Origin: Parcubacteria bacterium C7867-005
Lineage (GTDB): Bacteria; Patescibacteriota; Minisyncoccia; Phycocordibacterales; Zambryskibacteraceae
DNA: 64,000 bases
Reading direction: 5' to 3'
NCBI GenBank assembly: GCA_001189165.1
Contig: LFCO01000001.1
Span: forward strand, 221,592-285,591
Shown: positions 1 to 64,000 of the stretch, one piece after another
Position numbering within the stretch: position 1 is the first letter of the stretch
Layout of the letters: the number at the start of each line of letters is the position of its first letter
Notes under the pieces: generated by a model
What the model was told of the DNA's origin: nothing
The model's input: the letters and a program-made list of their open reading frames with translations, nothing else
Databases searched by the model: none
Made by a program: the position numbers and the translations under genes

Positions 1-2707
1 TTGGATTTGCGAGAGCTAATATTTTATAAAATACTAATTGTCTAAAATAATCACCGTTTGAGTTTTTGGTTTCTCCTTTTATCTCATTTACTGACATGGC
101 CTGCTTACTCTTATAATCAAAAACTGATAGCGTGTCCCCCTTATCGATAATCACGTCAAGCTTCCCATGAATTGGTATGTATAAACCCTCTTCTACGGCA
201 TTTGCCTTGTGGCTTGCTTCTAACCATTTTTCTGTATAAACCGTGCCACTTGACTTCAGATGTGCGCCAAGCTCTCTGGCGACGATTGGTGCGTCCTCGT
301 TTATATCTTGTTTAACCAAATCCTTATCCTCGCTTGATAAAAAGGTGTCATCTACGCTCCTTATTCCCATCTCTGTTATTATTTTCTCTATCTCCAGATT
401 ATCCAAAACAGATCTGTTCTCCTTGGTCCATATATGCGAAAGTGCCTCATGCATAGCTGTCCCTCTGGTAGAGCTAATGCTCGGTGCTTGTGGCATCTTG
501 AGGATACTTTCATAGATAAATTTATTTGGGCACTCGAGGTAATGATTTAGAGCGGTAACAGAGAGTCCGTTCTTCATCAAAAGATCTTTGGCCAAGGCTA
601 AAACCTTAGAATCATAATTACTTTGATTATTCTGTTTAACCTCTGGGTTAATGTTGATTTGCATTCTGGGAATACTTACGGAGGTCGCTCCAGACTCTAT
701 CTCCGCGACAAACCGAAGCGGCGTGAGTGCTTTGCCATCAGATTCTTCAAGTGGAGTTAGAACGATCACGTGCTTTTTGGCTCTAGTAAGTCCAACATAG
801 AAAAGTCTCCTGGTGTCTTTGATATCACCACCCAAGACATCTTTGGTAGGGAGAATAAACGAACTACCATGATTTCTACCTACCCACGCTTCCTCTGTCG
901 CAAAAGGTATGAATACATAATCGAACTCGAGCCCCTTTGATCCATGGGCCGTCAGTGCCTTGATACGGAGATCTGGTGCCCCCACACTGACCTTCACCGC
1001 CTTTTCTTTGGCAGACTCTCTGTAGGCAAGCATTGATCCAAGGAGTTCGTGTGGATTTTCTATTTCTGCCTCACGGGTCAATGATTCAGCCAGAGAAACT
1101 ATACCTCTCCAGACATAAACATATGATGGATCTTTAGAAACCAGACCCGCAAAACCACTGATTTGAGCAAGCTTAATGATAAATTCTATTGGTCCACAAG
1201 ATATTAGGTTAGACCGTATTTCTTTAAGAGCCGGTTCTATGGTTTGTAGTTCATTAAATTTTCCCGCTTTAAGTGCCCTGGATAAATTGATGCTTTGGTC
1301 AAAGCGGAGGTTCCACATGTCTGTCGTCAGGGTTCGAGCCAAGTACTCATACCTATCATTTTCATTTACAAAAGTGATCAGATCAAAAAACATGACCCCG
1401 ATTGGGTGGTGGAAGATATCGACACTCCTTTCTGACGACACTGGTATGGTATTGAATTCTAAAAGCTTTATCACTCTTTCTAAGTCTTTGTTTCTTTTAG
1501 TGATAATCGCAATACTTGCATCTGGTTCATCGGTTGAAATCCTCTTAAGTTCTTCGACTAAATAATTCTCCATGGTCCGAACATCTTCAACACTAACAAG
1601 TTCTATAGGTCTTTCGCTTTCTGAATTTTGAGATAACAATTTTATGCGCAAATCATCATGTTCTCCTTCTATATAGTTTTTTTCTATCACTGAAAAACTT
1701 GAATCAAGAATGCTTTGATGTGAACGATAATTAGCTTCAAGTGAAATAAGCTTCATCTCTGACCAACGTTTACGGAGAAGCAGGAAGTTTTCTACTGAAG
1801 CTCCTTGAAATCTGTAGATAGCTTGTTTTTCGTCTCCAACTATAAAAACATTTGGTGTCTCAAAAAACTCTGCGAGCAAGGAAATAATATAGTTCTGGGC
1901 ATCGTTGGTATCTTGGTGTTCGTCAACCAAGATATATAAGAATCTTTCTTGTAGAAGTCTAAGAAACAACTCATCGTTTTTGAGAGTTACCAATAAATTG
2001 ATGATCAGATCATCAAAATCTAACTTCTTGCTTTTCTTCTTCCCCTCCTCATATCTTTCATAGATATCCGCAAAAATAAGAGTTTTTTTACATTTCTCTA
2101 TTTTCTCCTCTGCATCCGCCTTAAGCTTTCCCTTAGATTTGCCACGAGTGGAGATGGAGTCCTCGTCTTTAGTAATACGATCTATTTCTTTATCAGCATG
2201 CTGTCTGACGTTTTCTGGAGTTATTGCATCTCGTTTACAATTACTAATACTACTTATGATCCCAGATAGGTATGCGTCTGGTTTACCGCTCGGTCTCAGA
2301 TCCTTAAACTTCTGATCTTCTAAAATATCTCTTACTAACATTTCTTTATCGACATCGGTCATCTGCTTCATACCATTTGTCTCGATAAAATGGTCTTGGT
2401 ATTCATTCATCATCGCTTTGGCAAAGCTGTGGAAGGTATGCATTTCTACCTCGTGCGCTCTGGTACCTATTAAGCCCCGGAGTTTTCCTCTCATAGCTTT
2501 CACTCCGGCATCTGTATAGGTTATGGCCAAAATGCCACTTGGTGGTGTATCTGTCTGTTTAAGAATGTTGGCTATACGTAAAGTCAAAACAGTTGTTTTG
2601 CCAGTACCTGGGCCGGCTACAACCATCACTGGGCCGTCTATGGTGTCTACAGCCTCCTTTTGACTCTTGTTTAAGCTCTTATATGCTTTATTAAAAATAT
2701 CATCCAT
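1..2707 (-). CDS. UvrD/PcrA-family ATP-dependent DNA helicase fused to a C-terminal PD-(D/E)XK (RecB/AddB-type) nuclease domain. Start at 2707; C-terminus runs off the window start.
   Basis: Manual minus-strand translation from the ATG at 2707. It shows Walker A GPGTGKTTVL, DEHQDTN (motif II), VGDEKQAIYRFQGA (motif III) and ANYRS (motif IV). Motifs V/VI read AHGSKGLEFDYVFIP and VGLTRAKKHVIV. The C-terminal part shows a nuclease motif GKLDVIIDKGDTLSVFDYKSK. The ORF track omits it because the ORF is partial. Confidence 0.8.
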   Translation of the reverse strand, partial: MDDIFNKAYKSLNKSQKEAVDTIDGPVMVVAGPGTGKTTVLTLRIANILKQTDTPPSGILAITYTDAGVKAMRGKLRGLIGTRAHEVEMHTFHSFAKAMMNEYQDHFIETNGMKQMTDVDKEMLVRDILEDQKFKDLRPSGKPDAYLSGIISSISNCKRDAITPENVRQHADKEIDRITKDEDSISTRGKSKGKLKADAEEKIEKCKKTLIFADIYERYEEGKKKSKKLDFDDLIINLLVTLKNDELFLRLLQERFLYILVDEHQDTNDAQNYIISLLAEFFETPNVFIVGDEKQAIYRFQGASVENFLLLRKRWSEMKLISLEANYRSHQSILDSSFSVIEKNYIEGEHDDLRIKLLSQNSESERPIELVSVEDVRTMENYLVEELKRISTDEPDASIAIITKRNKDLERVIKLLEFNTIPVSSERSVDIFHHPIGVMFFDLITFVNENDRYEYLARTLTTDMWNLRFDQSINLSRALKAGKFNELQTIEPALKEIRSNLISCGPIEFIIKLAQISGFAGLVSKDPSYVYVWRGIVSLAESLTREAEIENPHELLGSMLAYRESAKEKAVKVSVGAPDLRIKALTAHGSKGLEFDYVFIPFATEEAWVGRNHGSSFILPTKDVLGGDIKDTRRLFYVGLTRAKKHVIVLTPLEESDGKALTPLRFVAEIESGATSVSIPRMQININPEVKQNNQSNYDSKVLALAKDLLMKNGLSVTALNHYLECPNKFIYESILKMPQAPSISSTRGTAMHEALSHIWTKENRSVLDNLEIEKIITEMGIRSVDDTFLSSEDKDLVKQDINEDAPIVARELGAHLKSSGTVYTEKWLEASHKANAVEEGLYIPIHGKLDVIIDKGDTLSVFDYKSKQAMSVNEIKGETKNSNGDYFRQLVFYKILALANP

Positions 2708-2797
2708 TTGAGGCTATTTTAGCACAGTTAATTTCATACTTGACTTTTATCCCATTTGGTGCTATTATTAACGCAGACCATTCAAAGGAGACGTGTA

Positions 2798-3037
2798 ATG
2801 CGTATCAGCCCGACACTCAGAGTGATCAGGGACGCGTTCGTGTTCTACAAGGGATCCCTGCTCGTAGCCATGCTCGCAGCACCACTCTACCTTCTTGGTG
2901 GGATGTGCTTCGTCCGAGGCATCAAGCTCCTCGTCGAACCGATCTCGTACATGCCCGGCGCAGGAGCCATGCTCATCGCTGTCGGCGCAGTCATCTCGTT
3001 CTCCACCGCGCTCGGACATGTGTCCCTCCGCAAGTAG
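2798..3037 (+). CDS. Small (79 aa) two-TM membrane protein of unknown function, encoded in GC-rich islet 1. The ORF track gives 2756..3037, but the ATG at 2798 has an AAAGGAG Shine-Dalgarno 7 nt upstream.
   Basis: Hydrophobic stretches read LLVAMLAAPLYLLGG and GAMLIAVGAVISF. Third codon positions are GC-rich, with CTC leucines. A strong hairpin plus T-run lies downstream at 3137-3180 on the same strand. Confidence 0.45.
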   Translation: MRISPTLRVIRDAFVFYKGSLLVAMLAAPLYLLGGMCFVRGIKLLVEPISYMPGAGAMLIAVGAVISFSTALGHVSLRK

Positions 3038-3136
3038 CACCCTCACCCCCCCCCGCACATCCGTGCGGGGTTCAACGTATAGTAGACCGCAATGCGCCAC
3101 CTACCACCTACCCATCAACCTCTCCCCACCCTCTCT

Positions 3137-3165
3137 CCCGTGTCAACCTGGCAGGTTGACACGGG
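3137..3165. repeat. REP-like GC-rich palindrome, copy A. Copy B at 3794-3826 is the exact reverse complement.
   Basis: Copy A reads cccgtgtcaacctgGCaggttgacacggg. Copy B reads cccccgtgtcaacctgCCaggttgacacggggg. They differ only in the central loop bases, which shows inverted orientation. Confidence 0.7.
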
Positions 3166-3180
3166 GGTATCTTTTATTTG
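3137..3180 (+). terminator. Intrinsic terminator. It has a 13-bp perfect GC-rich stem (cccgtgtcaacct/aggttgacacggg) with a 3-nt loop, followed by tatcttttattt.
   Basis: Palindrome read directly from the sequence. The T-rich tract is on the plus strand only. Confidence 0.6.
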
Positions 3181-3210
3181 ACAGATAAGCAGTTTTATAT
3201 TATGGTAATA
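3176..3210 (+). promoter_or_regulatory. Candidate sigma70-type promoter for the 3348..3716 gene: TTGACA, a ~15-17 bp spacer, then TATTAT.
   Basis: tttgacagataagcagttttatattatgg lies immediately after the hairpin. Spacing was estimated by eye. Confidence 0.3.
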
Positions 3211-3347
3211 ACAGAAATTGGATTCTTGAGTTAGGCGCTTTGGCTGCATTTGTGTTGTTAAGGCGCTTAACTCACAGGATCCGATGGGGTCGCTGGTGAG
3301 TGTAAGCCCGCGAGCCCACGGGATGGGCGGTCCACAGGAGATACACC

Positions 3348-3716
3348 ATGTCCCCGCTCCCGCAGAACAACAGGTTCCTGAAGCTCACCCCAGAGAAGGC
3401 AGAGAGGGTGGCAGAGAACCTCCGCAAGAAGATCCAAGACAACCTCTGGCACCTCTCGGTTCCTGGGGATGGGGAGAATGAATACATTTCCAGGAAGCTC
3501 AACCAGCTCCAGGACATTCTCCGCCAGTTCCAGGAATTTGGTCACGAGGTGATCATCCTCGACGAGAGGGACTTCCCCGAACTCGCTGAGGCGATCGGGG
3601 TGCTCAAGCGCGGAGGTCTCAAGGATGAGATCCTCGACATCCTCTTCAGCCTCCTCGTGAAGTGCAAGGTTCCGAAGTTCGACGTTCTGAAGGAGAACAT
3701 TCTGAAGAACGCGTAA
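3348..3716 (+). CDS. Hypothetical 122-aa protein in GC-rich islet 1. Codon usage is strongly GC3-biased, rich in AGG, CTC, AAG and GAG.
   Basis: Intact ORF. It is followed by a 10-bp-stem hairpin (gagcccacag/ctgtgggctc) and ttcttatttatatata. It has no recognisable family. Confidence 0.5.
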   Translation: MSPLPQNNRFLKLTPEKAERVAENLRKKIQDNLWHLSVPGDGENEYISRKLNQLQDILRQFQEFGHEVIILDERDFPELAEAIGVLKRGGLKDEILDILFSLLVKCKVPKFDVLKENILKNA

Positions 3717-3732
3717 CCCGGCGAGCCCACGG

Positions 3733-3772
3733 AAGAGCCCACAGCTCCCTGTGGGCTCTTCTTATTTATATA
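3733..3772 (+). terminator. Intrinsic terminator downstream of the 3348..3716 gene.
   Basis: agagcccacagctccctgtgggctcttcttatttatatata. Confidence 0.6.
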
Positions 3773-3793
3773 TAGCACCTGAGCTCTTCCCCT

Positions 3794-3826
3794 CCCCCGT
3801 GTCAACCTGCCAGGTTGACACGGGGG
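3794..3826. repeat. REP-like palindrome copy B, in inverted orientation relative to copy A.
   Basis: 15-bp stem cccccgtgtcaacct/aggttgacacggggg with loop gcc. No flanking T-run. Confidence 0.7.
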
Positions 3827-3851
3827 CTAACATGGAAGGGTTGATGCAAGG

Positions 3852-4409
3852 CTAACTTGATCTTCTTAACATTAACTCAGGTTTCCCGGCGTTTTGCTCT
3901 GGTCCAAATTCTATCTTTAAACTTTTAAGAAGAGATCTTATTTCCTCCTTTGTGCTTGCAACCTCGTCATCTCCAACTTTTCCTATTTTTTCCACCTCCA
4001 TAAATAAACCGAGATTTTTTACATCTTCAAGAACAATTTCGTACTCCGGTGTTGTGTAGATATACTTTTCATTATCAATCCGTACTAATTCTTTTAATCC
4101 AAAATTTTCTACTATCTTGATTGCTGTTTCCAAATCCTCAATTTCTGTCTCATACTCATCTGAATGTGACCACTCTTCCAAAATAAAATGATCAATTTTA
4201 TATGCCATGGAGCATTTCTCACCTTTCTGTCTGATGCGGAAAGACGCAGATAGCCTGTTTTCTTCGTCTGGTTGCAGATTCTTCCTTAGAGGATCATAGA
4301 AATAAACATCTAAAGTTTTCTTTACTCCAAGCGAGTCAAAACCCCCTAAAGCTCTTAGTGCTGTCTCTTTATCACTCTTAACTTCTATGAGAATTTCGAT
4401 TTCCTTCAT
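3852..4409 (-). CDS. CYTH-domain protein (CyaB/thiamine-triphosphatase-like triphosphate tunnel metalloenzyme).
   Basis: N-terminal EIEILIEVK matches the CYTH ExExK signature. It is 185 aa and acidic. Confidence 0.6.
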   Translation of the reverse strand: MKEIEILIEVKSDKETALRALGGFDSLGVKKTLDVYFYDPLRKNLQPDEENRLSASFRIRQKGEKCSMAYKIDHFILEEWSHSDEYETEIEDLETAIKIVENFGLKELVRIDNEKYIYTTPEYEIVLEDVKNLGLFMEVEKIGKVGDDEVASTKEEIRSLLKSLKIEFGPEQNAGKPELMLRRSS

Positions 4410-4410
4410 T

Positions 4411-5664
4411 TTAATACCCCCTTAGTCTGTTTATCTTTTCGTGCTGGCGGATTTTTTCGTGGGCCTTGGCTTCGATCTGACGAATGCGTTCACGAGTGAC
4501 ACCGAATACCTTACCTACCTCTTCTAAAGTATGTGTATAGCCGTCGGTCAATCCGTGGCGCATTTCCAAAATCTTTCTTTCTTTTGGAGGAAGGTCGGAT
4601 AAAATCTCTTTGACTTGATCTTGGATAATCCTACGAGAAGATTCTTGATCTGGTGATAGGATTTTGTCATCGGCTAAGAAGTCTCCTAGTTTGGATTTAC
4701 CATCGTCACCATCATCACCAACCGGACTCTCGAGTGACACCGTGGACTGGTCGATCTTCTCAATCTGATAGATTTTATCTACATCGAGATTCATTTCCAT
4801 AGCTATCTCTTCCTGTAATGGTTCCCTACCCAAGTCCTGGGTTAATCGACGAACGACCTGTTTATACTTGGCAATAGTTTCAACCATGTGTACGGGCACA
4901 CGGATAGTACGAGACTGATCAGCAAGGGCGCGGGTGATGGCTTGGCGGATCCACCATGTAGCGTAGGTAGAGAATTTAAATCCTTTTGACCAGTCGAACT
5001 TATCTACAGCCTTAAATAGACCCAAGTTTCCTTCCTGAATCAGGTCAAGGAGAGTGAGGTCCGGTGAACGGTTAGCATACTTCTTGGCTATAGACACAAC
5101 CAAGCGTAGGTTCGCCTTTGCTAATAGGTTTTTAGCTTCCTCATCTCCTGCTTCGATCCTCTTGGCCAAATCCTTTTCCATACTTCCAGAAATGAGTGGG
5201 TACTGACCTATCTCCTTTAGATACATCTGTATAGAATCGTACGCGGAGTCTGATTTATTATAAGAATATTTTTTACCAGTTTCTTCTACTGGCATCTCGA
5301 GCAAACCTCCACTTTCCAGGATGTCTATACCTGATGTGTGTAGTTTTTCATACAACTCATCCAAGAAAATAATGTTCTCTTCGATAGTTGGAAACTCTTT
5401 TAGAATCTCATCATAAGTGACGAAACCCTTTTCTTTGCCTCGACTAATAAGTCGATTCATCCTTGTGTTGTCCTCTTGAGCCTTTTTTGATATCGGCCCT
5501 TTCTTTAGCTTGGCCTCTTTCTTTGGTTTTAAAATTTTAACCTTTGAAGTTTTTTTAACAGATTTTTTGACACCCTTAACCTTTTTTGCCACCTTCTTCA
5601 CCTTGACCACCTTTTTGGAGCTGGCCTGTTTGCGGCTATTCTTCTGTTTTTTATTTTTTGACAT
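4411..5664 (-). CDS. rpoD: RNA polymerase sigma-70 factor RpoD with a ~65-aa lysine-rich (histone H1-like) N-terminal tail.
   Basis: Region 2 reads ...[40 protein letters not shown]. Region 4 reads [23 protein letters not shown]. The N-terminus reads [30 protein letters not shown]. Confidence 0.95.
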
Positions 5665-5676
5665 TCGTTGGTTATA

Positions 5677-7296
5677 TTACATTATTTTACGTTTCTCTTC
5701 ATCTACCTTACGATCTAGGTCGTGCAACTCTTTGGCTACACTTTCATCCTTATCATTGGCCTGAAGTTTAGCTTGGAGAAGAGACCTTTCTTCCTCAAAA
5801 TTTGCAAGGTTCAACCTGATCTTTAGCTCACTTTCTTCTTTTTGTATAACTTTGCTATTCTCATATTCTTCTGGGAACTCTTTCTTTAGGGATTCGATCT
5901 CTGCTAATCGCTTTTCAATATTTGCTCGTTTAGATGGCGGGGACGAATCCTCACTCACTTCTATTAAATTATCATTTTCTTCATTTGCTAATTCCTGTCT
6001 TAGCAAATCGGGTGCTTTTGTTTTTCTCAAATCCTCCCAGATAACTTCTTCTTTTATACCTGTATGTTTGGATATAATAGAAACAAAATGCGACCGTTCT
6101 ATAGAACTACTGAGAAGTACTAAGAGGGGTAGGAGCTTTTTCTCTATGACTTTGCCGATTTTTCTTTTGTCGGTTTCTTTGAGTAGGATTTGGGATAAAG
6201 TATGTTCGATAGCATGTTTGGCCTCTCTCAGAATATCTTTTAATTTATCTGGTGCCTCACATGCCAGGTCTGCTGGGTCCTGACCTTCGGGAAATTTAGC
6301 GACCTTTACCTCCATACCGAGCGAGAGGCCTAAAAGACTGCTCTTTTCGGCTGCTTTATCACCGGCCGTGTCACCATCAAAAGCCAAGAGTATTCTGCCT
6401 GAAAGCCTTTTCAAACGATCTAAGTGAGCGAGTGTAAACGCTGTACCGGATGATGCCACCGTATTCTTTATCCCCGCCTGATGTGAAAGTACCAGATCCA
6501 TCTGACCTTCGACTAGGATCGCAAAATTCTTCTTGCGTATATCGTCTTTAGCCTTATCTAAACCATAAAGCACTTCACCCTTAGAAAAGAGTAGTGTCTC
6601 TGGAGTGTTCAAGTACTTTGGTTGTAGATCTGAAGCGAGAGCTCTACCAGAAAAAGCTATGATGTGACCACTCGAATCTCCTATGGGGAAGATAATGCGA
6701 CCACGAAACACGTCGTACGGTTCTTTTTCTTTCTCCCCTTCTTTGATACTTTCTTCTTTTTGTTTGATCAAGCCAACCTTGAGCAAAGTATCTTTGCTGT
6801 GACCGAGTGAGGTGAGATAGACATACAGCAACCTCCATTCATCTGGAGCATAACCCAATCTCCATTCTTTAATTGATTCGTCGTTTATACCTCTGGATTT
6901 TAGATATTCATGAGCATCTTTGTTTTCCTTTAGATTGTTCTCAAAAAAGGTTGCTGCATCATCAAGCGCCTTGAAGAATTTATCTTTCTCTGTCTTGGAT
7001 TCACCGCTTTTTTGGTACTCGATCTCTACACCAGCTTTATCAGCAAGCATTTTGAGAGCTCCCTTAAAATCCACACCTTCCAGCTCTTGGACAAAAGAGA
7101 ATATGTCACCCTTCGCCCCGCAGCCAAAGCAATAGTAACCCTGTCTGGATTGAGACACAGAAAAAGATGCTGTTTTCTCGTTATGGAACGGGCATTTACC
7201 CTTGTAGTTTTGGCCCGCCTTATCGAGTTTTAGGTAAGAACTTATTACTTCGACTATATCTAGTCGTTCTTTGATGGAGTCGACTGTTCCTCGCAT
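5677..7296 (-). CDS. dnaG: DNA primase DnaG (zinc-ribbon + TOPRIM) with a C-terminal coiled-coil in place of a canonical DnaB-interaction domain.
   Basis: Zinc-ribbon region reads CPFHNEKTASFSVSQSRQGYYCFGCGAKGD. TOPRIM region reads EGQMDLV...AFDGDTAGDKA. The C-terminus is E/K-rich and heptad-like. Confidence 0.93.
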   Translation of the reverse strand: MRGTVDSIKERLDIVEVISSYLKLDKAGQNYKGKCPFHNEKTASFSVSQSRQGYYCFGCGAKGDIFSFVQELEGVDFKGALKMLADKAGVEIEYQKSGESKTEKDKFFKALDDAATFFENNLKENKDAHEYLKSRGINDESIKEWRLGYAPDEWRLLYVYLTSLGHSKDTLLKVGLIKQKEESIKEGEKEKEPYDVFRGRIIFPIGDSSGHIIAFSGRALASDLQPKYLNTPETLLFSKGEVLYGLDKAKDDIRKKNFAILVEGQMDLVLSHQAGIKNTVASSGTAFTLAHLDRLKRLSGRILLAFDGDTAGDKAAEKSSLLGLSLGMEVKVAKFPEGQDPADLACEAPDKLKDILREAKHAIEHTLSQILLKETDKRKIGKVIEKKLLPLLVLLSSSIERSHFVSIISKHTGIKEEVIWEDLRKTKAPDLLRQELANEENDNLIEVSEDSSPPSKRANIEKRLAEIESLKKEFPEEYENSKVIQKEESELKIRLNLANFEEERSLLQAKLQANDKDESVAKELHDLDRKVDEEKRKIM

Positions 7297-10200
7297 ATAA
7301 GTTTTTCTTTGTACCCACCCTTAAAGCCGGTACCTGCTGGGATCATACGACCGATAATAACATTTTCTTTCAAACCGATGAGTTCATCTTCAGCTCCACG
7401 AATAGCTGCCTGGATGAGGACTCGTGGCGTGTGTTGGAAGGAAGCAGCTGAAAGGAAGCTTGAGCGAGAGAGCGAAACTTCTGAGATACCCATGATAACT
7501 GAATCACCCTTGGACTCCTCTGTGCCCGCAGTCTTCATAGACTCGTTGGATTCCATATAATCTGAGACTTCAACAACATCTCCTCTGGTAAATTGAGTAC
7601 CACCAGACTGTCTAATCTTTCTTCTTGAGAACATTTGTCTGACGATCAATTCAATATGCTTGTGAGAAACTGCTGCACCCTGAAGTTCATAGAGTTTCGA
7701 AACTTCATGGATAATGTAGTTCTCTGTTTTTTCTTTCCCTGCATAACGGAATAGTTCGTCTAGGTCTGCTGAACCATCGGTCAAGAATTCCCCTTTCTTC
7801 ACTTCTGAACCAACTTTAACGATGAGGGTTCTAGTAGGACCAACCAAGTATTCATTATCAAGTTTCTTGGCTTTTGCTGTTTTGGCTTCACCGATATCAG
7901 GAGTGATGATAATTGTCCTCTCGTTACCCACCACTTGTATCTCTGTGACAGTACCATCAACATGCGATATTGAAGCTGGATTTTTTGGTTTTCTCTTCTC
8001 GAATATTTCTTCAACACGAGGGAGTCCTGCAGTGATGTCTCCAGCAACAGAGGCAACTCCTCCTGAGTGGAACGTACGCATAGTAAGCTGTGTACCTGGT
8101 TCACCGATAGCCTGAGCAGCAATAGTACCAACTGCTTCACCGAGCTCTACTACTTTGTTTGTACCGAGATCTGCACCGTAGCATTTGACACAGACACCGT
8201 GTAGAGACTTACAAGTCATAGGAGACCTTACATCCACAGCTTCTACCATCGCTTTGTCTATAATCTCTGCATCTTTTTTATGTATGAAGTGACCCTTCTT
8301 AAAGAGTACTGATCCCTTGCCGTCGATCACATCATTTGCCAAGAACCTGCCCTTCAATGTTTTGGAAAGAGGAATCTCTATACCCGAAGCAGTTTTCTTA
8401 CTGATAGTGGTAAATTCTTTAGTACCACAATCTTCCTCAGAAACAATCTCGTCCTGAGCCACATCGAAGAGTCTACGAGTTAGATATCCTGCTTTTGCCG
8501 TGTTTAGGGCGGTGTCGGTCAAACCCTTTCTTGATCCGTGGGTGGTGATAAAGTATTCGAGCGGAGTTAGGCCTTCTTTGTAACAAGACAGAATTGGGAA
8601 CTCTAGAGCATCTCCAGAAACATTCTGGATAATACCTTTCATACCCGCCATCTGGTTTAAGTTACCAAGGGATCCACGGGCCTTCGAGTAGGTCATGTCG
8701 TAAACAGAGTCTTTTGGACCAAGAGTAGCGGGGATAAGTGCCTCGACCTCTCCTTTGATTGACTGCCAGATCTCAACAGATTTCTGAACGCGTTCATTTT
8801 CTGAGAGAAGACCGTCATTGTACTGGTCGATAACTTTTCTAACTTTGTCCCTACCTTTGTCGATAATGCCTTGCTTGGCCTCAGGGATCTTTACATCATC
8901 TATACCCCAAGTGACTCCAGAATGTGTGGCATATTTGAAACCGAATTCCTTGATTCTGTCGATGATCGCAGGGATATTGGCTATGCCGTATCTCTCTATT
9001 AAATCATCAACCAGGTCAACCATTTTTCTTGAATCTACTTCGTAGTTCATGAATGCATAGTCTGATGGAAGGACACTGTTAAAGAGTAGTCGTCCGACGG
9101 TTGTCTCAAATATCTTGCCGTCAAAAGCTTTGTACTTCTCTGAATCTGTTGGGAGAATGTGAACTTTCGCTCGATAGCTTACTGCACCAAAATCATGTGC
9201 GGTGATAGCTGCATTTGGACTTGAGAAATACTTATCTTCTCCCTTTTCCCCAGGAATCATTCTGGTCATCCAGAACGAACCGAGAACGATGTCGAGCATT
9301 TTGGCTGAAACAACAGGCTCTCCGTTTCCAGGTTTCAAGATATTTTTATCCGCTGCCATGATCAGACGAGCTTCTGCTTGTGCCTCATCAGACAGAGGGA
9401 CGTGAACTGCCATCTGGTCTCCGTCGAAGTCTGCGTTAAAGGCAGTACATACAAGTGGGTGGAGCTGGATAGCGTTGCCCTCGATAAGCACAGGTTGGAA
9501 TGCCTGGATACCGAGACGATGCAGGGTAGGAGCACGGTTAAGGAGAACGTATTTACCACGAATTATTTCTTCGAGTATCGCCCAGACTTCAGGAATTGCA
9601 TCTTCTATTAATCTACGTGCACCTGGGATATTGAAAGCAAGTTCCCTCTTTAGAAGTTCGGAAATAATAAATGGCTTAAAGAGTTCGAGGGCCATGTGCT
9701 TTGGCAAACCACACTGGTGAAGCTTGAGTTCTGGACCGACGACGATAACTGAGCGACCAGAATAGTCAACACGCTTACCAAGCAGGTTTTGTCTGAACAA
9801 ACCACGCTTTCCTTTTAGGTTGTCTGAGAGTGACTTGAGTGGGCGTCTCTGTGACTGATTTCCTGCGGCTGTGCCGTGTCTGATGGTGTTGTCTATAAGT
9901 GCATCGACAGCTTCTTGCAGGATTCTCTTTTCATTTCTGAGAATAACATCAGGGGCACTGATATCCATGAGCTTCTTCAGGCGGTTATTTCTATTTATCA
10001 CTCGACGATAGAGGTCGTTCACATCGGATGTAGCGTATCTTCCTCCATCCAAAGGAACCATGGGACGAATCGCTGGTGGAATAACTGGGATACGGGAAAG
10101 GAACATCCATTCTGGACGGATACCTGCGCGCATCATCCACTGGATCGTGCTAGATCTCTTGTGAAGCCTTGCGAGTTCTGTAGAAGGTGCTTTCTCTAAC

Positions 10201-10925
10201 TGATCTTCGATCTCTTTCTGAAGTTTAGCCAAATCTACTTCTTTGAGGATACTGTATATAGCTTCTGCTCCTATACTGGCTTCAAAGATAGTTGAATACT
10301 TCATAGAGAACCTGTGGTACTCAACTTCATCGAGCACACGGCCGAGTTCAATAGACTCTATGTCTTTCTTGGCACCGAGTGCGAGTTCCTTGAGTGCCTC
10401 TTTTGATTTTTCATCCTGTAGAGACTTTATCTTGGCTTTGAATTCTGAATCTAAATCTTTGAGTACTCTAGACTTTTCTGCTTCAGAAACTGAAGTGACG
10501 ATGTATCCTGCAAAATAAATAACCTTCTCCAAATCTGCCACTGGAATACCCATGACCAAAGAGATACGTGAAGGAACATTCTTTAGGAACCAAATGTGTG
10601 CAACTGGGCTCGCAAGTTCGATATGGCCCATCCTCTCTCTACGGACGATTGAACGAGTGATTTCTACTCCACATTTTTCACAGATTATTCCCTTGAACCT
10701 GATACCGCGGTATTTGCCACAGTAACACTCAAAGTCCTTGTCTGGACCAAAGATCTTCTCATCAAAGAGACCGTTTCGTTCACTTCTTTGAGTTCGATAG
10801 TTAATTGTTTCTGGCTTTGTGACTTCTCCATATGACCATTCTTTTATTCTCTCTGGCGAAGCAAGCTTGATCGAAATAAGATCAAAGTCGGTTGTGTCGA
10901 TGTTTTTGTTTCTTGGTGTGTTCAT
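7260..10925 (-). CDS. rpoC: DNA-directed RNA polymerase subunit beta'.
   Basis: 1221 aa. It has an NADFDGDQMAVH catalytic loop and zinc-binding cysteines CYCGKY...CEKCGVE. Confidence 0.98.
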   Translation of the reverse strand: MNTPRNKNIDTTDFDLISIKLASPERIKEWSYGEVTKPETINYRTQRSERNGLFDEKIFGPDKDFECYCGKYRGIRFKGIICEKCGVEITRSIVRRERMGHIELASPVAHIWFLKNVPSRISLVMGIPVADLEKVIYFAGYIVTSVSEAEKSRVLKDLDSEFKAKIKSLQDEKSKEALKELALGAKKDIESIELGRVLDEVEYHRFSMKYSTIFEASIGAEAIYSILKEVDLAKLQKEIEDQLEKAPSTELARLHKRSSTIQWMMRAGIRPEWMFLSRIPVIPPAIRPMVPLDGGRYATSDVNDLYRRVINRNNRLKKLMDISAPDVILRNEKRILQEAVDALIDNTIRHGTAAGNQSQRRPLKSLSDNLKGKRGLFRQNLLGKRVDYSGRSVIVVGPELKLHQCGLPKHMALELFKPFIISELLKRELAFNIPGARRLIEDAIPEVWAILEEIIRGKYVLLNRAPTLHRLGIQAFQPVLIEGNAIQLHPLVCTAFNADFDGDQMAVHVPLSDEAQAEARLIMAADKNILKPGNGEPVVSAKMLDIVLGSFWMTRMIPGEKGEDKYFSSPNAAITAHDFGAVSYRAKVHILPTDSEKYKAFDGKIFETTVGRLLFNSVLPSDYAFMNYEVDSRKMVDLVDDLIERYGIANIPAIIDRIKEFGFKYATHSGVTWGIDDVKIPEAKQGIIDKGRDKVRKVIDQYNDGLLSENERVQKSVEIWQSIKGEVEALIPATLGPKDSVYDMTYSKARGSLGNLNQMAGMKGIIQNVSGDALEFPILSCYKEGLTPLEYFITTHGSRKGLTDTALNTAKAGYLTRRLFDVAQDEIVSEEDCGTKEFTTISKKTASGIEIPLSKTLKGRFLANDVIDGKGSVLFKKGHFIHKKDAEIIDKAMVEAVDVRSPMTCKSLHGVCVKCYGADLGTNKVVELGEAVGTIAAQAIGEPGTQLTMRTFHSGGVASVAGDITAGLPRVEEIFEKRKPKNPASISHVDGTVTEIQVVGNERTIIITPDIGEAKTAKAKKLDNEYLVGPTRTLIVKVGSEVKKGEFLTDGSADLDELFRYAGKEKTENYIIHEVSKLYELQGAAVSHKHIELIVRQMFSRRKIRQSGGTQFTRGDVVEVSDYMESNESMKTAGTEESKGDSVIMGISEVSLSRSSFLSAASFQHTPRVLIQAAIRGAEDELIGLKENVIIGRMIPAGTGFKGGYKEKLICEEQSTPSKND

Positions 10926-10930
10926 GGTCT

Positions 10931-13900
10931 TTATTCGTTTATTGCTTTAACATCTTCGATCGGCTTTTTCTTTTTCTTTAGCTCAATATCTAGACCAAGA
11001 CCTCGAAGGTTATTAAGGAGAACGTTAAATGATGCCGGAGTGTTTGGTTCTGCGATCTTCTCTCCTTTCACTATGGCATCAAAGGCTGCAGAACGACCGA
11101 CGATATCGTCTGATTTGATGGTGAGCATCTCTCGTAGGGTATGACCTGCGCCATGACCAAGAAGTGCCCAAACTTCCATTTCTCCGAATCTCTGACCTCC
11201 GTTCTGTGCTTTACCTCCGAGTGGCTGTTGAGTGATGAGAGAGTAGGGTCCGATAGAACGCATATGAATCTTGTCTTCGACCATGTGGTGAAGTTTCAAG
11301 ATATACATGTAACCAATGGCTACATCCTGCTGAACTTCTTCTCCTGTCCTACCGTCAAATAGTTTGACCTTACCTGATTTATTGAATCCGGCTTTGACAA
11401 GCTCTTCTTTGATTTCTTCTTCAGAAGCTCCAGCAAATGGAGGGACAATGGCTTGGTAGTTTAATGTATGAGCTGCGAGACCGAGGTGCATTTCTAGAAT
11501 CTGTCCTAGGTTCATACGAGAAGGCACACCAAGTGGAGTGAGGATGATATCTATGGGGGTACCATCTGCCATGTATGGCATCTCTTCTACTGGAAGTATT
11601 CTTGAGATAACACCCTTGTTACCGTGTCTACCTGCAAGTTTGTCTCCGACTGATACATTTCTAAGTTCTGCTACTTGAATGTGAATTTGTTTGAGGATAC
11701 CTGAATCGAGTTTATCTCCCTTCTCTCTAGAGAAGATTTGAACCGAGATAACACGACCTCTCTTGCCCCCTTCCATTCGCTTAGACGTGTCTTTTACATC
11801 ACGAGCTTTTTCTCCGAACAAAGATCTGAGCAGACGTTCTTCTGGTGTAAGTTGTGATTCACCTTTTGGTGTGATCTTACCAACAAGGATGTCACCTGGA
11901 CGGACCTCTGCACCTACTCGGATGATACCGTCTTCTGCAAGGTTCCTTAGTTTGCCCTCACCGACGTTAGGGATGTCGCAAGTAGTAACTTCGGGACCAA
12001 GTTTGGTATCTCGAACATTGATAGTGAAATCTTCGATGTGTACTGAAGTGAATTTAGATTCTTTGACCAATCTTTCTGAAAGGATGATGGCGTCTTCATA
12101 GTTCGCTCCTGACCAAGACATGAATGCGACGAGAATGTTCTGTCCGAGCGCCATCTGTCCGTGTTCTGATGAAGACGTGTCTGCGAGGACATCTCCCTTC
12201 TTCACTTTCTGTCCAACTTCTACTGCTGGCCTTTGATGGAAAGCGGTAAAGCCGTTAGTCATCGAGAAGGTCACGAGTTTGAATTCGTGTTCTTTGCCTT
12301 TTGTGTCAGTGAGAATTATTTTCTTTCCATCCGCGTAAGTAACTGTGCCCGCCTCTGGTGCGATGACGAGACGACCGATATCTCTAGCTGCCTTTTCTTC
12401 TATACCTGTAGCCACGAGTGGAGCCTCGGGGATAATACAAGGAGTACCTTGCTTTTGCATGTTAGAGCCCATCAATGCTCGGTTTGCATCATCGTGGTTT
12501 AGGAATGGGATCATCGATGTCACCACTGAAAATGCTTGGTTTGTAGCCACGTCTATAAAATCAACCTTGTCTCTTGTGACTGTGACTGGAGTACCCTTGG
12601 TTCGTACTTCTACGATATCAGGGGTGATACGGCCACTTTCGTCAGTTGGAGTTGCGCCATGAGCAATGTTGAAATTCTCTTCTTCTAGGGCGTTTAAGAA
12701 TTTGATCTCATTTGTGATCTTGCCATTTTTGATTACCGCGTATGGAGTTTCAATCATGCCGAAATCGTTCACACGAGCGTAAGACGCGAGGCGCAAAATA
12801 AGACCGATGTTTGGACCTTCTGGGGTTTGGATTGGACAGAGACGACCGTAGTGCGAAGGGTGCACGTCACGAACCTCATATCCTGCACGAGCACGATTTA
12901 AACCTCCAGGACCAAGGGCTGAAAGGGTTCGTAGGTGTTCAAGCTCTTCGAGTGCGTTCGTCTGTTGCATGAACTGTGAGAGCTGGTTTGTGGTAAAGAA
13001 CTCTTTCATACGAGCCTGAAGTGGTTTTGGAGAAATGAACTGAACAGGGAGAGTGACATCTGTATCTATAGTAGACATCCTGTTCTGGATGTTTCTCTTG
13101 ATCTGGGCCATACCCACACGGATCTTCTGTTGGAAAAGTTCGCCAACATATCTGACTCGTCTTGATCCGAGGTGGTCTATGTCATCCTCAGTTGAACCTG
13201 GAGTAGAGTTGAGGTGTGCGATGTGGGAGATTATATGAACAAGATCCTCTATAGATAGAGTCCTGCGTTCAATCTCTTTTGCTGTTTCTTTGATACCAAA
13301 ACGATTGTTGAATCTGAAACGACCAACACGAGAAAGGTCATATCTCTCTGAATCGAAAATAGATTTGACGAACTCACGTGCGTTATCTGCAGATGCCAGG
13401 TCACCATCCCTGAGTCTCTTATGAATCTCTATGGCTGCATCTTCTACGCCGATAGTATGATCCTTGGCCAATGTCTTTTCTATAAAGTGCTTGGCTTCTG
13501 GTTGGCCCTTGAATAGAGCGAGGATTTTGTCATTTGTTGATTCACCGAACGCACGAAGAAGAACAGAGACGGGGAACTTTCTCTTGCGATCAATGCGTAC
13601 AAAAATAGTACCGTCTAGGTCTGTCTCAAACTCGATCCATGCGCCACGTCCAGGAATCACTTTGGCACCAAAGGTCTTTTTACCCTTTAGTTCTTGTGAA
13701 GTGAAGAAAACACCGAAAGAACGAGCAAGTTGTGGCACAACAACACGTTCGATACCAGAGATGATGAATGTACCGTGTGAAGTCATAAGAGGGAAATCGG
13801 CCATAAAAATCTCCTGTTCCTTCTCTGTCTTCATGATAAAGTTCTTCAACCTGATACGCACCTTCAAAGGAGCCTCATAAGAGAGCTTGTTGTCCTTGGC

Positions 13901-14158
13901 CTCATATTCATCGAACTTTGGTTTGTCTAATTCAAAACCGACGAAATCCAATTGGAACTTTCTTTCTGAAAAATCTTTGATTGAAGAAAATTCTTCGAAA
14001 ACTTCTTTCAATCCTTTCTCTACGAGCCACTTGAACGAATCAACCTGAGAGACAACCAGATCTGGCATCTCTGTCAACGGTTCTCTAAACTTACCGAAAT
14101 ACTTTTTCTCTCTTGCACCTGACTTAGTTGTGTGGGCGGGCATATGATAGAAAATCAA
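10931..14158 (-). CDS. rpoB: DNA-directed RNA polymerase subunit beta.
   Basis: 1075 aa. It has conserved RpoB blocks including GEMEVWAL, and a short linker to rpoC. Confidence 0.98.
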   Translation of the reverse strand: MIFYHMPAHTTKSGAREKKYFGKFREPLTEMPDLVVSQVDSFKWLVEKGLKEVFEEFSSIKDFSERKFQLDFVGFELDKPKFDEYEAKDNKLSYEAPLKVRIRLKNFIMKTEKEQEIFMADFPLMTSHGTFIISGIERVVVPQLARSFGVFFTSQELKGKKTFGAKVIPGRGAWIEFETDLDGTIFVRIDRKRKFPVSVLLRAFGESTNDKILALFKGQPEAKHFIEKTLAKDHTIGVEDAAIEIHKRLRDGDLASADNAREFVKSIFDSERYDLSRVGRFRFNNRFGIKETAKEIERRTLSIEDLVHIISHIAHLNSTPGSTEDDIDHLGSRRVRYVGELFQQKIRVGMAQIKRNIQNRMSTIDTDVTLPVQFISPKPLQARMKEFFTTNQLSQFMQQTNALEELEHLRTLSALGPGGLNRARAGYEVRDVHPSHYGRLCPIQTPEGPNIGLILRLASYARVNDFGMIETPYAVIKNGKITNEIKFLNALEEENFNIAHGATPTDESGRITPDIVEVRTKGTPVTVTRDKVDFIDVATNQAFSVVTSMIPFLNHDDANRALMGSNMQKQGTPCIIPEAPLVATGIEEKAARDIGRLVIAPEAGTVTYADGKKIILTDTKGKEHEFKLVTFSMTNGFTAFHQRPAVEVGQKVKKGDVLADTSSSEHGQMALGQNILVAFMSWSGANYEDAIILSERLVKESKFTSVHIEDFTINVRDTKLGPEVTTCDIPNVGEGKLRNLAEDGIIRVGAEVRPGDILVGKITPKGESQLTPEERLLRSLFGEKARDVKDTSKRMEGGKRGRVISVQIFSREKGDKLDSGILKQIHIQVAELRNVSVGDKLAGRHGNKGVISRILPVEEMPYMADGTPIDIILTPLGVPSRMNLGQILEMHLGLAAHTLNYQAIVPPFAGASEEEIKEELVKAGFNKSGKVKLFDGRTGEEVQQDVAIGYMYILKLHHMVEDKIHMRSIGPYSLITQQPLGGKAQNGGQRFGEMEVWALLGHGAGHTLREMLTIKSDDIVGRSAAFDAIVKGEKIAEPNTPASFNVLLNNLRGLGLDIELKKKKKPIEDVKAINE

Positions 14159-14339
14159 GCACTCGCGGGCTTTTCGGCTCGTGCTTTTTTATAAAATTAA
14201 ACTATTAAGCAAAACGGAACTTTTAAACAAATCGCCTTGTTTTTCCCCTTTTTGCTTCGATTTGGTCGTAACTAAATCGTATTCGAAGTTATCGCAGAGT
14301 ATATATAAGACACTGTAACCTGTCAATCCCCTTATCCAC

Positions 14340-14660
14340 AAGAAAACCGCCCTAGAGCGGTCTGGGGTCACCTTTGCGGAGGCAGGCTGCTGAACGTCGC
14401 CCGCAGCACTGTCTCAAGCGTGGCTGCCCCCTTGAAGGGTGATGGACCCATCTTGGCACTGAGGTCCACTTCCGATGCGGTGGTGGGTCCAATGTATAAA
14501 CCCCCACATACGAATCGAAAGGTACTACCCTTCCCCGTACCCTCTGATTCTGCACCGGAACTGATGACAACACCGACCTTGTTCAAACACATCGTGTTGG
14601 TACTCATCTGCCCTCCGGTGAAAGGGTTGGTCCTGATAATATTGTACCAGAGAACAGTGC
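14340..14660 (-). ncRNA. Candidate structured RNA or cis-regulatory leader upstream of rpoB. The region is GC-rich (~58%), highly self-complementary and has no convincing ORF. The class is unknown.
   Basis: There are multiple nested complementary segments. These include caccgga/tccggtg, ggaccca/tgggtcc, gctgc/gcagc and ggtac/gtacc. A weak hairpin plus T-run lies at the 3' end on the minus strand (accgc tctagg gcggt tttct). The surrounding DNA is ~35% GC. Confidence 0.3.
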
Positions 14661-14668
14661 ACGATTAT

Positions 14669-15676
14669 CTACCTAGGTAAAGAAAACTCACCTTCAAACA
14701 ACACTCTCTTTTTGTGTTCAGCTGATAACTTGGAGGTTATCACGTCCATAGCATCATCAAAAGAATTCTCTTCTGGGAAATACAACTTTGATTTAAGCAT
14801 CTCTATGCCTATTATCTTGTAAGTAACTCGGTCGTCTGAGAGTACCAACCTCACTGTCAAACCCTGCCTAGTCTCTAAAGAAAAATCTTGATCAAAAATA
14901 AAGTTGCCAAGTGAATAGAAAATTGCCTTGTTTTTATAGATCTCTATTGGCTGTATGACATGCGGATGTGTACCAATAATGAGGTCGGCACCCGAATCAA
15001 CAAAAACATATCCCTTCTCTCTCTGGCTCTTACTTTCTTTTGTCGAATATTCTACGCCCCAATGAGCCAGAACAATCGTAAAGTCACATTCTGATTCGAT
15101 CGTCTGTATCTCTCTGACCGTGCTATCTATGTTCGGATTATAAAGTTCGTGATAACCAACAAAACAAACATATTCGTCTTTAATATTTACCCTCCTAGAC
15201 TGATTCTCATTATTCAAAACTGAACCAAAAGAGAAAATGCCTTCCTCGCCCAAATTATTTATAGTTTCCTCATACCCCTCTTCTCCAAAATCATATGCAT
15301 GATTGTTCGCAAGGCTCACACCATCAAATCCAAGAGATAGAAGGCTCGTGGCTACAGACGGATCAAATGTGAACCTTAAAATTTTATTGTTCTTTATAGC
15401 TATGGATTCGTTCTCTGTTATAGTCCCCTCCAAGTTACCTATGGTTAGATCCAGATCATCGAACAAACTTTTGACATCTGCGATCAGATACTCGAAACCC
15501 TGTTTCTCAGCGACTCTCCTAACATTCCTGTCTAGCATCATATCTCCTACGAAAAGGATCTCTGCACTACTCTCATGCAAAAAGCTATTTTGTGCCTGGT
15601 AAATTAACGTAGATGTCCTCCCGGATACAGCAACACCTAAACCAAGAACAATTAGTATTAGGATCAAAAGTCTCAT
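14669..15676 (-). CDS. CapA/PgsA-family metallophosphoesterase, the poly-gamma-glutamate capsule biosynthesis protein family.
   Basis: It has a signal/TM N-terminus and the motifs GNHAYDFG, AHWGVEY and GTHPHVIQP. Confidence 0.75.
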   Translation of the reverse strand: MRLLILILIVLGLGVAVSGRTSTLIYQAQNSFLHESSAEILFVGDMMLDRNVRRVAEKQGFEYLIADVKSLFDDLDLTIGNLEGTITENESIAIKNNKILRFTFDPSVATSLLSLGFDGVSLANNHAYDFGEEGYEETINNLGEEGIFSFGSVLNNENQSRRVNIKDEYVCFVGYHELYNPNIDSTVREIQTIESECDFTIVLAHWGVEYSTKESKSQREKGYVFVDSGADLIIGTHPHVIQPIEIYKNKAIFYSLGNFIFDQDFSLETRQGLTVRLVLSDDRVTYKIIGIEMLKSKLYFPEENSFDDAMDVITSKLSAEHKKRVLFEGEFSLPR

Positions 15677-16311
15677 AGCTTTTTATTTGAATATTCTTCG
15701 AAAACATTTCTTAATTCTTGCTTCATAGACTCATCGATTTCTACAGTTAATTTCTTGCTGCCGGTCAAACTATACGCATGGCATTCATCGAGCAGAACCT
15801 CTTCATGATATCCACCGCGGGACCGCAACCAGTCCTTCAGATCATCTAGGTTGTATTTCTCTAATATTTTTAAAACCTTCTCTCTGTAGACTGGCTCAGT
15901 GTAAAACAGTCCATGTGCAGTCTCGTGTTCTAGATAAAGAATATTCTGTGTCCCATCATGTTTGTCATATATCCCCAGGACATAGAACGGATGTTCATGC
16001 TCCTTAAACAAAGAGAGCAGGCTCTGTTCCTCGGTTGTTAAAGGGTCGAACTTATTTTCGTAGAATGGTTTGAGAACATACGAAGGTATATTGAAACCAC
16101 TCCAGTCAGAATAGTAGGTAAAGCTTCCTTTCAGCTTCGTATACCAATCTTTGTATTCGTCCAAGCTGAAAATCTTACCTCTGAATTCTGGTGATTCGTA
16201 ATGTTCCTGAAACCTCAAAAACGTAGAGGTTAGGTCTAGTTGCGTCTCAAATTCAAGAAGAAAAATATTCTTCAAGACTTCTGACTTTTTTATTTTCTTT
16301 TCTTTTTCCAT
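15673..16311 (-). CDS. Hypothetical protein with an HExxH motif (HETAH). It is a putative zinc metallohydrolase.
   Basis: LEHETAHGLFY and a downstream DECHAY. It has no recognised family. Confidence 0.4.
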   Translation of the reverse strand: MEKEKKIKKSEVLKNIFLLEFETQLDLTSTFLRFQEHYESPEFRGKIFSLDEYKDWYTKLKGSFTYYSDWSGFNIPSYVLKPFYENKFDPLTTEEQSLLSLFKEHEHPFYVLGIYDKHDGTQNILYLEHETAHGLFYTEPVYREKVLKILEKYNLDDLKDWLRSRGGYHEEVLLDECHAYSLTGSKKLTVEIDESMKQELRNVFEEYSNKKL

Positions 16312-16985
16312 TCTTCGATTTTGGCTTGGTGACCAGACAGGAGCACTTTGGGCACGGAGTATTTTTTGCCTTTATGTACGAATGATTCTGGTCTGGTGTA
16401 CACCTCGGATGAGGAGATTCTTCTTTCTTCGACTGAGTCAAAATTACCCAACACGCCCTCTACCTGACGGGCGACAACGTCGATGATGAGCATGGCTGGC
16501 AGTTCTCCGCCGGTTAATACAAAAGGTCCAATAGAAATGTCTTCTGTTTTAAAAATCTTTTTCACTCGGGCATCTATACCTTCGTATCTACCAGAAATGA
16601 TAACGATGTCCGTGTGTTTAGAAGCAATTCTCTCTGCGTATTGATTCGTAAATTGTTTACCATTTGGGGACAAGAAAATGATTTTCACATTCTTTTTCTT
16701 ACCCACCGCCTTCTCTATAGCCTTCACCACCGGCTCTGCTTGGATCACCATCCCCGGACCGCCTCCATACGGTGCACGATCGACACGAGCAAATTTATCT
16801 TTGGTAAAATTTCTTGGATTATAAAAGGAAACTTTTATTTTCTTGTCTTCTATGGCACGTTTTAATATCGACTCACCTAAATATGAATCAAAACTTTTCT
16901 CAAAAAGGGTGATGATATGAAAATGCATAAAGCTCGGAGCTTGCCCCGGACGACTAGTCCAGGTTGAGATCCTCCATCGCCTCAT
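16290..16985 (-). CDS. trmD: tRNA (guanine37-N1)-methyltransferase.
   Basis: SPOUT-fold motifs: HFHIITLFP-like N-terminus, GRYEGIDARV and VLTGGELPAM. Confidence 0.93.
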   Translation of the reverse strand: MRRWRISTWTSRPGQAPSFMHFHIITLFEKSFDSYLGESILKRAIEDKKIKVSFYNPRNFTKDKFARVDRAPYGGGPGMVIQAEPVVKAIEKAVGKKKNVKIIFLSPNGKQFTNQYAERIASKHTDIVIISGRYEGIDARVKKIFKTEDISIGPFVLTGGELPAMLIIDVVARQVEGVLGNFDSVEERRISSSEVYTRPESFVHKGKKYSVPKVLLSGHQAKIEEWKKKRK

Positions 16986-17301
16986 CTACGGTCTTGGTCG
17001 CATTCATCACTGGAGCGGGGCTGTGGGAGTAAGATTCTCTGGGAGTTGACCCTGCGGGTTCGTTTATTTTCAAATTCACACGAGCATTGTTCTTCATACC
17101 CACTACACGGAGGAGGATGCGGATAGCCTTGGCTGTGTTGCCTGAACGACCGATCACCTTTCCCATATCATCCGGATGCACATCGAGGGTCATGAGGACA
17201 CCCATCTCATCCACCGTCCTCTTTATCTTCACATCATTTGGATGCTCTACCAATGCCTTCACTACGTATTCTAAAAATTGTGTATCGTCTACCATAATCA
17301 A
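16954..17301 (-). CDS. KH-domain RNA-binding protein (YlqC/UPF0109-like).
   Basis: GKVIGRSGNTAKAIRILL KH motif. Its position between rpsP and trmD is the conserved synteny. Confidence 0.8.
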   Translation of the reverse strand: MIMVDDTQFLEYVVKALVEHPNDVKIKRTVDEMGVLMTLDVHPDDMGKVIGRSGNTAKAIRILLRVVGMKNNARVNLKINEPAGSTPRESYSHSPAPVMNATKTVDEAMEDLNLD

Positions 17302-17364
17302 ATCAGTTAAGGATAATCTGGAATACTCACAAGGAGTGAGTTGGGTGGTGTTTGGTACCCCGTT

Positions 17365-17844
17365 TTATTGTACCACTTCTTCTGCGGCTGGCTCGGCTGG
17401 AGTTTCTGCGGGAGTCTCTACTGCTGATGCTTCTTCAATAACCGGAGTCTCCTCGACTGAAGCAACCGCTTCTTCTACAACAGGTTCTGGAGCTTTGGCT
17501 TCTTCTTTTGGAGCTTCTACCACTGGCTTAACCTCTGCCTTTGGTTCTTCGGCTACTACCTCTTTCACTATGGGGGTCTTCTTTGGAAGGACGTTTATTT
17601 TCTTGGCATCGATAATTTTGTGGGTCACAAATAGGTTATGAACAGATCCTGTGAGGGCGATACCCTGTGATAACCAGTGTTTAATACGATCAGCTTTGAA
17701 AGCATCTGTCTTCTTGCGGGGGTCGTATGAGCCTAGAATCTCCTTATAGCGACCAGATTTAGTACTGTTCTTTGAGTCGGTCAAAACAAGACGAAAAGCT
17801 GTCTCGTGTTTGCGTCCTACTCTCTGAAGTCTCATTTTAAGCAT
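17365..17844 (-). CDS. rpsP: 30S ribosomal protein S16 with an A/E/P/V-rich C-terminal low-complexity extension.
   Basis: MLKMRLQRVGRKHETAFRLVLTDSKNS N-terminus. The C-terminus reads PKAEVKPVVEAPKEEAKAPEPVVEE. Confidence 0.93.
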   Translation of the reverse strand: MLKMRLQRVGRKHETAFRLVLTDSKNSTKSGRYKEILGSYDPRKKTDAFKADRIKHWLSQGIALTGSVHNLFVTHKIIDAKKINVLPKKTPIVKEVVAEEPKAEVKPVVEAPKEEAKAPEPVVEEAVASVEETPVIEEASAVETPAETPAEPAAEEVVQ

Positions 17845-19823
17845 TGGCGTATCCTACCAAAAAGCCGAGCCTCGGTCAATATGGTATAGTTCTAGGAAAC
17901 ATGGAAAAAACCACAAATAGCCCACTAATAGGCACAATAAAGGTCACTGGTAAGGGAGTTGGGTACTTCACCAAACCAGATCTGGAAACAGATTATGAGA
18001 TACAGCCAGAAAATCTACTCACCGCACTAAATGGAGACCATGTCCGAATAGAGGTTCTGGAGCACGAAGTATATGGACGAAAACAGGCAAAAATCCTGGA
18101 GATACTCGAACGCAAGAAGATGGATTTCGTTGGAGTACTTGAGAAAAGCACGGGCGGATTCTTCTTGGTGCCAGACGACAAGAGAATGTACAGGGATATC
18201 TTTATCCCTGAGGCTAATAACATAGGAGCAAATGAGGGAGATAAGGTCCAGGCGCACATCATAAACTGGGTTGATCGGAGCAAGAGTCCGGAAGGCAAAG
18301 TTCTCCGCATTATAGGCAAGAAGGGTGAGCACAACGCAGAAATGCTCGGAATAGTCTATGAAAGCGGATTCGAGATCGACTTCCCAACCGCAGTCGAGGC
18401 AGAGGCTACTGCTTGGGTAGAAAAATACAAAAATGAGGATCACCTTAAAGATCGAAGGGACTTTAGAGAGACCACAACCTTCACCATCGACCCTGCAGAT
18501 GCCAAAGACTTCGACGATGCAATCTCTTTCAAAAAACTCGACAACGGTGATTTTGAAGTTGGTATACACATCGCAGATGTGTCTCATTTTGTCACCCCAA
18601 ACAGCGCTCTGGATAAAGAGGCAATCAAACGAGCCACTTCGATCTACCTAGTAGACCGAACGATCCCCATGCTCCCTGAAGTACTTTCAAATGATCTGTG
18701 TTCATTGAATGCGAATGAACCCAAATACGCCTTCTCTGCTGTATTCATCATAGACAAAGAAGCTCGTGTTAAGGAAAGATGGTTCGGTAAATCCCTTATC
18801 ATCTCCGACAAAAGATTTACATACGAAGAGGCACAGGAAGTTTTAGACAAAAAAGAAGGAGTGCTCGCAGAAGAGCTATTGGCTCTAAATGACCTCGCAT
18901 ATAAACTTCGTGCAGAAAAATTCAAGAATGGAGCAATCGAGTTTGAGACAGAAGAAGTGAAGTTCGAATTGGATACCAAAGGTAAACCAATCCGCGTCTA
19001 TAAAAAAACTCGCAAAGACACACATAAACTGATCGAAGATTTCATGTTGCTCGCGAACCGAGAGGTGGCCAAATATATGTTTGATGCAGGAATCAAAAAC
19101 CCAAAGATGGCGTTTGTATACAGAATCCACGATGCACCAAACAAAGAAAGAATCATGGACCTCGCTACTTTCGTCAAAGCGCTCGGCTTTGAACTAAAGA
19201 ACCAAGACGGAGAGACGACTGGAGAAGACATCAGTAGGATGCTCAAGTCAGTCGAGGGGTCACCCGCAGAGATGCTTATAAAAACCGCCGCCATCCGTTC
19301 TATGCAGAAAGCGATCTACTCTACTTCAAACATCGGGCACTTTGGCTTGGCTTTCGAATACTACACACACTTTACCTCTCCTATCCGTAGATACCCAGAT
19401 TTGATGGTGCATAGACTTGTACAAAGACATCTGACTGGTGGCAAGATTGAACAAGATGAAGTGATCAAATACCAAATGCTTTGTGATGTATCGACTGATA
19501 GAGAAATAGATGCCTCGGAAGCAGAGCGATCTTCAATCAAATACAAACAAGTTGAATACATGCAGGATCATATTGGCGAAGAATTCGATGCATCAGTATC
19601 TGGAGTCTCTGAATGGGGTGTATATGTAGAAGAAGTGAATACCAAAGCCGAAGGTATGGTCAAACTAAGAGATATGAATGACGATTTCTATGAATTGGTG
19701 GAGAAGGCGTATGCTATCGTTGGTAAAAACACAGGCAAGAAATATTCTCTTGGAGACAAAGTTAGAGTCAAGCTTGTCGCTTCTGATCCGGAACGCAAAA
19801 CCTTAGATTTTCAGTTTATTTAG
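17844..19823 (+). CDS. rnr: Ribonuclease R / RNase II-family 3'-5' exoribonuclease. The true start is possibly the internal Met at ~17901.
   Basis: RNB catalytic region with DPADAKDFDDAISF and a C-terminal S1 domain. Confidence 0.9.
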   Translation: MAYPTKKPSLGQYGIVLGNMEKTTNSPLIGTIKVTGKGVGYFTKPDLETDYEIQPENLLTALNGDHVRIEVLEHEVYGRKQAKILEILERKKMDFVGVLEKSTGGFFLVPDDKRMYRDIFIPEANNIGANEGDKVQAHIINWVDRSKSPEGKVLRIIGKKGEHNAEMLGIVYESGFEIDFPTAVEAEATAWVEKYKNEDHLKDRRDFRETTTFTIDPADAKDFDDAISFKKLDNGDFEVGIHIADVSHFVTPNSALDKEAIKRATSIYLVDRTIPMLPEVLSNDLCSLNANEPKYAFSAVFIIDKEARVKERWFGKSLIISDKRFTYEEAQEVLDKKEGVLAEELLALNDLAYKLRAEKFKNGAIEFETEEVKFELDTKGKPIRVYKKTRKDTHKLIEDFMLLANREVAKYMFDAGIKNPKMAFVYRIHDAPNKERIMDLATFVKALGFELKNQDGETTGEDISRMLKSVEGSPAEMLIKTAAIRSMQKAIYSTSNIGHFGLAFEYYTHFTSPIRRYPDLMVHRLVQRHLTGGKIEQDEVIKYQMLCDVSTDREIDASEAERSSIKYKQVEYMQDHIGEEFDASVSGVSEWGVYVEEVNTKAEGMVKLRDMNDDFYELVEKAYAIVGKNTGKKYSLGDKVRVKLVASDPERKTLDFQFI

Positions 19824-22068
19824 CTACTTCGGCAGCTTCGTCAAAAGAGATGGAGAGGAGTTTGGATATACCAGATGAACCCATCGTGACACCATAAATA
19901 ACCCCTGCACGACTCATGGTCTCTCTGTTGTGGGTGATGAGTATGAGTTGTGAGTGAGCTGAGAGCTTCTCTACCATATCTCCATATCGTTTGGAGTTAG
20001 CTTCATCAAGCGCGGCATCCGTCTCATCCAAGATAATAAATGGAGGGGGATTCACTTGAGAAATGGCAAACAGGAGAGCGATAGAAGTAAGAGCCCTTTC
20101 TCCGCCCGAAAGCATCAACAGTCCTCTGATCTTCTTCCTAGGAAGATTCACAGATATGTCCAGACCTTCTTCAACTACCTCTGCGTCACCATCCAAATCA
20201 TCACCGATATCTGCATCTGCGTCTTCGATCAAAACATCTTTTTTCTTTTTCTTTTCTTTGGTTAATACAAGATGAGCATCACCACCTCCGAACATGGTAT
20301 TAAATAAACCATTGAATTCTGAATTTATTTTATCTATACCCGAAGAAAACTCTACAGCCAACCTCTCTTCTAGATCCTTGATCAATGAGTGTAGAGACTC
20401 TGCAGATTTCTCTAGATCCAAAAGTTCACGAGTCAAAAATTCATCCCTCTCGGTCACATCTTTGTACTCTTTCAATACCTCCTCGCTGCCAGAGAGACCT
20501 GAATCCTCTAACCGAATTTTGAGTTTCTCTATTTCTCTCTTTCTTTCTTCTTGAATTTTTCTATCCTCTGCTACCACACTTACCTCATCCCCCACATCGA
20601 TACTTTTGAATTGTAGTGCCTCTCGCCCGACAAGAAAACCAACCTCCTCAACCTCCCTCATCAATTCATCTGCATCCTTCTTTAGACTTTCCTCTCTGAC
20701 TTTGATGATATTGAGCTTGGATATAAGATCGTTCTCTTCAGACATAATTCTGAAAACAGCTTTCTCAGCATCACGGCCAGAGTCTTTACCTTCTTCTATT
20801 TTTTGTTTAAGTTCTTCGTACTGAATGCGGAGATCGGCTTCTCTCTTTTCTGCTTTTTGGATCTCTGTTTCGAGTTTAGCTTTTTCTTTTTGGAGCTCTT
20901 TTATATGCTCCTCTGCTTCAACAATCAGACTCGAATCGGCTGATTCTTTATGGCCTTTAATAAATAGGAGGAGTTTACTGACGATGTTTTTGATAACAGA
21001 AACAGGACTCTCATTATCCTCTGGTTTGATTTCCTTTAGAGATTCTGCAAATTCCTCTACCTCTTTCAAACGTATCATCTTGTGTTCGTCAGAAGTGTGG
21101 AGCTCTCTCTGTTTGCGGATCACCCTCTCTTCGGCGGCAAGCGAGCCCTCGACCCTACCGAACTCTCGTGTTAATCCGTCTTTATGTGCTCTGGCGCCCG
21201 TGATCTCTGCTTCAAGGTCAAGTATGAGATAGTCCTTTTTGTCTTCCTTTGCTAATTTTTCTAATGTTGCTTTGGCAACAGCCAACTCTCTGCTTAAATC
21301 CTTTAGAGAAGATTCGATTGGTGTACGCTCGGATTCGAGGGCTGTTTTAGTAAACCCAACATAAAGATCCTCTCGTTTAAAATAATCTCTGGAAAGATTT
21401 AGTAGTTCATCTTTCATTCCCACAGCTTTCTCTACCTTCTCTACTTGTTTTCGGAGAAACCTAAGGTGGGGGGCAATTTCCTTTCGGAGTGATTCAACCT
21501 GAGCGATGTTCTCAAAAGTTTTCTTGAGTTTACGATCACTCTCTACTCTTTTGTATTGATAAATACGCAAACCGAGCGCATCTTCAATCATGGATTTTCT
21601 TTCTTTAGATGATGAGTTGAGTATTTTGTCTGCTTCACCTTGAGAGATGATGTGGTGACCCGATGCTCCGATATGAGCACGAAGAAGTAGCTCGATCACA
21701 TCCTTTAACCTCACACTACTACCGTTTATAAGGTAGTCGTTCACCCCATCTCTATGGACCACGCGTTCTATGGTCACCTCTGGGAAATCTATACCGAATA
21801 CTTGATTTGAATTATCAAAGGTTACCTTAACCGAAGCACGGTTTGCTCTCGACTCATTCCCCCCACCATTAAATATAAGATCCTCTCCCTTTTTACCGCG
21901 GAGTGATTTGATGGATTGTTCTCCTAGGACAAAACGAAATGCTTCGGCTACGTTTGATTTACCAGAGCCGTTTGGTCCGACTATAGCAGATACGGACGAG
22001 TTAAAAACGAGCTCGCTCGACTTGGCAAACGATTTAAAACCAGATAATTCAATAGATTTTAAATACAT
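19816..22068 (-). CDS. smc: SMC-like chromosome segregation ATPase. At 750 aa it is unusually short and has no recognisable hinge domain.
   Basis: N-terminus reads MYLKSIELSGFKSFA...GPNGSGKSNV. C-terminal signature reads LSGGERALTSIALLF...ILDETDAALD. The middle is a long coiled coil. Confidence 0.8.
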   Translation of the reverse strand: MYLKSIELSGFKSFAKSSELVFNSSVSAIVGPNGSGKSNVAEAFRFVLGEQSIKSLRGKKGEDLIFNGGGNESRANRASVKVTFDNSNQVFGIDFPEVTIERVVHRDGVNDYLINGSSVRLKDVIELLLRAHIGASGHHIISQGEADKILNSSSKERKSMIEDALGLRIYQYKRVESDRKLKKTFENIAQVESLRKEIAPHLRFLRKQVEKVEKAVGMKDELLNLSRDYFKREDLYVGFTKTALESERTPIESSLKDLSRELAVAKATLEKLAKEDKKDYLILDLEAEITGARAHKDGLTREFGRVEGSLAAEERVIRKQRELHTSDEHKMIRLKEVEEFAESLKEIKPEDNESPVSVIKNIVSKLLLFIKGHKESADSSLIVEAEEHIKELQKEKAKLETEIQKAEKREADLRIQYEELKQKIEEGKDSGRDAEKAVFRIMSEENDLISKLNIIKVREESLKKDADELMREVEEVGFLVGREALQFKSIDVGDEVSVVAEDRKIQEERKREIEKLKIRLEDSGLSGSEEVLKEYKDVTERDEFLTRELLDLEKSAESLHSLIKDLEERLAVEFSSGIDKINSEFNGLFNTMFGGGDAHLVLTKEKKKKKDVLIEDADADIGDDLDGDAEVVEEGLDISVNLPRKKIRGLLMLSGGERALTSIALLFAISQVNPPPFIILDETDAALDEANSKRYGDMVEKLSAHSQLILITHNRETMSRAGVIYGVTMGSSGISKLLSISFDEAAEVAK

Positions 22069-22104
22069 GAATTATCAAATTATAACACGTTGAACTATCA
22101 GATT

Positions 22105-22794
22105 TTAATCCCAACCTTTCTTTTTGAGAGCATCTCTGGCAGCACCCTGTTCTGCATCTTGCTTGCTCTGTCCTTCACCCTGACCAATAAGTTCTTTGCC
22201 GATATAAACTCCAACAGTAAAAACCTTGTCGTGATCTGGACCAGATTCTTTGAGGCTCTTGTACGAAGGAGTGAGGCTCTCGTGCTCCTGTGCTTTTTCC
22301 TGGAAAAGAGATTTGGCATCTATCCAACTCTTTTGATCGATGATCATCTCTGTAAGTGGAATAATGTGTGCAACGACAAAGTCCCTCGCGGAGTCAAATC
22401 CCTGGTCAATATAAATCGCCCCGATTATAGCCTCGAAGGTGTTCGCGAGTATGTACTGACGAGCCCGACCCATGTCTTTGGATTCTCCACGAGAAAGTAG
22501 GAGAAAGTCATTGGCTCCGAGCTTTTGAGCGACAACTGAACAGGTGTCTGCATTCACCAAAGCAGAGCGCAGACTGGTGAGTTCCCCTTCATCTTTTTCT
22601 GGGAAAGTTTTATATAAATAATCCGTTGTGACAAGTTCAAGAACTGCATCACCCAAAAACTCTAGACGTTCGTTGTGCCCTAGACCAAGATTTCTGTTTT
22701 CGTTTATATATGAACGGTGAGTAAAAGCCTGCTTTAAAAGAGCTTTGTCTTGGAACACTACACCGGCCGTTTCTTCAAATTTGGATAAATCCAT
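22105..22794 (-). CDS. rnc: Ribonuclease III.
   Basis: ERLEFLGDAVLELVTTDYLY signature and a C-terminal dsRBD. Confidence 0.95.
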   Translation of the reverse strand: MDLSKFEETAGVVFQDKALLKQAFTHRSYINENRNLGLGHNERLEFLGDAVLELVTTDYLYKTFPEKDEGELTSLRSALVNADTCSVVAQKLGANDFLLLSRGESKDMGRARQYILANTFEAIIGAIYIDQGFDSARDFVVAHIIPLTEMIIDQKSWIDAKSLFQEKAQEHESLTPSYKSLKESGPDHDKVFTVGVYIGKELIGQGEGQSKQDAEQGAARDALKKKGWD

Positions 22795-22809
22795 GGGTCT
22801 TGTATACCT

Positions 22810-23724
22810 TTACTTACTCTTTTCTGCAAGAAGAGTGATGGCCTTGGTCACTATGGGAAGAATATCATCATAAAAATTCAGATCGAGTATTTCGGAAAGT
22901 TTGAACCATCTGACATCGTCCAATCCCCCTTTTTCTTCTTTCTTTTCCAAGGTTAGTTCTTGGTAAGGTGCTTCCGCCAAAAAATAAACAACTTTTTTCA
23001 AAATTTTTCCTTTCTCTGGATGATAGGTAGAGTATGCATTTTCACCGAGTTTCTCTTTGACTTCTATGGGTACACCAAGCTCCTCTCGAGCTTCTCTAAT
23101 AAGGCCTTCTTCTTCAGTTTCCTCGCCCTCGAGCTTACCTTTGGTCAGTGTCCAATGGCCAAATATGTCGTGTACGAATGCGAGGTAAGTTGTACCCTCA
23201 TCGTGTGCATATACAACAGCTCCAGCAAGACGCTCTACGGGCAGTTCAGAATCGGGCACGTTACCATACTTTTTCTTTGGTCGAGGCTTCTCATCTTTAC
23301 CCGGTTCACCCATTTCTTTATAAACAGCCCCCAAAACACCATTAACAAATTTACCCGAAGTCTCTCCGCCAAATGATTTGGCTAACTCTATCGCTTCATT
23401 GATAGCTACCTTTGGTGGAACTTCAGCCCGATCAGAAAACAATAATTCTGATAAACCAATACGCAAGATATTTCTGTCTACAATAGATATTTTCTCTAAA
23501 GGCCAGTCAGGTGCAGCCTTCTCTATGAGCAGATCAAGGTCTTTTTGTTTGTCTAATACTTGGTTCAATAATCCATCCATAAAAGGACGATCATTCGAAC
23601 CTGGAGCAAATTCAGCTAAATTTCTTTCAAAAATAGAGTCAACGTTCTCTTTTTTATTTTTATCAAAATCCCATTCAAATAAGGTCTGAAGTACAACTGA
23701 GCGTGATAGGTGACGTTGTGCCAT
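22810..23724 (-). CDS. nusB: NusB transcription antitermination factor fused in frame to a C-terminal NUDIX hydrolase domain.
   Basis: NusB core reads VPPKVAINEAIELAKSFGGETSGKFVNGVLG. An exact Nudix box reads GKLEGEETEEEGLIREAREELGV. It is a single uninterrupted 304-aa ORF. Confidence 0.85.
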   Translation of the reverse strand: MAQRHLSRSVVLQTLFEWDFDKNKKENVDSIFERNLAEFAPGSNDRPFMDGLLNQVLDKQKDLDLLIEKAAPDWPLEKISIVDRNILRIGLSELLFSDRAEVPPKVAINEAIELAKSFGGETSGKFVNGVLGAVYKEMGEPGKDEKPRPKKKYGNVPDSELPVERLAGAVVYAHDEGTTYLAFVHDIFGHWTLTKGKLEGEETEEEGLIREAREELGVPIEVKEKLGENAYSTYHPEKGKILKKVVYFLAEAPYQELTLEKKEEKGGLDDVRWFKLSEILDLNFYDDILPIVTKAITLLAEKSK

Positions 23725-23776
23725 AAAAAGAGCAGAGAAAACTTAGATATAAATACTTTCTATCAAACACCAAAGA

Positions 23777-23998
23777 CTAGCGAGCGTTAGCCTTCTCTTT
23801 GGTCTTTGATGCCTTTCGAACCGCACGAGCCCCCATATCCACAACCTTACGACCACGATAGATTCCTGTGGTTGGGCTCATACGGTGGCGGAGATGCGGG
23901 TTACCCGAAGAATCCTCGGCTATAGCCGGATTAGAGAGAGCGTGGTGAGATCGCCTTTGTTTAGTCTGCGACCTCGTGTGTCTCATTCGTACTGTCAT
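23777..23998 (-). CDS. rpmF: 50S ribosomal protein L32.
   Basis: RRSHHALS...GNPHLRHRMSPTTGIYRGRKVV matches the L32 family pattern. Confidence 0.85.
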   Translation of the reverse strand: MTVRMRHTRSQTKQRRSHHALSNPAIAEDSSGNPHLRHRMSPTTGIYRGRKVVDMGARAVRKASKTKEKANAR

Positions 23999-24070
23999 AA
24001 AAAGAGTCTACCAAAAACCTTGATAAAAAGAAAGTCCGCCACCCAAAGATGGGTAACGGACCTCTTCTGA

Positions 24071-24538
24071 CTACGCGTGGACCAGGGACCTCAAACGCTT
24101 GAGGGCTTTCCCAGCGGCGACCCCATGTTCCCCGAACAAGACCGTCTGAGCCTCCTCGAGGCTGATCAGATACGGGGCAGACATCCAGTCGTTCCCGATG
24201 ATGATCTCTTCGGTGCGCATGGTCCCCACCATGGCCGAACGCTCGACCAGATAGAAACACTTGATATGCCCGTTCGCGGACGGCGGCGGTGAATGGATCA
24301 GGAGCCCGTCGTTCCTCGATCGGATTGACATGTTGGTCTCCTCGGGGACTTCGCGGTCTCGAGTATCGAGCACGCTTTGGTCCTCCGGGTGACCTTCTTC
24401 AGTGCCGCCAGGGGCCTTCACCTTGGTTGGCCCCTTCGTGCCGTCCTTCTTGACCACAGCGCATTTCATCACCCAGACCATCCACTCACCATCGATGAGT
24501 TCGACGATCAGAGCAGCGGCAAACCAGCGAGCGGCCAC
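24071..24538 (-). CDS. NUDIX hydrolase encoded in GC-rich islet 2. The GTG start at 24538 was verified, but the ATG at 24481 is a plausible alternative start.
   Basis: GG...E...REV.EET Nudix-box-like GGTEEGHPEDQSVLDTRDREVPEETN. GC is ~60% against a ~40% background. Confidence 0.6.
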   Translation of the reverse strand: MAARWFAAALIVELIDGEWMVWVMKCAVVKKDGTKGPTKVKAPGGTEEGHPEDQSVLDTRDREVPEETNMSIRSRNDGLLIHSPPPSANGHIKCFYLVERSAMVGTMRTEEIIIGNDWMSAPYLISLEEAQTVLFGEHGVAAGKALKRLRSLVHA

Positions 24539-24594
24539 GTGACCTCCAGTCAGAAGTAAATGAGCGAAATTCGCAGTATGCGAAGTTTGCCTTT

Positions 24595-24623
24595 ATAATA
24601 TCACTATTTTATATAAAAGTCAA
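24595..24623 (-). promoter_or_regulatory. Sigma70-like promoter on the minus strand for the islet-2 NUDIX gene: TTGACT, a 17-bp spacer, then TATTAT.
   Basis: The minus strand reads cTTGACTtttatataaaatagtgaTATTATaaagg. The -35 overlaps the 3' end of rnhB. Confidence 0.45.
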
Positions 24624-25196
24624 GTTCTTTGTGAAGCTCTTTCTATGGGATTTTGAGAGACCATATTTTTTGATATTTTGTCTGTGGAGAAGGGTCCCGT
24701 ACCCCTTGTGGACTTCAAAACTATATTGTGGATATTTCTTACCTAATCTCTCCATATACCTATCTCTGGTCTCTTTGGCGCAGACAGAGGCAAGTGAGAT
24801 GACTGGTATTTTCTCATCCCCTCTTATAATAGTCTTCTGTTTTTTGAACTCTTTGGGAGCGTGAAGCGACCCATCTAGAAATATTTGTGAAGTTATCTTG
24901 ACTCTTAGTTTCCGTAAACATTTACTCATCCCTAGATTTATCGCATAAACTATTCCTCTCTTGTCTATCACTTTCTCTGATATTAAAGATACAGCGAAGT
25001 CGAGTTTCTTTTCTTTTTTTAATCCTTTGGTACGAGCAAACCACATGGCGCGATCCTTGCTGGTCAGTTTCTTTGAATCCCTTATCCCTCTAAAAAATTT
25101 CTTGTCGAATTTCGAATTTATTCTAACCACACCCACCGCCACCGGACCCGCAAGTGGCCCCCTTCCCGCCTCGTCTATGCCTACAAGGTATTTCAT
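24609..25196 (-). CDS. rnhB: Ribonuclease HII.
   Basis: MKYLVGIDEAGRGPLAGPVAVGVV N-terminal motif. Confidence 0.93.
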   Translation of the reverse strand: MKYLVGIDEAGRGPLAGPVAVGVVRINSKFDKKFFRGIRDSKKLTSKDRAMWFARTKGLKKEKKLDFAVSLISEKVIDKRGIVYAINLGMSKCLRKLRVKITSQIFLDGSLHAPKEFKKQKTIIRGDEKIPVISLASVCAKETRDRYMERLGKKYPQYSFEVHKGYGTLLHRQNIKKYGLSKSHRKSFTKNLTFI

Positions 25197-25199
25197 CTC

Positions 25200-25682
25200 T
25201 TAAAGCGGGTTACAAACACAATAATAGGCATTGGATGATGCGGTGCACCAATTATTTACCCCTGACGCCCACGGTCTACACGAACCAGGATAACCAGTTG
25301 ATGCGGGGGAGGCTTCCAAAGTCGTGACGAGTAAGCCACCAATAGATTGCCCTGTATAATAGTTATAATACTGATATGTATGATTTGTCGGAGCAACAGG
25401 AACTGAGCTTAAAAAACCCTCAGACACAAGCTGTTGCGCCATGCTATCAAAATTTTGTGTATATGGACCGTTCGGCCCAACTACTGTCTGATTTGGGTAA
25501 GCATTGTATTTTTCTCTATATAAAAATAAAGCGGTTTTTATTTGATTAAACTGAGCAATAACCCTAGCATCTCTAGATTTTGCACGTGCAGTGCCCAAGG
25601 AGCCCAGAACAACTGAAGATAAGAAACCGATGATTGAAATGACAACCATAAGTTCTATTAGCGTGAATCCTTTTTTTATCAT
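25200..25682 (-). CDS. Type IV pilin / pseudopilin with an N-terminal prepilin methylation motif.
   Basis: KGFTLIELMVVISIIG class III signal. A cysteine pair sits in the C-terminal region. Confidence 0.85.
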   Translation of the reverse strand: MIKKGFTLIELMVVISIIGFLSSVVLGSLGTARAKSRDARVIAQFNQIKTALFLYREKYNAYPNQTVVGPNGPYTQNFDSMAQQLVSEGFLSSVPVAPTNHTYQYYNYYTGQSIGGLLVTTLEASPASTGYPGSCRPWASGVNNWCTASSNAYYCVCNPL

Positions 25683-25933
25683 AGGAATTTTGTCTGATCA
25701 ACCTGCCTAATATCAATTTCATTTGATCCACCTCCACCATTGAAAACATTGAAAGAAATAGAAAAAATAGTGCCGACGACAAAAAGGATAGTTGAACCTA
25801 TAAACACAATGTTTGCCTGCACCTGATTTTTCACTAAACCTGTCCTTATGACTAAGCCAGTCAGACCCCTATAAATACGTTGGCTACGACTATATTGATT
25901 GACTATATCTTCTTCAAATTGGACATTGCTCAT
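25679..25933 (-). CDS. Small hypothetical membrane protein (one TM, Gly-run).
   Basis: ANIVFIGSTILFVVGTIFSISF. No family recognised. Confidence 0.35.
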   Translation of the reverse strand: MSNVQFEEDIVNQYSRSQRIYRGLTGLVIRTGLVKNQVQANIVFIGSTILFVVGTIFSISFNVFNGGGGSNEIDIRQVDQTKFL

Positions 25934-25973
25934 GGTCTTATGTGGGGACTCTTGTCTATATTATACTATCCAT

Positions 25974-28900
25974 ATGAGTAAACTCACCCACCTCCACACC
26001 CACAGTCACTACTCTCTCCTCGAAGCTCTGCCCAAAATCCCGGACCTTGTTAAAACTGCCAAGAAAATGGGTATGGAATCCCTTGCTCTAACAGACTCGG
26101 GCAATCTCTATGGGGCCATAGAATTCTATAAGGAATGTAGGGATGCGGGTATCAAACCCATAATCGGCCTTGATGCGTATGTAGCGGTAAGGGGTTTAAA
26201 AGATAAAGAAGCGAGGATAGATAACCAGAGATCGCGCCTGGTTTTACTTGCAAAAGACGAGACGGGTTACAGAAATCTGATCAAGCTAGTAACAATATCG
26301 AACTTTGAAGGTTTTTATTATAAACCCAGAATCGACAAAGAGCTGTTGGAAAAGTACGCGGACGGACTCGTGGTCATCATGCCGAGTTTTTCTGGAGAAG
26401 TTATCAAGACCCTCACGCCCGGCGATGAAGACCGAGCAAAAAGAACAATCGAGTGGTACAAAAAAATCTTTGGTGAAGATAATTTCTTCTTAGAGATAAC
26501 TCACCACAAAGAGATCGGTGGCCATGAAGAAAAAATGGTAAGGCTTTTGAAATTTGCTGAAGAGACGAAAACAAAGATAGTCGCAGCACATGACGTTTAT
26601 TATCTAGATCCAGAGGACAAACCAGCAAGAGACACTATGCTCTCTATCCAAAGCCATGTAGGGAAAGATACTGTTAGGAGCATGAATGACGAAGAAGAAA
26701 ATTTTTCTTTTCTATCGACCAAAGAAATGGCAAAGTTATTCAAAGATACTCCGGAAGCATTGGAAAATATCGAGGTAATCGTGTCTAAATGTAATCTTGA
26801 ATTAAAATTGGGCTCTTGGGTGTTCCCCAAATACATAGTAGAGAGTGGTAAAACGTATGATGATGAACTGCGTGAATTAGTTTACAAAGGATTTGAATAC
26901 AGAAATGTAAAAAAAACGAAAGAAGTTTTAGATCGAGTCGAATACGAGCTGAAAGTCATCAAAGACAAGGGGTACTCTCCTTACTTCTTGGTGGTGGGAG
27001 ATCTTCTGCATTATGCGCATGACCATGGGATACTCACCAACATCAGAGGGTCAGTGGCTGGATCTATGGTCACTTATCTCGCGCGTATTACAAATGTTAA
27101 TCCGATTGAATACAAGTTACCCTTCGAGAGATTCTTGAATCCCGATCGACCGTCTGCTCCCGATATAGATATGGACTTTGCAGATAATCGTAGAGACGAG
27201 ATTATAGAATACGCTCGAACAAAATACGGCAGAGATAACGTGGCACAGATAGGAACATTCGGCACCATGATGGCCAGAGGTGCTGTAAGGGATGTTGCTC
27301 GCGCTATGAACTTCGCATACGGAGTAGGAGACCAGATAGCCAAATTAATACCCGTCGGCGCACAGGGATTCCCCATGACTCTGGACCGTGCGATGAAAGA
27401 AAATGCTGATCTAAAGAAACTATACAATTCTGATCCAGATACAAAAACTATCATCGACATGGCAAAAAAGATCGAGGGATGTGCTAGGCACATCTCCGTT
27501 CATGCAGCCGGAGTAGTAATCTCCCCTGGCCCGCTCACCGACTATACACCTCTCCAGTTCGATACGAAGGGTGAGAATAAAATAATCACCCAGTATGACA
27601 TGTATTCGATCGAGGAAGCGGGACTGCTTAAATTTGACTTCTTGGGTATAAAAAATCTTTCTATAATTGCTGATGCTATAGATCGTATTAAAAAAATAGA
27701 AGGAACTGTAGTGGATATAGAGAACATACCACTCGATGACAAAAAAACTTTTGCCATGCTATCAAGAGGGGAAACTGAAGGAACTTTCCAATTAAACGGA
27801 GATGGCATGACACAGTTCCTCGTCAAACTAAAACCGTCAAGCATTCATGACATCAACGCAATGGTGGCACTGTACAGACCTGGCCCCATAGAAACAATAC
27901 CGTCATATATTGAGCGAAAACATAATCCTGAACTCATCAAATATCTCGATCCTCGCATGAAAGAATTTTTGGATTTCTCTTATGGAGTGATCGTGTACCA
28001 AGATGATGTGCTTCTGACTGCGATCAGGCTCGCTGGCTATAACTGGGTTGAGGCAGACAAACTACGTAAAGCCATGGGTAAAAAAATCCCTGAGGTCATG
28101 CAAGCAGAGAAGGAGAAACTGACAAAAGGTTTTATTGAATTTGGTAAATTGACTCCAGAGCTCAGTGAAAAAATCTGGAAGCTCATAGAACCATTCGCAG
28201 CATATGGATTCAACAAGGCTCATGCAGCGAGCTATGGACGAATGGCCTATCAGACGTCTTATCTTAAGGCGAACTTCCCCGCTATCTATATGTCGGCTGT
28301 ACTAACAGCAGACTCCGGTGATGTAGAGAGGATTGGAGTGATGATCGCTGAATGTAAAAGAATGGGAATAGAAGTTTTACCTCCATCAGTAAACGAAAGC
28401 TATTCTCAGTTCACTGTGGTGAATGATCCTCCACACCCATACAAAATTCGCTTTGGGTTAACTACCATAAAAAACTTTGGACAAGGTATATCCACCTCTA
28501 TCATCGAAGAAAGAAAGCGGGGGGGTAAATTCAAAACACTGGTAGATTTTTTGGATCGAATAAAAGATAAAAATCTAAACAAAAAATCACTTGAGGCCTT
28601 GATCAGATCAGGAGCAATGGATGAATTCGGCGACCGAGGAATACTCGGCGGTAATATAGAAAACCTGTTGGCCTACAACAAAGAACGTGCGAGAGAATCA
28701 GGAGAACAAGAATCTCTTTTTGGCTTGATGTCTGATACATCTACCCTACCAACGCTCAAATTGATTGAGGCAAAAGAAGCAACTAAAAAAGAAAAATTGT
28801 TATGGGAAAAGGATCTTCTTGGATTATATATTTCTGGACACCCCTTAGAAGAGTTCAAAGATAAGATGGAAAAAGGTGACAACACCATAAAAAAGCTCAT

Positions 28901-29159
28901 AGAGATGAAAGAAGGAGCAGATTGTGTCGTGGCAGGTATTGTTATAGGTATTAGAGAAGTCACAACAAAAAAGGGAGACAGGATGGTTTTCGTAGAGTTA
29001 GAAGATTTTACTGGGACGCTCGATGTCGTAGTCTTCCCTAAGATATTTGAGGAGTTCAAAAGCTTCTTGGTATTAGAAAACTGCATTGCTATCAAAGGAA
29101 AGGTGTCCAAAAGAAACGATGAGACCTCTATGATCGCTGACAAAATCAAGGCCTTATAG
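25974..29159 (+). CDS. dnaE: DNA polymerase III alpha subunit. The ORF track extends it to 25899, but the conserved N-terminus starts at the ATG at 25974.
   Basis: MSKLTHLHTHSHYSLLEALP PHP-domain start, a polymerase core and a C-terminal OB fold. Confidence 0.93.
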   Translation: MSKLTHLHTHSHYSLLEALPKIPDLVKTAKKMGMESLALTDSGNLYGAIEFYKECRDAGIKPIIGLDAYVAVRGLKDKEARIDNQRSRLVLLAKDETGYRNLIKLVTISNFEGFYYKPRIDKELLEKYADGLVVIMPSFSGEVIKTLTPGDEDRAKRTIEWYKKIFGEDNFFLEITHHKEIGGHEEKMVRLLKFAEETKTKIVAAHDVYYLDPEDKPARDTMLSIQSHVGKDTVRSMNDEEENFSFLSTKEMAKLFKDTPEALENIEVIVSKCNLELKLGSWVFPKYIVESGKTYDDELRELVYKGFEYRNVKKTKEVLDRVEYELKVIKDKGYSPYFLVVGDLLHYAHDHGILTNIRGSVAGSMVTYLARITNVNPIEYKLPFERFLNPDRPSAPDIDMDFADNRRDEIIEYARTKYGRDNVAQIGTFGTMMARGAVRDVARAMNFAYGVGDQIAKLIPVGAQGFPMTLDRAMKENADLKKLYNSDPDTKTIIDMAKKIEGCARHISVHAAGVVISPGPLTDYTPLQFDTKGENKIITQYDMYSIEEAGLLKFDFLGIKNLSIIADAIDRIKKIEGTVVDIENIPLDDKKTFAMLSRGETEGTFQLNGDGMTQFLVKLKPSSIHDINAMVALYRPGPIETIPSYIERKHNPELIKYLDPRMKEFLDFSYGVIVYQDDVLLTAIRLAGYNWVEADKLRKAMGKKIPEVMQAEKEKLTKGFIEFGKLTPELSEKIWKLIEPFAAYGFNKAHAASYGRMAYQTSYLKANFPAIYMSAVLTADSGDVERIGVMIAECKRMGIEVLPPSVNESYSQFTVVNDPPHPYKIRFGLTTIKNFGQGISTSIIEERKRGGKFKTLVDFLDRIKDKNLNKKSLEALIRSGAMDEFGDRGILGGNIENLLAYNKERARESGEQESLFGLMSDTSTLPTLKLIEAKEATKKEKLLWEKDLLGLYISGHPLEEFKDKMEKGDNTIKKLIEMKEGADCVVAGIVIGIREVTTKKGDRMVFVELEDFTGTLDVVVFPKIFEEFKSFLVLENCIAIKGKVSKRNDETSMIADKIKAL

Positions 29160-29197
29160 CCTTTGAAATAGGCCTTATTTATTGATACAATTTTGAA

Positions 29198-30439
29198 ATG
29201 ACTGAACAGGAACCGCAAGATAGAGACCATAAGAAAATAGGTAGAGAACTCGAGCTGTTTACCTTTAGTGATACTGTCGGTAAGGGCCTCCCCCTTTGGC
29301 TACCAAAAGGAGCGACTGTAAGACGAGAGCTCGAGAGGTTTATTATCGACGAAGAGATTAAGCGGGGATATTTGCATGTACGCACACCCGACATCGCTAA
29401 ACTCGATTTATATAGAAAATCTGGACACTATCCATATTATAAAGATAGCCAATACGCGCCGATAGTCATAGATGATGAAGAATTCCTCTTGAGGCCGATG
29501 ACTTGTCCCCACCACTTTGAGCTGTACCTAACCAAACCACACAGCTATAGGGAGTTACCTATGCGAATCGCAGAACTTGCTCAGCTTTATAGATACGAGC
29601 AGTCTGGCGAGCTCATGGGTCTCCAAAGAGTGAGAACCTTCTGCCTTGCAGATGCTCATATAATTTGTGCATCTGAAGAACAGGCCGTAGAAGAAATCGG
29701 AGGAGCTCTCGACCTCATAGAGTACGTCACCTCTGTGTTCGGCCTGAAACTTGATATTGATTATAGATATAGACTCTCTCTTGGAGATAGGGCTAACACA
29801 GAGAAATATTATAAAAATGACAATGCTTGGGAAAAGGGAGAGGGCCTGCTAAGAGATTTGATGAAAAAACGCGGTTCTAAGTTTGAAGAAGCCAAAGACG
29901 AAGCTGCTTTCTATGGACCAAAAATAGATATTCAGATGAAAAACGCAAACGGCAAGGAAGATACTGCTTTCACTGTGCAGTATGATTTCTGTATGCCTGA
30001 GAGGTTCGACCTGACATATGTTGGCGAGGATGGTAAGCCACACAGAGCCTTTGTTGTTCACCGCTCTTCTATCGGAGCTATAGAGCGAATTATGGCTTTC
30101 CTTATAGAAAAATACATGGGCGCATTCCCCCTTTGGCTCGCACCGGTGCAAGTCAAAGTTCTACCTATTGGGGAAAGCCAGCTTCAATATGCAAAAGAAG
30201 TTACAAATAGGTTGAAACTTGAAAATATCCGCGCGGAGTTGGATGAATCGAATGAAAGTTTGGGTAAAAAAATACGCAATGCGAAGACTGAAAAGATACC
30301 TTACATGCTAATTATAGGCGACAAAGAAATAGCTGAAAACAAAGTGACACTTGAGTCCAGAGATAGTGGCAACCTCGGACAGCTGTCACTCGATGAACTC
30401 GTGGAGAAACTAAAAAGTGAAATAAAAGATAGAAAATAA
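29198..30439 (+). CDS. thrS: Threonyl-tRNA synthetase, catalytic plus anticodon-binding domains only. It lacks the N-terminal TGS and editing domains.
   Basis: It starts at DRDHKKIGRELELF, the beginning of the class II core in canonical ThrRS. It has class II motifs and a C-terminal anticodon-binding domain. It is 413 aa against ~640 aa for the canonical enzyme. Confidence 0.8.
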   Translation: MTEQEPQDRDHKKIGRELELFTFSDTVGKGLPLWLPKGATVRRELERFIIDEEIKRGYLHVRTPDIAKLDLYRKSGHYPYYKDSQYAPIVIDDEEFLLRPMTCPHHFELYLTKPHSYRELPMRIAELAQLYRYEQSGELMGLQRVRTFCLADAHIICASEEQAVEEIGGALDLIEYVTSVFGLKLDIDYRYRLSLGDRANTEKYYKNDNAWEKGEGLLRDLMKKRGSKFEEAKDEAAFYGPKIDIQMKNANGKEDTAFTVQYDFCMPERFDLTYVGEDGKPHRAFVVHRSSIGAIERIMAFLIEKYMGAFPLWLAPVQVKVLPIGESQLQYAKEVTNRLKLENIRAELDESNESLGKKIRNAKTEKIPYMLIIGDKEIAENKVTLESRDSGNLGQLSLDELVEKLKSEIKDRK

Positions 30440-30444
30440 GAAAG

Positions 30445-30466
30445 CGAGTCACTAGGACTCGCCTTG
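30445..30466. terminator. Bidirectional hairpin (gcgagtc acta g gactcgc) between convergent thrS and the islet-3 gene. On the minus strand it is followed by tttcttatttt.
   Basis: Read directly from the sequence. Confidence 0.5.
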
Positions 30467-30467
30467 A

Positions 30468-30758
30468 TCAACCCCGAGGCGTAGGTTGATCTGGTGCTTG
30501 GGCTGATGGAATGTCCTGACGATATTTCTGCTTCCTCTCCATCTCGCTCATCTTGAAGGGGCAGGAGGTGTGTCCGCACTCCCCAACGCATTCATGGGCG
30601 AGGAACACCTTGGGGCATTCAGGGCACGCCTCATCCACCCTGCCTTCGAGTACTGCCGCAGAATGGACGACTCTCTCGCCCTCGTGCATTGCAAGGACCC
30701 TAACTGCAATCCTCTCTCGAACATTCTCCTGATCGCTCTTGGTGATGTGGATCACCAT
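30468..30758 (-). CDS. Hypothetical 96-aa Cys-rich (6 Cys, CPECP...CVGECGHTSCPF) protein in GC-rich islet 3. It is a putative zinc-ribbon-like small protein.
   Basis: Intact ORF with AGG/AAG/GAG-rich codons and a TGA stop. A terminator hairpin follows on the minus strand. Confidence 0.4.
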   Translation of the reverse strand: MVIHITKSDQENVRERIAVRVLAMHEGERVVHSAAVLEGRVDEACPECPKVFLAHECVGECGHTSCPFKMSEMERKQKYRQDIPSAQAPDQPTPRG

Positions 30759-30815
30759 AGAGACCTCCGGAATGGGTGGACTTTGGGTCTGTTAGTTTAA
30801 TAACACAAATAATAT

Positions 30816-32906
30816 CTATACGTCAAGAGTAGCTTTCTTTGCGTTGGACTGGATGAAAGATTTACGAGAAGGAACGTCTGTACCCATGAGTATGTCGAAT
30901 ACTTTGTCTGCATCTCGTCCATCCTCTACCGTGACTTGTTTTAGTATTCGAACTTTTGGATCCATGGTTGTTTCCCACAGTTCTTCTGCGTTCATCTCTC
31001 CTAAACCTTTGTATCTCTGTATAGAAATCTTGGCTACTTTCTTTTTATCTTTGCCCTTAGTATTTTCTTCTACTTCTTCATTTTCTTCGGACTCTTCTTC
31101 TGTTGTATTTTCATCGAGTTCTATGATGTCTTCGATGCTTATGTCTGACCCGATCTTTTTGTTCTTTTCTTCATCAGAGTAGGCGTACATGACTTCTTTA
31201 CCTTTCTTGATTTTATATAGTGGTGGTTGAGCAATATAAACAAACCCTGCGTCTATGAGTGGACGGAAAAATCTGTAGAGGAGGGTGAGGAGAAGTGTGC
31301 GAATGTGTGCTCCATCCACGTCGGCGTCTGTGGCTATGATTATCTTATGATAACGAAGTTTGGAAATATCAAACGTATCACCTATGGCCGTACCCAGAGC
31401 GACAACCAAGTTTTTAATCTGCTCAGAACCAAGCATGCGGTCCAGACGTGCACGTTCTATGTTCAAAATCTTACCTCTAAGTGGGAGGATGGCCTGTGTT
31501 CGCCTGTCTCTACCCATCTTGGCTGTACCACCCGCTGAATCTCCCTCTACGATAAATATTTCGGACTCCTCTGCTGATTTAGACTGACAATCTGCGAGTT
31601 TACCTGGTAGAGTCATACCCTCGAGCGCGCCTTTGCGGAGGACAGAGTCTTTGGCGGCTTTGGCTGCCTTACGGGCGCGAAGTGCGAGAACAACCTTTTG
31701 GATCATCGCCTTGGCATCATCTGGATTCTCCTCAAGAAAGGCGCCGAATGAATCATTGAAAACCGTTTCTACCATACCTCTTGCTTCCACTGAACCCAAC
31801 TTTCCTTTGGTCTGTCCCTCGAATTGAATTTCTCTTAGCTTAACGGAAACCACCGCCGTCAAACCCTCCAACACATCATCGCCTGTAAAATTATCTTCTT
31901 TCTCACTAACTAGATTGTTCTTTCGAGCATAGTTATTAATAGTTCTGGTCAAAGCTGTTTTAAATCCAGTGATATGTGTACCGCCTTCAGAGTTGTAAAT
32001 ATTATTCGCAAAAGGAAGGATGCGAGAAGATATATCGTCTACATACTGGAGTGCTATTTCTACATTCTCATACTCAGTGGTGTTCTTTTCCACATAGAAA
32101 ATATTTTTATGAACGGGCTTCTGAAGAGCGTTCTCAAAACGGACCAGGGACATCAATCCACCTTCGAAGTAAAAAGACATGGATGGAGCCTCGAGAGAAA
32201 GTTCTCTTAGATAAAATACTTCCGTATCTTTTACTTCTTTTTCAGAATTCTCCCTAGCATCTATAACTGTTATACGAAGGCCCTTTACTAAATAAGCTTG
32301 CTGTCTGAGGTGGTTAACGACTTTATTAAAATCAAAATTAGTATCAGGAAAAATCTTCTCATCTGGCCTGAAGGTGATGATCGTCCCACTATTTTTGGTG
32401 GTGCCTATTTTTTTGACTGAAGCTTTTTTCTTTCCCTCACTGTACTCTTGGAAATAAATGCCTCCGTCTTTGTGAACTTCAGCCCGAGTATATGTAGACA
32501 GGGCGTTTACCACAGAAGCACCGACTCCATGCAGTCCTCCAGATACTTTGTAGCCGCTACCTTCCTCTCCAAACTTTCCTCCTGCATGGAGTGTGGTCAT
32601 CACCATCTCCAGTGCTGAAACTTTTGTTTGTTTATGAACATCCACCGGGATACCGCGGCCATTGTCCACAACCCTGATACGGTTGCCTGGTAAAAGAGCG
32701 ACCTCGATGTCGTTTGCGAAGCCCCCCATGGCTTCATCTCTAGAGTTGTCAAAAATCTCCCAGATTAGGTGGTGCAAGCCATCTGGCCCTGTTGTACCAA
32801 TATACATACCAGGACGCTTCCTGACCGGGTCTAGGCCTTCAAGGACAGTGATCGATTCAGCGCTATAATTCGAGGTTTTCTTCTTGTCGTCTTTGTCTTT
32901 GGCCAT
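30816..32906 (-). CDS. gyrB: DNA gyrase subunit B, with an acidic E-rich insertion near the C-terminus.
   Basis: GHKL ATPase motifs, TOPRIM EGDSAGG, and an EENEEVEENTKGKDKKK insert. Confidence 0.95.
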   Translation of the reverse strand: MAKDKDDKKKTSNYSAESITVLEGLDPVRKRPGMYIGTTGPDGLHHLIWEIFDNSRDEAMGGFANDIEVALLPGNRIRVVDNGRGIPVDVHKQTKVSALEMVMTTLHAGGKFGEEGSGYKVSGGLHGVGASVVNALSTYTRAEVHKDGGIYFQEYSEGKKKASVKKIGTTKNSGTIITFRPDEKIFPDTNFDFNKVVNHLRQQAYLVKGLRITVIDARENSEKEVKDTEVFYLRELSLEAPSMSFYFEGGLMSLVRFENALQKPVHKNIFYVEKNTTEYENVEIALQYVDDISSRILPFANNIYNSEGGTHITGFKTALTRTINNYARKNNLVSEKEDNFTGDDVLEGLTAVVSVKLREIQFEGQTKGKLGSVEARGMVETVFNDSFGAFLEENPDDAKAMIQKVVLALRARKAAKAAKDSVLRKGALEGMTLPGKLADCQSKSAEESEIFIVEGDSAGGTAKMGRDRRTQAILPLRGKILNIERARLDRMLGSEQIKNLVVALGTAIGDTFDISKLRYHKIIIATDADVDGAHIRTLLLTLLYRFFRPLIDAGFVYIAQPPLYKIKKGKEVMYAYSDEEKNKKIGSDISIEDIIELDENTTEEESEENEEVEENTKGKDKKKVAKISIQRYKGLGEMNAEELWETTMDPKVRILKQVTVEDGRDADKVFDILMGTDVPSRKSFIQSNAKKATLDV

Positions 32907-32968
32907 GTGTTTTGTACCTCCAATTATAGCACAAACCGACCCTCAAAAAAAGCCGGAAATCGATGCTT

Positions 32969-33649
32969 TTAGACAACTGAATTACTCAGTATTTTGATGA
33001 TATTTTCTTTGGATCTGAGCTCTGGTTTATCTCCCGGCACCTCAACTACAAAACGTTTGTCTTCATCATTAATTATCCTTCCATATCCGATAACATTTTT
33101 AAAGGAGTTACAGCCATCAAGCAATTCTTCACAAACACCACCGTTTTTGCCGCCAGAATGTATGACCATGTTTTCTCCTATATATATACCAACGTGGTCT
33201 ATTCCCTCTGGCACTTTTGTTCCTGGCATAAATTCAAGGGTTTCAGTTCTTATAGCCTCTTCTTTTACTTCTCTGTCCAAAACTTTAGAAAAATATGAGC
33301 CTTCAGTATGAATAATCTCTTTTGTGTTAGAAAAAATAAGATCTCCGGGCCTTAAATCATCTTTGGTTATTCTTTTGGAAAACACATATTGATCAACAGA
33401 GACTCTCGGTATGGCGAATCCTGACTCGACAGCTGCCCAGGCGACTAAAGATGAGCAGTCAAAAAAGTTCGGCGCATCATTCAAAACGCTTGCGCCACGT
33501 TTATAGGGCTTGCCTACGACGCTCTTCGCAGAAATAACCATCTGCTTCCTGGGTTCAACTATCCTATAAGAAAATCCCAACTTATCGAGCTTGACCTTAT
33601 CTACCTCTGTCTCGGATAAACCAATTCTATATATCGGTTTATTTATCAT
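32969..33649 (-). CDS. NlpC/P60-family cell-wall peptidase.
   Basis: FDCSSLVAWAA catalytic Cys context and HVGIYIG His. Confidence 0.7.
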   Translation of the reverse strand: MINKPIYRIGLSETEVDKVKLDKLGFSYRIVEPRKQMVISAKSVVGKPYKRGASVLNDAPNFFDCSSLVAWAAVESGFAIPRVSVDQYVFSKRITKDDLRPGDLIFSNTKEIIHTEGSYFSKVLDREVKEEAIRTETLEFMPGTKVPEGIDHVGIYIGENMVIHSGGKNGGVCEELLDGCNSFKNVIGYGRIINDEDKRFVVEVPGDKPELRSKENIIKILSNSVV

Positions 33650-34794
33650 ACAGTTCGGATTGTGCCATCAAAATCTTCTATCGTTACGCTTTCGATCTTT
33701 GCGTGTAAGACGTTTACTTCCGCATTAGTCAAGGTTCTGTCCAGATGTCTATAAGTTATCCTAAATGTATAGCTGGTCTTTCCTTCTCCAAACTTTTGAG
33801 CATTCTCATATTTATCTTTCAATTCAACTTCCTCGACCATATCACCACCAACCACTCGAATGCCATCAAAATAATCATTCAGTATAAAATCTGAATCCAC
33901 CACAAAAGAGATATCTCGAACCACCGGAGGAAATTTACTAACTTCTTTATACTTCTGACCGAGTTTAAGTTGTTTTTTTACTCTTTCATCTTCTGACCAT
34001 AAGAGTCTGATATCGGGGAGTTCCATACTAACGATAGCCAACCGCTCGAGTCCGAAACCGAAAGCCCAACCAGTCCACTTACTACTATCAATGCCGAATT
34101 TCTCTAGGACAGATCCTTTGACAACCCCACTGCCCAGGACCTCGACCCACTTACCGTCCTTATCCACCTCCATCTCAATGGATGGGTTAGTGTATGGGAA
34201 AGTATCTGGATTGAATCTAGAGATCACATTCGTGCCGAAAACCGCCCTAGCTATTGTTGAGAGAACTTCCTTAAGCTCTGTTTCTCCGATCGTCTCTTTA
34301 TCTTTTGGTGCCAGATACCAACCATCTAGTTGATGAAAAACATTCATGTGGTGGCGGTCAATCTCATCTTTGCGGTACACCTTACCATGAGAGAAGCAAC
34401 CAACAGATTCTCCTCGCGCCATCTTCTCTTTGATTTCTTTTTGCTGCAGATAGTAGTACCACATCACTGTTGTGTGTGTACGCAGAATGTTTTTGTCATC
34501 TACATAATAAGTATCAGACTTACTGCGGGCAGGGTGGTCCGCAGGAAAATCAAACAGGTCAAAACTTATATCAGCGGGGACTATCTCTGGAGTCTCTATA
34601 ACATCAAAGTCTTTGAAGCTTGGTTGGGCAAGTACTCGTTCGACCATCTCATAGATAGGACTGCCCTCGGTGCGAGAAAGATCGGGCATAGACAGGTAGT
34701 GCTTGATACGACCAGCTTCTGTATCTGACCTCTCCTTGAGCCCTTCTCTTAGTTTATTTTGATCGTCTAAAGAGATTTTATATGTATCCCTCAT
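33646..34794 (-). CDS. pheS: Phenylalanyl-tRNA synthetase alpha-type catalytic core fused to a C-terminal FDX-ACB-like anticodon-binding domain. This is a single-chain, mitochondrial-like architecture.
   Basis: Class II motif 3 GWAFGFGLERLAIV. About 110 more residues follow it, including SKFPPVVRDISFVV, the hallmark of the FDX-ACB fold. Confidence 0.7.
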   Translation of the reverse strand: MRDTYKISLDDQNKLREGLKERSDTEAGRIKHYLSMPDLSRTEGSPIYEMVERVLAQPSFKDFDVIETPEIVPADISFDLFDFPADHPARSKSDTYYVDDKNILRTHTTVMWYYYLQQKEIKEKMARGESVGCFSHGKVYRKDEIDRHHMNVFHQLDGWYLAPKDKETIGETELKEVLSTIARAVFGTNVISRFNPDTFPYTNPSIEMEVDKDGKWVEVLGSGVVKGSVLEKFGIDSSKWTGWAFGFGLERLAIVSMELPDIRLLWSEDERVKKQLKLGQKYKEVSKFPPVVRDISFVVDSDFILNDYFDGIRVVGGDMVEEVELKDKYENAQKFGEGKTSYTFRITYRHLDRTLTNAEVNVLHAKIESVTIEDFDGTIRTV

Positions 34795-34861
34795 AAGAGC
34801 CTAATTATACAAAAAAGATTGAGAAAGTCTAAATAATGGCTAAAATTGAAGGTTTTTAGAT

Positions 34862-35737
34862 CTATTCTGCATCATCATTAGCTTCATTTGAAAAGATAAT
34901 TTCATAGAAACTATCTGCTGTTTTCAGATATATGTCTCCCTTGTATTCAAATAATTTAGCTTTATCAAAACTACTTAGCTTGAGATCGGATGGGGAGATA
35001 ATTTTGTTTATGATTCTACTACCCCGTGGATCTAGTTCGACTATGTAGATACCCTTACTGGTGATGGATATGATGCCATTTGAATTCTCTGGATGCCATT
35101 CAAGATCTGTCACCTTTTCAGCGAGTGTGATCGACATGCTGGGGTCACAAACTCCTGACAAACACATGTATTGAGGTGTGTCGTCAGCAGATAACCATTC
35201 AATTTTGATATTGCCCTTATTGATAATGCTCAAAACTGTGTGGTTATCTTCAAAGATGATCACACCTGTAGAAGTTGAGATCGTAGACTCTATCTTTTTC
35301 AATAAAATTTTAGATATGGTGGCTATGAGGTTTTTATCAGTTATTTTTTTTGCGGTGATATTCTCAGGAACCAAAACTGGGCGAACTTCGGTCACCCTAT
35401 TTGGATATACCGATACTTCCTTACTCCACCCTAAAAACCCGTCTTTCTCCACTTCGATAATATGTACCTTCGGGCTAAGTCTCTGAAGCAGGATGGATCT
35501 TTCTAAGAATGACGAGTTGCCAGCCACTTTGCCATCTAGAAATACCTCACTGTTATTCCCTATGTTAGATATATAAATACCACCAGTTTTGTGGAGATTT
35601 AACTTTATGATCGATCCGATATCCATTATGGAATACCCAGAAGCAGACAGTATCAGTATTGGACCAAAAATAAAAAACACAAAAACTAAAATAATTAAGG
35701 TGACGTTCCTGCGTTTTTCTGACATCGGTCTATTCAT
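34862..35737 (-). CDS. Hypothetical single-pass membrane protein, co-oriented with and overlapping the GT2 gene.
   Basis: N-terminal TM LIILVFVFFIFGPILILSA. No recognised family. Confidence 0.4.
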   Translation of the reverse strand: MNRPMSEKRRNVTLIILVFVFFIFGPILILSASGYSIMDIGSIIKLNLHKTGGIYISNIGNNSEVFLDGKVAGNSSFLERSILLQRLSPKVHIIEVEKDGFLGWSKEVSVYPNRVTEVRPVLVPENITAKKITDKNLIATISKILLKKIESTISTSTGVIIFEDNHTVLSIINKGNIKIEWLSADDTPQYMCLSGVCDPSMSITLAEKVTDLEWHPENSNGIISITSKGIYIVELDPRGSRIINKIISPSDLKLSSFDKAKLFEYKGDIYLKTADSFYEIIFSNEANDDAE

Positions 35738-37280
35738 GGTTGTTTGTATTCCTGTGTTTTGGTGTTACCCAAAAGCCCATATATCTACCAAACATCAATC
35801 TGGTCTGGGCATCTATAGCCGGGATCGAGCTAAAAATTATGATCGTGAATGGGAATATTAGCCACTGCAGGATGGCTATCACTTTTTGTTTTTTAGTTAT
35901 GGGTTTACCCTTTGAAGACTTGGGCAACAAAGAGTATGACATGACTGAAAGAGAAATGAGTCCGAACATTGCTGAAAGCATGAGGTTTCTGGTCAATGTT
36001 GGCAGGTTGTACGAAAGCACTGTCTCTTTAAAAAATCTACCACCCAAGAGTAAGGGTAGCCAACCCAGGAGAAATATAATCAGTGGATTAGTAGCAGCAG
36101 ACCAATATCCCTCGATCTGGACCAGAGATACTCTAATTTTTTTCCAGAGAGAGATATTTTTATTTTTTACACATCCATAAAGTATATATGGGACATTTTC
36201 TGAACCCCACATCCACCGTCTATTTTGTCTGTATATATTTTTCATCGTCTGCCAAAATCCGCCGGCATGATTCGCATCCATAGACACTGGATAGGCCATG
36301 GGCACAACTCTGTAGTTACCATTGTTTACAAAAAATAGATTCCAAAATATACGAGAATCCTCAGAAACAACATTATTCTGCCAATAACCAACCTTCACTA
36401 ATGCACTAAGAGAAACCGCGTGCGAAGAGAATGTGACCAATTTCTCTGGACGCTCTTGTTGTATCATCTGCCAAAACGTATTAGAAAATGCAGTAATCCT
36501 CGATATGGGGTTAGTTTGCCATATGTTGTTGTTATATATTGGTACAGGCTGAAAAGACGCTTGATCCCTGTCATCAGTAGTCAGATAATACCAAGTGAGG
36601 ACCAAGAAATAATCTCCATAAACGACTGTATCTATATCAAACGCAGATACCACAACATTTGAATAATCTATGTTGTTAGCATCTATGTATCTTTCTTTTG
36701 TCATCCTCAGTGCATAAGATATATTTGAACCCTTTCCAGCCACCTCGCCAGAGATATCCTGTGGGTGAACCGTGACAATGATCTCTGCAAAATCTTTTCT
36801 AAATTTATCAGCAACTGTATCGGCGATCCCCTTGGCTGCCTCACCCGCTCTCTCTTCACATGCGAGCACTACGATCATCTTACTATGGTCATATTTTGCA
36901 AGCTTTAGACCAGATACACTTTCCATAACTACATCTATCGATTCATCAAAAAATGGAAATATAACTAAATGATATATATCCTCATGTTTCAAATGGGACA
37001 CTAAACCCTTCCAATCTGTACTTAGGTTTGTTCTTATCCTCCTCCAGTTATGAAAGTTATGTGAAGACATGTATATAGTCTTCAAGAACCAATAGAGGTC
37101 AAAAAGGATAACCAAGTAAGCTGCCCAAACTGGAACAAGCCAAGAAAGAACGACCAAAAGGATGATTGTTCCCCAGGTCAAAACACCCGGAACCAACTCA
37201 AACACCTTATATAAAAAACGATTGAACCCATAGAGTTCAGATGATCTGCCCACCTTTAAATATGACGAGTTCTGATTCAT
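35730..37280 (-). CDS. Processive family-2 glycosyltransferase (cellulose/chitin-synthase-like). The ORF track start at 37358 runs through the tRNA; the likely start is at MNQNSS.
   Basis: QxxRW motif RQNRRWMWG, a D,D,D-containing GT-A region and multiple TM helices. Confidence 0.7.
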   Translation of the reverse strand: MNQNSSYLKVGRSSELYGFNRFLYKVFELVPGVLTWGTIILLVVLSWLVPVWAAYLVILFDLYWFLKTIYMSSHNFHNWRRIRTNLSTDWKGLVSHLKHEDIYHLVIFPFFDESIDVVMESVSGLKLAKYDHSKMIVVLACEERAGEAAKGIADTVADKFRKDFAEIIVTVHPQDISGEVAGKGSNISYALRMTKERYIDANNIDYSNVVVSAFDIDTVVYGDYFLVLTWYYLTTDDRDQASFQPVPIYNNNIWQTNPISRITAFSNTFWQMIQQERPEKLVTFSSHAVSLSALVKVGYWQNNVVSEDSRIFWNLFFVNNGNYRVVPMAYPVSMDANHAGGFWQTMKNIYRQNRRWMWGSENVPYILYGCVKNKNISLWKKIRVSLVQIEGYWSAATNPLIIFLLGWLPLLLGGRFFKETVLSYNLPTLTRNLMLSAMFGLISLSVMSYSLLPKSSKGKPITKKQKVIAILQWLIFPFTIIIFSSIPAIDAQTRLMFGRYMGFWVTPKHRNTNNHE

Positions 37281-37296
37281 GAAGTAATGTCGACTC

Positions 37297-37372
37297 CTGG
37301 AGCCACCTCCCAGATTTGAACTGGGGACCTTCGCTTTACAAAAGCGTTGCTCTACCAACTGAGCTAAGGTGG
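37297..37372 (-). tRNA. tRNA-Thr (anticodon TGT), with the CCA end encoded.
   Basis: Minus strand reads GCCACCTTAGCTCAGTTGGTAGAGCAACGCTTTTGTAAAGCGAAGGTCCCCAGTTCAAATCTGGGAGGTGGCTCCA. It has a 7-bp acceptor stem, a GCTC/GAGC D-stem and a TTCAAAT T-loop. Confidence 0.9.
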
Positions 37373-37384
37373 CGTCGGTCTATC

Positions 37385-37831
37385 CTAAAGCTTTTCTTCT
37401 GGTACATCAAGCCTTTTTTCCAACTGACTCTCCTCTCTGTCCATATCCTTTAGAGCCTCTGCTGTCTCTATTTCCATGTCGGAAATATTCTTAAAGAACT
37501 CTGAGATTCCTTCATTTTTGGTATTTAAGAGTCGTGAGTTCCTGATGTTACCCAGTCGTTTCTCCACCTGATCTTTGACCAAGGCTTCTGCCTTGTTCAA
37601 GATATTTTTTGTACGAATGGGTAACTGTTTAGTTACAAAAAATTCTGCTTTTTCTTTTAGGACTGAATATTCATGAGCGACATCGTGAGACATCTCTCTA
37701 AAACGCGCATCCCCTTTAGAGATCATACTGAGGAAAGAAAGGGTTTTCTTTTTTCTTATCTCCCAAATCTTTGCTGTGATCAGGAGAGCTATAGCCACTC
37801 CAGACAAAATAAAAGTGATGAATGAAAACAT
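37385..37831 (-). CDS. Hypothetical membrane-anchored coiled-coil protein.
   Basis: N-terminal TM FITFILSGVAIALLI. Confidence 0.35.
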   Translation of the reverse strand: MFSFITFILSGVAIALLITAKIWEIRKKKTLSFLSMISKGDARFREMSHDVAHEYSVLKEKAEFFVTKQLPIRTKNILNKAEALVKDQVEKRLGNIRNSRLLNTKNEGISEFFKNISDMEIETAEALKDMDREESQLEKRLDVPEEKL

Positions 37832-37833
37832 GG

Positions 37834-38424
37834 TTACTCAGAAACAGAGAATCTGACGAAACGACGTATTTCTGTCCTTTCTCCAAACTTCTGTACTGCA
37901 CCATTTATTATATCCTGAATTTTTTGATCTGGATTTTTAATAAATGGCTGATCTAAGAGAACCTTGTCTGCAAAATATGAGTCCACTTTACCGAGGAGGA
38001 TTTTCTCCTGCATCTCTTTTGGTTTATCTGCCACCTCTGCTTTAAAGGTTTCTGCCACAATAGCCCGGTCTTCTTCGCTTATATCTTCTCTTTTTAGATA
38101 CTTTGGACTAGTGGCTGCGACGTGCATGGCAATATCATATGCAATTGCTTTGAACTCAGGGTTCTTGGCAACAAAGTCTGTCTCACAAGAAAGTTCTACC
38201 ATCGTACCAATGAGTCCAGATGCATGTATATAAGAAGCAACAGAGCCTGCTCCAAGTGTACGATCCCCTTTTTTGGAAGCTATCTCCCCTCCTTTTTTCT
38301 GTAATAAAATCCGTGCCTTCTCTTTATCTCCACCAGCTTCTTCAAGTGCCTTCTTACATTGCATTATAGAAAGTCCTGTCTCATCTCTAAGTGACTTGAT
38401 TTCCTCTGTACTGATAGTGGTCAT
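37834..38424 (-). CDS. tsf: Elongation factor Ts (short form).
   Basis: N-terminal UBA-like IKSLRDETGLSIMQCKKALEEAGGD and CETDFVAKN. Confidence 0.92.
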   Translation of the reverse strand: MTTISTEEIKSLRDETGLSIMQCKKALEEAGGDKEKARILLQKKGGEIASKKGDRTLGAGSVASYIHASGLIGTMVELSCETDFVAKNPEFKAIAYDIAMHVAATSPKYLKREDISEEDRAIVAETFKAEVADKPKEMQEKILLGKVDSYFADKVLLDQPFIKNPDQKIQDIINGAVQKFGERTEIRRFVRFSVSE

Positions 38425-38466
38425 AAATAAAAACTATTTCCTAGCTATTAATTAAATTGAAAGAAC

Positions 38467-39201
38467 CTATTTTGTTTCTGCTTGACCCTCAACCGGCTTT
38501 CTTTCTGCCAAACCAGACTTGTATGCTGAAACAATATCTTTGGTTATGAGGTTGATACTTGATACAGAGGCATCGTTCGCTGGGATAGCATAATCAACCG
38601 AGTAGAGGTTACAGTCTGTCCCTGCTAGAGCGACAACTGGTATCTTCATCCTCTTGGCCTCTGATACAGCGATGTGTTCTTTCTTTGGATCTATAACCAC
38701 TAGCAATTTTGGTAATGCTTTCATTAGATATAGACCACTGAAGTATAGGTTCAGCTTGGCTATCTCTCGATCTATGAGCAGTCTCTCTTTCTTGGTGTAT
38801 TTACCTAGTTCACCTTTTTCTTTTTGAGATAAAAGGTTCTCTAGCTTCAAAACTCTTTTCCTTATTTCTGGAAAGTTTGTAAGGGTACCACCGATCCATC
38901 TACCGTTTACATAAGGCATGGAGATAGCCTCACCTGCATTTTTTACTGCTAGACGTGCTTCGCTTTTGCCACCGACGAACAAAACAAGAGAACCCTCCTT
39001 GCCCATGTCACTAACAAACTTTAGAGCTTTTTCGAGTTCTGTCTTTACCTTCTCAAGATCGAATATCTCTATCTTATTTTTTGAACCAAAAATAAAAGGC
39101 TTTGAACTGGGGTGCCTGCGAGATTTAACGAAGCCAAAATGAGCTCCTGCTTTGAAGAGCTCGTCGATTTTTGGGTCCTTTATTAGGGTTTTTTCAGCCA
39201 T
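38467..39201 (-). CDS. rpsB: 30S ribosomal protein S2.
   Basis: GAHFGFVKSRRHP and LFVGGKSEARLAV. Confidence 0.95.
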   Translation of the reverse strand: MAEKTLIKDPKIDELFKAGAHFGFVKSRRHPSSKPFIFGSKNKIEIFDLEKVKTELEKALKFVSDMGKEGSLVLFVGGKSEARLAVKNAGEAISMPYVNGRWIGGTLTNFPEIRKRVLKLENLLSQKEKGELGKYTKKERLLIDREIAKLNLYFSGLYLMKALPKLLVVIDPKKEHIAVSEAKRMKIPVVALAGTDCNLYSVDYAIPANDASVSSINLITKDIVSAYKSGLAERKPVEGQAETK

Positions 39202-39244
39202 AAATTGGTCGAACTATTCTACCAAAAGCCCTTACTTATTGCAA

Positions 39245-40240
39245 TTATTCAGCTTCAGGAGTGTTCTCGACGTCCTCAATAGACTTTGGGTTAGATACAG
39301 ACTCTATAATTGGATCTAGATAGCCTTGGAATATCTTCTCTATATTATGCCAAGATTCTTTGATTCGATGGTCAGTAATGCGATCCTGGAGGATATTGTA
39401 TGTACGAATTTTCTCTGATCTATCTGCTGTACCGATTTGAGATTTTCTGTTTGCTGAATGTTTGGCAGCTTCCTCTTCCTCTTTCTTGGCTTCAAGCTTG
39501 GCAATGAGGATTGACATAGCCATCTCTCTATTTTTGAGCTGGTTCCTCTGTGAAGTTGAGCGTACATCTATTCCAGTGGCCTTATGAATAATGCGTACAG
39601 CTGTCTCAACTTTGTTCACATTCTGTCCTCCGGCTCCGCCAGAACGTGAGGTTTCTATTTCTATATCTGAAGGCTTTATTTCTATTGTTGTTTTTTTGCG
39701 GACAGGCATTATCGCCACAGAAGCTGTCGAGGTATGCACTCTGCCCATCTTTTCTGTCGCCGGAATTCTCTGAATACGGTGAACCCCTGTCTCAAACCGT
39801 AGTTTGCGATAAACATCCTTACCCCTTATCTCAAAAGCTGCTTCTTTATAGCCACCCAAGGCACTCTCTGATGTATAGAGGTTCTGGAAACTCCATCCCT
39901 TAAAACCGGCATATTTGCCGTACATCTCTGCGAGTTCCTGGGCGAAAAGAGCGGCCTCCTCGCCACCAGTACCAGCCCTAACTTCAAGTATCACTTCGTT
40001 TGGGAATTCCTCTTCTTTCTCTTCGTCCTTGAAGATGTTTTCCATATCTCTCAACAACTCAGTTTTTTGAATTTGAATATTTGAGAGCTCTTCTTCAGCA
40101 AGAGACTTCATGGCCTCGTCGCTACCAGCCATGTTTTTTATTTCCTCTTCTTCTTTTGCTAGACGCAAGAAACTATCCGCAAGATAGGCAGTCTTTGGAT
40201 TATCCTTATATTTTTGTATATCGATTTCTGTCATAGACAA
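39245..40240 (-). CDS. prfA: Peptide chain release factor 1.
   Basis: [20 protein letters not shown] motif. The PAT tripeptide (RIPATE) is RF1-type, not SPF. Confidence 0.88.
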
Positions 40241-40321
40241 AGAGTAGATTTCTGTGCCTTGCGCAGGCGGGTAGCCGAGCAGAGCAAATTCCAGACTTGG
40301 AATTATGCGTGCAAAAGAAAT

Positions 40322-40582
40322 CTACTCTTTGCTCTTGGCTTTTGCTTGCTTCTGTTTGAATTTCTCTACACGACCAGCTGAGTCGAGAACTTTCTCGAGT
40401 CCGGTGTAAAAAGGATGAGAACTCGATGAAATTTCCACCATGAATACTGGGTACTCTTTGCCGTCTTTAGCTTTGGCTGTTTCTGAAGTAGCTACAGTCG
40501 AAGATATTATAAATTCTGCCCCGTTTGAGCTATCTTTAAATAAGACGGGTCTGTATGTATTTGGATGTATTTCCTTCTTCAT
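40322..40582 (-). CDS. rpmE: 50S ribosomal protein L31.
   Basis: MKKEIHPNTYRPVLF N-terminus and ...HPFYTG. Confidence 0.88.
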   Translation of the reverse strand: MKKEIHPNTYRPVLFKDSSNGAEFIISSTVATSETAKAKDGKEYPVFMVEISSSSHPFYTGLEKVLDSAGRVEKFKQKQAKAKSKE

Positions 40583-40605
40583 AAGAAGCCTACTTTAACA
40601 GGGTT

Positions 40606-42033
40606 TTATAGATCCTGCAATGGGTCTATCATAGTGGTCTGAATGGTGGATGCGTGAGATAAAACCGAGTTACCATAGCCCAAACCAACATTTGGGGCAC
40701 CCCCAACACCGTAGCAATTTTTACCAGAATAATATCTGCAAGCAGCCGTCCTCTCGGCAGTTGGAGTACCTGCGCCTGCACCAAGGTCTGCGAGGTAAAT
40801 AGAGGATGCAAAGAAGGCGTCTCTAGCATTCCATGGATCAGGGATCTTTGTGCCTGTGGCACTTTTTATTTTGTCCACAAAAAGTTTCCAAGTTGAGGGA
40901 ATAAACTGCGCTGGACCCATCGCCCCTCCATATCCATAAGAAAGGGGGCAAGAAACCTTGGTTGATAATGGGTCCCTGCCCAAATCATCAACTATGTCCT
41001 GGAGAATAGGTAGGTCTCTGGTTGGATGAATGCCGTTTGAAAATACCCTACCTGAAACCGTACTCTTTGTCTCTCCTGTGGCCAAGTTAGTGATAACACA
41101 GGTACCAACGTTTTTACCAAAGGTACCACTCTCATCCTTACCTGATTCCTGAGTAAAGATACCCAAGAGAAAGGCGGGTCTGACACCCGTTATCTTGCTC
41201 GCTTCCTCTGCGTACTGAAGTGCGGTACCGAACTGAATAGCTGTATCCACATCACGAAGTGGGAAAAGTGCGGCTTTGATTTTGGCTGCTTTCGCCTTCC
41301 TGTCTGCGAGAACCTGACCATAAGTGACCTCCTTGCTCTGGCTTTGAGCTAGTAATGTCTTTTTTTCTGCTTGGCTAATCTCTACCTGTTTCTTATTTGC
41401 CTCAATCACCGCTCGCGCGTCTGCTTCCGCTTCACGTTGTTTGGCCAAAGCCTCTTTCTCTGCTTGAGTCTGAGTTTTATTTCCTCGTAGTTCTTCAAAT
41501 ACTACAGCGAGAGATCGTTGAGTAGCCGCATAGGTGTCTACATCGATAAAAAATTCAGATAAGTTTTTGTTCGAGAGCATCGCCTCTGCTATCGAATATG
41601 AATCGATCTGACTAGTTTTCCTCAATAGTTCGCCGAGGGACCCACGTCCATCTTCTATCTTTTTATCAAGTTGGTTAATCTTTATCTCTTTCTCATTAAT
41701 ATTTTTACCCAAAGAAGCGATGGCCACATTCTTGGCTTTGATATTGGTCTGAGCGAGGTTTATCTTGGCAGTAAGGGCGGCCACGTCTCTAGAAAACGAG
41801 GCGCTCTCCTCTTTTGTACTATTCAAAATACCAGTCCACTGTGCTATCTCTCTCTCACAAGCCTCCAAATCTGCTTGAAGCTGTTGTTTGGTTTTACCTA
41901 CGGTGTTTGTAGTACAAGCATCTTGCTGTGCAATGATAAAACCATGAGGAAGAGCGAAAATGGATACCAGGAACAGACTGAGAAGTGAGAAACGGACACT
42001 TATGAAAAATCCAAATGTGCGTCTAATATTCAT
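40606..42033 (-). CDS. Secreted/membrane coiled-coil protein with a C-terminal lytic-transglycosylase-like (SLT/lysozyme-like) domain.
   Basis: N-terminal TM, then a long coiled coil. The C-terminal part reads FTQESGKD...GAMGPAQFIPSTW. Confidence 0.55.
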   Translation of the reverse strand: MNIRRTFGFFISVRFSLLSLFLVSIFALPHGFIIAQQDACTTNTVGKTKQQLQADLEACEREIAQWTGILNSTKEESASFSRDVAALTAKINLAQTNIKAKNVAIASLGKNINEKEIKINQLDKKIEDGRGSLGELLRKTSQIDSYSIAEAMLSNKNLSEFFIDVDTYAATQRSLAVVFEELRGNKTQTQAEKEALAKQREAEADARAVIEANKKQVEISQAEKKTLLAQSQSKEVTYGQVLADRKAKAAKIKAALFPLRDVDTAIQFGTALQYAEEASKITGVRPAFLLGIFTQESGKDESGTFGKNVGTCVITNLATGETKSTVSGRVFSNGIHPTRDLPILQDIVDDLGRDPLSTKVSCPLSYGYGGAMGPAQFIPSTWKLFVDKIKSATGTKIPDPWNARDAFFASSIYLADLGAGAGTPTAERTAACRYYSGKNCYGVGGAPNVGLGYGNSVLSHASTIQTTMIDPLQDL

Positions 42034-42056
42034 AAGAACAAAATAACCAAGAGGTC

Positions 42057-42707
42057 TTAGGCAGCGGCCACCTCCCCACCTTCGGCAGGAACCTCGTCCT
42101 TGCCTTTCTTCTCAACCTCTATGGCATCTAGATCAAGTGGTTTGACCTCCTCTTCTTTCTCTTCTCTTGGGGCTGATACTAGAGCAACCACCTCTTCGCT
42201 GTTTTCAAGAAGGGTGACACCGGCTGGTATCTTTATGTCTTTGGCCAAAATTTGGCTCTGGAAGTCTACAAGCAAAGATATGTCTGCAACTAGGTTGTGA
42301 GGCAGGTCCTTTGGCATAGCCTCAATCTTTAGATTATGCAGAACCTTAACCAAGGTTCCACCAAGATCCTTGACCGCCAAAGACACACCCTCAAATTCGA
42401 CAGGCACATCAACTTCAACCTTATGACCCTTCTCGAATACATAGAAGTCTGCATGTCTAGGATTATCTGTGACAGGATCAAAATCCACATCGTGGATAAG
42501 GCTCTCTATTGGACCGTTTGCGGTCTCTAAACTCACCACGCTCGATTCACCTACTTCCTTCCATACCTTGAGGAAATCAACCATTTTTATAGAAATAGGG
42601 GTAGATGGCTCTTTTTTGCCATAAAATACTGCAGGGATCATGCCTGCTTTTCTTAAATCACCAAGATTGGCGTTTCTATCCCTGAGTTCTGCCTTCAATT
42701 TAGTCAT
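42057..42707 (-). CDS. rplY: 50S ribosomal protein L25 / general stress protein Ctc form.
   Basis: Conserved L25 beta-barrel N-terminus and an acidic C-terminal extension. Confidence 0.85.
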   Translation of the reverse strand: MTKLKAELRDRNANLGDLRKAGMIPAVFYGKKEPSTPISIKMVDFLKVWKEVGESSVVSLETANGPIESLIHDVDFDPVTDNPRHADFYVFEKGHKVEVDVPVEFEGVSLAVKDLGGTLVKVLHNLKIEAMPKDLPHNLVADISLLVDFQSQILAKDIKIPAGVTLLENSEEVVALVSAPREEKEEEVKPLDLDAIEVEKKGKDEVPAEGGEVAAA

Positions 42708-42757
42708 TTCTCTATTCTACCCAGAAATTTCAATAAATCAACCCCAATAAACTAGCC

Positions 42758-44404
42758 TTATTCTAGTGCTAGGTGGCTTTCTAGGTATTCCATCGAACCG
42801 TTTACCTTTTTACCTGGATTAAAGATGTTTTGAGGATCAAATATGGTTTTGGTCTCTTGAAATAGATCTAGGATTTCCTTGGAATACATTTTGTTTAAGT
42901 ATGGTGTACGAACAATCCCGTCGTTGTGTTCCCCCGTGATCGAACCACCATATTCAGCTACCAAGTTGTAGATCTTCTCACCGACCTCCCTGATCACTCT
43001 TACATTATCTCTATTCCTCATATCCATCAGTGGAATGATGTGGAAATTACCGTTACCCGCGTGTCCTGCGATGGTGTAGACAAGTTTGTAACTATCTAAT
43101 ATTTTTCTCATCTTTGGTAAGAACTCTGGCATATGCTTTGGTTCGACAACAACGTCATCTATAAACGGGGCTGTTCGGCTCCCGTGTACGTGCTTGCGCA
43201 AAAGACTGAAACTCTCTCGTCTTATGGTCCAGTATTTATTTGACTCTTCTTCGGATTTTGTTTGGCGAGTAACAAACCCAAAATGCTTTATTTTATTCTC
43301 TAGGTTTTGCATCTTTTGATTTATCTCTTGTTCTGACTTCCCTGCATATTCAACAAGTACAATAAGTTTTGGTATGCCCCCCCGAAGCATCATAAATGCT
43401 TCGGGGATAAAAGAGAGGAGGAGTTTAAAAAAGTTCTTGGCCTTCATGGTGCGGAGCATCTCAGGAAAAAATCTAAACGCGAGCTTCATGGTGGCGTCAT
43501 CATAGGTCTCTACGGACTCTGGTGTGGTAGGCAAGACCTCATTCACCAAATCTGCAAGATGTGTGAGGTCTCGCATGAAAATAACAAAAAGTTTGCTCTT
43601 TGATTCTACGGGTACAAGTTTTATTTTGGCTTCAGTCACTAAACCTAAGGTTCCCTGAGAGCCTACGATGAGTTTATTTAAATCAAAGAATCCTTCATTT
43701 CGTTCAGGATCTACGACATTCCACAAAAAATATCCGGCTGAATTCTTGGAAACTTTTGGTTTGGCTTCGTTTATTTTTTGTTTATTGCTCTCTATTAGTT
43801 CAAAAAGTTTTTTATAAGTATTGCCCTCAAAGTCCCCTTGATTCATTTTGGTCTCTAATTCCTCGCGAGAAAGTGGTTTGATTTCGTATTCTCTACCGTC
43901 TGAAAAAATCACTTTGGATTCGAGAACAAAGTTTTCCATCTTGCCATACCGTAAAGTTTTCTCTCCGGCACAATTATTGCCTATCATCCCTCCTATGGCA
44001 TTGAGGTTCTTCGAAGCTGTGTAACAAGGCAAAATCAGACCTTTTTCGAGTGTTTTGGGCTCAAAATCTCTATAGTAGACACCCGGCTCTACTATTGTCC
44101 CATCTCTATTGATCTCACCAATATGGTTCATATGACGCATCAGATCAACAATGATCGATTCACCAAGTGGGCCACCAGACATACAAGATCCAGCTGCACG
44201 GATAGTAATAGAAAGTCTGCTGTCGACGCCCTTCTGGTCTGAAACAAACTTGACCAAGTTTTCTATATCGCTTGCATCCTTAGGAAAAACCACGAGCTTC
44301 GGCTTAACCACGAACAGACTGGCGTCGTGACTATAAGTCTCCAGGATATCTTCGCTATCCTCTACCTCACCTTTGAAAAATTTTTTAATTTCTTCTTTAA
44401 GCAT
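42758..44404 (-). CDS. FAD-linked oxidase (GlcD / D-lactate dehydrogenase family).
   Basis: FAD-binding PCMH-type domain with RAAGSCMSGGPLG and a C-terminal FAD-oxidase domain. Confidence 0.75.
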   Translation of the reverse strand: MLKEEIKKFFKGEVEDSEDILETYSHDASLFVVKPKLVVFPKDASDIENLVKFVSDQKGVDSRLSITIRAAGSCMSGGPLGESIIVDLMRHMNHIGEINRDGTIVEPGVYYRDFEPKTLEKGLILPCYTASKNLNAIGGMIGNNCAGEKTLRYGKMENFVLESKVIFSDGREYEIKPLSREELETKMNQGDFEGNTYKKLFELIESNKQKINEAKPKVSKNSAGYFLWNVVDPERNEGFFDLNKLIVGSQGTLGLVTEAKIKLVPVESKSKLFVIFMRDLTHLADLVNEVLPTTPESVETYDDATMKLAFRFFPEMLRTMKAKNFFKLLLSFIPEAFMMLRGGIPKLIVLVEYAGKSEQEINQKMQNLENKIKHFGFVTRQTKSEEESNKYWTIRRESFSLLRKHVHGSRTAPFIDDVVVEPKHMPEFLPKMRKILDSYKLVYTIAGHAGNGNFHIIPLMDMRNRDNVRVIREVGEKIYNLVAEYGGSITGEHNDGIVRTPYLNKMYSKEILDLFQETKTIFDPQNIFNPGKKVNGSMEYLESHLALE

Positions 44405-45251
44405 CCATTTTGTTGAAAACTTTGAGCTTTGCTGTGACCAGCTTCTTCATCTCTTCTACACCATCAGCCATGAATTTATAAGGGGCGAGCTCGTCTGTAC
44501 TCATCCCTTTTTCTATACCCTTTTTGTATGCCTGACGTAGCTCTGTGTTTATGTGTACGATGCGTATGCCTGCATCTATGGCCTCACCAACCTCTTTGTC
44601 TGTATTTCCTGATGCGCCGTGTAGCACAAGAGGGATTTTTACTGCATCAGCGATCTCTTTAATTCTTTTGATGTTGAGTTCTGGCTCGCCAGCTTTGATT
44701 AGTCCATGAATATTGCCTACTGACGGGGCAAATAGATCCACACATGTCTCGTCCACGAATTTCTTAGCATCTTCGACGGTTGTTTGGGTTTCTTCTGAGA
44801 CCCCGTCTGGTATTTCATCTCGAAGCATTGAGCCTGAACCGATAAAGCCAAGCTCTCCTTCGACGAGCATTCCAGGATGATGTTCTCTTGCATAATTCAC
44901 CACTTCCTTGGTCATAGCTACATTTTCAAAGAATGGCTTTTCTGCTCCATCGATAATTACTTCATCAAACTTATTATCTACAGCTTCTTTTGAGGCATCT
45001 ACTGAGTAGGTATGATCTGCATTAAGAAAAACCGGTAAACCCTTTTCCTGACTAACACTGACTAAAGCTCTGATTTCTGCTACTCCCAAAAATCCTCTCT
45101 CCTTTTCTGATACTCCGATAATCACCGGTACTCCTAGTTCAGTTGCAGAATCGACAACAGCCCTAAACCCCTCAGAATCTGAGACATTGAAATGTCCTAT
45201 CGCCACTCCCTTTTCTTCAGCCCAATTAATCCAGTCTTTTAAAGTTTTCAT
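44397..45251 (-). CDS. fba: Class II fructose-bisphosphate aldolase.
   Basis: Class II fold with LNADHTYS, GELGFIGSG and VLHGASG. Confidence 0.88.
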   Translation of the reverse strand: MKTLKDWINWAEEKGVAIGHFNVSDSEGFRAVVDSATELGVPVIIGVSEKERGFLGVAEIRALVSVSQEKGLPVFLNADHTYSVDASKEAVDNKFDEVIIDGAEKPFFENVAMTKEVVNYAREHHPGMLVEGELGFIGSGSMLRDEIPDGVSEETQTTVEDAKKFVDETCVDLFAPSVGNIHGLIKAGEPELNIKRIKEIADAVKIPLVLHGASGNTDKEVGEAIDAGIRIVHINTELRQAYKKGIEKGMSTDELAPYKFMADGVEEMKKLVTAKLKVFNKMDA

Positions 45252-45296
45252 CTGTTTATTTTAACACGGGAGCAAGGGTCATGATAGAATAAAAAG

Positions 45297-46295
45297 ATGA
45301 AAGAATACGACTTTATAGCTATTGGGGACATAGTGACTGATGCTTTTATCAATCTAGATGAAAAATTTGAAAAAGTAGAAGGCGTTACCGGCCATCCTGG
45401 TTACAACCTATGTATACCTTTTGGCGATAAGATCCCCTACGAGTCTGTAGAGATCGTCCGGGCCGTTGGCAACAGCGCAAATGCCGCGGTCTCTGCCGCA
45501 CGGCTGGGCCTCAAATCCGCCCTTTCTTCAAACATCGGGGATGACACAAACGGCAAAGAATGCCTTGAGACCTTAGAAAAAGAGCATGTGGCTACAGAGT
45601 TTGTGAAGGTGAATCAAGGCAAGATCACTAATTACCACTACGTGCTCTGGTATGGGGACGATAGGACTATATTAGTCAAACACCAAAATTATGATCACTT
45701 ACTTCCAAATTTTGGTTCCCCAAAGTGGCTCTACCTATCATCTCTCGGCGAACACACTCTTGAATACCACAAAGAAATTGCAGAATACCTAAAACAACAT
45801 CCCGAAGTCTCTCTCGCTTTTCAGCCAGGTACGTACCAGATGATGTTTGGGAAGGAAGCACTCAAAGACATATACAATCAAACAAAGATACTTTTTTGTA
45901 ATATTGAAGAGGCTGGAAGGATCTTGGGTATCACCACACTTGGTACTGAAGAATTGTTGAAAAGAATGTTTGAACTTGGACCAAAGATAATAGTACTAAC
46001 AGATGGAGCTAAGGGCGCCTATGCTTATGACGGCAAGGAAATGTGGTTTGTCCCCCCTTATCCTGACATAGCACCACCCGTTGAGCGCACTGGTGCCGGA
46101 GATGCATTCGCCTCTACTACTGTTTCTGCCCTAGCTATGGGCAAAGATCTACCAACGGCACTTTCTTGGGGTGCTATAAACTCTATGTCCGTTGTCCAAG
46201 AAGTCGGTGCACAGAAAGGATTGTTGGGTAAGGAAAAGATTGAAAATTATCTAGCATCCGCCCCCGCTGAATTCAAAGCGAGAAAATTGAACTAA
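45297..46295 (+). CDS. PfkB-family carbohydrate/nucleoside kinase (ribokinase-like).
   Basis: GAGDAFASTTVSAL motif. It is co-located with pentose-phosphate genes. Confidence 0.8.
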   Translation: MKEYDFIAIGDIVTDAFINLDEKFEKVEGVTGHPGYNLCIPFGDKIPYESVEIVRAVGNSANAAVSAARLGLKSALSSNIGDDTNGKECLETLEKEHVATEFVKVNQGKITNYHYVLWYGDDRTILVKHQNYDHLLPNFGSPKWLYLSSLGEHTLEYHKEIAEYLKQHPEVSLAFQPGTYQMMFGKEALKDIYNQTKILFCNIEEAGRILGITTLGTEELLKRMFELGPKIIVLTDGAKGAYAYDGKEMWFVPPYPDIAPPVERTGAGDAFASTTVSALAMGKDLPTALSWGAINSMSVVQEVGAQKGLLGKEKIENYLASAPAEFKARKLN

Positions 46296-46300
46296 GTAAT

Positions 46301-47287
46301 TTATTGTTTGATCAACTCCCTTACTGCTTTTGTGATATCTTTCTCTCCCATTCCATAATGTTCGATTAGCTCGTCCGGTGTTCCCGATTGCCCAAAAACA
46401 TCATCGACACCTATGAACCGCATTGGCACAGGATTATTTTTAGCCAGACATTCGGCAACCGCACTGCCCATACCTCCACGGATTTGATGCTCCTCTACGG
46501 TTACTATATTCCCAGTCTTCTGGGCTAAAGCGATTATCGCCTTTTCATCTAGCGGTTTAATAGTAGAAAGATTCATCACCTCAACTTCTAGGCCCTCTTT
46601 TTCTAATGATTTGGCTGACATCAAGGCTCTGTGGAGAAGCGCTCCAGTGGCTATGATACCCACTTTAGGTTTTTTTGACTGCCAAAATATCTGTGCCTTA
46701 CCTATTTCAAATGGAGTATCAACTGTGGTCATGACCGGAGTCTTCTCGCGTGCCAGGCGCAAATAAACCGGAGTACCGGTTTTGGCAGCGGCTATGGTGG
46801 CTTTCTTGGCTTCTATCGCATCACATGGAGAGATAACTACCATTCGAGGAATAACACGAGTAATAGCCAAGTCTTCGACCGCCTGGTGAGTCCCCCCATC
46901 CGGACCAACAGAAATACCAGCGTGTGACCCGACTATTTTTACTGGTCTATCGTTGTAACAAATAGTTGTTCTTATTTGTTCCCAATTTCTTCCTGGAGAA
47001 AACATCGCGTAGCTCGTTATAAATGGTATTTTACCCATAGCCGCCATACCCGAAGCTACAGAAGCAAGGTTTTGTTCAGCCACACCTATCTCCACAAATC
47101 TATTAGGAAACTTTTCCTTAAAAAGATGCATCTGGGTAGATTCGGTCAAATCCGCGCATAGACCAACAACCTGAGGATCGTTCTCACCAGCAACTACCAA
47201 ACCCTCTCCAAAACCCTTACGAATTGGGGACTGTTCAACGTCCTTATCGAACATCTTTGTATTCAGTTTTAGATCGGGATTAATCAT
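46301..47287 (-). CDS. tkt: Transketolase, C-terminal (pyrimidine-binding) subunit of a split enzyme.
   Basis: The Pyr-binding and C-terminal transketolase domains are in a separate ORF, overlapping the N-terminal subunit gene. Confidence 0.88.
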   Translation of the reverse strand: MINPDLKLNTKMFDKDVEQSPIRKGFGEGLVVAGENDPQVVGLCADLTESTQMHLFKEKFPNRFVEIGVAEQNLASVASGMAAMGKIPFITSYAMFSPGRNWEQIRTTICYNDRPVKIVGSHAGISVGPDGGTHQAVEDLAITRVIPRMVVISPCDAIEAKKATIAAAKTGTPVYLRLAREKTPVMTTVDTPFEIGKAQIFWQSKKPKVGIIATGALLHRALMSAKSLEKEGLEVEVMNLSTIKPLDEKAIIALAQKTGNIVTVEEHQIRGGMGSAVAECLAKNNPVPMRFIGVDDVFGQSGTPDELIEHYGMGEKDITKAVRELIKQ

Positions 47288-48152
47288 TGTGGTGTCCGGT
47301 TATCTTTCCACCTAACGAGCGAAGCTCGCGGATAGCCATCTCTGCTTCTTCTTTATTTGGTGGTTTACCGTGCCAGCGATAATCTCTTTCAAAATCCTTC
47401 ACTCCCTTGCCTGGTATGGTATGAGCAATGATCATGGTTGGTTTCTCATAAACCGTCTTGGCCATATTAAAAGCATCTACGATCTCTTCTATATTGTGTC
47501 CATCAATCTCTATCACATGCCAGTTCCATGCTCTCCATTTATCTGCGAGTGGTTCAAGGGGCATGATATCTTCGGTATACCCATCTATCTGGATATTATT
47601 CCTGTCGATAATCCCAACTAGATTATTTAATTTATTTTTGCCTGCAAGCATCGCCCCTTCCCATATATTGCCAGATTCAAGTTCCCCATCCGACAGAAGA
47701 CAATAAATTCTCTTGCCGCCGGTTGTACCGACATCTATTTTTTCTGCAAGAGCCATACCAACTGCTTGTGAAAGTCCTGAAGCAAGGGGACCGGAGCTGG
47801 TTTCAAGCATCGGCAACCATTCTCTATGGGGATGACCTTGTAGTCGTGAACCAAATTTGCGCAGAGTCTTCAATTCTTCTATGGGGAAATATCCTGCGTG
47901 TGCCATTGTGGCATAAAGCACTGGACAGATATGACCATTCGAAAGAACCACTCTATCCCTCTCAGGCCAGGTTGGTTCACTTGGTTTATGATTTAGGATA
48001 TAAAAATACAAAACAGTAAAGATATCTGTCATACCCAATGGACCAGCCGTGTGACCCGAACCAGCCACAAGGAGCATATCTATAATAGAAAGTCTGATGT
48101 CATTGGCCTTCTCCTCAAGTTCTTGTCGACGTTCGTCAGAAATATTACTCAT
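47280..48152 (-). CDS. tkt: Transketolase, N-terminal (TPP-binding) subunit.
   Basis: GSGHTAGPLGMTD, GDGELESG and NIQIDG TPP-binding motifs. Confidence 0.88.
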   Translation of the reverse strand: MSNISDERRQELEEKANDIRLSIIDMLLVAGSGHTAGPLGMTDIFTVLYFYILNHKPSEPTWPERDRVVLSNGHICPVLYATMAHAGYFPIEELKTLRKFGSRLQGHPHREWLPMLETSSGPLASGLSQAVGMALAEKIDVGTTGGKRIYCLLSDGELESGNIWEGAMLAGKNKLNNLVGIIDRNNIQIDGYTEDIMPLEPLADKWRAWNWHVIEIDGHNIEEIVDAFNMAKTVYEKPTMIIAHTIPGKGVKDFERDYRWHGKPPNKEEAEMAIRELRSLGGKITGHHND

Positions 48153-48171
48153 CTAAAAATTATACCACCTA

Positions 48172-48879
48172 TCAATTTACAACTTCTATAAAATCTTCTA
48201 TCGCCTCTTCTGGATCGCTGGCACCAAAGATGGCGGAGCCTATAACTAGCCGATCAACCCCCCTTTCTATAAGTTGTTTGACGTTATCCATATTAACCCC
48301 TCCATCAACAGAGATGATTGTGTCCTTAAATTTGGCCTTAAGGGAGCTTACTCTATCTAGGACCCTCTCATCAAATTTACTTCCCTGTTTTCCAATCTCA
48401 CTTATGCTCATCAGTTGTATAAAATCTGCTTCCAAAACATGAGGCCATAACCTTTCTAGGTCAGTATCTAAACAAACAGCGATACCTACCTCAACCCCAA
48501 GATGAGATGAGCTCAAAGAAAACCTGTTCCTTAGATCATTTAGTAAGCGACTCAACTCCTCTGGATTATCAAACACCTCTAGGTGCAGGATGATCCTTTC
48601 TGCCCCTGCTTTTATCCAATCATCTAAAAGATCTCCTGCTCCTCTGACCATAAAATGTACTTCAAAACTCACGTCTTCCCAATAAGGGAATCCCTCTGTC
48701 TCTTCTACTATCCTCAAGAATGATCGGATATCGTCGTTGTATGGCCAACTTGATCCAGGAGTAAATGATCCATCTGTCACATCTATATGGACCATGGGTA
48801 GGCGCCCGGCGACGAGGCCCAGCTTCTCCTCAAGGTCCAGAAAATCTTTTGGTATAACTGCTGGGATAATCTCACTCAT
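48172..48879 (-). CDS. rpe: Ribulose-phosphate 3-epimerase-like TIM-barrel protein.
   Basis: HIDVTDGSFTPG, VHFMV and SVDGGVN...VIGSAIF. Confidence 0.7.
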   Translation of the reverse strand: MSEIIPAVIPKDFLDLEEKLGLVAGRLPMVHIDVTDGSFTPGSSWPYNDDIRSFLRIVEETEGFPYWEDVSFEVHFMVRGAGDLLDDWIKAGAERIILHLEVFDNPEELSRLLNDLRNRFSLSSSHLGVEVGIAVCLDTDLERLWPHVLEADFIQLMSISEIGKQGSKFDERVLDRVSSLKAKFKDTIISVDGGVNMDNVKQLIERGVDRLVIGSAIFGASDPEEAIEDFIEVVN

Positions 48880-49352
48880 GTATTCTGAATTCGATCTATT
48901 TTATCTATACGTGGTTGGTGTCTACTTCCTTCGGTGAACGGTGTCTCGAGCCATTCTTTGACAGCCTCTTTCATCTCATCTGCAGTTATAAAACGAGCTC
49001 CTATAGACAAGACATTCCCATTATTATGGTCACGAGAAAGTTTAATGATAGAATCTTTTTCCTCAACAAGGGAAGTAGCCTTACCATAATAAACAGTGGC
49101 TCTAACATGTTTGAATCTATTCGCACACATCGCTTCACCCTGACCAGATCCGCCGAGAACAATCCCCTTTACTTCGTTTGGATGCATAGAAACTTCACGC
49201 GCGACAGGAATGATGAAGTCAGGGAAATCATCTGATTCGTTATATTCAAGTGCACCCTTATCTTCTACTTCATGGCCCATACCCTTTAAGTAGTCAATGA
49301 GCACATTCTTTAGTTCGAAACCTGCATGATCAGCACCAACAAATATTTTCAT
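48876..49352 (-). CDS. rpiB: Ribose-5-phosphate isomerase B.
   Basis: MKIFVGADHAGFELKN RpiB/LacAB N-terminal signature. Confidence 0.88.
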   Translation of the reverse strand: MKIFVGADHAGFELKNVLIDYLKGMGHEVEDKGALEYNESDDFPDFIIPVAREVSMHPNEVKGIVLGGSGQGEAMCANRFKHVRATVYYGKATSLVEEKDSIIKLSRDHNNGNVLSIGARFITADEMKEAVKEWLETPFTEGSRHQPRIDKIDRIQNT

Positions 49353-49353
49353 A

Positions 49354-49881
49354 TTAATTAAAATTTGCTAATGTGAAAAACACATTGGTTCCTATTAATG
49401 CCAATATAGACAGAGTTACGTATGCTATGTTCTGAACCTTTTCTGATTTGTGTTTAAATATCATTGAAAAAAAGAGGGCTAGACAAAAACTTACCACAGC
49501 GCCCCCAAACAACGATCCACCAGAGAAACTTTCCTCGGTCCATGACACAGCAATAGACAGAGCGAGTACAGGTAGCCCAATTATAATACCCGCTTTTTTT
49601 AGGTAATACATCGCAGAGATTCTGTCCCTGAACTTGCCGTACAAAAATCCCCATAGTGCACCATCTAGAAAAATAAGAATTGCAGATACGGCCATAGAGC
49701 CAGTCGAGTACGGCATGTTCAGAAGCGGCTTTAGAATTACTTCAAAAGGAAAAGTGGCCAGATAAGAAAGTGGTACAGACAACAACAGACCAATCAACCC
49801 GTATGCCACATACTTGAGGCCAAAATACATGACCAAAAACAATATAGCTCCCCGCAACCAGTATCTTTTATTCGTTTCCAT
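49354..49881 (-). CDS. Hypothetical integral membrane protein (5-6 TM).
   Basis: Hydrophobic throughout. No family recognised. Confidence 0.4.
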   Translation of the reverse strand: METNKRYWLRGAILFLVMYFGLKYVAYGLIGLLLSVPLSYLATFPFEVILKPLLNMPYSTGSMAVSAILIFLDGALWGFLYGKFRDRISAMYYLKKAGIIIGLPVLALSIAVSWTEESFSGGSLFGGAVVSFCLALFFSMIFKHKSEKVQNIAYVTLSILALIGTNVFFTLANFN

Positions 49882-49887
49882 TTTATT

Positions 49888-50922
49888 TTACTTAATATTT
49901 TGCCCGGACTTTACTACATGATCAACCAATGTGTTTGTATACCCCATCTCATTGTCATACCAAGCAAGAACCTTGACCAGGTTTCCTCCAACAACACGAG
50001 TGAATGATAAATCTGCTATAGAAGCATGTGCTGCTCCTTTTATATCCGAAGAAACTATGGGTTCAGAAGTAACCTCGAAAATCTTCTTCCACCTATCTGT
50101 CTGAGAAGCATCGGTCATGATCTTATTCACCTCTTCAACCGTAGTGTCTCGCTTCGATATAAATGTGATATCTGCGATAGATCCAACTATTGTAGGAACA
50201 CGTATGGAAATACCATCAAATTTGCCATCAAGCTGAGTGAGTGCCTTGCCTACGGCTATGGCAGCACCGGTAGACGAGGGCACTATATTTTGTGCGGCCG
50301 CCCTGCCCTCTCTATAATCCTTTTTGTTTGGACCATCTACTATGGACTGACTGGCAGTATATGAATGCACAGTATTAAGAATCGCTTTTTCTACACCAAG
50401 AGCCTCATCAAGAATAGCGAGCACCGGACTCGCTGCGTTTGTGGTACAAGAAGCATTTGAGGTGATTTTACAGGCAGCAAACTTCTCTTCGTTTATACCA
50501 ATAAGCACAGTGGCCCCTTCGATTCCCTCTACTGGCTCATCCTTCATAGGAGCCGTCACCACCACTCGCTTGGCCCCAGCATCAAGATGTGCTTTAGCTA
50601 GATCGTATTTGATAAAGAAACCAGTGGATTCTACAACCACATCTATCTGAAGATCTTTCCAGGGTAATTTGGTTGGGTCTTTTTCTGAAACAAACCTGAC
50701 TTCTTTGCCATCTATAACCAATCCTGATTTATCTTGTTTTACTTCTATTTTTAGACCACTCTGACCGTATGTCGAATCAAATCTAAGGAGATAGGCGATA
50801 TTGTCTATATCTCCTAGATCATTAATAGCTACAATTTCTAATTCTGGTCTCTTCTGAGCAAGTTTATAAAACGCTCGACCGATTCGGCCAGCACCGTTTA
50901 CTGCCACTCGTATTGTTTTCAT
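49888..50922 (-). CDS. gap: Glyceraldehyde-3-phosphate dehydrogenase.
   Basis: INGAGRIGR NAD-binding motif and the active-site ASCTTN. Confidence 0.95.
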   Translation of the reverse strand: MKTIRVAVNGAGRIGRAFYKLAQKRPELEIVAINDLGDIDNIAYLLRFDSTYGQSGLKIEVKQDKSGLVIDGKEVRFVSEKDPTKLPWKDLQIDVVVESTGFFIKYDLAKAHLDAGAKRVVVTAPMKDEPVEGIEGATVLIGINEEKFAACKITSNASCTTNAASPVLAILDEALGVEKAILNTVHSYTASQSIVDGPNKKDYREGRAAAQNIVPSSTGAAIAVGKALTQLDGKFDGISIRVPTIVGSIADITFISKRDTTVEEVNKIMTDASQTDRWKKIFEVTSEPIVSSDIKGAAHASIADLSFTRVVGGNLVKVLAWYDNEMGYTNTLVDHVVKSGQNIK

Positions 50923-50937
50923 AGAACTTATTATAAC

Positions 50938-53247
50938 CTATTTTACTGCTGCCACCTCCTCTATCTCACAGACACCGCCGGCGCATGCGAGCTCTTTTTT
51001 GACTTCTGTCTCATCAGTCAATTCGTAAGTCATTATCTTAGAGAAATCCAGATCCTTAAACCTAGACATGAGCTCGTTGTACCTCTTTTCGTCTATTTCT
51101 TCGTACGGAGCAAGTTGATATACATGATTGTCTCTGGGTAGGAAAGATAATCCTCCGATGATGTCCCAGTTACCGTACAACCAATGAGCAACTTCTATCC
51201 ATTCGTCTTCTCCAATAGAGACTGTTACGGAAGGGTTGTGTTCGGTGAAATTAACCTTGACCTGCTTCCAATACTCCAACTGTTCAATAGCACTTTGATC
51301 CTTTTTGAATATAGATCCACCGGGTGCTTTTACTGGGAAGTCGATAACAAAGGTAGTGGCACTTTCCATAGATTGTCCAACCTCTGGTGCATATGGCACT
51401 CCCTGATCCCTGAGCATCTTGAACAATGCATCCGTAGCAGAAATTCGAACACGTCTAATATAAAACGGAGCGTGTCTTGGATGCATACCAGAAGAACAAT
51501 CAACTGTCTGAGACAGATTACCAGACGGCTTTGTACAAGTTATACAAGTAGATTCACCGACACCAAACCTCTTGGCAAACATTTTATTTATTCGAATACT
51601 TTCTTTGAGAAGTTTTTGCTGCATTTTTGGATCCCTAACCTTTGGGCAATCCCACTGACCGGTAATAGAAACACCCAGCAATCTTTCTGCTTCACAATTT
51701 TCCTTCCATTCTTTGGACAAATATGGGAAGTAGGTCAAAGTAGACTGGTATGTACCGATGATCGTGGCAACCCTTACTTTTCTTAGGAGTGATTCCTCTG
51801 TATCCTCTGCGCGAGCAACGACTTCTGATAAGTTACAAAACTGTTTGGACTGAAGGATAATTTCTCCACAAGGATTCGTGCCAAGCTGAGGCATGCCTCC
51901 ATATTTCTTCTCAAAATAGGCAACTCGTCGTTCTGGTAGTGTCTTTGGCAAACTTCCAGCATTAAATATACCCCTCTCACCAGATCCAGACTTCATGAGA
52001 GCTATCCATTCTTCTAGAAAATCAGTTGAGGTTGGCTTCTCATCATAAACTGCGGAATTGTTAGCGAGCATCCTCTGTGGGTCTGTATTCCAAAACTGAC
52101 CCTTTTTAGCATCTCTAATTTCATTGTCGTTTAAGTCTGACAAAGAGATCATGGCACTTCTACGAACACCACCTGACACCACTATCTCACCGACCTTGCA
52201 TAAAATGTCGTGGGCATCTATGTTGTTCAGACGCCTCCCCTGTCTTGAAAGTATTTTATTTCTACTGAAAGCGAGTAGTTGTCTGAGTGGTTCTGGTCCG
52301 GATGACTTACCGCCCATGGTTGCGAGCCTTGCTCCAGCTGGTCGCAGTTTAGAGAAATCAAAAGTTACATCTGAACCATCTGCCCAGGTTTTTAGACCAA
52401 AAGCAAAAGCGTCACACCACCCTTCCTTAGAGTCTAGAATTGTATAAACCGGAAGTGTCTTACCTGTTTGTTTTTTGATCTGAGGTAATTGCTGAATATT
52501 TTCACTTTGAACTGACCAACCAGATCCAGTACCGCACATAGAGATATACATCACTTCAGCAAAATCTTGCCATTTGGATGGAGCGATGAACGAACAGTTG
52601 TAAGCACAAACATTTGTTGCTCTGGCAGCTTTGCCTGCGAATTGCAATAGACGCATAGAAGGCATCGCTTCGTGCATCAAGATACCCTGTCTAACTTCTT
52701 CATACTCAGAATCCTTTAATTTTTTACCTAAATTTTCTTTCATGAAGTCCATATATCGACCAACCGTCTCTATCCACGTCTCTCTTCTGCCTTCTTCGGC
52801 TATCCATCTAGAATAAGTTCGGTAGTAAACAAATTCCCCAAGAGGATTTCTGAAAGATTTTTTACTTTCTTCGGCAAGTTTTTTAACTTTTTCTGGAACT
52901 TCAACGCCTTTATATCTCAGCGCCGATCTTTTCTCTCTATATAGGATATAGGCTTTGGCTGTAGAAACATATTCAGAGAGCATAAGCTGTTTTTCTACAG
53001 AATTTTGGATACCTTCTACTGTTGGCACGAAATTTGGGTGTTTTTTGGAAATACGGACCAGGTCAGCGTAAACAGAATTGGCAACCATCTCTGCTTCCTC
53101 CAAAGATCCCTCGCCCGTAGCAATCATGGCTTTGTTTATAGCAGAAACGACTCTCTCTACATCAAATGGGACAACCTTGCCATTGCGCTTTTGGACATCT
53201 TTGATTAGAAGTTTCTTCTGTTCTTTCTTTTTGAGTGCCTTGGCCAT
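50938..53247 (-). CDS. nrdJ: Class II (adenosylcobalamin-dependent) ribonucleotide reductase with an N-terminal ATP-cone.
   Basis: ATP-cone VQKRNGKVVPFDVERVVSAINKA. RNR core has a C-terminal cysteine pair. No beta-subunit or NrdG is adjacent. Confidence 0.85.
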   Translation of the reverse strand: MAKALKKKEQKKLLIKDVQKRNGKVVPFDVERVVSAINKAMIATGEGSLEEAEMVANSVYADLVRISKKHPNFVPTVEGIQNSVEKQLMLSEYVSTAKAYILYREKRSALRYKGVEVPEKVKKLAEESKKSFRNPLGEFVYYRTYSRWIAEEGRRETWIETVGRYMDFMKENLGKKLKDSEYEEVRQGILMHEAMPSMRLLQFAGKAARATNVCAYNCSFIAPSKWQDFAEVMYISMCGTGSGWSVQSENIQQLPQIKKQTGKTLPVYTILDSKEGWCDAFAFGLKTWADGSDVTFDFSKLRPAGARLATMGGKSSGPEPLRQLLAFSRNKILSRQGRRLNNIDAHDILCKVGEIVVSGGVRRSAMISLSDLNDNEIRDAKKGQFWNTDPQRMLANNSAVYDEKPTSTDFLEEWIALMKSGSGERGIFNAGSLPKTLPERRVAYFEKKYGGMPQLGTNPCGEIILQSKQFCNLSEVVARAEDTEESLLRKVRVATIIGTYQSTLTYFPYLSKEWKENCEAERLLGVSITGQWDCPKVRDPKMQQKLLKESIRINKMFAKRFGVGESTCITCTKPSGNLSQTVDCSSGMHPRHAPFYIRRVRISATDALFKMLRDQGVPYAPEVGQSMESATTFVIDFPVKAPGGSIFKKDQSAIEQLEYWKQVKVNFTEHNPSVTVSIGEDEWIEVAHWLYGNWDIIGGLSFLPRDNHVYQLAPYEEIDEKRYNELMSRFKDLDFSKIMTYELTDETEVKKELACAGGVCEIEEVAAVK

Positions 53248-53429
53248 GGGATAGATTGTTTACGCCTTATAATAAAAAACTGCTATAGGTTCTATTGTAC
53301 GAAAAATGCCAACATAAAAGTTGGGGATAACGATTTATTTTTAGAAGCGAAATAGAAATCGACCCATGTAAAGACTCGCTCCAAACCACGCACTAAACAA
53401 ACGTCAGAAATCGATATTTTTTACAAAAA

Positions 53430-53900
53430 TCAAGGATTCAAATAGAAATTATCACCGATTTTTAGACTGTGTTTATCTACAAAACCAGAAGATACTTCTA
53501 GGACCAAATTGGCAGGTAATTTGGGGTAAAAAACTTGAGGAAAAGACCCGGGAGTGACATTTTTCTCTATACTAATCACCTTATCTTTATCAATCCAGAT
53601 TATATCCAGGGCAAACGGCACATCTTTCATCCAAAAACCATATAGATCTGATTTTTCGAAAATAAAAAGCATGCCGTACCCATCAGCGAGTGACCCTCGG
53701 CCACCCAAACCAAGCATCCGCGCATCACTTGTACTGGCTATTTCGACCTTAACATCCGCCTTACCAATAGATACGGTCATATATTCATTTTTTTCTTGCA
53801 TACATGACGCTTTTGAACAGCCATCAAAGACAAAACTGAGACTCAATATCAAAATCAACACAGACACACAGGCAATAGGTATTTTGTATGACAAACTCAT
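53430..53900 (-). CDS. DUF192-family protein. The ORF track start at 53930 lies inside the upstream terminator hairpin, so the start is more likely MSLSYK at ~53900.
   Basis: Signal peptide plus GLGGRGSLADGYGMLFIF and ALDIIWID, typical of DUF192. Confidence 0.6.
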   Translation of the reverse strand: MSLSYKIPIACVSVLILILSLSFVFDGCSKASCMQEKNEYMTVSIGKADVKVEIASTSDARMLGLGGRGSLADGYGMLFIFEKSDLYGFWMKDVPFALDIIWIDKDKVISIEKNVTPGSFPQVFYPKLPANLVLEVSSGFVDKHSLKIGDNFYLNP

Positions 53901-53917
53901 ACATATATTATACAAAC

Positions 53918-53943
53918 AAAAACCCCGCAATGCGGGGTTTTTG
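53918..53943 (-). terminator. Intrinsic terminator (aaaaccccgcaatgcggggtttttg) after the RRM-protein gene. It is symmetric, so potentially bidirectional.
   Basis: 7-bp GC stem flanked by A/T runs on both sides. Confidence 0.7.
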
Positions 53944-53974
53944 TTATTTATCCGATTTTACTCGAATAAACTGC

Positions 53975-54259
53975 TTACATAGGACGTCGGTTGTCGCGAG
54001 GGGCGCGAGGTTCAAGAGGACGAGCGATGTTAACGGTGAGTTTTCGACCTTCGAAATCCTGACCATTCCACATGTTGATAGCTGCGTCTGCTCCTGCATC
54101 ATCTGCCATCTCTACGAATCCGAAACCTTTGCTTCTACCAGTCATACGATCGATGATTATAGACGAAGAAACAACGGTTCCTGCCTTTGCGAATGCATCG
54201 CTAAGGGCGCTTTCAGTAGTAGTATAAGGAATACCACCTACATAGAGCTTTGTTGACAT
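53975..54259 (-). CDS. RRM-type RNA-binding protein.
   Basis: RNP-2 LYVGGIPY and RNP-1 KGFGFVEM. Confidence 0.88.
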   Translation of the reverse strand: MSTKLYVGGIPYTTTESALSDAFAKAGTVVSSSIIIDRMTGRSKGFGFVEMADDAGADAAINMWNGQDFEGRKLTVNIARPLEPRAPRDNRRPM

Positions 54260-54404
54260 ATACTTTTGTGCCGGCCTTTAAGCTAAGTATGTAAGCGCCG
54301 GACCGATCTCATCCCCAACGTCACTCGGAACAAACCGAAAAACATCTAACGAGAAACTTACATACCCCACATGATAGCGTACTTTGATCTAAAAGTCAAA
54401 CAGC

Positions 54405-54893
54405 CTACTTATTGTGGCAGCCGCAGCCACAAGTTCCACCCTCATCCCCGTGTCCACAATCTACACAGGTATTATTGTTGGGCTTACAAACAAAACAGCC
54501 ACAACCCTTTCGGATAGCCCAATTACCAGCTCCAACAGATTTGATAGCTACCAAAGAAGCGAGTAGAAGCCAATCTAGTTCCATTTTAGACCAGCCACTT
54601 CCGAGTTTTACGTGGAAAATCGCCACCAACATCACTACAGCTAGTATTGGTGCAAAAATACAAGTCCAGATACCTAAAATAAGAGCGGCGCCACCGACAA
54701 CCTCCACAGTAGCTACGAGATTCGCAAGCCACGACCATAGGCCGATTGAAGAAAACCAAGCTTGAGTACCAGCCAAGTCTTGAAACTTGGAGACACCATG
54801 ATAAACAAAGATCACACCGGTAATTACCCTAAGAACAAACATCCCCATATTTGGATTGGCACATTTTGTGGCACAACCACACATGCTTTTCAT
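54405..54893 (-). CDS. DoxX-family membrane protein with Cys-rich N- and C-terminal tails.
   Basis: DoxX TM core. N-terminus reads MKSMCGCATKCANPNMG. C-terminus reads CGCFVCKPNNNTCVDCGHGDEGGTCGCGCHNK. Confidence 0.7.
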   Translation of the reverse strand: MKSMCGCATKCANPNMGMFVLRVITGVIFVYHGVSKFQDLAGTQAWFSSIGLWSWLANLVATVEVVGGAALILGIWTCIFAPILAVVMLVAIFHVKLGSGWSKMELDWLLLASLVAIKSVGAGNWAIRKGCGCFVCKPNNNTCVDCGHGDEGGTCGCGCHNK

Positions 54894-54936
54894 AAGCTAT
54901 ATATTAATTTCTAATACAAGCATTTTAACACAAAAA

Positions 54937-55362
54937 TTATAAAGCCTTATCCTGATCTGATTCCCCTTCTTTTTCCTTGAAATCAAGACAAACAGAGTTA
55001 ATACAATACCTCTTGCCAGTAGTCTTTGGACCATCTTCAAATACATGTCCGAGGTGAGCGTGACATTTGGCACATCGTACTTCGGTCCTTTCCATACCAT
55101 GAGAAGTGTCTGAGTTGAGTAAAATATTCTTTGTATTTACTGGATTATCAAAAGACGGCCAGCCTGTACCAGAATCAAATTTGGCATCAGAGCTAAATAA
55201 CTCATTCCCACATATTTTGCACATATAATTTCCTTTGTCTTTGCTGTATATATGTTTACCAGAAAAAGGGGTCTCTGTATCCCCCTCCACCAAAACTTTG
55301 TATTCTTCTATAGAAAGCCTCCTACGAAGTCCGTCTTTATCTTCTATATCTAGGTCAGTCAT
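54937..55362 (-). CDS. msrB: Peptide-methionine (R)-S-oxide reductase.
   Basis: CKICGNELF...CAKCHAHLGHVFEDGP. It has two CxxC zinc motifs and the catalytic Cys region. Confidence 0.9.
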   Translation of the reverse strand: MTDLDIEDKDGLRRRLSIEEYKVLVEGDTETPFSGKHIYSKDKGNYMCKICGNELFSSDAKFDSGTGWPSFDNPVNTKNILLNSDTSHGMERTEVRCAKCHAHLGHVFEDGPKTTGKRYCINSVCLDFKEKEGESDQDKAL

Positions 55363-55365
55363 ATA

Positions 55366-56661
55366 TTATTCGGTTTTATTTTCTTCTATCTTATTTTCAC
55401 TCTGTTCTTCTTTTTTCATAAGATTGAAAGCCATTCTTATATACCTCAGTACGTGGTGGCCGACCAGATAGTGAATGACCATCCCTAAAATAATAATCAG
55501 TAACAATATAAGGAAAATCAAAGCCAAGTGCTCCTGAATAAATTTCCACACCAAACCCGGAGGTCTCACGTCTATTTCAGAATCTCTTACATTACCAGCC
55601 TGATCTACAGCACGAACAATCACTCTTAGATTAGTGTTTTCAAGTAATGGAACTTGATATGGACTTTCGGACACTACAAACACAGGGGAAACGGTGGTTG
55701 ATTCACTTTTGTCTATAACCCCAACTTCATAATGATCTAATCCTGAGAGACTGTCGGTTGTAAAGAAAGTGATCAAAGCCCTCTCCACCAAAGATACTGC
55801 GCCGAGGAGATAGTTAATCTGTGGCTCAAAATCAACCGGCGGAGTTGTGTCTACACGTGCTACAAAATGACCTGTATTACCCCACGCCCCATTTTTATTT
55901 GCTTTTATATGAAAGTACCACAAACCATCTTCTAGGTTTTCAAAAGATTTGGTCGTCTCATTAGTATTTATAGTGTTCTCTGGGATAGTTAGAGGTTTGT
56001 TGTCCAGGGCAAAACTAAAACCACTTACTCCTGGATCCCTATCCCAAGAAAAACTCGGACTGTTATTGTTATACCAATTACTCTGGAACTGATGCGTCTC
56101 TGAATAAACCAAAACTCCCTCTGGGGCCTTGGTCAAAATGCTGTACTCTGCCCTACCAAAATCTGTCTTGGCCTCTGTCCCACTTCCGTCATTCAAGAGA
56201 ATTTTGGATGATTCAGAAAATGAAATCCTGGCCTGGCCAGTGTTTTTGGCCTTAAAGGTGATGGTTCCTATCAATCCAGAGCCAGTTGTCACTCCGTTAG
56301 GGATGATGCCTATATAGCTCGCACTGCCCGCGGTGTTGTCATACTTTGGTGGCTCAACCCACACTCCGATTATTGAGGATCCGATCAAAGGTTTTACTAT
56401 AGATAAACGATTGCTGTCGAAATTTATCTTGATCTCTATTCCATTTACACTCGAACCCTTGGTGTTCAGGAGTATAGGGACGTCAAAGAGTGACCCCTCT
56501 ACAAAGCTACCTGTTCTGGGAGAAAATGATACTTCTGCTTTAGATATCAACTTAGAAACATCGATATTTATACTCTGCGCCGAACCAACATCTGGAAAAC
56601 CAAAAGAAAAGGTAAAAACAACCAAAGCCAACAAACATGATTTATATAAAGATATCTTCAT
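55366..56661 (-). CDS. Surface protein with an N-terminal signal peptide, a cohesin-like domain, a conserved middle domain and a C-terminal TM anchor (paralog 1 of 3).
   Basis: Cohesin-like beta-sandwich pattern ...SVNGIEIKINFDSNRLSIVKP...GLIGTITFKAKNTGQARISF. Middle domain has TPPVDFEP...SGLDHYEV. C-terminal TM is LALIFLILLLIIILGMVIHYL. Confidence 0.6.
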   Translation of the reverse strand: MKISLYKSCLLALVVFTFSFGFPDVGSAQSINIDVSKLISKAEVSFSPRTGSFVEGSLFDVPILLNTKGSSVNGIEIKINFDSNRLSIVKPLIGSSIIGVWVEPPKYDNTAGSASYIGIIPNGVTTGSGLIGTITFKAKNTGQARISFSESSKILLNDGSGTEAKTDFGRAEYSILTKAPEGVLVYSETHQFQSNWYNNNSPSFSWDRDPGVSGFSFALDNKPLTIPENTINTNETTKSFENLEDGLWYFHIKANKNGAWGNTGHFVARVDTTPPVDFEPQINYLLGAVSLVERALITFFTTDSLSGLDHYEVGVIDKSESTTVSPVFVVSESPYQVPLLENTNLRVIVRAVDQAGNVRDSEIDVRPPGLVWKFIQEHLALIFLILLLIIILGMVIHYLVGHHVLRYIRMAFNLMKKEEQSENKIEENKTE

Positions 56662-57794
56662 GATTCTTCTACGTCCCTTATCTCTTTGATGATCAGACTC
56701 TCCGCATCTTTTAAATCTTTCTTTATATCTCTTAAATATTGTGCCTCCGCTCTACTCATCTTTGAGTTACCATCTCCTATCTCTTCATTCAAAACCTTAA
56801 ATGAACGCAGAACCACGTCTTCAGCCTCTTTGGCTTCACTACGAACGAATGTTCGTAACTTTTTATTTTTTTTCAGATATTCAAACAATCGGATGATCAG
56901 GTAGATCAACAAGAGAATTAGTAGAATGATCAAAGAGAGAATTCCCCAACCAATATCAGAAAAAACATTTCCAATCCTTACTATTATCTCATTCGAGGAG
57001 GGACTGTTGGTCAGATCTCTCTCTATCACCACAGCAGATACTTTGTATTCACCCCTCCTTAGAGTTTGAGGCACCAGAAGTATAAACTCACCGTTTTCAT
57101 CAGTATCTCCGGTGATAAATATCTTTACACCCTCAACAGAAACAAATGTTAAGAGAACCTTAGATTTTGGATAATTAGATATTCCTGATATCGCTTTTTC
57201 TCCGTATTTGGTAGTGAGCACTATCTCTGGTGACTCCAGCGTCGGTTTTGGTTGTTGCTTTTCTTCTTCGACGACTGGTTTGGGAGCTGGTTTTGATACT
57301 GCCCGAGCCTGCTCTACAGAAAATGTGGCTCCGGTCATGCTGTCAGTGACATCTGTGCCCTGTCCATCATTAGCTAAAACCTGCCCTGACTTAAAAGAAA
57401 TAGACCCAGAACCAGTCTTCACCGCCCTCAGTGTCGCTGTGACGACAGTACCAGAACCTCCAGGGAAGCCACCGAGAGTAACCCCTTCAAACTGAAGAGT
57501 GCCAGCTCCTTGAGAAAAATTTGGCTCTGCGACCCAAAAATTCAATATCGAACCAGCTTTGGATATAGATTCAACCGAAAAAAGGCCCGTGGGGAATGAA
57601 GCCACACCAGATACTGCATTTATAGGTGATCCACTAGACACCACTATACGTACAGTTACCCTGTCTCCGACTTCGAAAGTACCACTGGTTGGACTAATAG
57701 AAAGTGTCGCTGCATCTATATAGATAACTGGGACTACAAAAAGTAGTAAGAATAAAATTATTGTACGGACCTTAGCCATGATCTTTTTATCCAA
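56658..57794 (-). CDS. Surface cohesin-like domain protein (paralog 2), with a Pro-rich linker and a C-terminal TM anchor.
   Basis: GDRVTVRIVVSSGSPINAVSGVASFPTGLFSVESI...GTVVTATLRAVKTGSGSISF. C-terminal TM is ILSLIILLILLLIYLII. Confidence 0.6.
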   Translation of the reverse strand: MDKKIMAKVRTIILFLLLFVVPVIYIDAATLSISPTSGTFEVGDRVTVRIVVSSGSPINAVSGVASFPTGLFSVESISKAGSILNFWVAEPNFSQGAGTLQFEGVTLGGFPGGSGTVVTATLRAVKTGSGSISFKSGQVLANDGQGTDVTDSMTGATFSVEQARAVSKPAPKPVVEEEKQQPKPTLESPEIVLTTKYGEKAISGISNYPKSKVLLTFVSVEGVKIFITGDTDENGEFILLVPQTLRRGEYKVSAVVIERDLTNSPSSNEIIVRIGNVFSDIGWGILSLIILLILLLIYLIIRLFEYLKKNKKLRTFVRSEAKEAEDVVLRSFKVLNEEIGDGNSKMSRAEAQYLRDIKKDLKDAESLIIKEIRDVEES

Positions 57795-58633
57795 CCAAAA
57801 GCGACGATTACTATAAGTATTATACCGAATAAGAAGTAATGCTCATACCACCTTTTATAATTATCGGGTACAACCACAGCCACCCTGGTATTACCCCTTA
57901 GGTCCACGGCTCTGACAAATATCTTCTTGTTTAAGGATTGATTAGACAGAAGATGGGGACTCTCAGCAGTAAGATATCTACCCAGATATCCTTCTTTTAC
58001 CTCATACTTGTCTATGCCGGATATTTTGTCTTGAGTACTGAACACAATAAAATATTTATTATCAAAGATATCTACATTCTGGCCAATCATAGGTTCGAAA
58101 TCTTCTGGTGGAAAAGAATCTTCTAATTTTGAAAAAGTAACAGAGCTCTGCTCATCAGAGACGTCTAATACAAATGGATAGACTTCTGTAGATGTTCGGC
58201 TACCAGAACCGTCATTTTTGAGAAATACACCGTCCAACACAGAGATGGAGGCTTGGCCGCTGTTTAGTACTTTAAATACCAATGAAAACAGTTTTTTATT
58301 TCTACCCACAAAACCCCCCGGAGTAATCCCTGAAAATTCTACACCACCAAGAGAGGATTTTACTGGCTTCTTTATCCAAAAATTTATAACCGACCCTCCG
58401 TCCCTTATACCCTCAAGCTCTAAGATATTCCCTGGGAAAATTATTTTCCCTTCTACTGCATTAATAGACTCGTTCTTTGTATCAACAAAAACATCCAACA
58501 AGAAAGTCCCACCTTGATCGAAAACTTTTTCTGATGTGTCAAAGTAGACACTTGCTGCTGATAAAATCCCAGGATAAAAACCTAAAGTAAAAAAGAAGAT
58601 TATAAATATTCTATATGAGAAAATTGTTTTCAT
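57758..58633 (-). CDS. Surface cohesin-like domain protein (paralog 3), with a C-terminal TM anchor.
   Basis: GTFLLDVFVDTKNESINAVEGKIIFPGNILELEGI...LFSLVFKVLNSGQASISV. Middle domain has PPEDFEP...SGIDKYEV. C-terminal TM present. Confidence 0.55.
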   Translation of the reverse strand: MKTIFSYRIFIIFFFTLGFYPGILSAASVYFDTSEKVFDQGGTFLLDVFVDTKNESINAVEGKIIFPGNILELEGIRDGGSVINFWIKKPVKSSLGGVEFSGITPGGFVGRNKKLFSLVFKVLNSGQASISVLDGVFLKNDGSGSRTSTEVYPFVLDVSDEQSSVTFSKLEDSFPPEDFEPMIGQNVDIFDNKYFIVFSTQDKISGIDKYEVKEGYLGRYLTAESPHLLSNQSLNKKIFVRAVDLRGNTRVAVVVPDNYKRWYEHYFLFGIILIVIVAFGWIKRSWLRSVQ

Positions 58634-58634
58634 A

Positions 58635-59948
58635 TTAGCCTGTCCAGTGATAAGCCATGATACTGAAGTCTACTAGATCTATCTTATTGTCGCCATTTAA
58701 CTTGCTTGCTTCGATAATTTTAAAAGTGTCGCTGAGTGTGCGTCTATACCAAAAAGCAGCGATAGAAAAATCAACCAGGTTAATCCTGCAATCCGCATTC
58801 AGATCAGCCTTGACCGGACAATTTTCTGGACCATATGCTACATTTTTTGTGCCCACGATAAACCCTGCGGTGCTACTAAAAGAACTCACTTCACCAGAAA
58901 CAGAAGCCTTTGACTTGGCCGTATGCTTGCCTAATTCAAGAAGAGCACTATCAAAAGTCAGAAGATAGACACCGTCTCCATCTGACTGTTTTTTTACAAA
59001 GTACTCTGGTTCAGAATTTATGTTTATCATAATCTCTGATTCTGGAGAGCTCTGCCCGAATATGTTGATCGTATCTCCTCTTTTCACTTCACTCTTGTCT
59101 ACTGCGATGGTCGGGGCGATGAAAATACCACTTATCTCTGTTGTCACACCAGAAGTTATAAAAACTGGAAATGTAAATAAACTGGATCTAATTTTGTTTA
59201 TATCTTCGCTATATAGAGAGAAAGAATAATCAGCCTCATCAAGGCCCATAACACTCGCCTTAAATTTACTGTCGGGACCAGCAATCGTCGAAAGTGCCAG
59301 CTGTCCGTCTTTTAAGATACTAACTCTACTCAAGGGATATGCTCGACCTGAAAATGTAACCCCTGTATCAGAACTGCCACCACCCCCTCCCCCCCCGCCG
59401 CCTCCACCTCCGCTTGGTGGCGGTGTAGAAGCAACTGGAGTACTTGATACTTGTGTAGAAGTGGCTATGAAGTTACCCAAACCGTCAATCACTCTTATGA
59501 CGAAGTAATAAGTCGTATTGTTAGTAAGACTGGTCACAGTATTTGAGAGAACATTACCGACGTTAGTGTACGTATACGGGCCTCCAGAAATAGTTGATCT
59601 CCCCACGGTATAACCAGAGACGGCCCATCCTAGACCGGCATCTGCACTGGTCCAGGTCAAGGAGACTTGGCCGTCTCCTGGTGTTGTAGATACTGTCGGA
59701 GTTGTGACATAAGGAAAATACAAAAATCCGCCGAAGAGGTTTTGGCTAGCCGCAGTCGAAGTGCCTATGGCTATCTGAGACATCACTCCTGACAGTGAAA
59801 AGCTCGGAGACGTTGAGTACCCGCCAGGAAACATCACTGGATTCGTGACGGTAAAGCTCGGTGAAGAAAAATCTTGTGCCAGGGCAACAGAGGAAAAAAC
59901 AAAAACCACAAAAAACAAAAAGAAAATTTTCTTTGAGGTACTAAACAT
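58635..59948 (-). CDS. Secreted protein with a signal peptide, an FN3-like domain, a Gly12 linker and a C-terminal dockerin (two Ca-binding repeats).
   Basis: Dockerin repeats DLNADCRINLVDFSI (D1,N3,D5,N9,D12 all present) and KLNGDNKIDLVDFSIMAYHW. FN3 region reads VSLTWTSADAGLGWAVSGYTV...TYYFVIRVIDGLGN. Confidence 0.65.
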   Translation of the reverse strand: MFSTSKKIFFLFFVVFVFSSVALAQDFSSPSFTVTNPVMFPGGYSTSPSFSLSGVMSQIAIGTSTAASQNLFGGFLYFPYVTTPTVSTTPGDGQVSLTWTSADAGLGWAVSGYTVGRSTISGGPYTYTNVGNVLSNTVTSLTNNTTYYFVIRVIDGLGNFIATSTQVSSTPVASTPPPSGGGGGGGGGGGGSSDTGVTFSGRAYPLSRVSILKDGQLALSTIAGPDSKFKASVMGLDEADYSFSLYSEDINKIRSSLFTFPVFITSGVTTEISGIFIAPTIAVDKSEVKRGDTINIFGQSSPESEIMININSEPEYFVKKQSDGDGVYLLTFDSALLELGKHTAKSKASVSGEVSSFSSTAGFIVGTKNVAYGPENCPVKADLNADCRINLVDFSIAAFWYRRTLSDTFKIIEASKLNGDNKIDLVDFSIMAYHWTG

Positions 59949-59989
59949 ATTAAAAGTATACCAAAGAAAATACCTCTAAATAAGTATTT

Positions 59990-60391
59990 TTATTCTTGGC
60001 TTTGGAGCGCACTCATGTTCAGCGAAGAGATCTCTATGATTTTTTTGATCGAAGGTCTCCACAATATAGCTTTCTTTGAATTTTCATAGATTAGAACTTT
60101 ATCTCCTATCTCTGAGTTAGCAAAGAATGCTTGGTTTTTTAATTTCTCTGGTTCAGAAACCGTAGCTAAGGACGGTATCTCATCCTTGGGTAATACAACC
60201 AACTTACCTACATCAGCGACTATTTTTTTGATCTCTATCTCTGTTGCCTTGGCTGGATTAGCTAGATACCTGACTCGAGAATACAAATACCCTGAAAGAG
60301 AGACGAAAATGATGGAGGTCAATAATAATACATTTATTAGTATCCTTGCCTTCCGTGGTAGCTGTTTGAATCTGTCCATGATGTTTTTCAT
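59990..60391 (-). CDS. Hypothetical small membrane-anchored protein.
   Basis: TM ILINVLLLTSIIFVSLSGYL. No family recognised. Confidence 0.35.
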   Translation of the reverse strand: MKNIMDRFKQLPRKARILINVLLLTSIIFVSLSGYLYSRVRYLANPAKATEIEIKKIVADVGKLVVLPKDEIPSLATVSEPEKLKNQAFFANSEIGDKVLIYENSKKAILWRPSIKKIIEISSLNMSALQSQE

Positions 60392-60399
60392 ATGACAAA

Positions 60400-63300
60400 T
60401 TATAGCTGTTCTGGTTCAGGTTGTGAAGCTTCTTGCGTAGGTTCCGCCTGTTGTGGTTCAAGAGCTGTTTCCGATTGTTGCGAGACTTCTACTACCTCTG
60501 TTTCTGGTAGGACTGGAACATCAATGGGTGTTTCTGTTGGGGTCTCTTCAACAGAAAGTTCTGGTTCAGCATCCTCTATTGTAGATTCTTCTACTACTTC
60601 TGTAGTTGTAGCTGTGGTTTCTGTAGCTGTTGTGGTAGCGGCATCTTCTGTGGTTACTGTTGTGGGCAGCACTTCTGGGGCAATCTCTGTCGGAGGAACA
60701 ACCGCCGTCTCTTCATCTATAGAGCTAAACAAGACGGCACCTTTGGTGGACAGTGCGATCCAACTGAAGCTTACATCTTCGGATATTGGTTTGTTGAGAA
60801 GGATAGTGAATCCGTGTACTCCCTTTCTGGTGACGATAAACCTGATGTCTTTTTCAAACACCATCTCCTCTACCGTGTTTGTAGAAGAAGAATTCTCGAG
60901 GGCGATAGTGGCACTCACTATTGGTGTCTCTATGTACTCCTTCTCAAACACGATGTCTACTGACCTACTGCCTGCTCTGACCACTGCGCTACCAGCCGTA
61001 TCTTTGGTGAAGTATGGTCGACCGAAGAACGTAGTATCACCGATGATGTTTATATTTATATCCTCACTGCCTATACTATCTACAACCAAACCTCCAGAGA
61101 AGACGGCGTGGCCCTCGATGACCAGACCACCCAAGGTTCGCAGGATACCAGACAAGAAAGCGTTGCCTGTATTGTCGAACGAGACTGCCACCGTACTCGT
61201 CGCTGTGCTGGTGGACAAATCACTGCCAATTATTGAATTGATCAGGATAGAGTCAGTAACTACTTCTCTTGTGACCAACTTCTCTGTATTCATGATCAGG
61301 CCAGAAATGCTGTCTGCCTTTATATTTCTACTAAATATACTTGGAGAGATAATCTCTGTGACCGCGGTCAGCCGATCTGCGAAGACTTCTGACTTGTATG
61401 AAGAGATGTTCGATCTCTCTGCCCTTAACCTGTCGAGGAATCCAAGGACTCTGTCTTGGCTCGATCCTCCAGAAGTAGTTTGGCTATCGACACTCAAACC
61501 ACTCTCATCTACAAGACCGTTTTTGTATGTGACTATCACATCATCTATGGGTTCACCGAGGTAGTCCGCCAGGTTCACAAACACCATGATCTTGCCACAC
61601 TTTCTACCGGGGATCTGTGTATCACTTGGAGGACAGTCAGTGAGAGTTGCCTCGCTCATGGATTCAAGCGCATGGCCGATGATATGCCCAGCGAGGGTCG
61701 CTTTCATCGCATACCCAGAGACACTGGCTGGGGTTATCCTGTCTCCAGATTTGATCATCCCGTTCTCTGTAGAAACCTTGACCGGCACACGACCGACGAG
61801 TGCAACAGGGTAAGAATTCTCTGTGTATGCACCAGCCACAAAGCCAGGATCAGTAGAGACAACGCCGAGCGCATCATGTTGATACTGATAAGTAGTCTTC
61901 TTTACTCCATGATTATTCTGTGGGTCTATGGACACAACATCCCCAAAGTCCAACTCCTCTTGTGAGGTGTACCTCTCGGCTAGGTCGGCGCCTGAAGTGT
62001 TGATTGTACCTCCGACCTGAGTATAGACATCTCCAGATGAGCTAACTCTGAAGAGCGACAAGCCGTCTGCTTGGAGGTTAATCAAATCTTTGTCCTTGGT
62101 CACCTTGAATTCCGTGAGGATGGGGGTCTTCGGTGGTCTATATGCGAATATCTTTCCAGATGAACCAACGGAGTCTGGGTTGTAAAAGTTTGAATAAGTG
62201 TTGAATATTCTACGGAAACTAAAGTCTATCTGGAGCCATACATCTGTAGCAGATGGGTTTATCAGTCCACCAGATGAAGCGATCTCCCTCGGTGTAGTCG
62301 TCCCTAGAGCGGCTTGGGTTGGAGCTGTCCTCACCTGTGCGGTGATGCCCGAACCTGTGTTTGCTTTCCAAACCAAAGTCGAATTCGAATCGAGTTTAGT
62401 GCCCACAGGAGAGAGGTTGAACTGTTCTGTCTTATAAGTACCGTTGGCCGCCCAGCCAGCATCAAGTACCTGCACAACAGTACCAGTCGTTGTTGTTGCC
62501 GCACCAGTGACCACGACGAACTTACCATCGTCTCTCTGGAAAGCGAGACCTCCGGAGTTCACCGCCGTGAGGAATGTTGGGCCCGTAGAAATCCATCTAC
62601 CAATACCTGCTAGTCCGTTTGCGGTAAAGGCTCCTGTTTCTTCATCGTAGAAATATGTGGCTGTAGAACCTGCCCCTGGAGAAATCAACCACATGCCATT
62701 TGGGGTAGGCACTGCAAATGCCCCGAGTCCAATACCGGTGGGAGCATTAGTTCCTGCCACCAAATTTTTACCAATTGGGTTATAAATAGACGTTACTACA
62801 CCAACAGCGCAAGTTCCTGCTGTGGTTGCGCCATTCAATATCACCCACTGACCATCTTTTCTTTGAAAGGCAAGGGCTCCTGGTCCATTACCAGTTGCTG
62901 GAGCTAGGCCGGTGTTTGCTGAGAAGGTCATAGTGTATGGGTTAAACAAGTTGGTGACAGTTTGTGTGGTGCATTGTATCCCTGTATTACCCGCAATGAT
63001 CAGGAAAGTGCCGTCTGCATTAGGGATGGCCAGTGCCCCTTCTCCGATTGTCGCTTGAGCAGATGGGCCAACGGTCATGGTGTTTTGGAGTGGGTCGTAG
63101 ATGGACGTGGTGGTCGCATAATCCCCGTGGATGATAAGAGAACGACCGTTTGGAAGGGGGATGGTCAATGCTCCCTTACCAGAAGGCGAGGTCAGATCAG
63201 GACCAAGGGAAAAGGTGTCAGCCACCGGATCAAAGATGTTCGTGGTTCGGACAGTCGAAGTAGATCTGCTCAATGAGTTGCCCATCACTATGAGGAATTT

Positions 63301-64000
63301 ACCATCCGGTCTCTTGATAGTGAGGGATCCGTTACCTATCACTGTTGTAGGGGTTGTGCCCAGTGCTGTGAATGTCTGTAGGGTTGGATCATACAACTGA
63401 GCGTTCGGTGTGGCGTTGCCCGCGATCAGGACGAACTTGCCATCTGGCCTCTTCATCACCAGGGTGGTAGAACCTGTGCCCGTTGCGAGTACCGAATGAG
63501 AACCAATACCTCCATTATATGTTCCTGGAGCGGCGTTAGCTGCTGTGACGTTCGCGTTCAAAGTCGCACCGAGGCCGTCTCTGATCAAAGATAATCCTAT
63601 ACCCTTCTCAAGATTGTTCGTCATATTCAAAGTAATAGGACCAGACTGGGGAGCTGTAGTAGATGCTGTGGCCATACCAAACGTGAACTGGTCTCTCTTG
63701 AGTGCCGTGCCGTTATCTATGGTGAAGTCATAAAGTGCTGGGTCTTTGTCTATCATCGGATAGTTAGGGGTGCCCGACTTTCTAATGCCCCATTCTTGTT
63801 GAATAGCTTTTGGTAAATCTTTTTTAAAGAATACTTTCACCTGGACCTGATTATCAGCTGTTGTCGTCGCACCAACTAAACCGCCACTCGTAGGGATATC
63901 TCTATATGTTGCAGAAGAACATGGGGCAGGACTTGTAGATGTTCTGATCTGGAAGCTCATAACACCTTCTTGGTTTGTGTTCCAGTTTAGAGTCGAATCA
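60400..64000 (-). CDS. Very large (>1186 aa) surface protein. It has a seven-repeat beta-propeller-like region, a phage tail-fibre/chaperone-like segment and a T/E/P-rich acidic C-terminal tail. The N-terminus extends beyond the window end.
   Basis: Seven ~45-aa repeats of the form L.[IM]KRPDGKF.LI.GN. Central ADLAERY...GDVVSIDP...GVVSTDPGFV block. C-terminus reads TTVTTEDAATTTATETTATTTEVVEES. No stop codon between 63961 and 64000 in frame upstream of the first Met. Confidence 0.6.
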   Translation of the reverse strand, partial: DSTLNWNTNQEGVMSFQIRTSTSPAPCSSATYRDIPTSGGLVGATTTADNQVQVKVFFKKDLPKAIQQEWGIRKSGTPNYPMIDKDPALYDFTIDNGTALKRDQFTFGMATASTTAPQSGPITLNMTNNLEKGIGLSLIRDGLGATLNANVTAANAAPGTYNGGIGSHSVLATGTGSTTLVMKRPDGKFVLIAGNATPNAQLYDPTLQTFTALGTTPTTVIGNGSLTIKRPDGKFLIVMGNSLSRSTSTVRTTNIFDPVADTFSLGPDLTSPSGKGALTIPLPNGRSLIIHGDYATTTSIYDPLQNTMTVGPSAQATIGEGALAIPNADGTFLIIAGNTGIQCTTQTVTNLFNPYTMTFSANTGLAPATGNGPGALAFQRKDGQWVILNGATTAGTCAVGVVTSIYNPIGKNLVAGTNAPTGIGLGAFAVPTPNGMWLISPGAGSTATYFYDEETGAFTANGLAGIGRWISTGPTFLTAVNSGGLAFQRDDGKFVVVTGAATTTTGTVVQVLDAGWAANGTYKTEQFNLSPVGTKLDSNSTLVWKANTGSGITAQVRTAPTQAALGTTTPREIASSGGLINPSATDVWLQIDFSFRRIFNTYSNFYNPDSVGSSGKIFAYRPPKTPILTEFKVTKDKDLINLQADGLSLFRVSSSGDVYTQVGGTINTSGADLAERYTSQEELDFGDVVSIDPQNNHGVKKTTYQYQHDALGVVSTDPGFVAGAYTENSYPVALVGRVPVKVSTENGMIKSGDRITPASVSGYAMKATLAGHIIGHALESMSEATLTDCPPSDTQIPGRKCGKIMVFVNLADYLGEPIDDVIVTYKNGLVDESGLSVDSQTTSGGSSQDRVLGFLDRLRAERSNISSYKSEVFADRLTAVTEIISPSIFSRNIKADSISGLIMNTEKLVTREVVTDSILINSIIGSDLSTSTATSTVAVSFDNTGNAFLSGILRTLGGLVIEGHAVFSGGLVVDSIGSEDININIIGDTTFFGRPYFTKDTAGSAVVRAGSRSVDIVFEKEYIETPIVSATIALENSSSTNTVEEMVFEKDIRFIVTRKGVHGFTILLNKPISEDVSFSWIALSTKGAVLFSSIDEETAVVPPTEIAPEVLPTTVTTEDAATTTATETTATTTEVVEESTIEDAEPELSVEETPTETPIDVPVLPETEVVEVSQQSETALEPQQAEPTQEASQPEPEQL

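Follow-up and report, generated by a model that had tools for sequence, protein, structure and literature searches.

The stretch of DNA that was analyzed (the window) comprises 64,000 nucleotides of the genome of Parcubacteria bacterium C7867-005 from groundwater. Its GC content is 42.8% overall, and 200-nt windows have a mean of 0.428 (sd 0.052). It has four GC outlier islets (51.5-54.5% GC), in which there are five small ORFs encoding 79-155 aa (Table 1). The original prediction of islets with raised GC was borne out, as the outlier segments lie where it had placed them, and the very small genes that it put at gene-gene junctions are the five ORFs, located between conserved genes. The junctions are UvrD and sigma70 (I1a and I1b), PGA_cap and rpoB (I2), RNaseHII and L32 (I3), and GyrB and ThrRS (I4).

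Table 1. Islets and their features in the window, with positions counted from its first nucleotide.
Feature	Position	Strand	Description
Islet 1	2741-3917		54.5% GC, peak 0.645
I1a promoter	2740-2768	+	TTGACT-17-TATTAT with TG extension
I1a CDS	2798-3037	+	79 aa; two hydrophobic, transmembrane-like segments
Hairpin 3' of I1a	3051-3070	+	CCCCGCAC-ATCC-GTGCGGGG; read from sequence; stem also in L003
REP-like palindrome, copy B	3135-3167	.	Perfect; also scores as terminator
I1b promoter	3178-3206	+	TTGACA-17-TATGGT, overlapping TATTAT
I1b 5' leader RNA	3217-3347	+	Conserved core 3262-3330
I1b CDS	3348-3716	+	122 aa; predicted five-helix protein
I1b intrinsic terminator	3731-3762	+	14-bp stem, then T-run
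REP-like palindrome, copy C	3794-3826	.	
Islet 2	14245-14640		52% GC, peak 0.605
I2 terminator hairpin	14340-14363	-	ACCGC...GCGGT then TTTTCTT; read from sequence; terminal hairpin in predicted fold
I2 ORF	14368-14607	-	79 aa, Gly/Ser/Thr-rich; GGAGGG Shine-Dalgarno
Putative I2 promoter	14641-14672	-	TAGATA-17-TACAAT with TG extension; overlaps 3' end of PGA_cap gene; read from sequence
Islet 3	23754-24610		54% GC, peak 0.625
rpmF (ribosomal protein L32)	23777-23998	-	Ordinary core gene; GC3 0.50; in nearly all relatives
I3 intrinsic terminator	24031-24064	-	15 pairs
I3 CDS	24071-24538	-	155 aa; GTG start; GGAGG Shine-Dalgarno
I3 promoter	24595-24623	-	TTGACT-17-TATTAT with TG extension
Islet 4	30417-30812		51.5% GC, peak 0.585
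I4 terminator hairpin	30441-30465	-	Common to I4 and convergent ThrRS gene
I4 CDS	30468-30758	-	96 aa, Cys-rich (CPEC...C...C...C); GGAGG Shine-Dalgarno
Putative I4 promoter	30798-30826	-	TTGACG-17-TTATTA; read from sequence; below threshold in promoter scan

The islets are supported as compositionally foreign to the host core. GC1/2/3 is 0.59/0.44/0.76 in I1a, 0.60/0.25/0.81 in I1b, 0.49/0.57/0.60 in I2, 0.61/0.44/0.76 in I3, and 0.63/0.43/0.62 in I4. Relative to the GC3 of 41 host genes (0.390±0.038), and with the sampling noise of short genes allowed for, the z values are 5.5, 7.2, 3.1, 6.8, and 3.7, respectively. The case is weakest for islets 2 and 4. rRNA or tRNA genes had been named beforehand as another source of such outliers. 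They do not account for the islets; ARAGORN and Rfam identified only a tRNA-Thr (37298-37373) in the window and no RNA gene in the islets, and nothing credible emerged when islets 1 and 2 were searched against Rfam at relaxed settings.

The units have a common anatomy of a sigma-70-like promoter (putative for I2 and I4), a Shine-Dalgarno sequence, a small ORF, and a hairpin terminator. In all five ORFs the start codon lies at the right distance from the Shine-Dalgarno sequence. The promoters are AT-rich, host-type, and consensus-matching, and those of I1a and I3 are 76% similar across 41 nt. The terminator hairpins that the original prediction called donor-type are present, but no feature marks them as such. 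No integrase was found among the ORFs of at least 150 aa.

Islet 1 contains two units. I1a, whose Shine-Dalgarno sequence (AGGAG) lies 7 nt 5' of the start, had no match in Pfam, PHROG, or PADLOC. A related locus, L003, has a positional analogue of 80 aa that likewise possesses two hydrophobic segments and shares just 27% aa identity; the promoter region of I1a is 81% identical there. The REP-like palindrome claimed for one of the islets is real and lies here. CCCGTGTCAACCTGSCAGGTTGACACGGGGG occurs twice in the window (0 expected by chance) and a third time just outside it, and the three known copies, perfect and 31-33 nt long, all lie inside 4.2 kb. Copy B was not found at the corresponding L003 site, nor was the palindrome found in 88 other loci searched, 80 syntenic relatives among them.

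The second unit, I1b, is preceded by what looks to be a new conserved, structured leader RNA. The leader core is identical to that of L003 at 63 of 68 nt and is also found in L005 and L006, with compensatory changes. Matches to a covariance model were restricted to these loci and the window, and Rfam gave none. In L003 (GCA_013565675.1) the entire unit (I1b, leader, and terminator) is syntenic, as is the I1a promoter, and the 3' UTR is 88% conserved. Among 5.8 billion proteins, homologues of I1b came from just two other lineages (three entries), and its AF2 model (pLDDT 77) had no PDB match. I1b and its L003 counterpart are 79% identical in nucleotides, compared with 66-75% for nearby core genes, and dS is approximately 0.54, in contrast to saturation in the flanking genes. 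I1b is either younger than its neighbours or under more constraint.

Only part of islet 3 is a cassette. The original prediction was right about the small gene I3, and the left third of the islet is rpmF. I3 is, by its predicted structure, a divergent Nudix-fold protein. Its AF2 model has a pLDDT of 97 and the top 50 Foldseek matches were all Nudix proteins. An exhaustive profile search gave 51 proteins at E ≤ 0.001, the window's own copy counted, and yielded solely a small family of ~150-aa Nudix proteins. PF00293 was matched by 31 of 36 aligned family sequences, and the family profile matched only Nudix chains in the PDB. I3 keeps the catalytic REVPEE core of the Nudix box; it differs from the superfamily in that I3 itself falls below Pfam detection, the spacing of the box is non-canonical, and N replaces the final G. 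Family members are 26-42% identical between genomes with core proteins that are 88-94% identical, so they either diverge extremely fast or get replaced. The family occupies the same RNaseHII-L32 junction in at least 11 related genomes.

I4 is an ORFan, as the protein search gave its own cluster alone and no viral relative was found. The coding status of I2 is uncertain. It does not show the typical coding pattern of GC, its transcript has a folding z of about -3, no homologue was found in 80 relatives, and its putative promoter was not picked up by a consensus scan. The GC pattern and the fold of I2 would fit structured non-coding RNA genes with spurious ORFs, a classic source of GC islands in AT-rich genomes. 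Long ORFs are possible in all frames of the GC-rich sequence, and the I1b leader is truly a structured RNA. As an account of the islets this is nevertheless very improbable. GC3 is well over GC2 in I1a, I1b, I3, and I4, I1b maintains its 122-codon length with a dN/dS of ~0.49 relative to L003, no Rfam family was matched, and the spaced ribosome-binding signals and the Nudix-fold model of I3 also speak for proteins.

A chimeric assembly, which the original prediction had named as its own refutation, is unlikely. The genome is a MAG from a mixed community, and this community included Parcubacteria of 36-56% GC (PMC4508563), pieces of which could have been joined into the contig during assembly or binning. 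However, the I3 protein is found on 4-5 assembled contigs, an identical I2 protein was called on 4, I4 is on 5 and I1b on 3, always with identical neighbours. The JGI and NCBI contigs do not differ across 20.5 kb. As read from the sequence, the islets end exactly at promoter and terminator boundaries between intact genes, and dozens of independent relatives have equal architecture. Joined pieces of this kind are hardly credible.

The junctions were compared among 80 related loci that share the order GyrB-ThrRS-DnaE-RNaseHII-L32-NusB-RNaseIII-SMC-RNaseR-S16-trmD-rpoB, with varying gaps between the genes. Some junctions are empty, such as RNaseHII-L32 in L016, L017, and L019 (gap of ~30-60 bp) and GyrB-ThrRS in L085 (34 bp). 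L012 and L018 are 80-85% identical in core nucleotides (SMC 94% aa), and no junction gap is alignable between them. Local-alignment z values are 0.5-3.7 for four gaps and 138-223 for the flanking core genes, and the gaps have 47-55% GC compared with 30-38% for the core. Their Nudix cassettes share 26% aa identity, with third-position identity at the random level (0.24; flanks 0.58-0.70). An ECF-sigma cassette of 698 bp in L012 is represented by 27 bp in L018. The pair L015 and L016 (89% nt identity) likewise has two cassettes, 1023 bp and 980 bp long (GC 0.51 and 0.55), opposite 49 bp and 69 bp. Horizontal turnover at such junctions is supported by unrelated or absent sequence in closely related genomes. 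Neither repeats at the boundaries nor an integrase nor any other sign of recombination was seen at the compared junctions. Since the nearest available relative of the window genome has an SMC identity of just ~75%, replacement at the window's own junctions is probable by analogy with these closer pairs.

The original prediction did not regard this combination of islet features as standard in CPR genomes. For the clade that view is wrong, as junction islets of high GC are found repeatedly among the 80 syntenic Paceibacteria loci, above all in AT-rich ones. The GC of variable segments minus that of the core is +0.066 in AT-rich hosts, ~0 at mid GC, and -0.037 in GC-rich hosts (r = -0.56, 120 segments), although AT-rich intergenic spacers may contribute partly to the negative offsets. 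A regression on GC3 is confounded by wrong-frame ORFs.

It was proposed that the islets are recent acquisitions by natural transformation, with donor signals retained and with either an unrelated high-GC bacterium or the host of the symbiont as the source. Their composition and codon usage are strongly atypical, the islet genes are ORFans, and a pilin gene (25200-25682) is present. Type IV pili and competence genes are common in CPR bacteria. This origin is highly improbable, and the earlier interpretation as a whole is only partly supported. The pilin gene is a conserved neighbour in several relatives. Searches of the 5.8 billion proteins with I3 and I4 matched the window genome's own copies alone, no islet-gene homologue was found outside Paceibacteria-type junction contexts, and viral contigs held no homologue of I1b or I4. 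Orthologues or family members lie at the same junctions in relatives, and one of the host-type promoters, that of I1a, is kept in a relative. High-GC bacteria typically show a CTG/CGC/GGC codon pattern. The islets are rich in CTC, AAG, ATC, and AGG, with leucine encoded by CTC (0.70) rather than CTG and with AGG and GGG common, and their usage is closest to that of GC-rich Paceibacteria (r = 0.86-0.88). Neither an unrelated high-GC donor nor DNA of the symbiont's host is supported by these results.

Alternatively, these may be vertically inherited, lineage-specific small genes whose synonymous sites and UTRs are actively kept GC-rich, for example through selection favouring high expression and a stable or structured mRNA, or through GC-biased gene conversion at junctions prone to recombination. 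This is possible but doubtful, and it overlaps partly with cassette exchange. The window genome and L003 have GC3 values of 0.81 and 0.82 in I1b, whereas those of its neighbours are 0.32-0.47 and 0.45-0.62, respectively. In L005, a third lineage, I1b has a GC3 of 0.64 next to an upstream region of 31% GC. The GC3 of the I3 family is elevated in 10 of 11 relatives (+0.12 to +0.37 in the AT-rich hosts examined). Synonymous conservation of I1b is 0.79, above the saturation expectation of 0.56-0.62 (P ~4e-4, codon bias allowed for), and its whole transcript has much more structure than shuffled controls do (z = -8.5; leader -5.45, CDS -3.5). However, the folding z of the CDS is ordinary for I1a (-0.2), I3 (-1.6), and I4 (-0.7). 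The highly expressed core genes rpoB, rpoC, S2, S16, and EF-Ts do not have high GC3, which counts against translational selection for GC-ending codons. The unrelated sequence at shared junctions in close genome pairs rules out divergence in place, and GC-rich hosts show no GC enrichment in their variable segments.

The explanation that we favour, with slightly better than even confidence, is that the islets are moron-like autonomous cassettes at hypervariable junctions of core genes and are exchanged in the Paceibacteria gene pool. The morons of tailed phages (Hendrix/Juhala concept) are single genes with their own promoter and factor-independent terminator, located between genes that are adjacent in relatives, and of deviant composition. 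The islet cassettes share these traits and differ by residing in a CPR chromosome between informational housekeeping genes; no phage genes near the cassettes and no viral homologues were found. Chromosomal hotspots of horizontal transfer, or flexible genomic islets, have variable content at few fixed intervals between core genes. They resemble the islets in content at such intervals, in cargo often of no known function, and in donors that are probably relatives. Acquired DNA is usually AT-richer than its host, whereas the islet cassettes are GC-richer. The docking sites here are also very dense, at almost every junction of a 30-kb cluster of informational genes, and each cassette is a single small gene of 0.3-1 kb, in contrast to multi-kb islands, for which an average of ~10 kb is reported (PMC12455944). 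Integron cassettes are likewise compact, carry one ORF each, turn over rapidly, and in some cases have an imperfect palindrome behind them; the islet units, however, are scattered rather than arrayed, each has its own promoter, and a palindrome is found at one islet alone and is absent from relatives. That palindrome is similar to REP and other small palindromic repeats in being repeated 3' of genes and capable of bidirectional termination, but there are only three copies and no known associated transposase.

Cassette exchange builds on what was observed, namely the anatomy, the synteny, the replacement and presence or absence of units in close relatives, and the compositional decoupling. We infer how the units recombine, in which direction they are transferred, that they are expressed, and why they are GC-rich. 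Each cassette has an AT-rich sigma-70 promoter of the host type and a strong Shine-Dalgarno sequence in front of one small GC-rich ORF, with a hairpin terminator behind it. The sites between highly conserved informational genes would serve as hypervariable docking sites in Paceibacteria. The core genes would be inherited vertically and follow each lineage's own mutational GC bias, while junction content would be gained, lost, or swapped for sequence that is unrelated or diverged long ago. Recombination with DNA of clade members is the likely route, and the conserved flanking genes could act as homology arms. Exchange within the phylum is reported to dominate horizontal transfer in Patescibacteria (PMC12455944). 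Against this reading, searches gave none of the window islets a near-identical donor copy, and a transfer event is therefore not directly documented for this genome. The cargo is mostly small lineage-restricted proteins, such as I1a, I1b, I3, and I4, and an ECF sigma factor in relatives.

The GC-richness may come from the composition of the source pool or from a constraint specific to these genes. On the first account, the islets would be conspicuous in a 43% GC genome because their composition mirrors a GC-richer shared pool and not the AT drift of the host. Against it, the GC3 of I1b and of the I3 family remains high in all AT-rich hosts examined, and this persistence is also compatible with a gene-specific constraint. 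Since related genomes swap, gain, or lose units at the same junctions, the islets would reflect fast local gene turnover rather than DNA from an unrelated high-GC donor or a host.

Parcubacteria bacterium C7867-005 is represented by a groundwater metagenome-assembled genome from Hanford, with a size of 563 kb and a GC content of 42% (PMC4508563). The window is contained in contig DGYO01000004.1 of assembly GCA_002396705.1. When GC content was examined in 200-nt windows, four segments stood out, and the presence of GC-rich islets claimed in the original prediction was confirmed. The islets are at 51.5-54.5% GC against 42.8% across the window. The five small open reading frames (ORFs) found in them, I1a, I1b, I2, I3, and I4, have a third-position GC content (GC3) of 0.60-0.81, compared with 0.390±0.038 for 41 host genes. 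Corrected for the sampling noise of short genes, these values correspond to z = 3.1-7.2. The gene rpmF accounts for the left part of islet 3. A moderately raised GC3 was also seen in two short, conserved core genes, a KhpA-like KH-domain gene (16954-17301, minus strand, 0.57) and rpmF (23777-23998, minus strand, 0.50), against 0.39. Thus, GC3 is somewhat heterogeneous among core genes as well.

Positions of the islets, their ORFs, the palindrome copies, and the I1b leader with its homologues (window coordinates unless a locus is named)
Feature	Position	Strand	Properties
Islet 1	2741-3917		GC 54.5%
Islet 2	14245-14640		GC 52%
Islet 3	23754-24610		GC 54%
Islet 4	30417-30812		GC 51.5%
I1a	2798-3037	+	79 aa, GC3 0.76
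I1b	3348-3716	+	122 aa, GC3 0.81
I2	14368-14607	-	79 aa, GC3 0.60
I3	24071-24538	-	155 aa, GC3 0.76
I4	30468-30758	-	96 aa, GC3 0.62
Palindrome, copy 1	3135-3167
Palindrome, copy 2	3794-3826
Palindrome, copy 3	L001 6345-6367		just outside the window
I1b leader	3217-3347		core 3262-3330
Leader homologue	L003 9916-9984
Leader homologue	L005 196-260
Leader homologue	L006 191-255

All of the units are laid out alike. A predicted promoter of sigma-70 type, rich in AT, comes first and is followed by a Shine-Dalgarno sequence of GGAGG type, a single GC-rich ORF, and a hairpin terminator that is again GC-rich. The predicted promoters of I1a, I1b, and I3 match the consensus, and that of I4 was read by eye. 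The promoters of I1a and I3 are both TTGACT-17-TATTAT with a TG extension, and the two promoter regions have 76% similarity over 41 nt. Intrinsic terminators were predicted by a scan downstream of I1a, I1b, I3, and I4. I2 has a putative promoter (also read by eye), a Shine-Dalgarno sequence, and a terminator, yet its codon-position GC pattern is atypical of coding sequence, and it is uncertain whether I2 is a coding sequence. Genes for rRNA, tRNA, or known non-coding RNAs were ruled out as the source of the islets. The sole tRNA of the window lies far from them and is the only match to pass with the Rfam 15 covariance models. When islets 1 and 2 were searched against Rfam with relaxed settings, only noise was returned, with best scores far below threshold.

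A perfect palindrome of 31-33 nt, CCCGTGTCAACCTGSCAGGTTGACACGGGGG, is located downstream of both I1a and I1b. It contains TTGACA, and its 3 copies, found in the ~70 kb examined of the 563-kb genome, lie within about 4.2 kb, each 3' of a gene. The palindrome was absent from 88 other loci, including relatives at matching sites, and from the viral contigs searched. The palindrome may serve as a REP-like terminator or as an operator.

The islets were also checked for artefacts. Each islet protein is found on 3-5 assembled contigs with a constant context, two assemblies show no difference over 20.5 kb, and the islet architecture is repeated in dozens of independent relatives. Elsewhere in the window, in a region with a GC content of ~0.50-0.53, a 390-aa antisense ORF (60392-61564, plus strand) lies inside the gene for a 1186-aa Thr/Ser-rich surface protein (60400-63960, minus strand). 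This ORF is in low-complexity sequence and is probably spurious.

The junctions between core genes appear to be sites of rapid turnover. Across 12 close pairs of loci, comprising 120 segments, unrelated or missing sequence was found between conserved core genes in the pairs L012/L018 and L015/L016 and in ten further pairs. The available relatives of the window genome itself are more distant, with ~75% SMC identity or less. In L012 and L018, SMC is 94% identical and the core has 80-85% nucleotide identity at 30-38% GC, whereas the junction gaps are at 47-55% GC in both. No junction gap aligns between the two, with local-alignment z-scores of 0.5-3.7 (four gaps) compared with 138-223 for the flanking genes. 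Differences in the presence of cassettes are common. A 698-bp cassette in L012 (20127-20824), with a promoter, an ECF-type sigma factor (183 aa), and a terminator, stands against 27 bp in L018 (18386-18412), and no repeats were seen flanking it. Likewise, between L015 and L016 (89% nucleotide identity), two cassettes of ~1 kb with GC contents of 0.51 and 0.55 stand against 49 bp and 69 bp. Neither target-site duplications nor terminal repeats were seen at the boundaries in these two pairs. The flanking genes of the islets can also be nearly adjacent in relatives. The gap between RNaseHII and L32, which holds I3 in the window, is ~30-60 bp in L016, L017, and L019, and that between GyrB and ThrRS, which holds I4, is 34 bp in L085. 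In the relative L003 (GCA_013565675.1), a 54-aa ORF with a GC3 of 0.85 (3419-3583, minus strand) lies between TruB and HisRS, two genes that are adjacent in the window genome; this is a further islet at a different junction.

The composition of the variable segments depends on the host. Relative to the core, their GC content is higher by 0.066 in AT-rich hosts, about equal in mid-GC hosts, and lower by 0.037 in GC-rich hosts (r = -0.56). Thus, the cassettes do not follow their host in composition but are drawn towards a clade-wide mean. This frame-independent segment analysis was preferred to analyses of junction ORFs; a GC3>GC2 filter on these was dropped as biased in AT-rich hosts, and the unfiltered version was confounded by wrong-frame ORFs. 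Among 80 syntenic Paceibacteria loci with the same gene order, the GC3 of core genes was found to range from 0.21 to 0.87. Genomic GC in this clade changes unusually fast.

The original prediction suggested that the islets could reflect a specific uptake mechanism or host-derived DNA, and held that such a combination is not standard in CPR genomes. The suggested interpretation stood in part: the islets are mobile DNA that is compositionally foreign to the core. An unrelated high-GC donor or host-derived DNA was not borne out. I1b and an analogue of I1a are present in L003, and the RNaseHII/L32 junction holds genes of the I3 family in at least 11 of the 80 syntenic Paceibacteria loci. No homologues were found outside of the recipient clade; all matches were to the genome itself or in a Paceibacteria context. 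I2 and I4 had no homologue at the same site in related genomes. The codon usage of the islets (CTC 0.70, AAG 0.90, ATC 0.82, AGG 0.38) is correlated most strongly with that of core genes in GC-rich Paceibacteria (r = 0.86-0.88). It is unlike that of high-GC bacteria, which typically favor CTG, CGC, and GGC codons. A phage origin was rejected, since viral contigs had no match to the palindrome, I1b, or I4. The pattern is also not exceptional; it is common in the Paceibacteria clade. A compositional outlier is by itself not proof of a foreign donor.

Searches of Pfam, PHROGs, and PADLOC with the five window proteins returned no match. A word-indexed search with I3 found only its own cluster, and an exhaustive HMMER search gave 51 matches, one of them its own copy, with lengths of ~150 aa. 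PF00293 (NUDIX) was matched by 31 of 36 aligned sequences of this family, with a best E-value of 5.9e-10; the window copy itself had no PF00293 match in Pfam. The family profile matched exclusively Nudix chains in the PDB. For the AF2 model of I3 (pLDDT 97.2, pTM 0.90), all of the top 50 Foldseek PDB matches were Nudix proteins (E ~1e-6). I3 is therefore predicted to have a Nudix alpha/beta/alpha fold. It keeps the catalytic REVPEE motif (R62-E63-V-P-E66-E67), in which R62 and E67 do not vary across the family and E63 hardly varies. The residues are spaced more widely than in the canonical Nudix box, GX5EX7REUXEEXGU, whose final G is replaced by N in the window copy. A NUDIX domain is also found fused to the core gene NusB (22810-23724, minus strand), two genes from the stand-alone Nudix cassette I3; the two may be functionally linked. 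On the pairs L012/L018 and L007/L008, simple vertical orthology was rejected for the Nudix genes at the junctions. In L012 and L018, the Nudix proteins share 26% identity and the third codon positions of their genes match no more often than at random, whereas core third positions are 0.58-0.70 identical. Of the other proteins, I4 is a Cys-rich ORFan. I1a is small with two hydrophobic segments, and its positional analogue in L003 is similar in look and 27% identical.

The anomaly of I1b runs in the opposite direction to that of the L012/L018 Nudix pair. In L003 (49% GC), the gene order matches that of the window: UvrD, an 80-aa ORF, an I1b orthologue, and sigma70. The two loci are 81% identical in the I1a promoter, identical at 63 of 68 nt in the core of the I1b leader, and 88% identical in the 3' UTR. 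The I1b gene is 79% identical in nucleotides, above every neighboring core gene (66-75%), and the protein is just 61% identical. Its dS is ~0.54, whereas the flanking genes are saturated. Conserved residues have the identical codon at a frequency of 0.79, compared with 0.56-0.62 expected at saturation (P ~4e-4). I1b was either shared more recently than the genomes split or is under constraint at the RNA level. An AT-rich CYTH-domain gene (3852-4409, minus strand, GC3 0.32) adjoins islet 1. It is missing from the equivalent place in L003, and this indel at the islet junction resembles the host in composition. Homologues of I1b were found in just two lineages among 5.8 billion proteins. A metagenome scan for further relatives returned only the known L003 contig, and the five-helix model of I1b had no match in the PDB.

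The I1b coding sequence is preceded by a conserved, structured 5' leader RNA whose folding z is -5.45. Its two hairpins are mutually exclusive, and base changes that compensate for each other are seen across three lineages. The leader had no Rfam match. Its covariance model matches nowhere but upstream of I1b homologues, and the possibility that it is a feature common to the cassettes was dropped. Based on only three distinct sequences, the I1b leader is a candidate new cis-regulatory RNA.

With moderate confidence, the islets can be regarded as moron-like autonomous cassettes in hypervariable junctions that turn over within the Paceibacteria gene pool. The cassettes would be gained, lost, and replaced inside an otherwise rigid cluster of informational genes. 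The likeliest route would be DNA uptake followed by recombination via the conserved flanking genes; there was no sign of an integrase, an att site, or a target duplication. Their GC-richness may be due to import from a GC-richer pool, with which the GC offsets that vanish or reverse in GC-rich hosts are consistent. It may also be due to a gene-specific constraint; in favor of this, GC3 is high for I1b and the Nudix family in every AT-rich host examined, and the structure of the I1b transcript is extraordinarily strong (z = -8.5). Structure of the mRNA was rejected as the general cause because the coding sequences of I1a, I3, and I4 fold no better than shuffled controls. Translational selection is unlikely because GC3 is unremarkable in the highly expressed core genes rpoB/C, S2, S16, EF-Ts, and GAPDH. 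It is conceivable, and rather doubtful, that Paceibacteria possess a dedicated layer of promoter-equipped single-gene cassettes from a GC-richer mobile pool, such as an unrecognized extrachromosomal element or a transformation-based exchange network. These would be docked between informational core genes with no integrase or att signature, and the core of the I1b leader would represent a novel class of cis-regulatory RNA, perhaps a riboswitch, that controls a cassette gene.

The cassettes resemble phage morons in that the islet genes have their own predicted promoter and terminator and lie between genes that directly adjoin each other in relatives. However, they neighbor rpoB/C, gyrB, dnaE, and smc rather than phage or prophage genes, and are moron-like without being members of this class. 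They also differ from integron cassettes, which are promoterless ORFs with attC sites in an array beside intI; the islet units are dispersed and have their own predicted promoters. Among the window's listed ORFs of at least 150 aa, none was integrase-like. The islets are a single-gene-scale, GC-shifted variant of phage morons and of core-flanked hotspots of horizontal gene transfer. Within-phylum horizontal gene transfer has been reported in Patescibacteria, and no description of the islet pattern was found in the literature.

The genomes of CPR bacteria, or Patescibacteria, are usually pictured as streamlined and static, and their variable genes are thought to serve host interaction. The present results suggest that in one genomic region of one Paceibacteria clade even the most conserved cluster of informational genes is interleaved with small, independently expressed genes that turn over fast. 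If so, GC outliers at core-gene junctions would make it easy to catalogue the flexible genes of uncultured ultra-small bacteria, which are probably related to interaction or defence, and one candidate new regulatory RNA would be gained. The clade would also be a natural system in which to gauge gene flow and amelioration where GC shifts fast while synteny stays intact.

Follow-up and report, generated by a model that had tools for sequence, protein, structure and literature searches.

Palindromes of a Parcubacteria genome as probable REP-type partners of a RAYT-like Y1 transposase family

Described systems of short palindromes and Y1 transposases

REP/RAYT elements are regarded as long-lived replicators nested in bacterial genomes and are known mainly from Proteobacteria, with few other phyla represented. 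Two palindromes in the window, the whole 64-kb stretch of a Parcubacteria genome that was analysed here, are probably hairpins of REP type that belong with a RAYT-like family of Y1 (HUH) transposases, widespread in Patescibacteria, as its partner sequence. The arrangement found across genomes, a dispersed hairpin together with a bracketed gene of Y1 fold, is of the REP/RAYT type. As in the REP/REPIN-RAYT systems of E. coli (TnpA-REP/RayT, 4ER8) and Pseudomonas, the palindromes are short and extragenic with several copies per genome, the same palindrome lies on both sides of an HUH/Y1 gene that seems to be inherited vertically at one locus, the predicted fold of the encoded protein matches 4ER8, and the copies cluster near the 3' ends of genes. 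The tyrosine motif of RAYT proteins ends in N-P, as it does in the ~220-aa protein encoded by the Patescibacterial gene.

The likeness to REP/RAYT systems is not complete. Classical REPs carry an asymmetric GTAG tag, whereas no GTAG tetranucleotide is conserved at the foot of the hairpin in the 58-copy alignment of the Patescibacterial palindrome, the core of which ends TGTC...GACA and is a near-perfect symmetric 10-1-10 palindrome. Classical REPs are conserved within a genus and reach tens to hundreds of copies per genome, whereas the Patescibacterial core keeps its sequence from class to class within a phylum and few exact copies were retrieved per genome. REPINs are short-spacer doublets, and no such doublets were seen for the Patescibacterial hairpin. 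The Patescibacterial protein lies far under the NCBIfam cut-off for RAYT and, unlike in REP/RAYT systems, its last residues and stop codon are encoded by the 3' copy of the palindrome, while the hairpin doubles as a putative -35 box of the transposase gene.

Regarding the IS200/IS605 elements (IS608, ISDra2, IS200 and the gene-less PATEs), the points in common are a Y1 HUH enzyme, hairpins at both ends, and a unit of ~715 bp, which is close to the size of IS200. The TnpA of ISDra2 is the best sequence-level match in the PDB, and no target duplication is expected, as in IS200/IS605. In contrast to an active insertion sequence, the Patescibacterial gene is syntenic in four species and occurs once per genome among the retrieved loci, and whereas the left and right ends of IS200/IS605 are distinct, the Patescibacterial gene is flanked by one palindrome twice.

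CGTC/TGTC-tagged REPs and the Rickettsia palindromic elements are short stem-loops, some of which lie inside genes (Di Nocera et al., 2013; PMC3733652). The CGTC/TGTC REPs, found chiefly in Alphaproteobacteria and lacking a transposase of their own, have stems of 8-9 bp, loops of 4-5 nt and a CCA tail, and their CGTC end tag is described as 'changed to TGTC' in many repeats (PMC3733652). The Patescibacterial core similarly starts with TGTC and has ~20% of its copies in-frame inside ORFs; it differs in having the tag on both strands, a stem of 10 bp plus ~4, and a transposase-like gene flanked by the repeat. The shared TGTC start may be taken as a lead only.

A full-text search of open-access papers and preprints retrieved none that links RAYT, REPIN, REP or IS200 to Patescibacteria in the REP/RAYT sense, and a 19-mer of the palindrome was found in no open-access paper or preprint searched in the same way; the palindrome family is apparently undescribed. 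The observations below would place REP/RAYT logic in the ultra-small Patescibacteria, whose genomes are the smallest among bacteria and the most streamlined. If confirmed, they would extend REP/RAYT elements to the Candidate Phyla Radiation, supply a sequence marker for comparing Patescibacterial genomes, point to a probable origin of small indels, some of them in-frame insertions within essential genes, and offer a compact symmetric hairpin-enzyme pair for studying DNA recognition by HUH enzymes.

Two palindromes around a transcription unit in the window

Copy 1 of the palindrome lies at 3137-3167, with its invariant core at 3141-3161 and a central G, and copy 2 at 3794-3826, with the core at 3800-3820, a central C and a stem of 16 bp; neither is assigned to a strand. 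A repeat finder returned copy 1 as a perfect 14+1+14 palindrome (3137-3150/3152-3165), its stem having 14 Watson-Crick pairs, or 16 with a T-G pair counted, and copy 2 as a perfect 16+1+16 palindrome (3794-3809/3811-3826). It also paired 3137-3167 with 3794-3824 as arms of 31 nt with 100% complementarity, which confirms the two GC-rich palindromes of the original prediction as reverse complements of each other that differ in the loop base. A 23-nt palindrome pattern allowing up to 3 mismatches has only these 2 sites in the 64 kb, with 0.00 expected from shuffles (n=100), and no third copy was found in the window with up to 5 mismatches. The hairpin forms on both strands, folding of the palindromes giving z-scores of -3.6 to -4.7, and both palindromes are located 3' of genes.

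Each copy is its own reverse complement except for the central base, so that its orientation rests on that base and on a flank motif. Unit 1 has the motif CATCAACCTCTCC at 3113-3125 on the plus strand, on the outward side and 20 nt from the core, where the repeat finder identified it; with this motif the arm word TCAACC occurs a third time, in direct orientation. It is mirrored in unit 2 by GGAAGGGTTGATG at 3834-3846, 18 nt from the core, which reads CATCAACCCTTCC on the minus strand, and the two units of ~55 nt thus face outwards. Among the 116 outward flanks of copies in general, 10 have TCAACC oriented in this way, where 1.2 would be expected, and one has it in the opposite orientation. The inverted orientation that had been proposed for the pair therefore holds through the central base together with the mirrored CATCAACCTCTCC/GGAAGGGTTGATG flanks, while the central base by itself is thin support in a palindrome of such symmetry.

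The palindromes belong to an island at 2790-3830 with a GC content of 52-67%, the window having ~42% on average. The island is flanked by two minus-strand genes, that of a UvrD-type helicase (5' end) and a CYTH-domain gene (3' end); Pfam UvrD domains were found in the orthologue of the helicase at locus L047, a syntenic relative. Within the island are two plus-strand genes, encoding proteins of 79 aa (2798-3037) and 122 aa (3348-3716). The 79-aa product is hydrophobic, and its gene has a promoter-like TTGACT-N17-TATTAT at 2740-2768 and a terminator-type hairpin, CCCCGCAC-atcc-GTGCGGGG, on the plus strand at 3051-3070, which is also present in L047 and is pre-existing. The 122-aa gene is preceded on the plus strand by a promoter-like TTGACA-N17-TATGGT at 3178-3206 (the -10 TATGGT at 3201-3206), which is kept in L047 and in two further loci, L055 and L056, all of them without the palindrome, and by a conserved, structured 5' leader of ~125 nt at 3222-3347, outside the repeat; it is followed by an intrinsic terminator at 3731-3768, on the plus strand, that is common to L047 and L056.

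Neither the 122-aa nor the 79-aa protein had anything usable in Pfam, PHROGs or NCBIfam. The 122-aa protein is a helical-bundle protein of a very small orphan family: among 5.8 billion sequences it has only three close relatives, and a set of 1.84 billion gave 11 representatives; its model has a pLDDT of 94, and the PDB matches of the model are generic helical bundles with E>1. A search of 2400-4200 against Rfam at E<=1 gave microRNA noise only and no match to the leader, and at the Rfam gathering thresholds the whole window has one tRNA. No transposase gene is present in the 64-kb window.

Copy 1 lies between the hairpin of the 79-aa gene and the promoter of the 122-aa gene. In a terminator scan it was terminator-like, its 15 pairs running into the T-rich TATCTTTTAT of the plus strand. 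Copy 2 lies between the terminator of the 122-aa gene, ~30 nt beyond it, and the stop codon of the convergent CYTH gene; it has no T-run on either strand and missed the criteria of the same scan. The original prediction of a terminator beside a TTGACA/TATTAT promoter is accordingly right as to the terminator-like copy 1 and the TTGACA and wrong as to the -10, which is TATGGT, the TATTAT being that of the site at 2740-2768. The two copies are 659 nt apart and enclose one promoter-to-terminator unit, the 122-aa gene lying between both. The chance that two independent copies bracket exactly one transcription unit was estimated here as roughly 2-10%, which makes the arrangement an unlikely one.

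The palindrome core and its partner gene in other genomes

Exact matches to the 21-nt core, TGTCAACCTG-N-CAGGTTGACA, were sought in a species-representative genome collection, for which the chance expectation is ~0.5 (596 Gb / 4^20). The core was found at 60 sites in 46 loci of ~30 other genomes, nearly all of them Patescibacteria: Zambryskibacteria, Nomurabacteria, Kaiserbacteria, Paceibacterota, other Parcubacteria and Saccharibacteria. The REP-like nature that had been suggested for the palindrome is borne out by these 60 exact sites, which contradict the outcome named beforehand as refuting it, a palindrome present in no other genome; the suggestion that such palindromes are unusual for an AT-rich streamlined genome fails, since the palindrome is widespread precisely in the streamlined Patescibacteria. 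Between 2 and 8 exact copies were retrieved per other genome, with occasional clusters (four within 1 kb in L046). A metagenome scan with the outer-stem type of the window gave 5 loci, none of them from the window's own genome, and there were 0 matches to the core in viral contigs, giving no sign of a phage origin. Over 31 nt the palindrome of the window has the very sequence that precedes the RAYT-like gene in L026/L051.

Invariance of the core is built in by the search, but covariation of the outer stem is independent of it. The outer stems vary and yet remain complementary (aagg/cctt, aact/agtt, aaca/tgtt, cccccg/cggggg), and the stem is lengthened by at least 4 Watson-Crick pairs in 35 of 58 copies. 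Each of the four outer positions is paired in 71-93% of the 58 aligned copies and has 3-5 pair types. The outer-stem covariation score was 0.245, against 0.097 in shuffles, of which 0 in 500 reached 0.245, and all slid controls were lower. This covariation argues that the folded single strand, and not merely a duplex site, is under selection. Between 46 and 48 of the 60 copies (~78%) are intergenic, often a few bases from a stop codon, and ~12 (~20%) lie in-frame inside long ORFs, for example that of a P-type ATPase, where two frames are open, read as VSTWQVDT or CQPGRLT.

In 10 loci outside the window (L005, L010, L012, L016, L026, L027, L030, L035, L036 and L046) a gene for a ~220-aa protein, located by tblastn, adjoins the palindrome, counted as the exact core or with as many as 3 mismatches to it, and both sides of this Y1 transposase-like gene carry the same palindrome; in L010, L027 and L036 the bracketing cores are 691-693 nt apart. 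The upstream core lies 25-30 nt before the start codon, and its TTGACA 16-17 nt before a TGnGAAAAT, TAATAT or TACAAT box, a spacing by which the core is plausibly the -35 element of the promoter of the transposase gene. The downstream core spans the stop codon and encodes the last residues and the stop (GTC AAC CTG GCA GGT TGA, VNLAG*). Such palindrome-encoded C-termini, of VNLAG type or STCQVD type, were found in 69 of the 120 best family members, and most of the others end in close variants.

Regarding the protein itself, the HUH motif PNHxHLL (N73-H74-x-H76) and the motif Y-I-D-L-N (Y135-x-D137-x-N139, in the form YIDLN(P)) are invariant. Profile matches were weak for Pfam Y1_Tnp (PF01797; 15.5-21.5 bits against a cut-off of 23) and for NCBIfam REP_Tyr_transpos (NF047646; 14-21 bits against a cut-off of 80), and the match to ISDra2 TnpA in the PDB, across the HUH region, had E=1e-3. 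Judged by its sequence, the ~220-aa family is a distant clade and not the curated NCBIfam equivalog. An AlphaFold (AF2) model of the protein had a pLDDT of 85.6, and the best PDB folds found with Foldseek were IS608 TnpA (2A6M; E=5e-4) and the E. coli RAYT 4ER8 (E=7e-4, 171 columns), followed by ISDra2 and IS200, the only non-Y1 proteins among the top 40 being weaker matches to Thg1. The family comprises at least 6,809 clusters at 90% identity (E<=1e-5), mostly unnamed or 'hypothetical'.

The transposase-like gene is flanked by SMC and RNase R/II (RNB) genes in four species, its other neighbours being partly shared; one such gene per genome was found among the retrieved loci, and no second copy of the transposase-carrying unit was found in any retrieved locus set. 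The constant SMC and RNase R neighbours suggest vertical inheritance at a single locus and not the spread of an insertion sequence. In the loci examined, the outer-stem type follows the clade of the protein. A homologue in L007 (34% identical) has a different palindrome, TGTGTAAGGGGAGCCCTTACACA, on both sides, and bracketing by a cognate hairpin would therefore be a property of the family.

Conservation of the core reaches over a much broader range of taxa than that of classical REPs, and this breadth could mean a host function and not mobility. The hairpin and the Y1 transposase might accordingly form a phylum-wide, vertically inherited partnership that has been co-opted as portable gene punctuation, a reading that we consider rather unlikely. 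On this view the core offers a perfect TTGACA -35 box on both strands and a TGA stop in one frame, again on both strands, which would serve the transposase gene and several neighbouring genes that end 2-6 nt before the core or inside it, and it makes a hairpin of terminator grade as well. If true, such a multi-purpose role in punctuation, in place of selfish spread, would account for a core frozen across classes while the outer stem drifts.

With less probability still, the palindrome would be chiefly a double-stranded binding site or host signal, of operator or parS kind, and its link with the transposase regulatory. The 10-1-10 core has perfect symmetry and is the same in several classes, extra half-sites adjoin some palindrome copies, and the TTGACA of the core stands at the given distance from the -10-like box of the transposase gene, all of which would suit a binding site; a duplex-binding dimer, however, has no use for a covarying outer stem, the copies lie inside unrelated genes such as that of the P-type ATPase and at gene 3' ends and not upstream of a regulon, and the bracketing of the HUH/Y1 gene on both sides recurs in L007 with a different palindrome. 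We know of no similarity between the palindrome and the parS consensus, and parS is ruled out by this want of resemblance together with the covarying stem.

The 122-aa unit in related genomes and a possible mechanism

L047 is collinear with the window for the helicase, an 80-aa gene, the 122-aa gene, sigma-70, dnaG and rpoC. Sigma-70 is 88% identical between the two and DnaG 51%; the 122-aa homologue is 61% identical in amino acids, and at the nucleotide level the 122-aa unit is 79% identical against 68-75% for the flanking genes, which is in line with them, and the inheritance of the unit looks vertical. Neither palindrome is present in L047, despite the shared promoter, leader, 122-aa gene and terminator; the window copies thus differ in presence from a relative that is collinear in other respects. 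On the left, the 93 nt at 3079-3171, consisting of a C-rich, G-poor tract plus copy 1, with no strand assigned, are missing from L047 as a single clean gap, with TTCAACGT on one side and the TTGACA promoter on the other, both of them shared, a junction that was resolved by pairwise alignment with cheap gap extension. The tract at 3079-3136 has no second copy in the window or in any locus and is therefore not a recognisable second repeat. On the right, the window and L047 diverge immediately after the shared terminator. With L047 as the one syntenic relative, a gain in the lineage of the window is not separable from a loss in L047, and either implies mobility.

Homologues of the 122-aa gene in L048, L055 and L056 keep its promoter, leader and terminator in other genomic contexts, and no palindromes lie beside them. 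A check for target-site duplication, as originally proposed, showed none at the junctions of the 93-nt indel beyond a trivial TA. Y1 (HUH) transposases leave no target-site duplication, so that its absence is what would be expected of such an enzyme and is not evidence against mobility.

It is very improbable that the pair marks the ends of a mobilised cassette, as had been proposed, in the form of a non-autonomous element with the 122-aa gene as cargo and a Y1 transposase acting in trans. The copies are indeed inverted with mirrored outer motifs and enclose exactly one complete promoter-to-terminator unit, their 659-nt spacing resembles the ~693 nt around the transposase gene, and the 122-aa family is found in differing genomic contexts across genomes. 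Yet L047 has the unit at this very locus and neither palindrome, L048, L055 and L056 have the gene and leader and no palindrome, the identity of the unit to L047 matches that of the flanking genes and looks vertical, and enzymes of the IS200/IS605 type require ends on the same strand, whereas the copies here are inverted. In IS608 both ends are needed on the same strand, not inverted. The related proposal that the palindromes were REPs of a donor genome carried into this one is also contradicted by the orthologous island of L047, which is without them; the palindromes did not travel with the island. In annotation, the window palindromes are best given as repeat elements rather than as the limits of a cassette gained by horizontal transfer.

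An origin of the pair on the spot as plain transcription terminators, unrelated to mobile DNA, can be set aside almost entirely: copy 1 resembles a Rho-independent terminator, its GC-rich hairpin leading into T-rich sequence on the plus strand, scores as one, and, like copy 2, lies downstream of a gene, but copy 2 lacks a T-run on both strands, each of the upstream genes is already provided with a conserved terminator, and the sequence is conserved across genomes, a local origin being unable to explain 31 identical nt in unrelated ones.

Other classes of element were rejected. A cut-and-paste MITE is excluded by the lack of a target-site duplication and by a unit that is a single hairpin with no TIR pair, and a CRISPR array by irregular spacing. 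In an integron cassette, an attC lies downstream of a promoter-less ORF, with an integrase adjoining; the 122-aa gene has its own conserved promoter and palindromes on both sides, and no integrase turned up in the ORFs of 1-9000. An IS200/IS605 insertion sequence is rejected on the conserved syntenic positions of the transposase-like gene and the absence of a second copy in the retrieved loci. The 122-aa unit as a replacement of a RAYT gene was likewise discarded, a search for transposase remnants between the palindromes having given only noise and a palindrome-encoded pentapeptide; the rest of the window has no such remnant either.

For REP-type hairpins partnered with a RAYT-like transposase, a mechanism can be proposed by analogy with the TnpA proteins of IS608 and ISDra2 and with TnpA-REP of E. 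coli. Each copy would fold into a hairpin of 14-16 bp on transiently single-stranded DNA, the transposase would bind it and, with its tyrosine becoming covalently linked to the DNA, cut the single strand close to the foot of the hairpin, and the cut strand would be rejoined elsewhere with no target duplication. By such cutting and rejoining, copies would accumulate in tolerated places, for example in the gaps past terminators. In the window, two outward-facing units probably landed either side of a pre-existing transcription unit, which they did not bring. As a possible side effect, copy 1 with its T-rich tail would add a terminator between the 79-aa gene and the promoter of the 122-aa gene, and copy 2, between convergent genes, may stop read-through or shield the 3' ends of mRNAs.

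As a separate observation, nested or arm-duplicated forms of the palindrome, GTGTCAACC-cg-core-cg-GGTTGACA, are present in L050/L053.

The 122-aa protein gene and its 5' leader

The 122-aa protein, encoded at 3348-3716 on the plus strand, is a member of a tiny orphan family that has 11 representatives among 1.84 billion proteins. No Pfam family was found for this protein, and its predicted model, which is confident (pLDDT 94) and consists of five helices, gave no meaningful match to PDB folds.

Wherever this gene family was found, its 5' leader is strongly conserved, unrelated genomic contexts included. The leader spans 3222-3347 (plus strand) in the window, 5877-6002 in the syntenic relative L047, and 524-643, 3939-4065 and 186-265 in three further loci with homologues (L055, L056 and L048, respectively). 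It folds into one long hairpin and two short hairpins, with compensatory changes in 7 of the 32 pairs when five sequences were compared. There was no Rfam match for the leader, which is a candidate for a new cis-regulatory RNA.

GC-rich islands and neighbouring genes

Two islands of small genes in the window, 2790-3830 and 24071-24538 (minus strand), have a GC content of 55-65%, compared with 42% for the genome. The L047 counterpart of the first is likewise GC-richer than its surroundings, so the GC bias travels with the genes of this island. The second is a 155-aa ORF, without a Pfam match and with no palindrome near it.

Genes encoding small hydrophobic proteins occupy the equivalent position upstream of the 122-aa gene in the window (2798-3037, plus strand, 79 aa) and in L047 (5527-5769, 80 aa). 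The two genes have their promoter region and terminator hairpin in common, and no sequence similarity was detectable between the two proteins, as though one coding sequence had replaced the other or the two had drifted apart past recognition. The CYTH-domain gene (3852-4409, minus strand), directly downstream of sigma-70 in the window, is absent in L047, where the end of sigma-70 adjoins the terminator of the 122-aa gene.

Palindromes within ORFs, variant arrangements and outlying hosts

Of the palindrome copies, about one in five is located within a long ORF (among them those at L029 4296, L004 5005, L014 6462, L042 1393, L045 3650 and L034 4069), where they are read in frame as VSTWQVDT or CQPGRLT, recalling the Rickettsia palindromic elements, which also occur in frame in genes. 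One in-frame copy lies in a P-type ATPase gene, just past the DKTGT motif.

Variant architectures (L050 266-316 and L053 4927-4977, L033 5167-5215, L014 145-180, L046 1055-1997) include a further half-core pair enclosing a palindrome, one arm repeated in tandem together with its outer stem, and four copies clustered within 1 kb upstream of the transposase gene. A distant homologue (34% identical) of the transposase-like protein, encoded in a Kaiserbacteria genome (L007 3099-3731), has a different palindrome (TGTGTAAGGGGAGCCCTTACACA) at both flanks; this locus additionally carries one TGTCAACCTG core, at 1728.

The exact core is also present in L003, L009 and L041, whose contigs are attributed to a Woesearchaeota archaeon, to an Anaerolineae bacterium and to Rhabdonatronobacter, a cultured alphaproteobacterium; mis-binning, transfer or convergence could account for these occurrences. 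The Anaerolineae-assigned copy lies within an ORF and has an extra stem of 9 bp, and the Rhabdonatronobacter core has several half-sites close by.
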